DNA from: Chrysomallon squamiferum
Taxonomy: Eukaryota; Animalia; Mollusca
NCBI GenBank assembly: GCA_012295275.1
Contig: CM022670.1
Span: forward strand, 17,422,001-17,486,000
Length of the DNA: 64,000 nucleotides
Direction of reading: 5' to 3'
Below are positions 1 to 64,000 of the stretch, piece after piece. Position numbers and translations under genes: made by a program. Under the pieces are notes generated by a model that saw nothing but the letters and a program-made list of their open reading frames with translations, was not told the origin of the DNA and did no database searches. Positions within the stretch are counted from its first letter, which is position 1. Each line of letters starts with the position of its first letter.

Positions 1-340
1 ATAATTTTCTTTAAAACACAAGATTTGGAGTAATGGTATACAGGATAACAGCAGAATCAAATTCTACAGTAAGGAACAAAAACTGAGTACAAGCTTGTAA
101 ATAAAATGAATATTTCAAACTGATTACCCAACACACTGATTATTTCATTGCTTATGCTTACACTTTTTTAAAGCAAACTTTAATTTTTTTAGTTTCAAAT
201 ATTTTATATAACGACTGTTAAAGTGGCATTTAAAATAGTCAGAACTGATAGAATAATATTTAACGATGCAACACAATATTATCTGTTTTAGTTATCAAAA
301 GCTGACTGATACAAATGAGTAGTTCAACATGTTAACTGAC

Positions 341-483
341 TCTGTATCTCTGATTTTCTACAGTTTCTTCCTCGTCCTTCATTTTCAGAGATGTTTCTGA
401 AAATCCCAACTGTACTGCAACACGCTGCCATTCAGAACCCAGGTCTTGAGCCAAATCCTTCAGCAGATTTTCATTAGTGAACC
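341..483 (-). pseudogene. Copy A exon: N-terminal half of death domain 1
   Basis: GFTNENLLKDLAQDLGSEWQRVAVQLGFSE has the typical death-domain LG.EW..LA..LG pattern; 143 nt, same length as 39955-40097. Confidence 0.85.
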
Positions 484-1088
484 CTTTCAAAACAAGAGAA
501 CAACACTGTGAAAGAATCAATGACAGAGATTCAGTCAGACAGGCAGACAGTCAAAAGAAATTAATTTGTTACATTTAGAAAGGGTTTTAGACTGTACCTA
601 TTATATTTGCTGTTTGTAGAAAATAAAGAAGTGTACTGATAACTTCAGTTTTGTTAGTTACAGAGGAAGACTACAAATATGAAAATTTAAACAATGATCT
701 GTTTTTATGTCAAAATGCAAATATGCACACAAACAAACATCAAACTTTATTCTAGTTTATGCCTGTAAATGATCAACAGCTATGACATTATGGCATGTGC
801 CCTGGGTTCCACTTGAAGGGGGTGACTCTGATCATTTTCTATTAAACTTGACTGGTATTTTTTAGCTGATTTTATGGTAGAGTTTTCTAAAAGATGGTGT
901 CCAATATTTTGACAGAGATGTATTTTCAGTTCCTGGAGCTGGTTCTATTTACTGAAGACAGGCTTCTGATTATCAAAACATATTTTTAAAAATATATCAG
1001 CATTCAATTTAGTAACATACGTGTTTATAATGCACCAAAGAAATCAAAAAATGTATAGACCTACACCCCTTTAAATATGCAGTTTTAC

Positions 1089-1691
1089 CTTCAAATGTCA
1101 TTTTTTCATTTTCTGATGTATTTATTGCTTCATTTTCACTTTGGTATATCTGGATAAAATGTAGCAATATTTGCGCCACAGTTTCATAAGTTGGATTGTC
1201 CTCAAACTCCTTCTGAAGATCTTCCATTTTCTTTGCAATATCCACATACCCATCTTTGTCATCATCCATAATGACAGGCAGCTTGAGCACGTTTTGTCTT
1301 TTAGGATGATACTGTAATTTACTCAGTGATTGCTTTTCTTTCACAGCACTTCCAAATAGGTTGATTTTAAATTCTTGTTTTGGAACTATGATGAATTCTG
1401 TTGTATAGCTTGGCTTCTGGTCTTTGTAACCTTCATTTTTCCAGTGTTGAAGACGTTTATGTAACTGCTTGTTTCTGGTGCATTCTACAACTACTTCTCC
1501 ATTATTGGTGTCAGAAACATTCTTCAACATGGCCATGAAAACAACACTGCACTCACGACGTTTGGCTTTGTCCAGCAGCTCAGAATTTAACTTGATGACT
1601 TCTTTTTTGTATTTCTTCTTCATCTTTCTTCTGCTCTCTTTCTGATTTTGAGTAGTCTGTCACTAATTTTTTATATTCTATTAAATTGAAT
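1089..1691 (-). pseudogene. Copy A exon: UPA-like domain, +1 frameshift in a T-run at about 1603-1608
   Basis: CSVVFMAMLK..EVVVEC..EGYKDQKPS..LQYHPKRQN; 603 nt where the phases require 3n+2; T6 here versus T5 in copy B. Confidence 0.8.
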
Positions 1692-2066
1692 CTAGATAAA
1701 AAAAAAAAAAAAAAAAAAAAATTAAAATAATAAAGTAGGGAAATATGGAAAAAAGAAAATCTTTAGTTTCACAAGAAATATGTATTTTCCAAATGTACAG
1801 TTTACAAGTATTTTGTTTTTGGCTGATGAGATTCATATAGGAATGGATATTTTTATACAAAAAAATTATATGACTGATGACATGTAATAAAACACCAAAC
1901 ATGTTTGTTTAAAATTTATAAAGTTCAAAGGATACAATCAGCAAAGAAAATTACAGTTTCAATATTGAAATAAAAGTTAATTTTTAAAGAAAAGAAATAC
2001 AATATCTTCACTGATATTTATTTTAAGTATTTTGTCAATAATGTATGTAGTCTTTATGATACTCAC

Positions 2067-3447
2067 TCTGACAAATACTGCATATGTACACTAACTGTAT
2101 CATTATCAATGGGAGGATTTTTATGAAGGATTATCCAAAATTCTACTTCATTTTCACAATCATGTTGTACACAGCGTGCCATAACATACAGGTCACCTTC
2201 TCCAAAGAAATCATTAGGCAGCTGAACTGTCATAATCACCTCTTTGTTTGGCTGTTCTCCAGCAGAATGGCTGATATCATAAAAATGTGATAACGAGAGC
2301 AATTTGTCAAATTTGTTTTCTTCAAGTGCTGGTTTTGGAATTACCTACAGGAAAAGGTAAAAGTAATGATAATTTCACAGCTATGGATCATGTTTTGTTT
2401 TAACATTTCTAAATCTTATTTATTATAGACTGTACAGATTTAAATTTAAAAACAAATAAACAAAAAGAACAGAAAAAAGGAAATAAAAATAAAAATTTAA
2501 TTTAACAAAGTTGATGTTTTAGACATACAATAGCAATAACAATAACTGAATGGATATACCTCAAAGTTAAGATGTCCACGTTTCTCAAATGTTTCTGGTT
2601 TGACAAAAATGTCCACTGCTGCCATGTTTGATGAGAAAGTTCCACCAGCTGCAGTGACTGGAAACTTTTCTGTTATTGGTAAAGTAACCAAAACAAAGGA
2701 ATTCATTGAACAAGGATTGATTTTAGCATAGCACACCCACTGACCCTTTAAACAGAAAAAATATTAACAACATGAACAACAATAGTAACAGTACTAATGA
2801 TAAAAATAACAATAGTAGTGGAGTAGTAGTAGTGGAAGTAGTAGTAGTAGCTGTAGTCACAGTAGTAGTAATAGTATATATAATAGTAGTAGTAATTATA
2901 GTAATAGTAGGAATAACAACAAACTCTACAACAGTAGAAATAATACTTCTATAATAAATAAATAAATAAATTTTTTTTGCCATATGAACCATAAAAGAAA
3001 TCCACCAAATATTAAAGAAAAATGATGTGAGAGAAAAAAGCAGCAAAATTACAGCAATTAATTGTAATTAATAATTATAAATAAATAAATAAACAAATAA
3101 ATAACCTTTTTAACTTTTCTAATATCCTTAAGCTTTCCAATGTATTCCTCTGTGTCTGTTTTCATGTAAACCTCTTCGAACCTTTCTGGTTTGGAGTAAA
3201 CTGGTATTTTCAGGATGAAGTCATCTGACACATCAGTTGTATAGATTCGAAACTCAAAATATCACTCATGATGAGTTCTCTGTCAACTGGAAGCATGTCA
3301 GTTCTGCTGTATTCAGGCCGCATTCGCCTCCACACCATACCAACTGAATTACTTCCCAGCAAACGTGGAGTTCTTATTGTTAGTCCAATCTGATGAAGGT
3401 CATAGGTCATGTTTCCTTCAAGAGTTACAAATTCTATGTGTATGTAG
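2067..3447 (-). pseudogene. Copy A exons (3447-3106, 2745-2560, 2344-2067): tandem ZU5-like domains
   Basis: GGTFSSNMAAVDIFVKPETF and SLSHFYDISH..EVIMTVQLP are ZU5-like; ends MQYLSE; first exon is 342 nt versus 343 nt in copy B (-1 frameshift). Confidence 0.75.
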
Positions 3448-4116
3448 CTAAAAACATAAGAACAAACTAATGAACATAAGTACTAACTAACAACATAAGA
3501 ACAAACTAATTAAAAATTAATACACATAACTATAGACCAATAAAGATAAGTATAAACTAATAAACGTAGGTCTGAACTAATAAATATTAGTATATCAACT
3601 ATTCAGCATAAATATAAACTAATAAAGATAAATATAAACTAATAAATTCAGCACTATTTGCTGTTTGTAATCTCGATAAAGAAATTTTGACAATTCACCA
3701 AGCAAATAGGTTTCAAGTCAAAATGCCACATTTATCAGTTTATAATATTTAAAAAAAAAAAAAAAAAAAAAAAAACACCTTCGATCCTATTTAAATTTCA
3801 AAAATTATTGTAGGATACATTATATTTTGTTGCAAATGTACTGGCTGCACTAGAATGAAACTGAATTGGTCTAACCCTCTGTCAGTGAATTGTTTTTAAA
3901 ATGAGTATTTTTCATGTTTTGCCTTGATATCTTTCATGTAGTTTGTAAAGATAAAAGAGATTAATAGTAGTGACATACACATATTTTATGACAAAATTTC
4001 ATTCATTAGGCTCATACTATGTTATTGTTTTAGTTTTTCCTTTCTTTATGTTTCTTTGTTCTTGTTGTTATAGTATTTAAATATTAAAATATTCAGATAT
4101 ATTTGGTTGCATTTTG

Positions 4117-4170
<54 letters not shown>

Positions 4171-4322
4171 CAAACACACACACATACATACAACACATAT
4201 ACATTATATACCTATCTATGTAGCTATCTCTCTTTCTATCTATCTATCTTTCTGTCTGTCTATCTATAGCTAAGTATGACTGTCTGTCTGTCTGTCTGTC
4301 TATCAACATACTAAAAAATTAC

Positions 4323-6452
4323 CCATTTTGTATGCCAAGTGCAATGACCTTGGACTCTTTCATCAGACTGCGCATTTTTGGATTCCTGCAGTTAGAAGCT
4401 GGACTCTGATTTTCCTAGAGAATTAATTTCATTGATTAATTAATTTCTGTGTGGCATGTTATACTGAAAGTCTGCCCTGAATTATGCCATAAGATTAAAT
4501 TCAAGCCAATTTTTCTCTCATCATAGGAATTCAAAGTCCTCGTTCAAAAGAAAAATAAGCATAATAATAATAATAATAATAAAATATTAATAATTTTTGA
4601 AAAAACAAAAAATGGTCCTCAACAACATTTTTCTCTCAAATCTGAAATGTCAAAAATATTTTCAATAATTAGTATGGTAGTAATAATTAAAGTTAAAAAA
4701 ATTAATAAATAAACAAAATAATGCGTGACCTCTTAGAAACAAAAGAAAGAAAAAATAATAATAATTTTTTTAAATATAATCCTCTTCCCACCAGTGACAA
4801 ATGAAAGTATAGTGTAGTTACAAATACATAAGAAATGAAATAAAGAAGACAATTACCTTGTCTAGAATTGTTCCGTCAGCTCCACAGAAGGTAAGAAGAT
4901 CAGCTGCTTCCCATTTGGATTTATTAACTGCATAGTGAAGTGGTGTTCGTCCATACTGAAAGTCAAGACAACATGTAGATTCCTTGATATTTTTAATAGT
5001 TATTTAAAACCAAGCATGACATTTCAAACTAACAATAAACCAGTGAGTTTTAATTTCCATTTTATTTTGCCTATCACCATATTATCTGTGTGTTTGTGAG
5101 TTTATATGTTTGTGTGTGTGTGTGTCTATGTATGTGTTTATGTTTGCCTGTATTAATGTACAAGTTGTGTTTTTGTTTCTATATTTATTTGCATTTGTTT
5201 GTGTATCCATTTGTGCATGTGTGTTTTATAATACAGATAAGAATATCAGACTTACTTTGTCTGTGATATTCAGTTTGGCTTTGTTTGTTAGAAGTAGTTT
5301 CAGACTTTCCATGTCACCATTGCCAGATACATAATGCAGTGGAGTCTGATGAAGCTGTAATAGATAAATAACAAATTTTTTTTCAGTTTTCTTTCTCTTA
5401 ATTTTTTATTGTTTGATATATTGTTTTGTCTTCAACAACTCTCATCTATCCATTTATCTGTTATCTGATATCTTTTTTACATTTTTAATATTTTATGTTA
5501 TCTGTCTGTGAAGGGAAAATAAAGCCAAATCAAGATTAGGTAATTACTAAAAAGACTACTACATTCCTTAAAAAAACAAAACAAAAACTATATATGTAAT
5601 AAAAAATAATCTTTCTGAACTTTAAAAAAAGTTTATAAATCAGCCTTTACAACACATCTCGACTCTGGAGAAGTGTACACAGTGTGATTCAATGTCATCA
5701 CTAGTAAATCATGATTATTCTTACATCATCCACTATATTTACACTGGCACCACGACTCAATAATAGTTTCTGTATGACAAAATTTCTCAGCTGACATGAT
5801 CGCATGAATGGGGTTTCACCATTCTGAAATGATAAAAATATGTATGTAATAAGAAAACAAACTAGGTGTATGTCTACTGTGAGTATGAGTGCATGTTTGT
5901 GTATGTATGTGTATTGTGTTTTTATATTTGTGACTGTGTGTGTGTATGACACATCACTGATTTTATTTTTTTAAAGTGACATTCTGTATATAAAGTTTTT
6001 TTTTGTATGTATCTCTATCTGTGTGTGTGTTTACTTTTTCAAACAAAGAGTCTGTGTAAAAAGTTAAACAGAGTTCTAAAATAAAAATAAAAATCACATC
6101 CCTAACAAAGAATATAGTGAAACTGGATGCTAGTCACACAAATTATGTTAATGTGTTTGTGTTTAGTTAGAAGAAGCAACATCTCTTTCTTTTTCATCTA
6201 ACTGTTTTTCTGATCAAACAACTACTTGGCCAAACATTCACTTGACAGTAAACAATAACCAAAATTATAAAATAGTATGTTTATTAAACACACACTTTAG
6301 TGTTAATATTCTAGTTAATCAGAATAAAACAGAAACACACCTTTCCTCTCTTGTTAATATCAGCTCCAATATCCAAGTCATTTTCAATATTGCCTGTCTG
6401 TCCAAGTTCCACATGATTAAATAACAAGTCTGTGGCATTTTCAAAAGCATAA
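4323..6452 (-). pseudogene. Copy A: five small ankyrin-repeat exons (112, 99, 99, 99, 92 nt)
   Basis: NGETPFMRSC.., LHQTPLHYVSGNGD.., YGRTPLHYAVNK..; 33-aa phase-0 exons with canonical splice sites. Confidence 0.85.
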
Positions 6453-6800
6453 CTAAAAGAAGAAATCATTACAAACATAATACAGAACAACAAACTTTTA
6501 TTATATGTGACAGAAATTACTCTTTCATTCAATTATTGCCACTTAGAAATTTAATTATTACATTACACTTTTATTTTTTTCATGAAAATAATTACAATTT
6601 CAATTTTGTTTTTTCAGAAAAATATAACTAGTATTTGGATTTAAGCAAAGCCTGATATTAGTAAATGTATAGATGTGTTACTAATGTCTGCTTTGTAGGA
6701 TCGCAAGTGTATCTGGCTAATTTTCAACATCTTACTATTCTGATAACAAACAAACAAATAAATAAATAAATAAATAAAAATTAAAAATTGAACAAAAAAA

Positions 6801-6835
<35 letters not shown>

Positions 6836-6941
6836 TTAAAATTTCATAATAAATATATATTAACAATCAATATATAAATTTCATAATAAATGTATATTAA
6901 CAATCAATATATAAATTTCATAATAAATGAATACAACAAAC

Positions 6942-9366
6942 CTGCTGGTTCCCTTGGGTCGTTTCAGTCTTAATAATTTTGGTCTCTGATATATTTTCAT
7001 GGGTTCAGAGCATGTGACAGTGAGCAGAGAACTGACGCTACCCGAATGAACTGGTGTTAATCTTGGTCCTTTCGAGATAAATCTTGATACCTCTGAAAAT
7101 GTATCTGTGTTTTCAAGGGCAGCAACAATGTCTTTCTGCAATTGCTCAGCAGTAGTGTCATTCAAAACTGCACATTGTAAAACACCTTCTTTAAATGTAG
7201 CAGTTGTGGTAGGTGAACCAATTTCTTTAAACTCAACATTTTGCAATTCTGACTGAAGACGTTTTCTGGCATTGGGATGGTTCCTGAAAATGTACTGCAT
7301 AGCCTGTTCAAAGTTTCTGATGGATGTTGAAACAGCATGCAAGATTTTGGTGTTATTACTTAGACTGTGAAACACTACAACTTTTATTGAATTTTTTGAC
7401 AGGTTTACCTTCAGCACTTCAGACAAGCACTGAGTCACCTCTTGAGCAGCTTGACTTTCAAATGGTTTGCATAAAGCACGTTTAAGTGTATCTGCTATTG
7501 GCTGATACGGCTTCTCAAAAACAAGCAGTGATGGTTTAAAGTTTATATGTAGATCACTTTCTGTTACAAAAGTTATATCAGCAATTTCATCCTTTTGAGT
7601 AACTTCTGTTTTAGATTCTGGACTAAAACCTATTGAAAGAGTTCCCAAATTGCTGAAAGCTTTCAAAAATGATTTATCAACAGATTTGTTTTCAGCAGTG
7701 AAAACAGTTGATATATCCTGAAGTGACACCAAAACAATATATGCTACAACTTGAAGGGAAGATTTTTTTTTGAATATGGAAGAATCAAACATCAGATTCA
7801 CACCCAGATTTGTAGCAATCCTCCAGCTATCATAGAGCATGTAACCAACATCTAACAACTTTTTCATATCACCTGTCATCCTCGTTGCCTTTTCAATTGC
7901 TGGGATGATAACTAATGGACTTTCGTAACCTTTACAAATATCATCAAATGACAGAAAGAGGACATTTTCGGATTTATTTTCTTTTGATCCTAAATGTCTT
8001 GAAAACACCTCAATTTCAGTTTTTTGCATGATGCAAACTGACTTGCAAATGAGCTGTCTGGAATGTAGTACAGCCTGTTTTTCACAGACATGAGCTGTAA
8101 GTGTTTACACTGTGTTACTTGTTTAAATGGAATTAAATACCACATGCCTATTATAGAATTTCTGTCACATTTCTTGGCTTCTTCATACCGTAAAATCTTA
8201 TAATCCATTTTAATGGTTTTATAACATTCATGTTTCAGTTTAATTAAGTATGTTCTCATTTTGGACATCTTTTTCAGTTCAGCATAATTAAAAGCACACC
8301 AGAATCCGTTTGGTAATTTGACTTTCCCCAGAAGCCAGCAGTCAGCTGTCGTCAGTCCTCGAATCAAAGTTTCTTCATAACAGTTCAGAGTTTGTTCAGA
8401 AAATGTTTGCACATACATTTTAAGCAAGTCAAATGGGTGAGTCATGGAACGGTTGTCAAAACGAGCCACCTCTTCCACCCAGTTGTTGGAATTAAACCTA
8501 ATGTCTAGTCTCAGTCCACACGATTTCTCAAATGTTTCTCCAGCCTTTTTCACTCTCTCTACTAATTCATCACATGTACAGTTCTCTCTTATATCCTTGA
8601 TCTCCATGTCTGAAAATATTTTATCAAAATCCAGTTCATCAATCCGCCATTCTCCATTCATTGATTTTATTACTTGAAAGCAAATTGTTAAAATCCTATT
8701 CTGGTAGAAAATATCTGATATATCCTTTGGTGAAACAGCCAGGATCTTAATTTGATCCACATCCATTTCAAACCATAGCAAATATTTATATGCCATAGCA
8801 ATCAGTTTAATGACAGGTCTAACTTTCTTTCTAAAAAAGGAATCTATGGATTTTGAAACACCAGCTTTTTCAAATGATTGCAGATCAATATCTAGTTCTA
8901 ACTGATTGTAAGGAGATTTATCTGAGACACCCACAAGACAATCAGCAGTCATGCAGAAAACAGCAGCACATATTCTAAATGACTCATATACTGGGAAAAG
9001 AGATTTTTTGTAATGTGGATACAAATCTTTCAATGTGAAGTACCAGAAAATTCTGCTATCATTTGATGACAGGATGATCTTTTTGTCTGTAGGTAAGGCA
9101 TTAACATATTTGACAACTATATTTTTAATGAGAGATACTAAACCAATAGCTTTCTTCACTGCAGCTTCACCACCAACAGTTTCAATATTCTCAAGAAGAA
9201 AACCTGACTGGAGAATTGTTGATTCAAGTCCTCCAAGTATGTATCCATCATGTTTTCCTGCTAGAGCAAGATAGGTGTTCTCTCTGTGTTGTCTGTCTTT
9301 GGCAGAATCAATTGACTCCCAGTCAATTTCTACTTTGATCCTTTGTCCCTTCAACATATCCATTAT
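6942..9366 (-). pseudogene. Copy A large exon: non-ankyrin alpha/beta repeat region, -1 frameshift at about 8020
   Basis: ORFs 7990..9384 and 6881..8029 join into the homologue of copy B exon 48767-46277; cagTTTTTTgcatg here versus cagTCTTTAGgcatg in copy B. Confidence 0.85.
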
Positions 9367-9517
9367 CTGTAAAAAGAGAAACATATTAAAATAAAGACCA
9401 CAATAGCAATCAATAATTTATTTATCTACATCATCTATTCTGAGTGCTAAAATTAATTCAATAAATCATTTATTAATCAGTTGTGAAAATAACTATACTA
9501 ATGTAAATTGTACTTAC

Positions 9518-12500
9518 TCGTTTTTCAAGTTTAGGAATGTATTCCTCTATTTCTGTTTTCAGAGATTCTTCTTGTGAAAGTTCAACAGGAATCTCAGATG
9601 TGTCCACAACCAGGTTTCCTCTGTTGCCATCACTCAGCCTCAGACACACTTTATCATGTAATTCATTACCAAGCACTTTCATCTGTGGCTCTTGAGAAGA
9701 TTTGTCTTCTACACAAGATACAATCAGTGTTGTGATAGACTTCCACTGAGATGACTCTAAGTTTATTTCTTGCTGATACCTGCCTATTACCAGTTTGGAG
9801 AGTATTACTGAATAAAGCCAAATCCCTTTTATGCCATACTTGTTACCTGCAGCTTCAAAGCTTTTTATGTCAATTCTTAACTCCTTTTCCATTAAATGAC
9901 TTGGTAAAAATGATTTCTCTGTCACTTCTACATCTTCGAGAACTTGTCTGAAGTGATCATCTGGCTTCATACAGAGCAGTGCTTCTGGCTGTGACATTCT
10001 CTCAGTCTGGTTTATTATGGAACTATTCCACTCCTCATCTCCAGGATGTGAAAGACCAATGTGCCATCTTATGGACAATGGTAATGTATCTCCTAGTTCT
10101 GTCAGAGTTTTAACTTGTTCTGAATCTGTGTAAATATTTAATTCTTCAATTACCTTCACAGCATGAAGATTTCCAAAACCGAATGCTATGTCCAAAGCAG
10201 AAGGTGACAATGGTTTACTAAGTACATCAGTTTCAGTGATGAAAGCAGAAAACAAGGTTCTGTTGTGACCAGCAATTGCTTGTAAACATAATTCAGCGGT
10301 TACAGATGTTAGTATTTCTTTGTTATTTTTAAACAAGTAACATGCTGCTGTATCAAAACCATACTGTAAAGTTTTATATATCAGCTCTGTGATATCGTTT
10401 GGCTTTGATGCATTGTGTATGATAAATATCTGGGCAACAGCAACAGATGACTGATATCCCATTGCTGTTAATCCAATATCTAAGACATCTGATGTATGAC
10501 AGACTTCAGACCAAGCAAGGTGATTTATTAATGGATGAGTAAAATTTCCTTCACCATCAGGAACACATGTAAGCATAAAATTTACTCTTTTCTTGAAATC
10601 ACGGACAGATATATTATTACATGTGTCACAGCTTGATGAAAGCATTTTTGACCAACCAATGCATCTGTCAAGTAAACAGTCAATGCAGGAAAGATCAGTC
10701 TCAGTGTGTGATGCATGTTCTGAAGTGTCCAGCTCAACACCTTTCAACAAGTCTGGAAGGATAAAATGATGACCAAATGCAACACACAAAGCTGCTGGAA
10801 TGTAGTTATTCTTGTCACGTTTCAAGAAATGTTGATCTTCAGCTTTTTGCCTGCCAGTGCAACATGATGCAATATTGTCTCACCAGTATCTGAAACCCAG
10901 TCTAAGCACTGGTCTTCATCAAAAAGAATCTTCACACATTCCACCTGATGGTTTTCAATGGCACACACAATTGGTATTTTACCTTTCTGGGAGGATCTGC
11001 GAGTCCATGCTGTCATATTGTCAGTAGAATATTTCCTTATTAGCTTCAGTAAATGTAGGAGAGATTTCTCACATCCAGTTATTGCACAAAGATGAAGAAG
11101 TGGATAAAATGAATAAGACATTTTCATGGTGTTAACAACGGTTTCTCCACCTACTTCAAGCATTGCACAAGCACCACTGTCATCCTTCATTGCCAGAAGA
11201 TGAGGGAGATCTACGTCTGTCCAAAATCTTGAAAATGTTACTTTTTCATAACTCTTCAAAAAATATTTCTTTTTGTGTTTTTTCCTCATTTTCCTGAAAT
11301 CATCCAGCACTGTAATATCTTTTGGCATAAAGACTTGTTCATGCCTTGGTAGTTTTGAATTGTTGTTGAGAGCCAGTTTAAACCACCCTGTCTGATTTAG
11401 ATCCCTACTTTTCTTTTGCTTCAAATCCATTTTTCCCATTTCTTCTAACAAATGTACTAGTTCAATGTTTCCCATAGATCGAGCAATATCAAAAGGTGTC
11501 AAACCTGTACTGTCAGTACTTTTCACAGCTTCTTTCTTAAGTCCGAGGACTGCTTCAGCTACCTGTTTCATGTTAAAGAGGCAGGCATAATGCAATGTAC
11601 TCATATGAAATGAGTCTGTTTTCAAAACATCAAGAATCTTGTTTGACATCAAGTACATACAGACTGATTCATTTCCATGTTTTGCAGCCACTAGAAGAAG
11701 ATCCTCAAAAATACTCTTTGCTGAAAACTGAGAATAACCTTTTGACTTTAGAATTGTCTCTAGAACCTGAATGTTGGACATGGTTGCTGCAGAGTAAAGA
11801 CAACTTGTGCTTGGAGTTTCTTTTTGATCTGTCAAAACTTCTAAACAAAACTCAATTATATTTAAATTTCCACTGATAACTGCACAATCAATAGCAGATT
11901 TGGGATTTCGTCTTGATGGAATGTTGTCCGCAACTGCATGTAATGAAACACCCTCATTTACCAAATACTGAGCAAGTTTTTTATTACCATGTAAGCAGCA
12001 CACACACAGGAGAGTCCGCAGCAGTGTGAGAAACTGGTCTTTTACTGGCACATCCATCTGAGACAATCCTTTCCTCATCCACTCAATAAGCATCTTTGCA
12101 TTCTGACTCAAACCAAATTTTCCAATGTTCATCAAGTGCTGACTCCATGGTTCAATTTCACCAATGTTGATGTCTTTTTTGTTATTATGTTGTATCACTA
12201 TGTCAAGCATTGGAAACAGGTTCTGTTTAATAGCTTTCTTCAAAACAGTTTTTTCTAAAATCATTGTTATATGGCTACTAGCCAGTTCTAGCATCTTAGC
12301 TCTTTGCAGTAAATCACTATCTTTGTTTTCGACTGGATTATACTTTGCAAATACAAAGAGGAGATCTATAACAGTGAGGTGTTTTGTGATTTTTCTTGAG
12401 TACACATCAGCACATCCATGGGAATCATTAATGAACTGCATAGTCCAAGACTGACCAACAAGTGCACAAGTGACAAGGAAAATGTCTGAAACTGGACCAA

Positions 12501-13681
12501 TTTTTTCTCTGAAAATGAGTCTTGCCAAATTTTCTATGTCTGTTTTATCCATCACATTAACATTAGAAGTGAACAGAATTTTACTGGCAAGAAAGAAATG
12601 TTTTGACATTTTATCTGAAAGGTGTTTCAACTCAGTTTTTATTTCTTCACTGAATTTTTTGTTTTGTTTATGTATTTCTCTGATGACGTTTGAAATGCCA
12701 TAGCATTCACATATGCAGACAGCAAAGGCATCAAACAGCTGTGGTTCATTTTGTGAAAACAGCTTCTTTTTTATGCAGAGTTGTACTGCCTGCAACTGAC
12801 TGTTTGCTACAGCAAACACCAGAGGTGAATGAAAATGGCACAGTTCTGAAATTGATTGATATGCAGACATCTGCAACAAATATTCCATTAATTCTACATT
12901 TCCATGTGCTGCAGCAGCATGAACCATAGTAGATGATGTTTTTTCACTGAATTTCAACAGGCTCAGTAAATATTCAACCTTTTTTCTCAAAGCTACAGTC
13001 TGTGTGTCTTCTTCTGATTTCATTTGTGTAATTGTAATCTGTGGAGTCAATGGTTTTGTTACCTTTTTTGGTGGGTGGAGGTAAATATCAAATGTTTTAC
13101 TGCCTGGAGAGATCAGAGAAGCAATATGATGAGAATCACTTCCTTTCCAATTGTTTCTGCTCACATTCACAAACCTGGTTTCACCTTCTTTCTTACAAAA
13201 GATAAACTTCCGTTTAGGTTTCCAATCTGGTACAGGTTTGGTAAGAAGTCCTCCTCCAGTAAGAATTAGATTTTCTGCAATATTCCAATGTCGATTTGCC
13301 ATTGCATACCACAGAGGTGTGGCACCAGATTTATCTTTCATATTGAGAATGGTTTTTACTGATTTGTATCCATTTTCACCAAGTTTTGAAATAATGAGAA
13401 TCATTGTTTGAGATTTTCCTTTTTGGCACAGGTAATGGATGGCTGTCATGTTGTGCATGTCTGAATATGACATTTGATCTATCAGCTTTGTGCACATGTC
13501 AGAATTTTCCAAGAGAACATTCAACAAAGAATTCACTATATCATCACTTCTCACTCTGCACACAGATGTCAACATTTCTCCATCTCCATTTTTCATGACA
13601 TCCAGAAAGTCAGATTTGTACTTACTCAGTAACAGGGTACACAATGTACTAGGTGCTTCAGTAATCAGTTTCAAAAATTCT
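9518..13681 (-). pseudogene. Copy A 4.2-kb exon: degenerate ankyrin solenoid, broken by a 28-nt deletion
   Basis: ORFs 10822..13692 and 9473..10825 together match the single ORF 48875..53029; ankyrin motifs GATPLWYA, GLTPFDIA, GETILHHVA. Confidence 0.9.
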
Positions 13682-14049
13682 CTGTAACACAATTATTTTA
13701 TTTAAATTCAGAAATATGCCTTCTAAATTAAAATATTATTTTCAAAAATGAGAAAACACACAGACACCCAACATTACACTTATACACATACACATATGTA
13801 CACAAACACACCGACATCCATGTGCACACACAAACAAAGAGAGGTCATTACGGAGTATTTATTATAGCTATGTTTCGTAAAACCAATTTTATGGTTAAAA
13901 ACAATTTATATAATCTGAATTATTAATACAATATCTAGTTATAATAGTATTTATTTATCCTTCTCAGTCTGGTATAATCTTTGTAACAGATGTTTATAAT
14001 GACCAACAAAGTCAAAATGAAAGATTACATTTACAAGAAGACATCTTAC

Positions 14050-14895
14050 TTTGGATGTGACTTTAGGTGTATTGGATATAGTTCGTTTTTCAACATATAC
14101 TCCACTATTTGCCAGTATGTTTTGTTTACTGCCATTTTAAATACAGTTCCATTGTCTCTGTGGTCTGCCCAAAAAATCTCTTTGAAGCTAAATTTTAAAA
14201 AATATATTTTTAAAATAAATTAATAAATATAATTTTCAAAAGCTTTTGATTTATGTATTAATCCTGAAGTATGTAAAATATCTGAGATCATTTAATGAAT
14301 ATTTCTATAGTTGAATAATGATAATTTTAATAATTAGGACTAAGAGTAATGAAAATAATAGCAATAAAAATAACTATAATGAGAAGAACAACAATAAAAA
14401 CAATAACAATAACAATAATAATAATAATAACTGCATTAGCATAAATTAATTGTTTACTTACTATTAAGATAGGAAGAAATAGATAACATTAATTTTGTTT
14501 CTTTAAACGAAAATATTAATGATGCACTAGATAAAGGCAGAAGTTGGTGTGTTTACATTAAAACAAATATCAGTGTTTCTACATAGATCTGGACCCAGAT
14601 TCAAATAACCTCATCAAATCTGGCTGCTTTTTAAACCACTCTAATTTCAGTATATGCAAACATTTTTGATGGCTACTAGTATTCACATTGCTTTATGTAT
14701 CCAGAGCTGATCAGTAGAACATTAATTCAGAATCACCCTGCTTAAGCCAGTATGAAGAATAGTAAAAAGCTAAATTTGAAAGATTTTATCAAATCTTGGC
14801 CCTCATAGTCAAATACCTTGATTCCAGCTTTTTCAGAATTGTGAGTTTTGTCTCTTCCTCATTTGATGGAGTAACACTGTATGTGTATGGCATCT
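14050..14895 (-). pseudogene. Copy A small exons 14895-14817 (79 nt) and 14187-14050 (138 nt)
   Basis: Open and phase-compatible (1-2, 2-2); the second reads GTVFKMAVNKTYWQIVEYML (ankyrin-like); both are conserved in copy B. Confidence 0.75.
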
Positions 14896-15412
14896 CTAGA
14901 TAAGAAAAAATATTGTTTACATTAGATTTCTAAATTTGAAGCAACATAGATTTCTTCACTGTACTTAATACTGCATAATTAGTAATTTAATCCATTTTGA
15001 AAGGTAGTCACTACCACCACATAAATAAATAAATAGAAAATAAAAATAATAAACAAGCAAGCAAGCAAATAAATAAACAAATCACAGCAGGTAAGCTTAG
15101 AAATAAAAATTCATAAAATGTGCCAGTAATAGGCTTTATTAGACAAAATCTTTAGCACTTGTAATTCTTAAATTTATATTTACCAAATTTGGGAAGCATT
15201 AATATTAGCTGTAATTACCGTTTAGTTATATGTACTGTAAACAAAATGTTTTTGGTGTATGTAATAGAGAATTTCACCAAACTGGCAGGCTTTGTAACTT
15301 ACGACTGGGAGCAACTTGTGGTAAAACTCCAGAATAAAGGAAGCAAGTATTTGTTCACAGAGAATGGACAGTTTAATTTCAATGACTGACATGTTAACAG
15401 TTGATTACTTAC

Positions 15413-17301
15413 TTAAAAATTGTTTTCCACAACATGCAGCATTTAAAGTCTGTTGTCCTAGAGTATGGCCATGTTGTAAAAACAGATCAACCATCTTGAT
15501 ATTCCCAGCTGCAGCAGCTATGGAGAGTGGAGTGACATCATCTTTTCCTCTGCAGTCTACTGGTAGTGCATCAACAGCAGACAGACATGATTCTGCCAAA
15601 TCATAGTCTCCAACGGCAGAAGCAAACTGTAGCATGGAAATTTCCATTTTTTTAATGTATTCTAAATCTGTGGTTGACAGTTTGCTTAGAGTTGTTATCA
15701 AACTAGCTTCTATTGTGCTTTTCTGAAGAATCTGACAAGCTCTTCTTGCTCTTAAATTATAATTTGATTTAAAGATTTTGGCTCTTTCAGATCTGTTTTG
15801 AGTCATGATCCAGGTACACAAATACTGGTGTATCGTTAGTATGTATTTGGTAAACAATCTGGGAAAAATATAAAGAAATTTAGAGGCCATTACATGTTGC
15901 ATTTTTGTACTTGACTTGGTGAAATGATGCCAGGCTATTTGTTGCAGAATATCTAATGCAGTAGTTTTTCTTTCATGTGTTGTGCTGCTTTCCATAATGA
16001 TTTTCTCCATGTCCCCAATGTCAACTGTTTTCAAAAATGTATGCCCTTCTTGAAAGAAATATATTTGTATTTCCAGTGGTGCAGATTGGAAGAATGGTTG
16101 CCAGAATGCAGACAAAATTGGCAGTGGCACTTTCTGGTTCTGAAAATAGACATGTTTGTGACAAGGTGTATTTGCTGAAAGCAAACAGTTCCACATCATT
16201 GATCCTCCGTGGCGAAGAAGCATGATTACTACTTTCCAGAGCTTGTTTTGTACAGCACTGATAAAAGCTTGACAAATGCAGTGTATAGAAATGTGCTTGG
16301 CAATCTGAGTAGCCGCTAGATGAACCCCAGTTTCAATAAGTTGACAGACAACAGCTTCCATACTCTCTTCATACTGTGAAATATGTTGTATAAAGTGTGT
16401 TAGAGGAAGCACTGATCCATGTCTGAAGGTAAATGTGTTAGCAGGTGAGTCTGCGGCATTTAGAAGTTGTCTGGTTTCAGTAACCATCTTTCTTGTCAAT
16501 AACGACTTCAACTGCAGCAGTTTTGGACAAAGTCTTATGATGACAGAAAACAATTCCTTACTTTTGTGTGAACTGTTAACTGCAGCCTGAAACACTCCTT
16601 TAGCACACACACGAGTGTGCTCATCAGCAGGACCTGTACTTTCCAGTGACTGTGATTTCCAGTGACTTATCACAGTACTCAGTATTTCTGTATTTCCTTT
16701 CCAAACAGCTAAGTGCAGTGCAAAACATATTAAAGTGGAGGCCTTATTGCTTAACAGAACATCAACTAAACTTTCATTTTCTTTTAAAACAGCTAATTCT
16801 AAAGCTGAATGGACCAAAAGACTTTTTTCTTTTTCAGTAAAAGAGAAATCATTGTACTTTTCAAGATTTGTTGGTATATAGTTTGGTGATGCACCCATTT
16901 CAATCAGCTGCTTCACAGTATTAGTTTGTTTTGTTTTATCTTTGTCACTAAATGTCTCATTTAAAATGGCCACCTGCAGGAGAACATCAAGTTGTTTTTG
17001 TGTAAAATTATGACACTTATCCAGTGAAATGAGAGATTTCTCAGACCAGTACTTAGCAGCAACAATAGCTGCAGATTTGAATTCTTTCTGAAAAATATCT
17101 GGTAGGTAGACAGCAATTCTGTGAATTAATTCTGGTCTGTCATGCATTATTAGCTGACGAAGCAATGACACATCATCACTTTGAACTGAAGAAAACCTCT
17201 GAAAAGGTTGTGTTATGATGTGGGATATAGAAACATTATTTTCTTTACTCAATGTAACCAATTTACCTTCTTCATTTCCAACTCGACAATAATGGACTTT
17301 C
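15413..17301 (-). pseudogene. Copy A 1889-nt exon: degenerate ankyrin repeats
   Basis: SALELAVLKENESLVDVLL, DDVTPLSIAAAAGNIKMVDLFL; same length as 55129-57017. Confidence 0.9.
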
Positions 17302-17612
17302 CTGAAATACAAAATTTGTCTACTTAGCCTTGAAACATAAAATATAAATATGCTTTCCAGAACTGTGACAGATAGAGGTGAATTGGATACAAAACCACTG
17401 GGAGTAATCGTTAGTCACTTAAAATTTAATGTCTTTTGAAATGCCCTCATTATAAGATAATAAAATATGTAATTATCATTTATTTATATATATGGCAAAT
17501 AAGAATAAAAAAAATAAAAAAAATATAAGTTACAGTTTATACTGGTTAATCAAAGTCTGTTTAAATATGAATTAATCACCAAATAAATAAATTAAATAGA
17601 AAGGTCATTTAC

Positions 17613-17852
17613 CTCTGTCTGTTCCCAAATTCTGTCCAAGTCTTGCTACATACTGTACATTTCTTAAGTGTAGCAGTAATAGAATTCTTTTTGGGTTTTC
17701 TAATCATTGGACAAGCAGTGTCACGACTGATCTGAACTGAAGAAAACCTCTGAAAAGGTTGTGTTATGATCTGGCATATAACAAAACTATCTTCTTTACT
17801 CAGTGTAACCAATTTACCTTCTTCATTTCCAACTCGACAATAATGGACTTTC
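17613..17852 (-). pseudogene. Copy A 240-nt chimeric exon produced by tandem duplication across an intron
   Basis: Its 5' half copies the start of exon 17301 and its 3' half copies the end of exon 18158; phase 2-2, open. Confidence 0.8.
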
Positions 17853-18157
17853 CTGAAATATAAAATATGTCCAATTAGCTTGGAAATAGAAAATATAAAT
17901 ATGCTTTCCAGAACTGTGACAGATAGAGGTGAGTGGTGTACAAAACCACTGGGAGTAATCATTAGTAACTTCGAATTAAATGTCATGTGTAACTCTTTCT
18001 TTATAAGATAATAGAATATCAAATATATAGACAGTAATTATCATTTATATATATGGAAAACTATATATATTCAGTTATAATTTATACAGGTTAATTAAAG
18101 TTTATTTGAATATGAATTAATCATCAAATAAATAAATTAAATAGAAAGGTCATTTAC

Positions 18158-19775
18158 CTCTGTCGGTTCCCAAATTCTGTCCAAGTCTTGCTACATACTG
18201 TACACTTCTTAAGTGTAGCAGTAATATAATTCTTTTTGGGTTTTCTAATCACTGGACAAGGGGAGTCAGGACTGATCTGAGACCAGTCTGCCCAAATTTC
18301 TGTAAGATTGACCACTTGAGAGTTTTTCTCTTCTTTAGCACTAATAATGGGCTGTTTCGAGATTGTTGAAATCCTTTTTATTAGTGATTCTGCCGTTTTC
18401 TCATGTAAAAGTGGAATATAGTATAGCAAGGTGTGACCACTGACATCAGCTGCTTTAGGATTCATTTGTTCCAAATGGTTTTGAATAAGATAGTCCATTA
18501 GTTTATCATGTTTCCTTTTTGCTGCTACCATAACAGGAGTCCTTCCACGTGAATCTTGAAGTGCTGGATTGATACTGTCACACTTCAGTAATAACATGAC
18601 AGTTTTCTGATGACCTAAATAACATGCATAATGCAGTGGTGTGGACTTTTGCCAGTCCCCTATATTTGGATTAGCTCCTTTTTCCAGCAGCATCTTTACA
18701 GATTCATCATGATTTGACTGGACAGCTTCGTGCAATGCTGTTCTGCCCATGAAATCTTTCAGATCAATTTCAACTCCTTGGTCAAGTAACCATTTCATCA
18801 TTTCTGTATTACCATGATATGCTGCTTGTGAAAGAAATCTACTGAGCAAATGTTTTTCATTTTTCAAAAAAGGAATATGATACATTGCAAGATTTGAAAA
18901 ATCTGATTCTGCTTCTTTAATCAGCAATTCTTTTGTTGTATTTGTGATCTGAAAGGTTTCTCTCAAAGTTGGCAATAGCTTCAGAACTTCATATTTTTTC
19001 CATGACACTGCCAAATGAATCCCCTTGACAAAATCATCATTGGTCATACTTTCAAAGTAAAGTAATGGAACAATATTGGTATGTCCATGCTGGCAAGCAT
19101 AATGGAAAGGCAGATGTCCATCAGGATCTTTGTCCCCTTGATCTTGAGGTGATGTGATAGTTTTATTATCATCTGTTGACTTCTGTTCAGACATATTTTC
19201 TTTTAACAGAATCTTGATGATTTCTTCTTCACCTAATTCTGCTGCCAAATGAAGTGGAGGTCTGTAAAATGAACTCTCAAAAGGAATGACATGCTGACAG
19301 TAGATTTTTGCTAATTTTTTCATTTTTAACTGAATTGTGTAGCAGGTGAAATGTAAGAAAAGGTTTTCATCAAGAAGACCAGGATCAAGTCTAGGTAAAA
19401 TATACATTGTAGATGTATTGCTCAGAGTGTAAAGAATATGTCTACAATTAAATCCATGTACATCCTCACATTCCAAATCAGGATCGAGTTGTAAAAGGTA
19501 AACGACCACATCCAGTTTGTTAAAATTAAGAGCACAGTGCAGTGGTGTGCGCTTATTCATATCTTTCATGTAAATCAGAGATCATCCAAACTGACCAATC
19601 AACAATTCACAGACGTCCAGCTGACCTGACTGTGCAGCATAGTGTAGAGGTGTGGCCTGTCGGTAATCTCTCAACGTACAAGCATCTGCCTCATTAGGAA
19701 GTTTGTGTAGAATATCACAAAGAACTGCAGTATCTCCCAGAGAAGCAGCACAGTTCAACTGATCTACTGGAACAT
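18158..19775 (-). pseudogene. Copy A 1618-nt exon: canonical ankyrin block with an in-frame TGA
   Basis: Several TPLH/TALH ankyrin repeats; GGA-TGA-TCT at 19582-19584 versus GGA-CGA-TCT in copy B. Confidence 0.9.
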
Positions 19776-21237
19776 CTAAACAAAATTCATGTTAGACATT
19801 AAAACAAGTGTAAAAATAAGATATAAGAAAAACTAAATTCCTTCTTTTTTAAGGATATCCATTTATTTGTGGGTTATAACATACACGTTCTGACACACTA
19901 GGAAAGCTAAGTTCCAAAAGCAGACCTAGTCAATGAAGCACACATTGGTGGGTACCAAGCCCTGGTTGCTGACCTCATTTTTGGTTGCTTTCAATCAGAC
20001 TTTTGGTGTGTGATCCCAAGCATGACATTTTTATCATTAATGTAGATCTTTATAAAAAAAAGTTCTCTTACCAGATGAAGAAAAATTAAATTCTGCAGGT
20101 AAAAAAAATAAATAAACAGTCAAATCCAGCCAATTTGTTTGTTGTGAATTATGTTTTGTTTTAAAATTTACTTGATTCATAATAATAATAATAATAATAA
20201 ATAAATAAATAAATTAAAAAAATATTGCAGAATTTTAAATATAACATCTGTATTTATCAGTGTCTTTTTGTAATTTTAGTATACAATCCACTTAAAGATT
20301 GACAAGAAAAAATGCACATAAAAAAAAAAAAAAAAAAAGACTTACATAAATGGCAGCTAAAAAAAAACATTTTTTTTTTTTTTTAATTAACTAACTAAAT
20401 AAATAAATAAATATTTATTGAAGAATTAATTTTAATATTAACATATTAGATATATCACATCTTATGGTATCTTAGTGGTGAAACAAATATACTGTTCTGT
20501 AGGGTTACCTGTGAACAAGTAGAGACCTTTGTTATTCAATTAGATCTAATTAGAATAGAAAATAAATATATGAAAGAATATAGATAAATTTAATAACTGT
20601 CTCTAGAGAGTGATGTACCAGTGAGCTAAAGCCACATTCTTTTAAAGACACACACACACACACAACTATATGCCCATGAAAATACATATAAATGAAAATG
20701 CAAACATACGTGCACACATACACACTTGAGCAAGATGGAATCTGTATTATTTGCAAAATGACAGCTATATAAAATATACAGCATTATAACAAATAAGTAA
20801 GTTAATTTTAACTTTAATTTGACAGTGAATAATTTATAAATAAGTTCATTATGTCAGAAACCAAATAAATAAAGAAAAAGAAGTCTAGAAATTCAGAAGA
20901 AGGTATATGCATTCTACTGAAAAAGTGAGACCAGTTACCATGCTGAATAATAAAACGAAGTCTTTATCAGTGTTTTGGCTGTTACATAAACAAAACACTT
21001 GGTTTCAATCTTTCAATATTTTACTATTAACATATTGACATAAGTTTACTTGATAAGACCTGTGTACCCGTTGGACAAAAGCTTTTTATCATGTTTGTTA
21101 ATCAAACATTCATTAGTTTCCGAGAAATGTAGGATTTTGTCTTGTTTGAGGTTTTAAATTAAAAATTCTTGTCCTGTCTTGTTCCAAACAAATAATTTGT
21201 TTAAACCTGGTTTACTTTCAACAGATTTTATAGGCTC

Positions 21238-21282
<45 letters not shown>

Positions 21283-22004
21283 TATTATTATTATTATTAA
21301 ATAATTTCATATATACAATGTACCTTTGAAACAGTTTGTAAAATATTATATCCCAGCAATTCAAGTGTTTTATAATCAGTGGCAATTATAAAATTATCAA
21401 AAAACTTCATTTTTCTGATCTGTGCTTCAATACTAAAATAACCTCACATTTCAGATAGTAATAATTTAAAATTTAACTGGAATGGTTTATTTAATAGCAT
21501 CATTTGTAGTTTTTATTATTATTATTATTGTTGTTGTTGTTGTCTTTGTAAATAGCTGATGTTATTTAATATTTTAAAATGTTATTTTATTATTTCAATT
21601 TATTTTTTAATATTTATTGGTATTTACTCAAAGAATATTTTATATTTAGATAAAAACAGATGATCTGCCATGAAATTAAAATTTTAAAATATATTACATT
21701 AAAGTTACTGTTATCAATAATACTTCTTATTAGTCATGAAGAGAATTTTACAAAAAGTTTGTGATGTTGATGTGAGCAGACAAACTATGTAGGGGAAACA
21801 CAAACTATGGTATTGGTGCAGGAAGAAATATACTGACTGTGCAGAGAGAATAAATATTAATTTAAAAAAAGAAAAGAAAGAACAACAACAAACAAACAAA
21901 AACAAACAACAACAACAAACAGAAAACAAACAAGTTACTGATTGGTTTAGTAAGAAGCTGATAATACAGGTAAAAAAAAATGGTAGAAATAAATAGTAAA
22001 AACT

Positions 22005-22043
<39 letters not shown>

Positions 22044-22330
22044 TTTGGAATCCTTTATATGAAATATTTGGGACTGTTTCAGATTTTGTAATGCAAAGAG
22101 ATAGCCTGAAAACGAATTCCATTTATATTTCTTATACAGGTAATAGAAATAGTCTGCCGGATTTTTTATAAAACATTTTAAAATAATTCTGTGAATGAAA
22201 AAATATTTGTAAGATATCACTATTTTTGCTGCTCATAAAACGTTTTGGATTTCGTACCTTTGGATAAGGGATCCTCAGTTTGTAATAACATTCTTCTGAC
22301 ATAATTAGAAATGTTTTCTATGAAAGATAC

Positions 22331-22521
22331 CTGAATTGTCTGGAAAGTAACTGTTAACAGCAAAAGGAATAAACGAGAAGGCATCAGTTATTTCTCCGTT
22401 TAAGGCGGTTTTGAGGTCTTCCGGTGACCATTGCCTGAGCCCACTGTCTTCAAACAGACAAACCAATCCAATACATCTGGACCAGAAACGGCGGCCATCT
22501 TTTTCAAAGGATATCTTTAAA

Positions 22522-22597
<76 letters not shown>

Positions 22598-23119
22598 GAT
22601 AATAAATTTTTAAAAATTAAAAGAATTTCTAAAATTAAAAATGACTGTCACTGACACTCAACAGACTCCGAGTTTGATTAATAATCATTTAAAAATAAAT
22701 TTTCAAAAGTGTATCTCATATTATTATTATTATTATTATTATTAACCTTTCTGTATTGAACGTCTCGAAATACGAATGAAGGATTCAAATCTCTTTCAGG
22801 TGCTTTTGGCAGAATGTCGAAGACGCTTATAATTCTTTCCTGTGGTCGACGAACTTCTCTGTTCTTACGCAGAAAAATAAAACCTTTCTCGAAATATGAA
22901 GCGAATGTCGAATGGATTTTTCGTCTCACTTCTGCTAGTGTGCTTCTCGATCTGACATGAAAATGTTTACTCAGAATGGACGGTTGTTCGGTACTAATCG
23001 CCTGGAACTTGATCAGTATGTCCGGAGTTTTCTCCCTTGGAAGTGTTGGCGGTGAAGAGAAAACATACTGGCCTTTGTCATTGGTATCATTGTCCTTGGC
23101 AGAATAGTCTTTGGTAGCT
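22331..23119 (-). CDS. Two N-terminal exons of copy A (23119-22747, 22514-22331), only partly visible in the ORF track; putative ubiquitin-like beta-grasp domain
   Basis: 373-nt and 184-nt stop-free exons with AG/GT ends; phases 2-0 and 0-1 join exactly to the phase-1 acceptor at 19775 (..PDNS|DVPVDQLNC). Peptide includes DILIKFQ..SKHFHVRSRSTLAEVRRKIHSTF..GFIFLRKNREVRRPQERIISVFDILP. Confidence 0.7.
22530..22593 (+). repeat. (TA)n microsatellite
   Basis: Direct reading. Confidence 0.95.
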
Positions 23120-23124
23120 CTACG

Positions 23125-23156
<32 letters not shown>

Positions 23157-23241
23157 TACAACAACAACAATGATAAGAAAAATAATAATCGAACTCAATA
23201 TTACGGTAAAATGAAGCTTATTAGATTCCATCTAATTAGGA

Positions 23242-23301
<60 letters not shown>
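23242..23301 (+). repeat. (TAT)n microsatellite (similar arrays at 21240-21298, 22008-22041, 23125-23155)
   Basis: Direct reading. Confidence 0.95.
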
Positions 23302-23687
23302 CCTAGTTGTTGTTATTGTTATAAAGAAAACAAAAGAAAACATTAATAATAATAATAAAAAATAAAAAATTGTTTATTTTAACTATACAAAACAGGACCA
23401 GATGTACCTAATAGTACCACATATTGTATCCCACCAACAGTTTTTTAAGATCCTCTTGGTTCAAAACTTTAATGAGCACTGAACATGTTTACGTCTTGTT
23501 GTTTTTTTACCCCGCGAAACAGATATTTTTAGCTTCATTTAGACAAGAGCCATAACTTACTTAATAATTTGCCTTCCAATATATTTTGAAAATGTACGTT
23601 AAAGTTTACTTCCAAAGGCTAACCTCTGACGCCATAGTTATTAACGTTTATATATCCCTAACCGTTACAATTACATTTAATTATCTT

Positions 23688-23688
<1 letters not shown>

Positions 23689-23759
<71 letters not shown>
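23689..23759 (+). repeat. (CT)n microsatellite
   Basis: About 35 CT units. Confidence 0.95.
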
Positions 23760-23762
<3 letters not shown>

Positions 23763-25045
23763 CTTCGGAAAATCGCATTTTTAAAAACAATACATGTAAT
23801 CAAAACGAAGAAGAAGAAGGAAAAGGAAAAAAAAAAAATAATAAACTGAAGTAATAATAAATATCTTTTGAAAACATACATAAAGAAATAACGAACATAT
23901 ATATAATACTAATCTTGTTCAGTAACCAGAAGTATATAAAACGCCCCTCTCAGCTATACGCCTGTAAGCCATTTGAAGTGTTTAATAATATAATTATAGC
24001 TTCTATATATACATAAATATGAATAATCAAATATTGGACTGAAATCTAAATCTTAAATAGAAAGACACTTCTAAAAACTGACAAGACACAATATACATGC
24101 ACACAAACACACACGCACGTCACTGGTATATTACTATAGTCGCAATTTAGTTTCGTAACAGACCAAAGGTTATGTATTGTCAGGACTTGATTTTTTCACA
24201 CACAGAGACACACACACACACACACGAAAATTTTAATACTTTATCAGATAAAATTACTCTCCTTCACAATCTAAGAAGTAAAATATATAGATTGGTTAAA
24301 AAAACAAATTAATTTATTTTAAATAAAATAAGTTAATAAAATATTAGGAAGGTAAGTATTTTTGTTTTAATCCCTTTAATGCTGAGAACATGGACGCATA
24401 TGATACAAAATGCCAACCAAATTTTGTCACTTACCCCATAGTGCTGATCACTCTATCGATCCATGTTTTTGTTAATTATTTTGCAATTACTGACTGTAAT
24501 CATCTTCTGATAATGACTTAAACTGGCAGTCATTTTCAGTCTGATAGATGAAGTCTGAAGAATTCGTGGTTAGAAATCGGTTATACTATGGAAGCGCACA
24601 CTGAACTAATAATTGACAGTGAGGATCTTTTATTCCTAAACAGACCCATGCATATTCATGTATGCATATTCATATATACATATTCAAATTTGTTTGCTTA
24701 CTTAGACGTTGAAACTTATCTCTGGTGAGTTAACGATCTAGTTAAGAACAAACGTATCTGTTATTTTACATAGTCATGAAGTGGATACGTTGTATCGTAG
24801 AGTCAAATGTTTACACAATGATTTTGTGTTCTGGCTATGGCGTTTCCGTATAACTTGGTATGTATAATGGATACATTTTCTTACTGAACAATGTACGAAC
24901 TCAAGAAACAAGTTGTTAATCCTGTTAGAAATGATAATATATAGTAAAATCTCCATGACACAGGTGAAGCCAAAACACAATATTGACGGCATTGTATTTT
25001 GTATATTTGTACGCAGTTACTTTCTTCTTATATATATTATTCCGT

Positions 25046-25076
<31 letters not shown>

Positions 25077-25279
25077 TTTTACGTGATATACATGGCCATG
25101 AAAACTGACACTGTTACTCAAATCCTATCAGTTTTCTTAATTATTACGGTAACCTGATTAAAACACTGTAAATGTGATAATAGATCAATATACGAAACAG
25201 TGTAAACGAAATTATAAACGTACAATACAAACTACCTGAACATACAGAATACGGTGTATATATTGCAGTAGTCTGCAAT

Positions 25280-25620
25280 ATAGTAGTAACAGAACTAGTA
25301 GCAATAGTTTTAGTAATAGCAATAGTTGTGATGGTGGTGATTGTCCTTACAGTAATAGTAGTAGTAGTAGAAGTAACGATATCACTATTATGTTGATAGT
25401 AGTAATAGCAGCAGCAGTAGTAATAGTAATGGTATTAGAAAAATTAGCTGGTAGTAGTAACAGTAGTTGTAGTCGTAGTAATAGTATCAATTGAAGCTGT
25501 TGTAGTGGTAATAGTAGCAGCAGTAATAATAGTAATAGCAGTAATACCATTAGTAATAGTTGTTGTAATCGTAGCACTTGAACTAGCAGTATTTCTAATA
25601 ATAGCAGTAACAGTTATAAT
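25280..25620 (+). repeat. Degenerate (TAG/CAG/TAA)n low-complexity tract (similar at 2780-2940 and 42290-42400)
   Basis: Triplet periodicity; it produces the spurious poly-Leu and poly-Val ORFs. Confidence 0.85.
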
Positions 25621-26499
25621 TAGATATGAATACTATGCGAGTTTATAATGTACAGACGTGTTATTTGATGATGTACGTATATAAATATAAATATTCTATA
25701 TCCCAGATCATCAGAGTTCATAGAGCAAAGATTCATGAGAATATCCTATAATTAAAAGTATTTATCCTGATGATATATACTCATGAAAGGAACAGAATTT
25801 AGTTGTATTCAAAACAATTCCATCCAAAATAACCGTAAAAATTAAAATATAATAGCGATAATATGTGCACATTTTCCTTTGTTACGGTGTTAGGCGGAAT
25901 ATTTTGCCATTTACAACAAAAATGCCTGAATCGCAGTGACAAAATGTATTTAAATTTGGGTTATCACCGACAGCTACACAGGGTTGGAAATAAATTTATA
26001 ATTCTACGAATCGATAATTTACAACCTTCTACTTCCCGGTTTCACACACGTTACGACATATATCAGTCTTCGGTGTTTCGTGTTATTACTTGATGATTAA
26101 TCCAGAATAAAGGCGTATGATAAGCCGCGTGATAAATCATTGCTAGATTAATCCAGACTTCAACCAGAAACCCATTATAATTTTATCAAATACTTACTTC
26201 CTCAACTATGCGATTCTGTAATAATAATCTTACTAATATAATATAATATAATTAATAAATAAATAATAATATATTAATAACAGATATAATAATAATAATA
26301 AATAACAGTATAGTGTAACTTTGATGAAAGAAGAAATAGTATAACTATATTCTGCATACATCTAAGTTATAGCGAAATATAACAAGAAGAGAATATAGTT
26401 AAAAATATTTGGACACGCGATTTTCTTATCTGTTCGTGACGTCGCCGCGTGAAGTTTGATCCATTAGTTTCTCTGTTTACTGAAGTATAAGCGAACTGT

Positions 26500-27170
26500 T
26501 TGAAGAAAAGTATGTAAAAAATTATCTCAGCTGATCAAACATGTTTCCCAGGGAGAGAATAATTGATAATGTAATGTCAATAAGAGATATAATAGATTTA
26601 GCTAAATTAAGAAATGAAAATGGTTACTTGATCAAAATAATATCACAGTTTTATGTTAAAAGTGTAGAAAAATAAAATGAAGGAAAAATGTATTTCTTGG
26701 ATAAACATTCTTTTCTAAAGATATCATTCTGTAACAAATATTTTTCACTACGGACAAGATTTTGTCTAGATACAGGAGTGAAAATTAACATCGATAAATC
26801 AGAAATACTTTTATTTGTAACGCCAAACAAAATCATAATGCTTTTGATATTCCAATTACCTTTAAAAAGGAATGTGTTGCAATTTTACTTTAATTCAATA
26901 TTCTACTATGATTAGAAAAAAAAAAAAAAAAATCGTGTGTTTAAAAAATTCAATATGTTCGACTTAAAAAGACTGCTTTCCGTTGGTGACGTTGAATTTA
27001 TCATATTCATTATTTTCAGTGTTATATGATAAATCTGCTTTTATATAGAATTATTATCTACAGGGGAAAAATTGTACAAATCTGTCCTGTTTGTCATCAA
27101 GACGTAGAAGATATGTTCCTTTTATTTTTATACTGCGATGAATTGTATGACCTCATATTTATTTTCAATG
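26500..27170 (+). mobile_element. Heavily deleted Tx1/L1-clade LINE ORF2 relic
   Basis: IISADQTCFPGR / IIDNVMSIRDIIDLAK..GYLI (RT N-terminal motifs), RFCLDTGVKINIDKSEIL (late RT motif) and CPVCHQDVEDMFLLFLYC (zf-RVT-like, His lost), in the expected order. Confidence 0.7.
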
Positions 27171-30100
27171 AAGTATGTATTAAAGTGTGTTTTTTTTTTT
27201 AACATGTTACTTTCCATACACAGAGTAACAGTCTTCAACAGGAGAGTAATAGAGTTAAAAGAGTAAAAAATCAACATAATTTTAAAAATTTAAGATTTCA
27301 TGCTAAAATACTTTGAAATTCTCAAATATTATTATTAATCCCAAATCAGAATGGGAGAATTTATTATCAAATGTATAGAAAACAATATTTATATCATTTT
27401 AAAAGGTAATCATTTAAAATACAAATAACCTCTAGAAAATTAATAACAATGATCAATGTATCTCAAAAAAAATAAGAAACATTTAAAAAGGTTATATTAA
27501 ATTAAAAATACTTCAGCTTATATTAAAAAATGTTATAGTAAAATTATATTTATTTTATTTTAAAATGTTCGTAAAAAGTGCCATATACTGAATAAACATT
27601 TTAAGAAGAAACAATGTTTGCTGAAAAAACCAACCCAGCTATTTATCTGGAATATATGGGATGACGTCACGACTTTAGGCGCAACAAAATTGGAATGGTG
27701 ACGTTGAAATGTTTTGTAAAAGTATCATTCTAATCTCGTAATTTGTTATTAATGATTACATTTCGCTCGAATAAAACAATAAAAAGTACTCAATTTTTCT
27801 GTATTTATGGTCCACCAAAATGTTTTGACCTGCTTTTCCTTATTTTTTAATTCCTGATTTATTTTCTGTTTCAGGTTCTCTCTCAATAAAAACTGAAGTC
27901 TTATCTTTCTGTTTATTGCACAAATCTTACCGCGTATTGCGAAAATTAGCATTTAATTTCGATTAGAAGCACGAAGGGTACTCCCCATCTTTTTGTGTAT
28001 CGCAAATGTAGTTCATACATTACTCTTAATGCTCATATTCCTACAAACAAACAAAAGCAAACAAAAGATATATCTCTTAGCTTCATTAACATTGACAAAA
28101 TACATGTATTTGTTTCCGAAAAACGGAAGAAAAGTTTAATGAAAAAATTCCTTAAATTCTCTTGACTGTATAGGAGCAGTCAACTCCTTGCAAAAATATG
28201 TCGCTGAAACAGAGAACTTAAGCTTACATCTTTACAACCAACCGCTCTGCCTGAAAGAAATGTCACCACGCGTTGTTTTAGCCGCCCGGGCTGTTTGAGC
28301 TCTGAGTCAGAAAGCATCTGATAATGTCGATTCTCGTTAACCACAACCTTCTGAATTCTGTTTGGTAAGTAAAATGATCATTATTTTCTTTTAAACGCAT
28401 AAATTACAAATTAAATGATTAAATCTCTGAAAGTTTCCAGCAGTTTATTCATCTATTATGCCCGAAAAAGATAACAATTTAAGGTCATGTGACTTCAGTT
28501 TCTCGACTGTTTTTTTTTTTTTTCCTGAGGCTATGGCAATGTCTTGGAAATAAATATTAGAACTGATGATGGAATAAGTATGGTTAATTAGTATTAATGG
28601 GCAAAATAAAGATACAACATTTTTAATAAATAATAACACAGGAGATCACTCGTTATAAATGTCTTTACTCAGTCTCCTTTTTGATTTGATGTTAATTTAT
28701 AAAGTCCACTTACACATTCAAACAGGCTCCCAAATCGGCTTCTGCTCCATTTACATTTACATCACCCAACACTATGCATGTTTTGTATGTACTGTTACAG
28801 TATTGAGACCCACTCTAAATAGGAAAAGGCACCAAACAAGCCATGTTCATTATTATATAGCCTTTACTAGCACTAAGACTGTACCTCAGTCTTGAAGAAA
28901 ACTGCAAGTTTTAAAACAAAAAAGTTGAATCCCCTAAACGTTAACAAAGCAGATATTCTTATTTATCCATTCTAAATGTATTTTAAGATAAGAAACTTAT
29001 TTGCCAGTCAATAATTAATTCTTCATTCACAATATCGACAATAATTGCTGCTGAAGTAAGAAACAAATACTAAGGGACATTTGTGTCCTTGGCAGAGAAC
29101 CACCAATACAATCTGTCTACCAAATTCAGTGATACCATATTTATCTCTACCTGAACAGGAAACACTTCAGAAATATGAATGACCAAGGGGAAGGTTTCTA
29201 CATTACCGAATAAATAACAACAAAACAAACAAGTAATTGCTATAGCATTACAAAAATATGTTGAAACAGGTTTTCTTTTGTTTTACTAATATTTATATTC
29301 TTATAATTAAACATTTTTAGGCTGCACGTTATTTTCCTGAATTTAAAACAAAATATAATTGACTTGGCTTTGAGGCTGATTCATACTGTCTTATTGTTTT
29401 CTCAATGTTTAGAAAACACTGATGTTTTCGATATTGAAAAGGTAAAATATTGCTAACAAAATAAAATGAACTATTCCAGATCATTGCAAGGAGCAAACCA
29501 AAACAGTAACTTCCATGAAAAGTTTTGTTTTCACCTCTTTCTTTTTTTGACTAAATATAAAAAAAAACACAAAAAAAACACCCAAACATTTTGTATAAAA
29601 AGTGACACACTATACTTCACTGCAAAAAAAAAAAAAAGGTAGAAAAAAGAAAACATGTTTGGGTTTGTATCAGGAAACATACACATTTGACTGTACATTT
29701 AAAAGAACATGTATATTGAAATAAACAATAATAAATAATATCCAAAATCAGTTAAATGAAGCAGCCGTTTCGATGAGACAGATCACTTATCACTGCAGAT
29801 GCTCAGTAGTGTTGAGAGGTGTAGAACTGAAATGACAAAGAACAATTACAAATTCTCTTCTAATAATAATAATTACTTTAAAATATTAACACTTAATAAC
29901 AATAATTACTATTAAATGAAATCAATTCCTGAAATAGCGAAATGTTATTAAAATCTATGTAACTACAGGAGAAGAAAACATAAAATAAAATTAAAACCAC
30001 TATAAATCTGAATACTCAGAGCATATATGGTTGTATAGTAAACAAGACATTATAAACTACTGTCAAGGAAGAAAATAAAAAACGGGAATAAAGGTAAGAA

Positions 30101-31952
30101 AAAACATGCATACTGCTAAGTGTTTTACCAATTATGACAAAATTAAACTACGAGGTATACAGAATCACTGGCTAGGCAACTTGTTTTCTTTGATATGACA
30201 TTAAAGACGGAATAGTGTGACTTTATGGAATCATAAGACAAAGAATTACAGTAGGGCAAAGGCGAGGCATTAAGCTCCACTGATCCTGAACCTTATTTTA
30301 TTTCCAGTTATTTGCCATAGTGATAATAAACTCTAACAAACAGAAGTTAACAAAAGTAATGATGTGATAAAATATAATCTGCTTAAACATATCACTGTAT
30401 CAAACAGATACATATATCTGGAAACAAACTTTTCTTTACCAAATAAACCAAACAAATATGAACCAACATATGAAATAAATGATAAAATCCTATCTCCCAC
30501 CTCCAATGATAACAAAAGTGCCAACATTTAACTTACAAAATCACAAGATTGCAAACAGTATTTGTGTGTCCCAATTGTGGCTTTAGAATTTAAACATGCA
30601 GTATGTCCATGCCTGGAGGATAAAGAAGAAAATAATAATATTATTTTAACTATTACCATTTTCTTCAAAATTTTTTAATATATTTTGTCATGACAACACA
30701 GTATACCTTTCCCACTTGAGATGATTTAAAAAATCAAAATTTAAAATTTTTCTTGTTTGTTTAAACAATAAAAAATAAAATAAATGATAAAAAAATTGTA
30801 GTTCCAAATAACAAAAAAGAATTGAAGTATTTTAATTGTAATATTAATCAATATAAAACAAAGACATCAGTCCTGCTAAAATTAATAGCCAGAGTAACAA
30901 GTAAATGGACACATAATAGTGTCCTACTTACTGAAATATCTCTGCTCAAGTTGTGAATATTTCTAAAATCAACATTTTAGACATTTTCTTTCATTTCTGT
31001 AGTTTTTTTTTTTTAAACCATTTTAATTTATCTGTTTATTATTATTTTACATATTCGAGGTAATATTTTCAAAGAAGAAAATCCAAAGTGTGAAAAAACA
31101 AAAACAAATGTTAGTTTTGTTATTTTCTAAAACATTATTTTGGTTCTGAAGTTAACACCCAGTTAAAAGAAAATCATAAAGCTATTTATAATAAACTTAT
31201 TTAGAAAATTAGCACAATATTTTATTCAATATAAATAATAAAATGCAGGAGTTACAAAAATAAAAGGAAAAAACAATAATAATAACACCAATTAAAAAAA
31301 CTTATTATTCTGCAGAAGAACATTTTTTGTAACTGTAGTTTTGTTTAATTGTCATATCTCAGGTAAGGAAGCACTCTCAACATCCCAAAAATCAGAAAAA
31401 TAATAATTTCAGTATGGGCATCACACAAAATACTGTACCTCTGTTTGCTGAAAGGTTTTAGGGCAAAAAGGTTCTTGGATCTAGAATAGGTATCTCATTT
31501 CCTTCAATTCTGTGCCTTTTCAAACACATCTCTACATCTTCAGAATCCTTTGGTTCTGTTGCACATCTATGAATGCCACCAAAATAAAAATAACAAAACA
31601 AACATCAATTAAATATATGGTTAAAGAAACACCTCATTAAAACAGTTTTCTGAAAAATTAGGTTGTCAAGACCTGGTTCTCTTATATATCACTGTTATTT
31701 TTCAAAGTCAAAATGATGTAACAGAATTAAAAGCATTAACTGATCATGTAAATGGAGGTATGAACAAAGATTCTGTTGTTATTACAAAGCTATGAAATTT
31801 TCATATTCTTGTCATGGCAGAGCAGAGGCGCCAGTTTACTAAAAAGAGCCTTATTTTATATTTGACATTCTGGAAGGACAAACACGTTTTAGATATGTAA
31901 TGTAATTTATGCTTCAAAGAGGTTCTGCTGATCCAGGATGTGCAATACGACT

Positions 31953-32510
31953 CTGTGAACTTGTAATGTTTGATATAAGAACATATGAGGGTGCAGGTGT
32001 TAGAGAATATCTGTTAACCCCATCCTGGGATTATTTTCAAGTGTAGTTCTGTATTCTATTTGCGATAATTACTGTATCCAATGTGTGTCTATTGAAATTC
32101 ACCAAAAACCAGTGGAAGTATAGATTCAGTAAAACAAGTTTATAATTGTAAATTGGTGATTAAATAACTGAGGGATCACATTTGTCTTGAATATAGGGAT
32201 ATTTATTTATTTATTTATTTTTATTTTTATTTTCTGTGAGCTTGTAATGTTTGATAGAAGAACATATGAGGGTGCAGGTGTTAGAGAATATGTTCACCCC
32301 ATTCTGGGATTATTTTCAGGTGTAGTTCTGTATTCTATTTGTGATAATTACTATATACAATGTGTGCCTATTGAAATTCACTAAATACCAATTGAAGTAT
32401 AGATTCAGAAAAGCATGTTTATAATTGTAGATAGGTGATTAAATAACTAAGGATCACATTTGTCTTGAAGACAGGGATATTTATTTATTTACTTATTTAT
32501 TTTTATTTTG
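31953..32510 (+). repeat. About 281-bp direct tandem duplication (2 copies)
   Basis: ctgtga(a/g)cttgtaatgtttgata..gagggtgcaggtgttagagaata..cacatttgtcttgaa starts at 31953 and 32234. Confidence 0.9.
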
Positions 32511-33682
32511 TTTTTTGTAATGAAGGTGAAAATATTCATCCCTGAATCCATTTATCATTGATAATTATTTTCAATCATGTTGCTTTGAGGCTCAATCTTT
32601 TACCTGAATTGCTACTGATGATTTTTTCAAGAACAGGACCATAATAATTTATTTGAACATGAATTGTCCATTGATGAGACCTTTCGTTTTGATATACACC
32701 TATGATAATGATGATGATGATTAACAAGCTCCTGGCCTTTGTGACTGAAGGAAAAAATATATATTCTCACCCTGTACACATACATGAAATAAAAATATAT
32801 TATTCTACTGAATATGCATTATTGTTTATCCTTTAACATTAGGAAAATCATTAGGTTATAGCAGGCAAATTACTCAGGCCTGGATACTCTGCCCTCCTTC
32901 TGCTGCTTATGACTTTATTTTTCTAATTCTTATTTCCATTTATCAAAATACTGAGGGCAGTTAGTACACTGGTGGGAAAACACTGAAGAAGATTTCGTAA
33001 AAATGTATTTGTTGTCCAAAATCTGAATATTTTACCCTAATTTGGTAACTTAAAGCAGATGGAACTAATATTTGCCAAATATAAGGGTAGGAACAAATAT
33101 TCTTTCTACTGGGGCTACAAATATTCGGGGCAACACCAGACTTGATATCAGATCTGGCCAATGTAAGCAAGTTAATGTTTAGCACAGAAATTGCCAGGTC
33201 TGGATCAGAACTGCTGTGTCACATGTTAGACATTTGTTTTGTTGATTCAAGTCAGATTTGGTACAGACAGATGTGCTAGCTGAGCTCTTTCTCTGCATAA
33301 AAAATATATTAAATATAATAAAACTTGTATTTTTTTTTTAAAATTACAAAAACATTCAAAGAAAATTTTATACATATAAAACTTTATTTTATTCTCAATT
33401 TATTTTTGATTTCAAAATAGTTCTATACAAATTATTACTATTTATACATTTCTAAATGAACAAAATTTGTAATTCATAAATAAGGAACAACATATTATTT
33501 AATTTTTTTTTATTTAATATTTAAAAAAATATATAAACAAAACATAAAAAAATCAACTTTATTAAGGGATATAAATAGCTAAGGCTTTGGAACCAAAGTG
33601 TTTAGAAAAATCAGTGGTTACTGTATTAATAATAATAATAACAATAAATTCAATCAGTAAATAAATAAAATGAAGTCACATA

Positions 33683-33970
33683 ATTTCTATAAAATCCTTC
33701 CATATTACTGTATCACAGCATTTCTGTAAAATCCTTCCATATTAGTATATCACAGCATTTCTATAAAATACTTTCATATCACTTTATCAAACATTTCTAT
33801 AAAATACCTTCATATTAATGCATCACAGCGTTTCTATAAAATCATTCCATTATTCTATATCACAGCATTTCTATAAAATTCTTCCATATTATTTTATTAC
33901 AGCATTTCTCTAAAATACTTTCATATTAGATATTATTGTTCTATCACAGCATTTCTATAAAATCCTTCTA
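33683..33970 (+). repeat. About 37-bp minisatellite, about 8 copies
   Basis: Unit atttctataaaatccttccatattactgtatcacagc. Confidence 0.9.
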
Positions 33971-34941
33971 TATAAAATTAATAGATATAAAGTAAACACA
34001 AAGACCTGTCATAAAATTAAGATCTGTGCACTGAATAACATGATACCCATTGCTACATTTTCAAGCTAGCTATTTTTAGGGAAAACTGATTATAAATATA
34101 TGGTTTGTCTGCTGCTACATTTTTTTTACAGTTAGCACATACATAGAGAAAAGAACTATGGCTATTAGTTCAAACTATTTCAACACATATTTTATATATG
34201 AATACTTTCATAAAAATATATTCAAAACACACAGACACACAGAGTAGTGTCTTTCTGTAGTTTTTTATTTATCATATATGTACAAAAAATATTTTTTCTA
34301 AAATCGGCAAAGATCTTACACTTTTCAAAATTTTCATCTTTCTTCAAAAAATAATTAATAATATAAAATAAACATTTCAACACATTTTGAAATTCATAGC
34401 ACTACATGTAATTAATTGATAAAAAAAACAATACACACACACACACACAAAAAAATATGTACCAAAGAAACCAAACAAAAACCCAACCAGTGAAAACAGC
34501 TTAAAATAAATATTGTAGGTGTAAATTATAAATAAAATTACAAAACATTAAATATTCAAAACAAATTCTAGAGGTTAGCAATACGAAACTGTTCATGATC
34601 TAATGGAGAAAAATGCATGTGCAGAAAATAACCATAAATTTAAAGAAAAATAAATTTCTGTAACATGGATCTAAATATAAAACACTAAACATTTACAATT
34701 AACTATACTCAGTCAACTATTACAGAGCATAAAAAGTACCAAAATATAAAATGTAATTTTTAATACAACTGCCAATAAATTCAGTAATGGATGGTTAAAC
34801 TATGAAACTAATTATATTTGTGTATATCAAGAAGTCAGTATATAGCAGTACAAAAGCAGAACTATTTAACTTAAGCAAATGCAAGTTAGCATACAAATAT
34901 TGTGTCAGTTCATTATTAAAAAATGTTTTATTTTTCTGATT

Positions 34942-35727
34942 TTATAAATCTTCGTCATCTTCTGGGACTGCCATGTAAGAAAGTTCTGCTACATCCAAAT
35001 AATCAGAAATAAGATGAACAAAAGGATCATCTGATTTTTGTACACTGTTCACCCTAAAAAAATAATAAAATAAAATTTTATACATACATGCATACATGTT
35101 AAGTGGGTGTGTGTGATGAACATAATAAAAATAAATACAGTTAGAAACTTTTAAAAAGAGAGATATGTTTCAGAGAATTGGAACAGTTTTAATTTCTATT
35201 ACAAAATAAACTGCAATCTGTGGTTTGCAGATAAAATTTATATCAGTATGTGACATCATTTTAAAATAAATACAAGTAGTTTAATTTATATTTAACTTTT
35301 GTGTAATTTATCATCAAAAACAATTCTTACAAAACAAGACAACTGAAAAACTGCACATACCAGGAACGAGCTGTTTGTAACATCCAGTTCCTAGGTTCCT
35401 CCAGGGAAAATTCTGACAAAGCCTCTATGACTACTTGGAAAGCTTTATCATCTGATATCTGTTTATCCCTGCTAGTCACAAATAACTGAAAATAAAAACA
35501 TGTAAAATGCACAATAAAACATATATAGTTAATGTTTTTGTTACAAATTCAATAAAATTATAAATCTACCTTGATCATTTTGCTCTCAGGAGTGGAGGAC
35601 AGGGGATCAATCAGAATGAGCTCCAGTTCAGGTTTGGAAACATCAAGTTCTCTTGCCAAGTCAAAAATTACACCAGTCTTTTCAACAAGCTGTGCAATAA
35701 ACTCATCAGACATCGGCTTGGGAAGTT
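34942..35727 (-). CDS. Copy B: second, divergent death-fold unit and C-terminus (exons 35727-35570, 35485-35361, 35053-34942)
   Basis: MSDEFIAQLVEKTGVIFDLARELDVSKPELELI..ESKMIK|LFVTSRDK..AFQVVIEALSEF..W|VNSVQKSDDPF..EDDEDL*; same 1-0-2 intron phase pattern as death domain 1. Confidence 0.7.
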
Positions 35728-38700
35728 CTGAGACAAAAATAAAAAGAATTATTCAGTTTCTCTAACTATGTAACACAACAAAGTCAACAGAAAGGATACT
35801 ATTCACAATTTCTCTAACTATGTAATACAGGAAAGTCCACAGAAAGTGAATTATTCACAATTTCTCTAAATATGTAATTCAGGAAAGTCAACAGAAAGTG
35901 AATTATTCACAATTTCTCTAAATATGTAATACAGGAAAGTCAACAGAAAATGAATTATTCACAATTTCTCTAAATACATAATACACGAAAGTCAATAGAA
36001 ATTGTACAGTAATCTGTACATTTATGATTTTGATATATCTTAGAATAAATGTGACAATTATCCTACAATTTCACATTTCCATAAATACTTCAAAAATACT
36101 GCTATGTATATTTAAAAAAAAAAAAATTTTCACTGATCATAATCACTGTATATAATATTCTGTGTCAAATCACCCCCAAAAAACTACATTTTTTTAAACC
36201 AGACAGTCTCAGATTTTTATTTACTTTGTATACTTGTTGATTGGGATCCCACAGCACCAAATCCAAAATGTCAGGCCAATTGGACCAGTGGTGTTTTGAG
36301 ATTTTCGGCCAAAATGGTCATGACCACCAAACTTTGAACCCTCATATCTCAGGAACTACTGGGCCAATCTTCATGAATGCTGGGGTACACTGACCTTTTG
36401 ACCTTTGTTATGACCTTGAAATTGACCTTGATATGACCTTTCTTGAAATTTAATCTCCCACATGTTAACTAAAACGTATAAGCATTTAGAGGTGTAATAT
36501 TCTTTGTTTAGCAGCAATACACATTCAAAAATTGCATGTCCATGAAAGTAACACATTTTCTGCCATTAACATCTGATTAGCTAAAACCTGATGTTAGGAA
36601 TCACCATCTCTCTTGATCACCATGTAATACATTATAGGCCTACATGCTATGATCATATGATATCAAACTACTTCCCTCATTGCCTTCTCACTAGTTCAGC
36701 ACTCACAAAATCATTCAGTCACCCACTTCCCCCATAGTCTTGCAATTCTAGCATCATCCCTTTTATTTAGAGAGTACATACGTTGAGAAGATGCAATAGA
36801 AGGTGTATCAATGACAGAGAAGATGTCCCCTTCATTAGTCCAACACATGTCTTTTTCATTTGGCCATGCCAAAGTCTCCATGCTCTTCTGAAATGTCCTC
36901 AACTAGGCCAACCCATGCCTCATTGTCATACAGACAACAAACATAGTTTTGCTTCTTGGCTCCTCTGGTAATTCTGTCATATCATCCTCAGAATCCTGGA
37001 CAGACACTAGTTCTGGTGGGTCACTCTGCAGGCTGAGCTTGTTGGCATGCATCTTTGACTTAGACACTGGAACTAACCAGTGAAAGTGCTGTGTTCCCTT
37101 GACCGTTTTGGCCTCTTGAAACCTCCCTTGTAGTTCCAACTCATGCTTTGCTATGTTTTCTGGTGTGATGTTGAAAAAGTGAATACCTGAAATACTCTTG
37201 ATACAGAAGTCCATGTTAGCATCACTGGTCAGGACTGGGTCTGTGTAGGGACGCTGCAAACTAGCCTTTGTCAGCGACCTATTCACCATCCCCTCCCAAT
37301 TCCATCACAGGCACTTTTGCCATAGCTTGTCACAAAAAGGTTCCACTCACCTTCCAATACACAGGGCTCTAGAAACTGCTAATTGCCATAAGCTCAATGG
37401 GGATTTCACCAGGGGATCTCCTGTTAACACTTTGGGCCTGATTGTGTAGAACATCTTATGCCAATTCAGGCATTCCTTCAGACATGTCAAGTGGATTTTG
37501 ACTCCAAAGATGAGTTTTTCATCTCAGAGAAGTGTATACATGTAGAAAACGTACATTGTAATGCATTGTATAAATCATCCATGCAGGTAAGCATTTTTAA
37601 AATCTATATTGTGGCTAAACAAAAAAGATTACACCTCTGAAACTTTTATATGTTTTAGTTAACATGTAGGAGATAAAATTTCAAGAATGGTCATCTCAAG
37701 GTCAAGTGATCCACGAGGTCAATTTTGAGATTTGGAATCCTTGTCATATTGCCTTTTCAACAATACCAAGTTTTATGAAGATTGGCCCAGCAGTTGCTGA
37801 GATATGAGGGTTCGAAGTTTGGTGGTCATGCCCATTTTGGCCAAAAATCTCAAAATTCGGGTGGCCATATCTCCCACACCACTGGTCCAATTGGCCTAAA
37901 TTTTTAGATTTGTTGCTGTGGGAACGCTCATTGAAATCTGAGATGGTCAGGTTTAACCCTTTGGGTAATTTGACACAGAATGACCCAAAAGTTCAAAAAT
38001 GAAATGATCATCTATAAATTGTTAATAACTCAAATGCAGATTAGGGGTGAAGAAATTGAAAATGAAAGTAATAAAGGGGTCATCCCTATGAATACCAATT
38101 TTAGGAATATTCTGTCTGTATTAGCTAACAAATAAATAAATAAATACAAAATATTACATAAATAAATAAATAAAATAAATAAATAGATTAAAAAAGTAAA
38201 ATAAATAGATAACTAAAAATAATAAATTAATATATTAAGTATATTTCATCTAAAAATTTGAATTTGCAAATTTATTATGACAGTTGTACATGCATTACTT
38301 ATGAAATGGTTCTAATGGCTGCTGCTATTGTCACTTTATTAACTTGAAAGCATGAAGCAGATTTTTTTATTGAAGTTTGAGTAAACTTTAAGTATTACTA
38401 CAGTACAAACTTACTGAACATCAGAATATGTTCATTTAACAAGTCAACTGACATGTATATAATTGTTTTGATGTTTATGTTTTACCCAATTTAGTTATTG
38501 AACGTCCATTCAGTGTCACTTTCAGCCAACTGCAGAATCTGTCTTGTCGTTTCTTGTTTTTCCCAATCCTAAATAACAACATTAATAACTCATTTATAAT
38601 TTCTATATAGAAAGAAATATCTAATTTTTAATAACCCTAAATAAAAACATTAATAACTGATTTATAATTTCTATGCTGTAAAGAATATGTAATATTTAAT

Positions 38701-41700
38701 AATCCTAAATAACATTAATGACTCGTTTATAATTTTCATTCAGGCATATCTAATATTTAATAAAAATAATAAGCATGATATAAGATAAGGAATAACAGAG
38801 ATATGTTTCAAAATGGACATATTCATCATCTAAAACCACTGTAAATATCTATAGTTAATTCACTTCTATAATCTTGCTAATGTGTTGACTTGATTCTTTC
38901 ATTAAAAACACCTCTATCATTTCATTATACAGTATTATTACTTTTCATTATACATTATTATTATCTTTTATTATATAGTATTATTACTTTTCATTAAACA
39001 GTATCAATATTTTTCTTTATACAGTATTATTATTTTTCATTATACAGTATTATTTTTCGTTTTGCAGTATTATTATTTTTCTTTATACAGTATTGTTACC
39101 ATTCATTATATAGTATTATTATTTGTCACTGTATAGTATTATTATTTTTCATTAATGGAGGTCAGTTCCATAACTCTCAACTAGTGTTTTAAATTACAGA
39201 TAGTTTTTAAAAACTTAGAAAAATCACTATAGTTGTATTTATCAAATAATATTATTATTTGTTTATTTAATTATTTTGAAAATTTATAAAATCGGAGATT
39301 TTACCATTTTTTTAGTCTTTTCATGATTTTCTGCACTAAATCAGGTCTTCCTCCTTTCTGAAGAGCTATAAGAAGTTCTGGAACTCCGTGGTCATTTCTA
39401 TGTAATCGACTGTCTCTCCAAGATTTCAGCAACTGATTCAAAAATAATGAAATGAAAATTAAAGAGGTTGTTTTTGTATTAAAGCTGTAACTTTAATAAA
39501 ATTAGTGAAAGCAAATAGTTTTCTTTAATACTGAAGATTACAAATGATAAATTTCCAGCAACTGATTCAAAAATTACAAAACATGTATTAAAGATAATGT
39601 TCTTGTAATAAAACTTTAAAAAGATGAATAATTTTCTTTAAAACAAAAGATCTGGAGTAATGGTATACAGCATAACAGCAGAATCAAATTCTACAGTAAG
39701 GAATAAAAACTGAGTAGAAACTTGTAAATAATAAGAATATGTCAAACTGACCTTATTTCATTGTTTATTCTTACACTTTTGTAAATCAAACTTTAATTCT
39801 TTTCAGTTTCAAATGTTTCATGTCATGTCTTTTACAGTGGCATTTAAAATAGTCAGAACTGTTAGAATAATATTTAACGATACAACACAAAATTATCTGT
39901 TTTAGTTATCAAAAGCTGACTGATACAAATGAGTAGTTCAACATGTTAACTGACTCTGTATCTCTGATTTTCTATAGTTTCTTCCTCGTCCTTCATTTTC
40001 AGAGATGTTTCTGAAAATCCCAACTGTACTGCAACACGCTGCCATTCAGAACCCAGGTCTTGAGCCAAATCCTTCAGCAGTTTTTCATTTGTGAACCCTT
40101 TCAAAACAAGAGAACAACTTTGTGAAAGAATCAGAGAGAGGGTCAGGCAGAGAGACAGACATACAGATATTTGTAAACCCTTTCAAAACAAGAGAACAAC
40201 ACTGTGAAAGAATCCGACAGAGAGTCAGTCAGACAGAAGAAATTAATATTTTACAATATATAAATTCTTTTAGACTATATCTATCATATTTCCTGTTTGT
40301 AGAAACAAAGAAGTATATTGATGTCTTCCATGTTTTATTAATTACAGATGAAGCCTAATAATATGTAGATTTAAAGAAGGGTGTTTTGTATGTAAAAATT
40401 AAAATATGCATACTACAAAGATCAAAAATTATTTGAATTATTAATAGTGGCACAACATGTCTTCATAGTGCACCAAAAAAAAAAAACCCAGACAGTCCTA
40501 CACCAGTTTAAACATGCAGTCTATTTTACCTTCAAATGTCTTTTCCTCTTCAATATTTTCATTGTCTGATGTATTTATTGCTTCGTTTTCACTTCTGTGA
40601 ATCTGGATAAAATGTAGCAATATTTGCGCCACAGTTTCATAAGTTGGATTGTCCTCAAACTCCTTCTGAGGATCTTCCATTTTCTTTGCAATATCCACAT
40701 ACCCATCTTTGTCATCATCCACAATGACAGGCAGCTTGAGCACATTTTGTCTTTTAGGATGATACTGTAATTTTGTTAGTGTTTGTTTTTCTTTCAGAGC
40801 ACTTCCAACTATGTTGATTTTAAACTCTTGTTTTGGAAATATGGTCAATTCTGTTGTATAGCTTGGCTTCTGATCTTTGTAACCTTCATTTTTCCAGTGT
40901 TGAAGACGTTTATGTAACTGCTTGTTTCTGGTGCATTCTACAACTACTTCTCCATTATTGGTGTCAGAAACATTCTTCAACATGGCCATAAAAACAACAC
41001 TGCACTGACGATGTTTGGCTTTATCCAGCAGCTCAGAATTTAACTTGATGACTTCTTTTTGTATTTCTTCTTCATCTTTCTTCTGCTCAATTTCTGATTT
41101 TGAGTAGTCTGTCACTAATTTTTTATATTCTATTAAATTGAATCTGGAAAATATTTTTAAAAAGTAACTATCTATGGAAAAAAGAACATATATATTTTCC
41201 AAATGTATGGTTTACATATTCATTATTTTAAAACATGTATTTCGTTTTTAACTGATGAGATTCATATAGGAATGCATATTTGTATCAATAAAATTATATG
41301 ACAGAAGAATAAATGTAATAAAACATTAAACATTTTTTTTCAAATTCAAAGGGTGCAGAGAAAAAAACAGTTTCAATTGATATAAAAGTGTCAGTTTAAA
41401 AAAAAGAAAAAGAAATACGGTATCTTCACTGATATTTATTTTAAGTATTTTTTCAATAATGTATGTAGTCTTTATGATACTCACTCTGAGAAATGCTGCA
41501 TGTGCACACTGACTCTATCATTATCAATGGGAGGATTTTTATGAAGGATTTCCCAAAAATCTTCATTTTCACTATCAACTTGCTCATGGCAAGCCATCAC
41601 ATATAGGTCACCTTTTCCAAAGAAGTCATTAGGCAGCCCAACTGTTATAATCACCTCTTTGTTTGGCTGTTCTCCAGCAGAATGGCTAATATCAAAAAAA

Positions 41701-43811
41701 TTGGATAACGAGAGCACGTTGTCAAATCTGTCTTCTTCAAGAGGTGGTTTTGGAATTACCTACAGGAGAAAGTAAAGATAATGATAATTTCACAGCTATG
41801 AATTATGATTTATTTTAATATTTCTAAATCTTATTTACAGATTTAAATAAAAGAAGAAGAAAAGAAATTAATATAAAAAATAATGTTACCAGGTTGATAT
41901 TTTAGACAAGCATAACAATAACTAAATTGATAGACATATCAGATCCATAATAATAAAATTTCTTGTGCTGTATTTTAATTTTCACCAGTGATGAATTTTT
42001 CTAAATTTATAATGTTTGTAGGTGTAATTTCTTTTCTTTCAAAATTGTTGTTAGCTATGAAACATGTCTACCTCGAAGTTAAGATGTCCATGTTTCTCAA
42101 ACGTTTCTGGTTTGACAAAAATGTCCACTGCTGCCATATTTGATGAGAAAGTTCCACCAACTGCTGTGACTGGAAACTTTTCTGTTATTGGTAAAGTCAC
42201 CAAAACAAAGGAATTCATTGAACAAGGATTGATTTTAGCATAGCACACCCACTGATCCTTTAAACAGAAAAATGTTAATAAAATGAACAACAATAGTAAT
42301 GATAATAATAGAAGTAGTACTAGTAGTAGTAGTAGTAGTAGTAGTAGTAATAGTATGAATAGCAACAAACTCAACAAGAACAATAGCAATAATAATACTA
42401 TAATAACAATTATAAATAAATAAATAAATGCTGGTTTTTTGTCACAAAAACCATCAAAAATACATATTAAAAAGAAAAATATGACAGAAAAAGAGGTACA
42501 ATTAGAGAACTTGATTGTAGATAATAATTATACATATAAATAAACAGAAAAAGAAATAAATACATAACCTTTTTAACTTCTCTAATATCCTTCAGCTTTC
42601 CAATGTATTCCTGTCTGTCTGTTTTCATGTAAACCTCTTCGAATCTTTCTCGCTTGGAGTAAACTGGTATTTTCAGAATAAAGTCATCTGACACATCAGT
42701 TGTAAAGATTCGAAACTCAAAAACGTCACTCATGATGAGTTCTCTGTCAGTTGGAAGCATGTCATTTCTGCTGTATTCAGGCCGCATTCGTCTCCACACC
42801 ATACCAACTGGCTTACTCCCCAATGATGTCTGAGTTCTTATTGTTAGTCCAATCTGATGAAGGTCATAGGTCATGTTTCCTTTAAGAGTTACAAACTCTG
42901 TCTGTATGTAGCTAAAAACACAAATATAAACTAATTAACATTTAGTATAAATTAATAAGCATAAGTATGAACTGATGAATCTAAGTATATACTAATAAAT
43001 ATAAATACATACTAATAAACATAAGTATAAACTAATAAACATAAGAATATACTAATGAAGATAAGTATAAACCAATAAAGATAAACTAATAAAGGCAAGC
43101 ATAAACTAATAATCATAACTAATAAACATAGTATATACTGAAAAACAGAATTATAAACTAATGAACATAAGTATATACTAATAAAGATAAGCAAAAACTA
43201 ATAAACATAAGTATAAACTGATAAACATAAGTATATACTAATAAAGATAAATATAAACTAATAAACTTAAGTATAAACTAATAAAGATGAGTATGAACTA
43301 CTGAAGTCAACAATGCTGTTTCTAATCTTGATGAAGAAATATTGACATTTCAACAAGTTATGCAGATAGGTTTCAGGTCAAATGCCACATTTATTAATTT
43401 ATAATATTACAAAAACAAAATTTCCTGACCTATTCAAGTTTCAAAACTTATTCTAGGATACAGCATATTCTGTTGAATATGTACTGGCTGCACTAAACTG
43501 AAACTGAATTGGTCTAACCCTTTGTCAATGAATTGTTTGTTTTTAAAATGAGGATTTTTCATGCTTTACCTTGAAATATTTCATGTAGTTTGTAAAAATA
43601 AAAGAGATTAATAGTAGTGACAAACAAATATTTTATGACAAAATTTCAATCATTCGGCTCATATTATGTTATTGTTTTAGTTTTTCCTTACTTTTTTTGT
43701 TGTTGTTACAATATTAAAATAATAAAATATTCAGATATATTTGCCTGGATATTGTATCACTCTCTCTGTAAATATACGTACTTATCTGTAAATCTAAACA
43801 TCTCTCTCTCT

Positions 43812-43858
<47 letters not shown>

Positions 43859-44686
43859 ACATATAAAAAATTACCCATTTTCAATGCCTTGTGAAATAAC
43901 CTTGGATTCCTTCATCAAACTGCGCATTTTTGGATTTCTGCAGCTAGAAGCTGGACTCTGATTTTCCTAGAGAATTAATTTCATTGATTAATTAATTTCT
44001 ATATGGCATGTTATACTGAAAGTCTGCCCTGAATTATGCCTTAAAATTAAATTCAAGCCAATTTTTCTCTCAATATACAAATTAAAAGTTCTCTTTCAAA
44101 AAAAAAAAAAAAAAGAAACATATTTTTTCTCTGAGATCTGAAATGTTAAAAATACTTTCTATAATTATTATGGTAGTAATAATTAAAGTTAAAAAAATTA
44201 ATAAATAAACAAAATAATGTGTGACCTCTGAGAAACAAAAGAAAGGAAAAAAATAATAAAATTTTTTAATATAATCCTCTTCCCACCAGTGACAAATGAA
44301 AAAATAGTGTAGTAAAAATAAATAATGTGGGTGTTACAAATACATAAGAAATGAAATAAAGAAGACAATTACCTTGTCTAGAATTGTTCCATCAGCTCCA
44401 CAGAAGGTAAGAAGATCAGCTGCTTCCCATTTGGATTTATTAACTGCATAGTGAAGTGGTGTTCGTCCATACTGAAAGTGAAGACAACATGTAGATTCCT
44501 TGTAATTTTTAATAGTTATTTAAAACCAGGCATGACATTTCAAACTAACAATAAACCAATCAGCTTTAATTTCTATTTTATTTTTCCTATCATATTATTA
44601 TATATATATATATCAACTGTGTGTGTGTGAGTGTGTTTTTATGTATAAGTTGTGTTTTTGTTTTTGTATTTATTTGTATATGTCTT

Positions 44687-44730
<44 letters not shown>

Positions 44731-45056
44731 GATACAGATAAGAACATCAGACTTACTTTGTCTCTGATATTTAGTTTGGCTTTGTTTCTTAGAAGAAGTT
44801 TCAGACTTTCCATGTCACCATAGGCAGATATATAATGCAGCGGAGTCCGATGAAGCTGTTATATATAAATAATATATATATTTTTTTCATTTTTCTTGTT
44901 TTTTTCTGTTTTCTGTTACTGTTTTGTCTTCAACAGCTCTCATCTATCTGACTGTTATCTAATATCTTTTTTACATTTTTAATATTTTATGTTATCTGTC
45001 TGTGAAAGGAAAATAAAGCCAAATCAAGATTAGGTAATTACTTAAAACAATACTAC

Positions 45057-45087
<31 letters not shown>

Positions 45088-48000
45088 CTATATAAGTAAT
45101 AAAAAAGAATCTTTCTGAACTTTGGTGGTCAGCCTTTACAACACATCTCAACTCTGGAGAAGTGTACACAGTGTGATTCAATGTCATCACTAGTAAATCA
45201 TGATTATTCTTACATCATCCACTTTGTTTACACTGGCACCATGACTCAGTAATAGTTTCTGTATGACAAAATTTCTCAGCTGACATGATCGCATGAATGG
45301 AGTTGCACCATTCTGAAATGATAAAAACAAACGTGTAATAAGAAAACACAATCAGATGTGTGTGTGTGTGTGTATCTGTGTGTGTTTGTATGTATGTGTG
45401 TTTGTAAGCATATCTCTACTGTGTATGTATATGTTTGTGTGTTTGTGTCTGTGTGTATATGACACATCAATGATTTTATGTATGTATTTATATGTATTTA
45501 TTTTTGTGTGTGTGTGGGCATCATTTTCAAACTGAGTCTGTGTAAAAAGTTAATCAGAGTTCTAAAAAAAAATATCATATCACTGAGAACATAGTAGAGC
45601 TGGATGCTAGTCACACAAATTATGTTAATGTGTTTCTGATCAGGATTTAGATAATTAAAACCAACATTGTGTCCTTTTTCTGTGTTTCTAATCAACTACT
45701 TGGTAAAAGATCAGCAGTAGAATAAAAGTTTATGTTTATTAAGGACATGACTTTAGTGTTAAAATTCTAGTTAATCAGGATAGAGCAGAAACACACCATT
45801 CCTCTCTTGTTAATATGAGCTCCGATATCCAAGTCATTTTCAATATTGCCTGTCTGTCCAAGTTCCACATGATTAAATAACAAGTCTGTGGCATTTTCAA
45901 TAACGTAACTGAAAGAAGAAATAATTATAAACAAAGTACAGAACCACAGAAATTACTCTTTCATTCAATTATTGCCACTTTGACATTTAATTATTACATT
46001 CACTTTTTTTTTTATCCCTGAAAATAATTACAATTTTATTTTTATTTTTCAGAAAAATATAACTAGTATTTGGATTTAAACAAAGCGTAATATTAATAAA
46101 TGTAGAGATGTGTTATTATTGTCTGCTTTGAAGGATCCCAAGTGTATTTCACCAATTTTCAACATCTTACTATTCTGATAACAAATAAAATTACTAAAAA
46201 ATAAATAAATAAATTTCATACTACATGTATATTAACAGTAAGTATATAAATTTCATAATAAATGTACACAACAAACCTGCTGGTTCCTATGGGTCGTTCC
46301 AGTCTTGATACTTTTGGTCTCTTCTGTATTTTCATTTGTTCAGAGCATGTGACTGTGAGCAGAGAATTGACACTACCAGAATGAACAGATGTTAAACTTG
46401 ATCCTTTTGATAATGATCTTGGTACGTCTGTGTTTTCAAGGGCAGCAACAATGTCTTTCTGCAATTGCTCAGCAGTAGTGTCATTCGAAACTGCACATTC
46501 TAAAACACCTTCTTTAAATGTAGCAGTTATGGTAGGTGAACCAATTTCTTTAAAGACCACATTCTGCAGTTCTGACTGAAGAAGTTTTCTGGCATTGTCT
46601 TGGTTATTGGAAATGTACTGCATAGCCTGTTCAAAGTTTCTGATGGATGTTGAAACAGCATGTAGGGTTTCAGTGTTATTAATTAGACTGTGGAACACTG
46701 GAACTTTTACTGAATTTTCTGACAGGTTTATCTTCAACACTTCAGACAAGCACTGAGTCACCTCTTGAGGAGCTTGACTTTCAAATGATTTGCATAAAGC
46801 ACGTCTAAGTGTATCTGCTACTGGTTGATATGGCTTCTCACAAACCAGCAGCGATGATTTAAAGTTTATATGTAGACCACTTTCTGTTACAGAAGTTACA
46901 TCAGCCATTTCATCCTTTTCAGTAATTTCTATTTCAAATTCTGGACAAAAACCTACTGAAAGAGTTCCTAAATTGCTCAAAGCTTTCAAAAATGATTTAT
47001 AAACAGATTCGTTTTCACCAGTGAAAACGGTTGATATATCCTGAAGTGTCACCAAAACAATATATGCTACAACTTGAAGGGCAGATTTTTGTATGAATAC
47101 AGAAGAATCAAACATCAGATTCACACCCAGATTTGTAGCAATCCTCCAGCTATCATAGAGCATGTAACCAACATCTAACAACTTTTTCATATCACCTGTC
47201 ATCCTTGTTGCCTTTTCAATTGCTGGGATGATAAATAATGAATGTTCGTAACCTTTACAAATGTCATCAAATGACAGAAAGAGGACATTTTCTGATTTAT
47301 TTTCTTTTGATTCCAAATGTCTTGAAAACACCTCAATTTCAGTCTTTAGGCATGATGCAAACTGACTTGCAAATGAGCTGTCTGGAATGTAGTACAGCCT
47401 GTTTTTCACAGACATGAGCTGTAAGTGTTTACACTGTGTCACTTGTTTAAATGGAATGAAATACCACATGCCTGTTAGAGAATGTGTGCCACATTTCTCT
47501 ACTTCTTCATACTGTAAAATCTTAAAATTCATTTTGAATTCCTCATAATCATATTCTCTTATTATTTTTCTATAAAATGTATTTTCAAAATACTCAGAGT
47601 ATTTTATCTTTTTTTTTTTTTTATAACATTCACTTTTCTGTTTAATTAAGTATATTGTCATTTTGGACATGTTTTTCAGTTCGGTGTAATTAAAAGCACA
47701 CCAGAATCCATTTGGTAATGTGGCTTCCCCCAGAAGCCAGCAGTCAGCTGTCGTCAGTCCTTGAATCAAAGTTTCTTCATAACAGTTCAGAGTTTGTTCA
47801 GAAAATGTGTCCACATACATTTTAAGCAAGTCAAATGGGTGAGTCATGGAACGGCTGTCAAAACGAGCCACCTCTTCCACCCAGTTGTTGGAATTAAACC
47901 TAATGTCTAGTCTCAGTCCACATGATTTCTCAAATGTTTCTCCAGCCTTTTTACTCTCTCTACTAATTCATCACATGTACAGTTCTCTCTTATATCCTTG

Positions 48001-51000
48001 ATCTCCATGTCTATAAATATTTTATCAAAATCCAGTCCATCAATCTGCCAGTCACCATTCATTGATTTTATTACTTTAAGGCAAATTGTTAAAATCCTAT
48101 TCTTGTAGAAAATATCTGATATATCCTTTGGTGAAACAGCTAGGATCTTAATTTGAACCACATCCATTTCAAACCACAGCAAATATTTATATGCCACAGC
48201 AATCAGTTTAATGACAGGTCTAACTTTCTTTCTGAAAAAGGAATCTATGGGTTGCAAAACACCAGCTTTTTCAAATGATTGCAGATCAATATCTAGTTCT
48301 AACTGATTGTAAGGAGATTTATCTGAGACACCCACAAGACAATCAGCAGTCATGCAGAAAACAGCAGCACATATTCTAAATGACTCATATACTGGGAAAA
48401 GAGATTTTTTATAATATGGATAAAAATCTTTCAGTGTGAAGTACCAGAAAATTCTGCTATCATCTGATGACAGGCCGATCTTTTTATCTGTAGGTAACAT
48501 GTCAACATATTTGACAACTATGTTTTTAATGGCAGATACTAAACCAATAGCTTTCTTCACAGCAGCTTCACCACCAACAGCTTCAATGTTTTCAAGAAGA
48601 AAACCTGACTGGAGAATTGTTGATTCAAGTCCACCAAGTATGTATCCATCATGTTTTCCTGCTAGAGTGAGAAAGATGTTCTCTCTGTGTTGTCTGTCTT
48701 TGGCAGAATCAAGTGATCCCCAATCAATTTCCACTTTAATATTTTGTCCCTTCAACAGATCCATTATCTGTTAAAAAGAGAAATATATTAAAATAAAGAC
48801 CACAATAACAATCAGTATTTAATCTATCTGCATCAACTCTTCAAAGTGCTAAAACTTATTCAATAAATCATTTATTAACCAGTTGTGGAAATAACTGTAA
48901 TGATGTAAATTGTACTTACTCGTTTTTCAAGTTCAGGAATGGATTCCTCTATTTCTGTTTTCAGAGATTCTTCTTGTGAAAGTTCAACAGGAATCTCAGC
49001 TGTGTCAACAACAAGGTTTCCTCTGTTGCCATCACTCAGCCTCAGACACACTTTATCATGTAATTCATTACCAAGCACTTTCATCTGTGGCTCTTGAGAA
49101 GATTCGTCTTCTACACAAGATACAATCAGTGTTGTGATAAATTTCCACTGAGATGACTCTAAGTTTATTTCTTGCTGATACCTGCCTATTACCAGTTTGG
49201 AGAGTATTACTGAATAAAGCCAAATCCCTTGTATGCCATACTTGTTACCTGCAGCTTCAAAGCTTTTTATGTCAATTCTTAACTCCTTTTCCATAAAATG
49301 ACTTGGTAAAAATGATTTCTCTGTCACTTCTACATCTTCCAGAACTTGTCTGAAGTGATCATCTGGCTTCATGCAGAGCAGTGCTTCTGCCTGTGACACT
49401 CTCTCAGTCTGGTTTATTATGGAACTAATCCACTCCTCATCTCCAGGATGTGAAAGACCAATGCACCATCTTATGGACAATGGTAAAGTATCTCCTAGTT
49501 CTGTCAGCGTTTTAACTTGTTCTGAATCTGTGTAAATATTTAATTCTTCAATTACCTTCACAGCATGAAGATTTCCAAAACCAAATGCTATGTCCAAAGC
49601 AGAAGGTGATAATGGTTTACTAAGTACATCAGTTTCAGTGATGATAGCAGAAAACAAGGTTGTGTTGTGACCAGCAATTGCTTGTAAACATAATTCAGCA
49701 GTCACAGATGCTAGTATTTCTTTGTTGTTTCTAAACAAGTAAGATGTTGCTGAATCAAAACCATACTGTAAAGTTTTATATATCAGCTCTGTGATACCGT
49801 TTGGCTTTGATGCATTGTGTATGATAAATATCTGGGCAACAGCAACAGATGATTGATATCCCATTGCTGTTAATCCAATATCTAAGACATCTGATGTATG
49901 ACACATCTCAGACCAAGCAAGGTGATTTATTAATGGATGAGTAAAAGTTCCTCTGCCATCAGGAACATATGTAAGCATAAAGTTTTCTCTTTTCTTGAAA
50001 TCACGGACAGATATATTATTACGTGTGTCACAGCTTGATGAAAGCATTTTTGACCAACCAATGCATCTGTCAAGTAAACAGTCAATGCAGGAAAGATCAG
50101 TCTCAGTGTGTGATGCATGTTCTGCAGTGTCCAGCTCAACACCTTTCAACAAGTCTGGAAGGATAGAATGATGACCAAATGCAACACACAAAGCTGCTGG
50201 AATGTAGTTATTCTTGTCATGTTTCAAGAAAAGTTGATCTTCAGCTTTTTCTGTAATGAGTCTACAGATTTCCTTATTGCCTGCCAGTGCAACATGATGC
50301 AATATTGTCTCACCAGTATCTGAAACCCAGTCTAAGCACTGGTCTTCATCAAAAAGTATCTTCACACATTCCACCTGATGGTTTTCAATGGCACAGACAA
50401 TTGGTATTTTACCCTTCTGGGAGGACCTGCGAGTCCATGCTGTCATATTGTCAGTAGAATATTTCTGTATTAGCTTCAGTAAATGGAGGAGAGATTTCTC
50501 ACATCCAGTTATTGCACAAAGATGAAGAAGTGGATAAAATGAATAAGACATTTTTATGGTGTTAACAATGGTTTCTCCACCTACTTCAAGTACTGCGCAA
50601 GCACCACTGTCATCCTTCATTGCCAGAAGATGTGGGAGATCTATGTCTGTCCAAAATCTTGAAAATGTTACTTTTTCATAACTCATCAATAAATATTTCT
50701 TTCTGTGTTTTTTCCTCATTTTCCTGAAATCATCCAGCACTGTAATATCTTTTGGCATAAAGACTTGTTCATGTCTTGGTAGTTTTGCATTGTTGTTGAG
50801 AGCCAGTTTAAACCACCCTGTCTGATTTAGATCCCTACTTTTCTTTTGCTTCAAATCCATTTTTCCCATTTCTTCTAACAAGTGTACTAGTTCAATGTTT
50901 CCCATAGATCGAGCAATATCAAATGGTGTCAAACCTGTACTGTCAGTACTTTTCACAGCTTCTTTCTGAAGTCCGAGGACTCCTTCAGCTACCTGTTTCA

Positions 51001-54000
51001 TGTTAAACAGGCAGGCATAATGCAATGTACTCATATGAAAGGAGTCTGTTTTCAAAACATCAAGAATCCTGTTTGACATCAAGTACATACAGACTGATTC
51101 ATTTCCATGTTTTGCAGCCACTAGAAGAAGATCCTCAAAAAATCTCTTTGTTGAAAAACGAGAATAACCTTTTGACTTTAGAATTGTCTCTAGAACCTGA
51201 GTGTTGGACACGGTTGCTGCAGAGTAAAGACAACTTGTGCTTGGAGTTTCATTTTGATCTGTCAAAACTTGTAAACAAAACTCAATTATATTTAAATTTC
51301 CACTGATAACTGCACAATCAATAGCAGATTTGGGATTTCGTCTTGATGGAATGTTGTTCACAACTGCATGTAATGAAACACCCTCATTTACCAAATACTG
51401 AGCAAGTTCTTTATTGCCATGTAAGCAGCACACACACAGGAGAGTCTGCAGCAATGTGCGAAACTGATCTTTCATTGGGACATCCGTCTGAGACAGTCCT
51501 TTCCTCATCCACTCAATAAGCATCTCTGCATTTTGACCCAAACCAAATTTTCCAATGTTCATCAAGTGCTGACTCCATGGTTCAATTTCACCAATGTTGA
51601 TGTCTTTTTTGTTATTATCTTGTATCACTATGTCAAGCATTGGAAACAGGTTCTGTTTAATAGCTTTCTTCAAAACAGTTTTTTCTAAAATCATTGTTAT
51701 ATGGCTGCTAGCCAGTTCTAGCATCTTAGCTCTTTCCAGTAAATCACTATCTTTGTTTTCGCCTGGATTATACTTTGCAAATACAAAGAGGAGATCTATA
51801 ACAGTAAGGCATTTTGTGATTTTTCTTGAGTACAAATCAGCACATCTATGGAAATCATTAATAAACTGCATAGTCCAAGACTGACCAACAAGTGCACAAG
51901 TGACAAGGAAAATGTCTGTAACTGGACCAATTTTTTCTCTGAAAATTAGTCTTGCCAAATTTTCTATATCTGTTTTATCCATCACATTAACATTAGAAGT
52001 GAACAGAATTTTATTGGCAAGAAAAAAATCTTTTGACATTTTATCTGAAAGGTGTTTCAACTCAGTTTTTATTTCTTCATTGAATTTTTTGTTTTGTTTA
52101 TGTATTTCTCTGATGATGTTTGAAATGCCATAGCATTCACATATGCAGACAGCAAAGGCATCAAACAGCTGTGGTTCATTTTTTAAAAACAGCTTCTTTT
52201 TTATGCAGAGCTGTACTGCCTGCAATTGACTGTTTGCTACAGCAAACACCAGAGGTGAATGAAATTGGCACAATTCTGAAATTGATTGATATGTAGACAT
52301 CTGCAACAAATATTCCATTAATTCTACATTTCCATGTGCTGCAGCTGCATGAACCATAGTAGATGATGTTTTAACACTGAATTTCAACAGGCTCAGTAAA
52401 TATTGAACCTTTTTTCTCAAAGCTACAGTCTGTGTGTCTTCTTCTGATTTCATTTGTGTAATTGTAATCTGTGGAGTCAATGATTTTGTTACCTGTTTTG
52501 GTGGGTGGAGGTAAATATTAAATGTTTTACTGTGTGGAGATATGAGAGAAGCAATTTGACGAGAATCACTTCGTTTCCAATTGTTCCTGCTTGCATTCAC
52601 AAGTCTCCTGGTTTCACCTTCTTTCTTACGAATGATAAACTTCCGTTTAGGTTTCCAATCTGGTACAGGTCTGCTATGAAGCCCTCCACCACTAAGAATT
52701 AGATTTTCTGCAATATTCCAATGTTGATTTGCCATTGCATACCACAGAGGTGTAGCACCAGATTTATCTTTCATATTGAGAATGGTTTTTACTGATTTGT
52801 ATCCATTTTCACCAAGTTTTGAAAGAATGAGAATCATTGTTTGAGATTTTCCTTTTTGACACAGGTAATGGATGGCTGTCATGTTGTGAATGTCTGAATA
52901 CGACATTTGATCTGCCAGCTTTGTGCACATTTCAGAGTTTTCCAAGAGGACATTCAACAAAGAATTCACTATATCATCATTTCTTACTCTGCACACAGAT
53001 GTCAACATTTCTCCATCTCCATTTTTCATGACATCCAGAATGTCAGATTTGTACTTACTCAGTAACAGGGTACCCAGTGTACTAGGTGCTTCAGTAATCA
53101 GTTTGATAAGTTCTCTGTAACATAATTATTTTATTTAAATTCAGTAATATGTCTTCTAAATTAAAATATTATTTTCAAAAATGTGAAACACTCAGACACC
53201 CACCATTACACTTATACACATATACATATGTACACAAACACACTGACATCCACATGCACATTCAATTATAGCTATGTTTCTTAAACCAATTTTATGGTTA
53301 AAAACAATTTACATAATCTGAATTATTAATACAATATCTAGTTATAATAGTATTTATTTATCCTTCTCAGTCTGGGATAATCTTTGTAACAGATGTTTAT
53401 AATGACTAGCAAAGTTAAAATGAAAGATTAAATTTAGAAGAAACAACTTACTTTGGATGTGACTTCATGTGTTTGATATAGTTCGTTTTTCAACAAGTAC
53501 TCCACTATTTGCCAGTATTTTTTGGTTACTGCCATTTTAAATACAGTTCCATTGTCTCTGTGGTCTGCCCAAAAAATCTCTTTGGAGCTAAATTTTAAAA
53601 ATATATATTTTTAAAATAAATTAATAAATATAATTATCAAAATGTTTTGATTTATGTATTAATCCTGAAGTATGTAAAATATCTGAGATCATTTTATGAA
53701 TATTTCTATAGTTGAATAATGATAATTTTAATAATTAGGACTAGGAGTAATGAAAATAATAGGAATAATAATAACTATAATGACAAGAAGAACAACAAAA
53801 ACAATAACAATAACAATAATAATAATCATAATAATAACAATAACTGCATTAGCATAAATTAATTGTTTACTTACTATTAAAATAGGAAGAAAAAGAATAA
53901 GTTAATTTTTGTTTCTTTTTATAAAAAATTGATTCATTAATTGTGTACTAGATAAAGGCAGAACTTAATATATTGACAGTAAAAAAAAATCAGTGTATGA

Positions 54001-57000
54001 ACATTTGTATAATTCAATAATAATAATTATATTTAACACTAAGAGTAATGAAAATAATAGCAATAATAATAATAATAGTAATAATAATAATAATGACAAC
54101 AGTAATAATGATGATAATAATAATAACAATAATAATAACTGCATTAGAATAAATCATTTGTTCACTTACGATTAAGATAGGAAAAAACAGATAACGTTAA
54201 TTTTGTTTCTTTAAACGAAAATATTAATGGTGTACAAGATAAAGGCAGAACTTGGCGTCTTTACATTAAAACAAATATCAGTGTTTCTACATAGATCTGG
54301 ACCCAGATTCAAAAAACCTCATCAAATCTGGCTGCTTTCTAAACCACTCTAATTTCAGTATATGCAAACATTTTTTGATGGCTACTAGTTTACGTTGCTT
54401 GATGTATCCTGAACTGATCAGGAGAATATTAATTTACAGTCACATAGCTTAACTCAGTATGAACCATAGTAAACATAGTAAGCAGCTAAATTTGGAACAT
54501 TTAATTGAATCTGGACCCTGATTTGCAAATACCTTGATTCAAGCTTTTTCAGAATTGTAAGTTTTCCTTTTTCCCCTTGTGTTGGAGTAACACTTTTTAT
54601 GTATGGCATCTCTAGATAAGAAAAAATAGTGTTTACACTAGATTTCTAATTTTAAAGCAACATAAATTTCTTCAATGTACTTAAATAGAAGATCAAAAGA
54701 ATACACACGCAAGCACACAAACATACAAAATAAATAAATAAATCAATGTGGTTAAGTTTAGAAATAACAAATTAATAAAAATAATGAATTATTTTAGATT
54801 CAAAAAGTAAACATTTTCAAAAAATGTGCCAGTAATACTCTTTGTTAGACAAAATCTTCTGCACGTGTAATGTTTAAATTTATATTTACCAAATTTGGAA
54901 AGCATTATTATTGGCTACAATTATCTTTTATTTATATGTACTGTAAACAATAGGTTTCTAGTGTATGTGATAGAGAACCTAACGAAACTGGCAGGCTTTC
55001 TAACTTGCAGCTGGGAGTGTCTTGCTTCCACATTCTGGTAAAATAAGGACTGCAGGAAGCAAGTATTTGTTCCCAGAGAATGGACAGTTTAATTTCAATG
55101 ACTGACATGTTAACAGTTGATTACTTACTTAAAAATTGTTTTCCACAACATGCAGCATTTAAAGTCTGTTGTCCTAGAGTATGGCCATGTTGTAAAAACA
55201 GATCAACCATCTTGATATTCCCAGCTGCAGCAGCTATGGAGAGTGGAGTGACATCATCTTTTCCTCTGCAGTCTACTGGTAGTGCATCAACAGCAGACAG
55301 ACATGATTCTGCCAAATCATAGTCTCCAACGGCAGAAGCAAACTGTAGAATGGAAATTTCCATTTTTTTAATGTATTCTAAATCTGTGGTTGACAGTTTG
55401 CTTAGAGTTGTTATCAAACTAGCTTCTTTTGTGCTTTTCTGAAGAATCTGACAAGCTCTTCTTGCTCTTAAATTATAATTTGATTTAAAGATTTTGGCTC
55501 TTTCAGATCTGTTTTGAGTCATGATCCAGGTACATAAATACTGGTGTATCATTAGTATGTATTTGGTAAACAATCTGGGAAAAATATAAAGAAGTTTAGA
55601 GGCCATTACATGTTGCATTTTTGTACTTGACTTTGTGAAATGATGCCAGGCTATTTGTTGCAGAATATCTAATGCAGTAGTTTTTCTTTCATGTGTTGTG
55701 CTGATTTCCATAATGATTTTCTCCATGTCCCCAATGTCAACTGTTTTCAAAAATGTATGCCCTTCTTGAAAGAAATATATTTGTATTTCCAGTGGTGCAG
55801 ATTGGAAGAATGATTGCCAGAATGCAGACAAAATTGGCAGTGGCACTTTCTGGTACTGAAAATAGACATGTTTGTGACAAGGTGTATTTGCTGAAAGCAA
55901 ACAGTTCCACATCACTGATCCTCCATGGCGAAGAAGCATGATTACTACTTTCCACAGCTTGTTTTGTACAGCACTGATAAAAGCTTGACAAACGCAGTGT
56001 ACAGAACTGTGCTTGGTAATCTGGGTATCTGCTAGATGAACCCCAGTTTCAATAAGTTGACAGACAACAGCTTCCATACTCTCTTCATACTGTGAAATAT
56101 TCTGTATAAAGTGTGTTAAAGGAAGCATTGATTCAAGTCTGAAGGTAAATGTGTTAACAGGTGAATCTACAGCATTTAGAAGTTGTCTGGTTTCACTGAC
56201 CATCTTCTGCGTCAACAATGACTTTGACTGCAACAGTTCTGGACAAAGTCTTATCATGACAGAAAACAATTCCTTACTTTTGTGTGGACTGTTGACTGCA
56301 GCCTGAAACACTCCTTTAGCACACACACGAGCGTGCTCATCAGCAGGACATGTACTTTCCAGTGACTGTGATTTCCAGTGACTTATCACAGTACTCAGTA
56401 TTTCTGTATTTCCTTTCCAAACAGCTAAGTGCAGTGCAAAACATATTAAAGTGGAGGCCTTATTGCTTAACAGAACATCAACTAAACTTTCATTTTCTTT
56501 TAAAACAGCTAATTCTAAAGCTGAATGGACCAAAAGATGTTTTTCTTTTTCAGAAAAAGATAAATCTTTGTACTTTTCAAGATCTGTTGGTATATAGTTT
56601 GGTGATGCACCCATTTCAATCAGCTGCTTCACAGTATTAGCTTGTTTTGTTTTATCTTTGTCACTAAATGTCTCATTTAAAATGGCCACCTGCAGGAGAA
56701 CATCAAGTTGTTCTTGTGTAAAAGTATAACAGTTATCCAGTGAAATGAGAGATTTCTCAGACCAGTATTTAGCAGCAACAATAGCAGCAGATTTGAATTC
56801 TTTCTGAAAAATATCTGGTAGGTAGACAGCAATTTTGTGAATTAATTCTGGTCTGTCATGCATTATTAGCTGACGAAGCAATGACACATCATCACTTTGA
56901 ACTGAAGAAAACCTCTGAAAAGGTTGTGTTATGATGTGGGATATAGAAACATTATTTTCTTTACTCAATGTAACCAATTTACCTTCTTCATTTCCAACTC

Positions 57001-59452
57001 GACAATAATGGACTTTCCTGAAATATAAAATTTGTCTAATTAGCTTGGAAATATAAAATATAAATATGCTTTCCAGAACCGTGACAGATAGAGGTGAGAA
57101 GTATACAAAACCACTGGGAGTAATTATTAGTAACTTAAAATTTAATGTCTTTTGTAATGTTTTCTTTATAAGAGAATAAAATATGTAATTATCATTTATT
57201 TGTATATATGCAAATAAGAAGAAAAAATATAAATTATTTATAGTTTATACTGGTTAATCAAAGTCTGTTTAAATATGAATTAATCACCAAATAAATAAAT
57301 TAAATAAAAAGGTCATTTACCTCTGTCTGTTCCCAAATTCTGTCCAAGTCTTGCTACATACTCTACACTTCTTAAGTGTAGCAGTAATAGAATTCTTTTT
57401 TGGTTTTCTAATCACTGGAGAAGCAGTGTCATGAGTGATCTGAACTGAAGAAAACCTCTGAAAAGGTTGTGTTATGATCTGGCATATAACAAAACTATCT
57501 TCTTTATTCAACGTAACCAATTTACCTTCTTCATTTCCAACTCGACAATAATGGATGTTCCTGAAATATAAAATATTAGCTTGGAAATATAAAATATAAA
57601 TATATTTTCTAGAACTGTGACAGGTAGAAGTGAGTGGTGTACAAAACCACTGGGAGTAATCATCAGTAACTTCAAATTTAATGTCAAATAAAATATCAAA
57701 TATATAGACAGTAATTATCATTTATATATATGGAAAACTATATATATTCAGTTACAATTTATACAGGTTAATTAAAGTTTATTTGAATATGAATTAATCA
57801 TCAAATAAATAAATTAAATAGAAAGGTCATTTACCTCTGTCGGTTCCCAAATTCTGTCCAAGTCTTGCTACATACTGTACACTTCTTAAGTGTAGCAGTA
57901 ATAGAATTCGTTTTTGGTTTTCTAATCACTGGACAAGGGGAGTCAGGACTGATCTGAGACCAGTCTGACCAAATTTCTGTAAGATTGACCACTTGAGAGT
58001 TTTTCTCTTCTTTAGCACTAATAATGGGTTGTTCCGAGATTGTTGAAATCCTTTTTATTAGTGATTCTGCAGTTTTCTCATGTAAAAGTGGAATATAGTA
58101 TAGCAAGGTATGACCACTGACATCAGCTGCTTTAGGATTCATTTGTTCCAAATGGTTTTGAATAAGATAGTCCATTAGTTTATCATGTTTCCTTTTTGCT
58201 GCTACCATAATGGGAGTCCTTCCACTTGAATCTTGAAGTGCTGGATTGATACTGTCACACTTCAGTAATAACATGACAGTTTTCTGATGACCTAAATAAC
58301 ATGCATAATGCAGTGGTGTGGACTTTTGCCAGTCCCCTATATTCGGATTAGCTCCTTTCTCCAGCAGCATCTTTACAGATTCATCATGATTTGACTGGAC
58401 AGCTTCGTGCAATGCTGTTCTGCCCATGAAATCTTTCAGATCAATTTCAACTCCTTGGTCAAGTAACCATTTCATCATTTCTGTATCACCATGATATGCT
58501 GCTTGTGAAAGAAATCTATTGAGCAAATGTTTTTCATTTTTCAAAAAAGGAATATAATACATTGCAAGATTTGAAAAATCTGATTCTGCTTCTTTAATCA
58601 GCAATTCTTTTGTTGTATTTGTGATCTGAAAGGTTTCTCTCAAAGTTGGCAATAGCTTCAGAACTTCATATCTCTTCCATGACACTGCCAAATGAATCCC
58701 CTTGACAAAATCATCATTGGTCATATTTTTAAAGTAAAGTAATGGAATAACATTGGTATGCCCATGCTGGCAAGCGTAATGGAAAGGCAGATGTCCATCA
58801 GGGTCTTTGTCCCCTTGATCTTGAGCTGATGTGATAGTTTTATTATCATCTGTTGACTTCTGTTCAGACATATTTTCTTTTAACAGAATCTTGATGATTT
58901 CTTCTTCACCTAATTCTGCTGCCAAATGAAGTGGAGGTCTGTAAAATGAACTCTCAAAAGGAACGACATGCTGACAGTAGATTTTTGCTAATTGTTTCAT
59001 TTTTAACTGAATTGTGTAGCAGGTGAAATGTAAGACAAGGGTTTCATCAAGAAGACCAGGATCAAGTCTAGATAAAATATACAAGGTGGATTTATTACTC
59101 AGAGTGTAAAGAATTTGTCTACAGCTGAGTCCATGTACATCCTGACAGTCCAAATCAGGATCAAGTTGTAAAAGGTAAACGACCACATCCAGTTTGTTAA
59201 AATTAAGAGCACAGTGCAGTGGTGTGCGCTTATTCATATCTTTCATGTAAATCAGAGATCGTCCAAACTGACCAATCAACAATTCACAGACATCCAGCTG
59301 ACCTGACTGTGCAGCATAGTGTAGAGGTGTGGCCTGTCGGTAATCTCTCAACGTACGAGCATCTGCCTCATTTGGAAGTTTGTGTAGAATATCACGAAGA
59401 ATTGCAGTATCTCCTCGAGAAGCAGCACAGTTCAACTGATCTACTGGAACAT
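34942..59452 (-). CDS. Copy B: giant ankyrin-ZU5-ZU5-UPA-death-death (PIDD1/DTHD1-like C-terminus) gene; 22 coding exons in window, 5' exons beyond 64000
   Basis: Exons with GT-AG ends: 59452-57835, 57560-57321, 57017-55129, 54611-54533, 53587-53452, 53114-48920, 48767-46277, 45908-45797, 45312-45214, 44855-44757, 44471-44373, 43966-43875, 42911-42569, 42257-42072, 41759-41485, 41143-40530, 40097-39955, 39432-39305, 38568-38486, 35727-35570, 35485-35361, 35053-34942 (TAA). About 13.3 kb coding (about 4,440 aa). Phases are compatible throughout apart from two frameshifts (about 53470 and about 47950). Confidence 0.85.
35746..36001 (+). repeat. 52-bp minisatellite, about 5 copies, next to a splice acceptor
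   Basis: Unit gaattattcacaatttctctaaatatgtaatacaggaaagtcaacagaaagt (starts at 35848 and 35900, among others). Confidence 0.9.
36157..37986 (-). mobile_element. Decayed, internally deleted Sola2-type DNA transposon in an intron of copy B
   Basis: Imperfect TIRs of about 340 bp (36157-36498 and 37628-37986; right end ..gacacagaatgaccc). Frameshifted transposase remnant EWNLFVTSYGKSACDGIG..VNRSLTKASLQRP..RFQEAKTVKGTQHFH matches the Sola2 HGKxxCDGxGG region. Confidence 0.8.
38486..40097 (-). CDS. Copy B: death domain 1 (exons 40097-39955, 39432-39305, 38568-38486)
   Basis: LLKDLAQDLGSEWQRVAVQLGFSE..ENQRYR|LLKSWRDS..GVPELLIALQKGGRPDLVQKI is a canonical death-domain pattern. Confidence 0.88.
38565..38760 (+). 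repeat. 68-bp tandem repeat x3 containing the acceptor of exon 38568
   Basis: cctaaataa..cattaataactc/gatttataattt at 68-bp spacing. Confidence 0.8.
38920..39153 (+). repeat. About 23-bp minisatellite, about 10 copies
   Basis: Unit ttttcattatacagtattatta(c/t). Confidence 0.85.
40530..41143 (-). CDS. Copy B exon: UPA-like domain
   Basis: VVFMAMLK..EVVVEC..EGY..PS..F.INIVG..LQYHPKRQN resembles the PIDD1/DTHD1 UPA pattern; 614 nt, phase 2-1. Confidence 0.75.
41485..42911 (-). CDS. Copy B: three exons encoding tandem ZU5-like domains ending in HFS
   Basis: ..DRELIMSDVFEFRI..FILKIPVY..; FPVTAVGGTFSS..VDIFVKPETF; LSLSNFFDISH..VIITVGLP..FWEIL..VSVHMQHFS(E). Confidence 0.78.
42925..43300 (+). repeat. 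About 20-bp minisatellite (shorter counterpart at 3455-3645 in copy A)
   Basis: Unit aataaacataagtataaact. Confidence 0.85.
43875..45908 (-). CDS. Copy B: five small ankyrin exons (112, 99, 99, 99, 92 nt)
   Basis: One 33-aa repeat per 99-nt exon with phase-0 introns. Confidence 0.85.
46277..48767 (-). CDS. Copy B exon: alpha/beta repeat region with a -1 frameshift at about 47948-47952
   Basis: ORFs 47913..48764 and 46216..47880; cagccTTTTTactc here versus cagccTTTTTcactc in copy A. Confidence 0.85.
48920..53114 (-). CDS. Copy B 4195-nt exon: long ankyrin solenoid and start of the alpha/beta repeat region
   Basis: Uninterrupted 1384-aa ORF with many ankyrin motifs. Confidence 0.92.
53452..54611 (-). 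CDS. Copy B small exons 54611-54533 (79 nt) and 53587-53452 (136 nt, 2 nt shorter than in copy A)
   Basis: Homologous to 14895-14817 and 14187-14050; the 136-nt length breaks phase with the acceptor at 53114. Confidence 0.7.
55129..57017 (-). CDS. Copy B exon: degenerate ankyrin repeats
   Basis: ORF 55121..56977; acceptor at 57018-57019, donor at 55127-55128. Confidence 0.9.
57321..57560 (-). CDS. Copy B 240-nt chimeric duplicated exon
   Basis: NIHYCRVGNEEGK..FSSVQ joined to ITHDTASPVIRKPK..CRVCSKTWTEFGNRQR; phase 2-2. Confidence 0.8.
57835..59452 (-). CDS. Copy B exon: canonical ankyrin repeats plus first half of the CxxC motif
   Basis: ORF 57831..59435: ATPLHYAAQSG, RTPLHCAL, GRTALHEAV, STPLHYACYLG. 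Confidence 0.9.
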
Positions 59453-59597
59453 CTAAACAAAATTCATGTTAGACATTAAAACAAACATAAAAACTGACAG
59501 TATTAAGAAATATTACAAATACTGGTACTAGAACAGAATTTACACAGCTTTACAGAATAAAATTAAACAGAACTAAATCACATGATATGTGAAGTAT

Positions 59598-60480
59598 GTT
59601 ACAATTCATGTTCCCACAAATGTCAATCATTTCAGAACTTCAACCAATCAATATGCACCATTTCAACACACCCATAATGCGATATTGTCCCACAAGTGGT
59701 TTTTTATGTTGATTATTGTTTGGTTCAGTTGTTCATCAAGTGTAAATACTTCCTTTGTTAGAAGGCATTATTCATAGGCACAATGGTGAAGTTAAATATT
59801 AAATATTTATTTGACAACAATATGAAATTAATTTATGCAAAATATAATTAATTCTGTTTTTCATTATATTGATAAAAATATACATGTACATTTTATATTC
59901 AGTTTATTGTTTATTATTTATTTCTCTACATTTTCAGAGTATTATTTAAATGCAAGTTTACAATATGCAAAGAACTTGTATTTTACAATTCATGTTCCCA
60001 CAAATGTCAATCATTTCAGAACTTCAACCAATCAAAGTGCACTATTTCCACACACCCATAATGCTTTATTTTTGACCGCGATACTGTTCAACAAGTGGGG
60101 GTTTTATGTTGATCATTGTTTGCTTCAGTTCTTCAGCAAGTGTAAATACTTCCTTTGTAAGAAGGCATTATTCATTGGCACAATGATCTGCTTGGGGGAG
60201 ATGGAAATTGGATGAATGGTATGAAAGTGGACAGCATTTGACATTTATACCATTTCCAAAGCCGAAAACACAAGAAAAATGTTTACATTTGAGTTAAATA
60301 TTAAATATTAATTTCACAACAATACGAAATTAGTTTATACAAAATATAATCAGTTCTGTGTTTTATTATACTGATTAAAATACACATGCACATTTTATAT
60401 TCAGTTTATTGTTTATTATTTATTTCTCTATATTTTCAGAGAGTATCATTTAAATGCAAGTTTACAATATGCAAAGAACT
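59598..60480 (+). repeat. About 385-500-bp tandem duplication inside the copy B insert
   Basis: ttacaattcatgttcccacaaatgtcaatcatttcagaacttcaaccaatc at about 59599 and 59983; both copies end tgcaagtttacaatatgcaaagaacttg. Confidence 0.85.
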
Positions 60481-60980
60481 TGCAGAATATAGTGAAATAT
60501 TCCAGAAATACAATAAAACTCTCAAAGAAGGATGCCAGTTTCAAAATGAATAGATATAATTACAATAGCTATACTGCCTATAGTATTAAAGAACAAATCA
60601 ATATTATAAGTTCTTCTCTGTGTCCAACTGACACAATTCAGACTTTCTTTTTCTGCCTTCTGTTTTTGTCTTTCCACCACAACATGGCTCATTGGCATTG
60701 GATTTATTTTTATCCCTTTTGGATAGCCCCACTGTCTTGGAATGCTCATACAACTCTGCTTTTCGGGGTATGATGTTAAATTAAGCAGCTTGAATCCTTT
60801 ACAAGGTTTTTAAGAGCCCAACAATGTGTGAGCAGTGGCCACAAAAAGAAAGTCATTTATAAACATGAACACTTGTTGTTTTCAAATAATAATAATATAC
60901 ACAGTTGATATTTAGCTATATATAAATTACCTAAATATGAATAATATACTTAGCCGCACATAGCTATTGAACAGAAAAAA

Positions 60981-61202
60981 AAGAAGAAAGAAATGATTTA
61001 TTCATGACACACTCAACACATTTTATTTACAGTTATATGGTGTCAAACATATGGTTAAGGACCACACTTTATTGAGAAAGGAAATCTGCTGTTGCCACTT
61101 CATTGGCTACTATTTCTGATTAGCAGTACCATCCCACAGACATGGTAGTATATACCAGTCATTGTGCACTGGTTGGAACAAGAAATGTCCCAATGGACCA
61201 CA
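60981..61202. mobile_element. SINE-like interspersed repeat fragment nested in the SWIM element
   Basis: (gaaa)n tail followed by cactcaacacattttatttacagttatatggtgtcaaacatatggttaaggaccac..ccatcccacagac; recalled as an abundant gastropod repeat, not searched. Confidence 0.55.
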
Positions 61203-64000
61203 AACAGTCTAAAAAAACAAAAAACTGTGTGTTGTCTGTGCTTGATGCAAATGACCAAAATTGGTTGTGAGACGAATTCAAACTAAACAGTTGGATGATC
61301 TGTTGTAAATTGTCTTGACAATGCAGCTTTAAGATGTTATATTCTGGTTTGTTACTTTCCTTTTTTCTTTACATTAAAATAAACCATGCTGCAATATCAG
61401 TTCAATGCCAAAATATACTCACCCAGCTAGACAGGAGCAGTTATGTAGTTTGTGTGCCTAGACATTGTCCCTCGGGGAATGCCAGCTTCTTGCATTCACT
61501 TTTGGTTGATTTACGTCAAAAATGTTTATATTGTGGATGTAACCCTGCTTAAAATAATTTAAACTTTTCTCTTGTGCTTTTCTCTTGAAAGGCCCGAAAT
61601 CTCAGGAAGATATGAAACCGACACATCATCTGGAATATGTTTTAGATCAGCTCCTCCATCTTCTACCAATTCTGTCATTTTGGATGTTAGCTTGTGGGAC
61701 ATAGTAACAGTAACTAATGGAGCATGGTTTACGGAATAATTGTGGAAACATGAATTTAAATGTTAAATGTAAAGGGTAATACGACTGTGCTCACTAAAAT
61801 GCTAGAACAGTGTTCAGCTACCTCTTTCTGTATAATACCCATTTTCAAACATTGTGATTGGAACATCTACCAAACACACTGTAATTTTAGAAATAATGGC
61901 TTATATTTATTAAAGTTTAAACTAAAGTTAAATAAAAGTTTAATCAATTACTCATTAAAGTTTAATGATTAAAATCCAGCCAATTTGTTTGATGTTAATT
62001 ATGTTGTTTTAAAATTTGCTTCATTCATTAAAAATAATAATATTAATAATAATAAATAAAAAAAATTTAAAAAGTAAAAGAAAAAGGCAGTCTTTTAAAT
62101 ATAACATAAGTTTTTATCTTTGTAAATTAAGTATACAATTCACTTTAAAATGACATGAAAATATGCACATAAATAAAAAATAAATAATTTTCATAGAAAG
62201 CAAAATGGAGATACAAATAGCAGCTAAGAAAAAGATCGTTTTTAATTAACTAAGTAAATAAATAAATAGGGAAGTATTTACCGAAGAATTAATTTTAATA
62301 TTAACCTATTGGTTATATATCATGTCAAGTGGTGAAACAAATAAACTGTTTATGTAGGCTGATCTTATCTGCTATCAAGTAGAAACCTGCTACAGAACAA
62401 CCTTAGTTATTCAATGAGATGCAGTTTGACAAAAAATAAATGTATGAAGGAGTACAAATCAACTGAGTGTTGTACCAGTGAAATAAAGCCACATTCTTTG
62501 AAAGACACACACTCAAACCTATGCCCATGCAGACACCTAAAAGCACACAGACACACACTCATTTATACATACATACATGCACATGGACATGTACATATAC
62601 ATTTAGACACAAATGTATACATACATGCACATGCACACATACACACACACTTGAGCAAAATGGAATCTGTATTATTTATAAAGTGATATCTAGATAAAAT
62701 ATTGAGCATTATAACAAATATATCAATAAGTAAGTTAATTTTAACTTTAATTTGACAGTGAATAATTTATAAATAAATTCATTACTTCAGAAACCAAACA
62801 AAGAAAAACAAGTCTAGAAATTGAGAAGAAGGTATGTGCAGTTTACTGACTGAAGCCAGATCAGTTACCACGACTGAATAGTGGTTGTTAAGTAAACAAC
62901 TGTTCAGTATTTCACTGTTAATATATTGACATAAGTCTGAACTGTTTACTTAATGAGGCCTGTGCACCACTGTCTAAAAGCTTTTCATCATGTTTGTTAA
63001 CCAAACAGTCAGGAGTTTCCAAGAAATGCATGATTTTGTCCTGTTTGAGATTTTAAATTAAAAATTCTTGTCCTGCCTTGTTCCAAAGAAATAATTTGTT
63101 CAAACCTGGTTTACTTTCAATAGATTTGATAGGCTCTATTATTGTTATTATTATTAAATATATTCAGCTATGCAATGTACCTTTAAAACAGTTTGTAAAA
63201 TATTATATCTCAGCAGTCCAAGTGTTTTATAAAATGATCACAGTAACTACATTTTTCTTATCTGTGCTGTAATACTAAAATAATAAAGTAATAATTTAAA
63301 ATTTAACTGGAATGGTTTATTTAATATAATTATTTGTAGTTTTCTTTTTTATGTATTTTTTTTTTTTCTTCGTAAATTTCTGTTATTTAATATTTTAAAA
63401 TGTTATTTTATTATTTCAATATAATTTTTATTATTTATTGGTATTTACTCAAAGAACATTTTATATTTACATGAAAAGTAAATGATTAAATTATTTTTTA
63501 TTTTATCTGGTCAATACTTCAAATTTATTACATAGATTCAAGTCTGGAAGTAATTTTTCAAGTGTGCCTAGAAAATGACCTATTAAAAACAGTTTGTGCC
63601 TGTATAAATTGATATCTATCTCTCACTAACTTTAGATGAAATTAGTAAATACTGAAATAAGTAATTATAAGTTTTACAATATTACATATATTTTATAACT
63701 GATATGGTGAGCACATAACATATATTCAGGTAAGAAACCCTGGTAATCTTGCAGTGTAAGTCAGCTGAGTATTTTATGTTTCATTTTTTTATCTTGATGC
63801 TTGTGCAGATATAAAAGGATTATATAGATTCACTTGTCAACTTGTGAAGTTAAAATTTAAAAATATAAAATTTCAATTTTAAAAATCAAACTTACTTTTC
63901 TTATCATTATTATTTCTGATTAGTCATGAGTTTTACAAAAAAATTGTATTGTGATGTTGTGGGCAGACAAACAATGTGGGGAAAAACAACTTACGATAAT

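What the first reader, a model, noticed from the sequence alone, without database searches (positions are those of the whole stretch)
34942..59452. Giant (about 4,600 aa) ankyrin-ZU5-ZU5-UPA-double-death-domain protein: candidate self-cleaving PIDD1/NLRP1-like innate sensor family in tandem array
Seen: splicing links the scattered ORFs into one reading frame with a very long ankyrin-rich N-terminus and a ZU5-ZU5-UPA-DD-DD tail, present in two tandem paralogues. Known: ZU5-ZU5-UPA-DD is the signalling module of PIDD1 (LRR sensor), DTHD1 and ankyrins, and the ZU5-UPA (FIIND) of NLRP1/CARD8 self-cleaves to release a UPA-death-fold fragment that nucleates caspase platforms. Inference: this is not canonical ankyrin, because of the extra domains, the HFS site, two death folds and giant exons. 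It looks like a lineage-specific PIDDosome/inflammasome-like receptor with about 3,700 aa of repeats in place of LRRs, evolving by birth and death. I do not recognise this architecture, but cannot prove it is undescribed.
Basis: partly seen in the sequence, partly recalled or inferred. Interest (0 to 1): 0.85.

Follow-up and report, generated by a model that had tools for sequence, protein, structure and literature searches.

The report
Giant gastropod PIDD-like fusion gene
A spliced mollusc gene of about 4,600 amino acids, shared with abalones and a limpet, joins a huge ankyrin-containing front part to a death-domain tail that is predicted to cut itself once and would then recruit cell-death or inflammation partners; it likely arose by fusion of two older genes, and the neighbouring second copy looks broken.

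Summary
The gene is real. Twenty-two GT-AG exons give 4,438 residues; the first ~180 lie outside the window. The window has two frame breaks, and RNA contigs read in frame at both. Structure prediction (pLDDT 89) confirms ZU5-ZU5-UPA and two death folds. HF/S sits only after ZU5-2, and DD1's best solved-structure sequence match is PIDD1.

It is not a birth-and-death array. One colinear giant locus occurs in each of three Haliotis species, Patella and Gigantopelta (partial model), all uncharacterised. The tandem copy is recent (dS 0.09), with a stop, deletions and HFS changed to YLS.

The giants form one clade (100/99) inside a multi-copy mollusc family of short ANK4-ZU5-ZU5-UPA-DD(-DD) proteins. 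These start where the window's ANK4 exon starts, and Mytilus has a front-half gene alone, so an old fusion is likely.

The front part is not 3,700 aa of repeats. It holds a 170-aa unknown domain, scattered ankyrin blocks and ~1,000 aa of unassigned alpha/beta modules.

It works like PIDD1 or CARD8 but is neither. Cleavage, partners and any immune role are untested.

The parts
57835..59452 (-). Copy A exon (1,618 nt): first ankyrin block, ending in a CxxC motif; acceptor needs an upstream exon that lies beyond the window
   Evidence: 43% identity to Haliotis residues 179-745
57321..57560 (-). 240-nt phase 2-2 exon made by local duplication of the two neighbouring exon ends; no counterpart in Haliotis
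   Evidence: not covered by laid reads
55129..57017 (-). Exon (1,889 nt): helical and degenerate ankyrin region
54533..54611 (-). Small exon (79 nt)
   Evidence: splice phase fit; present in copy B
53452..53587 (-). Small exon (136 nt); 2 nt short near 53475 relative to copy B and to RNA
   Evidence: RNA loose end at 53114 in 2 of 3 RNA runs
48920..53114 (-). Giant exon (4,195 nt): degenerate ankyrin blocks, then the first alpha/beta module
46277..48767 (-). Giant exon (2,491 nt): repeated alpha/beta modules of no known family; 1 nt short near 47950 in the window, extra T in 4 of 4 runs
45797..45908 (-). First exon of the ANK4-ZU5-ZU5-UPA-DD-DD unit; the 46277/45908 joint is the inferred fusion point
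   Evidence: joint in 3 of 3 RNA runs; short bivalve proteins begin with Met here
44373..45312 (-). Three 99-nt ankyrin exons (45312-45214, 44855-44757, 44471-44373)
   Evidence: joint 45797/45312 in 3 of 3 RNA runs
43875..43966 (-). Linker exon
42072..42911 (-). ZU5-1 (exons 42911-42569, 42257-42072); its last strand lacks the cleavage motif
41485..41759 (-). ZU5-2 exon ending in His-Phe-Ser (41495-41487), the predicted self-cleavage site
40530..41143 (-). Last ZU5-2 strand, helix and UPA domain
   Evidence: on one RNA contig with DD1 exons in runs X2 and X3
39305..40097 (-). Death domain 1 (exons 40097-39955, 39432-39305)
   Evidence: Pfam Death in orthologues; best PDB sequence hit PIDD1 DD, E 3e-4; joint in 3 of 3 RNA runs
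38486..38568 (-). Linker exon between the death folds
   Evidence: RNA loose end matches 38538-38567 exactly
34942..35727 (-). Death fold 2 and stop (exons 35727-35570, 35485-35361, 35053-34942)
   Evidence: 52% identity to Haliotis; model matches THOC1/p84 death domain, Z 9.5, rmsd 5.3, 107 aligned; no Pfam hit
36247..37923 (.). Transposon-like insert in the intron before death fold 2, with ~300-bp inverted ends 73% alike
   Evidence: no Pfam family above threshold
1..23118 (-). Copy B, tandem paralogue: 19 exons in the window including the two N-terminal exons; stop at 19584, 28-nt and 78-nt deletions, three 1-nt shifts, HFS changed to YLS; runs off the window inside DD1
   Evidence: lesions not checked against reads on copy B itself

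Best explanation
This is a spliced, conserved ~4,600-residue gastropod-type protein that likely arose by an old fusion of a giant ankyrin/alpha-beta gene with a short mollusc ANK4-ZU5-ZU5-UPA-DD-DD gene; it is predicted to cut itself once at His-Phe/Ser after ZU5-2, and the ~53-kDa UPA-DD-DD piece would stay clipped on until a signal frees it to nucleate a death-domain complex for cell-death or NF-kB-type signalling. Shown: exon structure, splicing across the fusion point, orthologues, tail fold, motif. Inferred: direction of the fusion (about 0.8), cleavage (about 0.7), signalling through death-domain assembly (about 0.6), release by unfolding or degradation of the front part as in NLRP1/CARD8 (about 0.3). 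The conserved single locus suggests a fixed cellular cue, as for PIDD1, more than a variable pathogen ligand. The tandem copy is likely a recent duplicate that is decaying.
For: Colinear orthologue in Haliotis asinina, 33.6% identity over 4,629 columns and about 50% in the tail. Gigantopelta 54% over 2,487 columns. Patella 4,289 aa. RNA contigs from 3 runs of one study join 48920/48767, 46277/45908, 45797/45312 and 39955/39432, and read in frame at both window breaks. Tail model pLDDT 89.4; Foldseek best hit ankyrin-B ZU5-ZU5-UPA-DD, E 1.6e-22, then UNC5B and NLRP1. VIA: PIDD DD Z 13.5, rmsd 1.7, 94 aligned; GAIN domains on ZU5-2. The Atlas structure search of the Solemya short form ranks three LRR-ZU5-Death (PIDD1-type) clusters first, TM about 0.4. 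HF[S/C/T] at the ZU5-2 site in 29 of 44 rows with letters there, and 0 of 41 at the aligned ZU5-1 site. The site lies just before the last ZU5 strand, where PIDD, CARD8 and NLRP1 cut (PMC3210808, passages). The five giants are one side of a branch, 100/99, nested among short forms. Short bivalve proteins start with Met at the window's 45908 exon. Mytilus P0002 matches only the front part and ends differently.
Against: No experiment shows cleavage, partners or function. The first PIDD1 site is absent, and in PIDD1 the second cut is inefficient when the first is mutated (bioRxiv 10.1101/2025.06.23.660994, passages). The Patella model has QFI at the site and ends after DD1, so cleavage is not shared by all giants unless that model is wrong. 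PIDD1 Y814/R815, tied to RAIDD binding (PMC4977500, PMC7791037, passages), read ET in the window, DR in Gigantopelta, GA in Haliotis and SE in Patella. DD1's structural score for PIDD (13.5) ties with FADD (13.0). The Atlas feature search ranks ankyrins first. The fold evidence is from the Haliotis orthologue, not the window's own spliced protein. The Mytilus front-half model could be a split annotation. The tree has no true PIDD1 row and is midpoint-rooted.
Confidence: 0.55

Rival explanations
1. A structural or trafficking scaffold in the manner of ankyrins or MACC1/SH3BP4 (the latter recalled): the ZU5-ZU5-UPA-DD-DD tail is a binding platform, and any cleavage is only maturation.
For: The best whole-tail fold match and Atlas feature match are ankyrins. 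One conserved locus per species. The Patella model lacks the motif. PIDD's RAIDD-binding residues are not kept in the giants.
Against: No DARGG motif and only 13-16% identity to ankyrin ZZU. Four adjacent repeats, not 24. HF[S/C/T] is kept in 29 of 44 family rows. Two death folds are kept from bivalves to gastropods.
Confidence: 0.22
2. One reading: a fast-evolving innate immune receptor family in tandem array, with the repeats as a variable pathogen sensor.
For: Two tandem copies here. The short family is multi-copy in molluscs. The front part is less conserved (22-38% over most blocks) than the tail (47-53%). The RNA runs are recorded as metatranscriptomic.
Against: One giant locus in each of 5 named species. 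Copy B has a stop, deletions and a lost motif; dN/dS between copies is 0.49. The ankyrin units are degenerate, not a uniform variable array.
Confidence: 0.13
3. The giant is a read-through or mis-joined model of two adjacent genes, or the tandem pair is an assembly artefact of two haplotypes.
For: Bivalves have the two halves as separate models. The window has frame errors, so the assembly is imperfect. 16 of the 40 displayed read differences carry the copy-B base.
Against: The fusion joint is a clean in-frame GT-AG splice in 3 of 3 RNA runs, with no stop before it. Four independent public models hold both halves from the N-terminus on. The copies differ by dS 0.087, and some intron-rich stretches are only about 79-83% alike. 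Long RNA contigs are about 99% like copy A and lack copy B's 28-nt deletion.
Confidence: 0.1

Closest known systems
PIDD1 (LRR-ZU5-ZU5-UPA-DD; HF/S at S446 and S588)
   Same: ZU5-ZU5-UPA-DD order; HF/S at the second site; DD1's best PDB sequence hit, including the GF..L lead-in
   Different: Ankyrin repeats instead of LRRs, no first site, a second death fold, Y814/R815 not kept in the giants, and a 3,550-aa front part
Canonical and giant ankyrins (24 ANK-ZU5-ZU5-UPA-DD)
   Same: ANK directly before ZU5-ZU5-UPA-DD; best whole-tail fold match (4d8o, E 1.6e-22); very long exons
   Different: 4 adjacent repeats, no DARGG, HF/S present, two death folds. Long exons lie upstream of the core, whereas ankyrin long exons lie next to the DD (PMC5135030, passages)
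NLRP1 / CARD8 FIIND
   Same: ZU5-UPA fold (7crw E 5e-5; 7crv Z 11.5; 7jn7 Z 10.8) with a predicted cut that leaves UPA plus death fold
   Different: Two ZU5, HF/S rather than SF/S, death domains rather than CARD, no NACHT or LRR
UNC5B cytoplasmic ZU5-UPA-DD, DTHD1, UNC5CL
   Same: Same supramodule (3g5b E 4e-7; a DTHD1 cluster among Atlas structure rows)
   Different: No membrane anchor; ankyrin front; tandem death folds. UNC5CL self-cleavage is recalled, not checked
Uncharacterised mollusc proteins XP_067677725 (Haliotis asinina), XP_071117328, XP_048255801, KAK6188909 (Patella), XP_041360010 (Gigantopelta), and short forms such as XP_033738069 (Pecten)
   Same: These are the orthologues and the parent family
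   Different: They carry no functional name; Pfam sees ANK and one Death domain but not ZU5, UPA or the second death fold

Membership tests
PIDD1 | ZU5-ZU5-UPA-DD core | tested here: met
   on the Haliotis orthologue tail (about 50% identical)
PIDD1 | N-terminal LRRs | tested here: not met
   Pfam finds ankyrin, no LRR
PIDD1 | HF/S after each ZU5 | tested here: not met
   only after ZU5-2; 0 of 41 rows at the aligned ZU5-1 site
PIDD1 | Y814/R815 of the RAIDD-binding death domain | tested here: not met
   ET, DR, GA, SE in the 4 giants shown; Tyr kept in 6 of 7 rows of the nearest bivalve group that have DD1
PIDD1 | Autoproteolysis and RAIDD/caspase-2 recruitment | not testable with these tools
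   needs expression and pull-down
Canonical ankyrin | 24 contiguous N-terminal ankyrin repeats | tested here: not met
   4 repeats abut ZU5; other blocks are scattered and degenerate
Canonical ankyrin | ZU5-1 DARGG motif (link to spectrin binding recalled) | tested here: not met
   present in fish ankyrin-3 P0007, absent in 4 of 4 giants
Canonical ankyrin | ZU5-ZU5-UPA-DD cassette | tested here: met
Giant ankyrin | Long exon adjacent to the death domain | tested here: not met
   long exons lie upstream of the ANK4 block; definition from PMC5135030
NLRP1/CARD8 | ZU5-UPA (FIIND) fold with a cleavage motif before the last ZU5 strand | tested here: met
   the motif is HF/S, not SF/S
NLRP1/CARD8 | C-terminal CARD; NACHT-LRR in NLRP1 | tested here: not met
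   Death-domain hits, no NACHT family, no Walker A in the model
NLRP1/CARD8 | Activation by degradation of the N-terminal fragment | not testable with these tools
   needs cells
Expanding pattern-recognition receptor family | Several intact paralogues per genome | tested here: not met
   one giant locus in each of 5 named species; second copy broken. Met for the short family. No whole genome was held
Expanding pattern-recognition receptor family | Diversifying selection on the sensor | tested here: inconclusive
   only a pairwise dN/dS of 0.49 between an intact and a broken copy
Zincin metalloprotease fold (middle modules) | Zincin alpha/beta fold | tested here: inconclusive
   model pLDDT 54; several zincins at Z 4.0-4.3, which is background level
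Zincin metalloprotease fold (middle modules) | HExxH zinc motif | tested here: not met
   none in the window model, Gigantopelta, Patella or Mytilus; one in Haliotis outside this region

The most novel reading that the evidence does not exclude
The ANK-ZU5-ZU5(HF/S)-UPA-DD-DD family is the missing upstream activator of CRADD and caspase-2 in molluscs, an ankyrin-headed counterpart of PIDD1. In one gastropod line it was fused to a 3,550-residue front part whose N-terminal domain and protease-like decoy modules act as a tripwire: damage to them leads to degradation and frees a tandem death-domain fragment, as in NLRP1 and CARD8.
Probability: 0.2. Interest if true: 0.85.

Novelty: new variant of a known kind. 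Interest (0 to 1): 0.6.

Why it matters
A survey of lophotrochozoan genomes found CRADD and caspase-2 in molluscs but no PIDD (PMC11463336, passages). Other papers list automatically annotated PIDD homologues in clams and oysters (PMC7836458 and PMC8917759, passages). What sits upstream of mollusc caspase-2 is therefore unsettled. This family has the PIDD1 fold and cleavage motif, but Pfam misses its ZU5 and UPA domains and it has no LRRs, so such surveys could overlook it. It gives named, testable candidates. The short bivalve forms, which keep the Y814-equivalent, are the better ones. The giant form adds a datable domain fusion, and about 1,200 residues of conserved domains with no family or solved fold found here. 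ZU5-UPA-DD tails on varied heads are common in marine invertebrates, which limits the surprise.

Tried and rejected
No whole genome was held, so copy number in this species is known only for the window.

A word search with the UPA exon among 357-2,000-aa proteins found nothing. The closest relatives are longer than that range, and the short forms were too distant for this word search.

Pfam does not detect ZU5, UPA or the second death fold in any family member scanned. These rest on the model. A PDB profile search with the family alignment was swamped by ankyrin hits.

The middle region gave no Pfam or PDB sequence hit, no Foldseek hit at E 0.001 and a best VIA Z of 6.4. With a weak 941-residue model this shows neither a known nor a new fold. 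The N-terminal domain gave no Pfam or PDB hit. The Atlas could not read these parts.

No fetched protein matched 23201-34900, 59501-64000 or the long intron.

A one-death-domain isoform using the stop after 39305 was considered. An RNA contig splices on to 38568.

Gene conversion was considered for the copy-B bases in reads. Private variants or errors in the window's copy A explain many of them equally well; this is not resolved.

No complex was predicted, because no CRADD from a matching species was in hand.

The supplement held for PMC3482391 was a 1,214-character stub. Supplements of PMC8195603, PMC11463336 and PMC5135030 were not read and could list such architectures.
Full report
1. Observation. 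The window is AT-rich (about 30% GC), and all long frames lie on the minus strand in two matching blocks. I built the upstream copy (A) exon by exon: 22 exons from 59452 to the stop at 34942, every acceptor AG and every donor GT. Read straight through, the model stops at residue 1,327. It needs two bridges, near 53475 and near 47950, and then gives 4,438 residues. The first exon in the window needs an upstream partner. The two missing N-terminal exons are visible for the downstream copy (B) at 23118-22747 and 22514-22332, 58% and 47% identical to the start of the Haliotis protein. The full length is therefore about 4,600.

2. Transcription. Five public runs hold the stretch. I laid 4 of them on 39250-53400: three RNA runs of one study, and one run of unrecorded kind from a second study. 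All 4 carry one extra T at 47947 at full depth. Two of 3 RNA runs join the 53114 exon to an exon end 2 nt longer than the window's, which is in frame. Joints 48920/48767, 46277/45908, 45797/45312 and 39955/39432 appear in 3 of 3 RNA runs. One 2,350-nt contig holds UPA and both DD1 exons. It has 1,004 further letters upstream and 463 downstream, against 995 and 478 expected from the modelled exons; those flanks were not displayed, so that part is arithmetic. Long contigs are about 99% like copy A. Against a simple picture, 16 of the 40 displayed differences (of 554) carry the copy-B base.

3. Relatives. Haliotis asinina XP_067677725 (4,604 aa) is colinear, 33.6% identical over 4,629 columns, 22-38% over most of the front and 47-53% in the tail. 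H. cracherodii, H. rufescens, Patella caerulea (4,289 aa) and a partial Gigantopelta aegis model (54% over 2,487 columns, the nearest named protein) are also fused forms, one locus each. The host is therefore probably a gastropod; this is inferred. A HMMER search with the tail gave 116 hits. I looked up 20: 19 are named, all molluscs, all uncharacterised or named only for ankyrin repeats. Most are short proteins of 700-1,250 aa, ANK4-ZU5-ZU5-UPA-DD(-DD), several per genome, and many begin with Met where the window's 45908 exon begins. Mytilus californianus XP_052097446 (4,037 aa) matches only the front part and ends in a different sequence. In a 38-row tree of the ZU5-ZU5-UPA region, the 5 giants are one side of a branch (100/99; 0 of 500 shuffles as clustered), ordered Patella, (Haliotis, (Gigantopelta, window)), and nested among short forms. 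H. rufescens, short fragments and most unnamed hits were left out. The root is the midpoint and no named PIDD1 was included. One fusion in a gastropod ancestor is the simplest reading; fission in bivalves or a split Mytilus model is not excluded.

4. The tail. The Haliotis tail, folded with 53 rows I chose by coverage (some near-duplicates), gave pLDDT 89.4. Foldseek ranks ankyrin-B ZU5-ZU5-UPA-DD first (E 1.6e-22, 15% identity), then UNC5B and NLRP1. VIA places PIDD DD on DD1 (Z 13.5, rmsd 1.7, 94 aligned; FADD ties at 13.0), CARD8 UPA on UPA (Z 10.8), GAIN domains on ZU5-2 (Z about 8) and the THOC1/p84 death domain on the last bundle (Z 9.5, rmsd 5.3). By sequence, DD1's best solved match is PIDD1 (E 3e-4). 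His-Phe-Ser lies in the turn before the last ZU5-2 strand, the place where PIDD, CARD8 and NLRP1 cut (PMC3210808, passages). HF[S/C/T] stands there in 29 of 44 rows with letters, and in 0 of 41 at the aligned ZU5-1 site; one unnamed PIDD-like row has it three columns off. A cut would leave a 455-residue, 53-kDa UPA-DD-DD piece. Against: the Patella model reads QFI and lacks DD2; PIDD1 processes poorly at the second site without the first (bioRxiv 10.1101/2025.06.23.660994, passages); and the Y814/R815 positions are lost in all 4 giants shown, while Tyr is kept in 6 of 7 rows of the nearest bivalve group that have DD1 (numbering counted by me from E783 and checked against Q863; roles from PMC4977500 and PMC7791037, passages).

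5. The front part. It is not one repeat array. It holds a 170-aa N-terminal domain, 44-50% identical from Haliotis to Mytilus and Patella, with no Pfam or PDB hit. A well-formed ankyrin block follows, then a CxxC..HxC motif and long helical stretches with degenerate ankyrin units. Last come about 1,000 residues of recurring alpha/beta modules. The model of that region from Gigantopelta is weak (pLDDT 54) and has no Foldseek hit. Several zincin proteases appear at Z about 4, which is background, and there is no HExxH. A decoy-protease reading is a lead only.

6. The second copy. Its exons are 84-99% identical to A; dS is 0.087 and dN/dS 0.49. It has a stop at 19584, deletions of 28 and 78 nt, three 1-nt shifts and YLS for HFS. 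The 1-nt shifts could be assembly errors like A's; the rest are unlikely to be.

7. Mechanism. By analogy with PIDD1, NLRP1 and CARD8 (established knowledge), the serine would attack the Phe-Ser bond once the ZU5 folds. The last strand would hold the two pieces together, and a signal acting on the front part would free UPA-DD-DD to seed a death-domain assembly. The fold and motif are shown; cleavage, trigger and partners are inferred. Conservation as one locus fits a fixed cue better than a pathogen arms race. Rivals are an ankyrin-like scaffold (0.22), a diversifying immune family (0.13) and a two-gene or assembly artefact (0.10).

8. Literature. Seven of nine searches looked for this architecture in molluscs; none of the listed titles or abstracts describes it. 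I read passages of PMC8195603, PMC3482391, PMC3210808, PMC11463336, PMC7836458, PMC8917759, PMC5135030, PMC7791037, PMC4977500 and the bioRxiv preprint, no whole texts; the other rows I saw as listings. The library lacks most subscription papers, and unread supplements may bear on this. PMC11463336 reports CRADD and caspase-2 but no PIDD in lophotrochozoans, while PMC7836458 and PMC8917759 cite annotated PIDD homologues in clams and oysters. An earlier unchecked note of this scan describes the short mussel form with HF/S at ZU5-2 only, and others describe ZU5-UPA-DD tails on many different heads. These are leads, not support.

9. Verdict. A real, apparently undescribed giant fusion within a mollusc ankyrin-headed, PIDD1-like family: a new variant of a known kind. 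It is not a member of PIDD1, ankyrin or NLRP1/CARD8 by their defining features. Interest 0.6.

Noticed in passing
window 57321-57560 and 17613-17847: A 240-nt in-phase exon in both copies is built from a duplicate of the next exon's start and the previous exon's end, and repeats the CxxC..HxC motif. It is absent from Haliotis and could be skipped without shifting the frame.
   Followed up: partly
window about 57835-57885 and the next exon start: CxxC-x(~13)-HxC is kept in the window, Haliotis, Patella and Mytilus and looks like a small zinc finger (read).
   Followed up: no
window 22332-23118: The 170-aa N-terminal domain is among the best conserved parts (44-58%), has no Pfam or PDB hit, and looks ubiquitin-like by eye only.
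   Followed up: partly
model m553b90396bcf residues 472-686 (window 35361-40097): The two death folds together align to tandem death-effector domains of caspase-8/cFLIP and vFLIP (Z 8.4-8.6, rmsd 3.5-4.4, 154-163 aligned). This is within the range that helical bundles can reach by chance.
   Followed up: no
P0136, P0009, P0010, P0011, P0012, P0130: Short bivalve forms keep Tyr at PIDD1's Y814 position (Pecten has YR exactly), unlike the giants; they are the better candidates for CRADD binding.
   Followed up: partly
P0001/P0137, P0131/P0152, P0002/P0141, P0009/P0144, P0012/P0161: Family paralogues, and the Mytilus front-half gene, list the same longest-contig length within each species, which suggests a shared chromosome.
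   Followed up: no
window 36247-37923: Transposon-like insert with ~300-bp inverted ends (73% alike), higher GC and short broken frames without a Pfam family.
   Followed up: partly
window 31952-32509, 33676-33976, 35746-36004, 59594-60482: Local direct and tandem duplications of 100-280 bp in non-coding DNA.
   Followed up: no
window about 26400-28400 and 30535-31570: CpG-richer stretch with CRE-like GACGTCA motifs upstream of copy B, and two AG/GT-bounded exon-like pieces with no match to any fetched protein; possibly promoter and untranslated exons (by eye).
   Followed up: no
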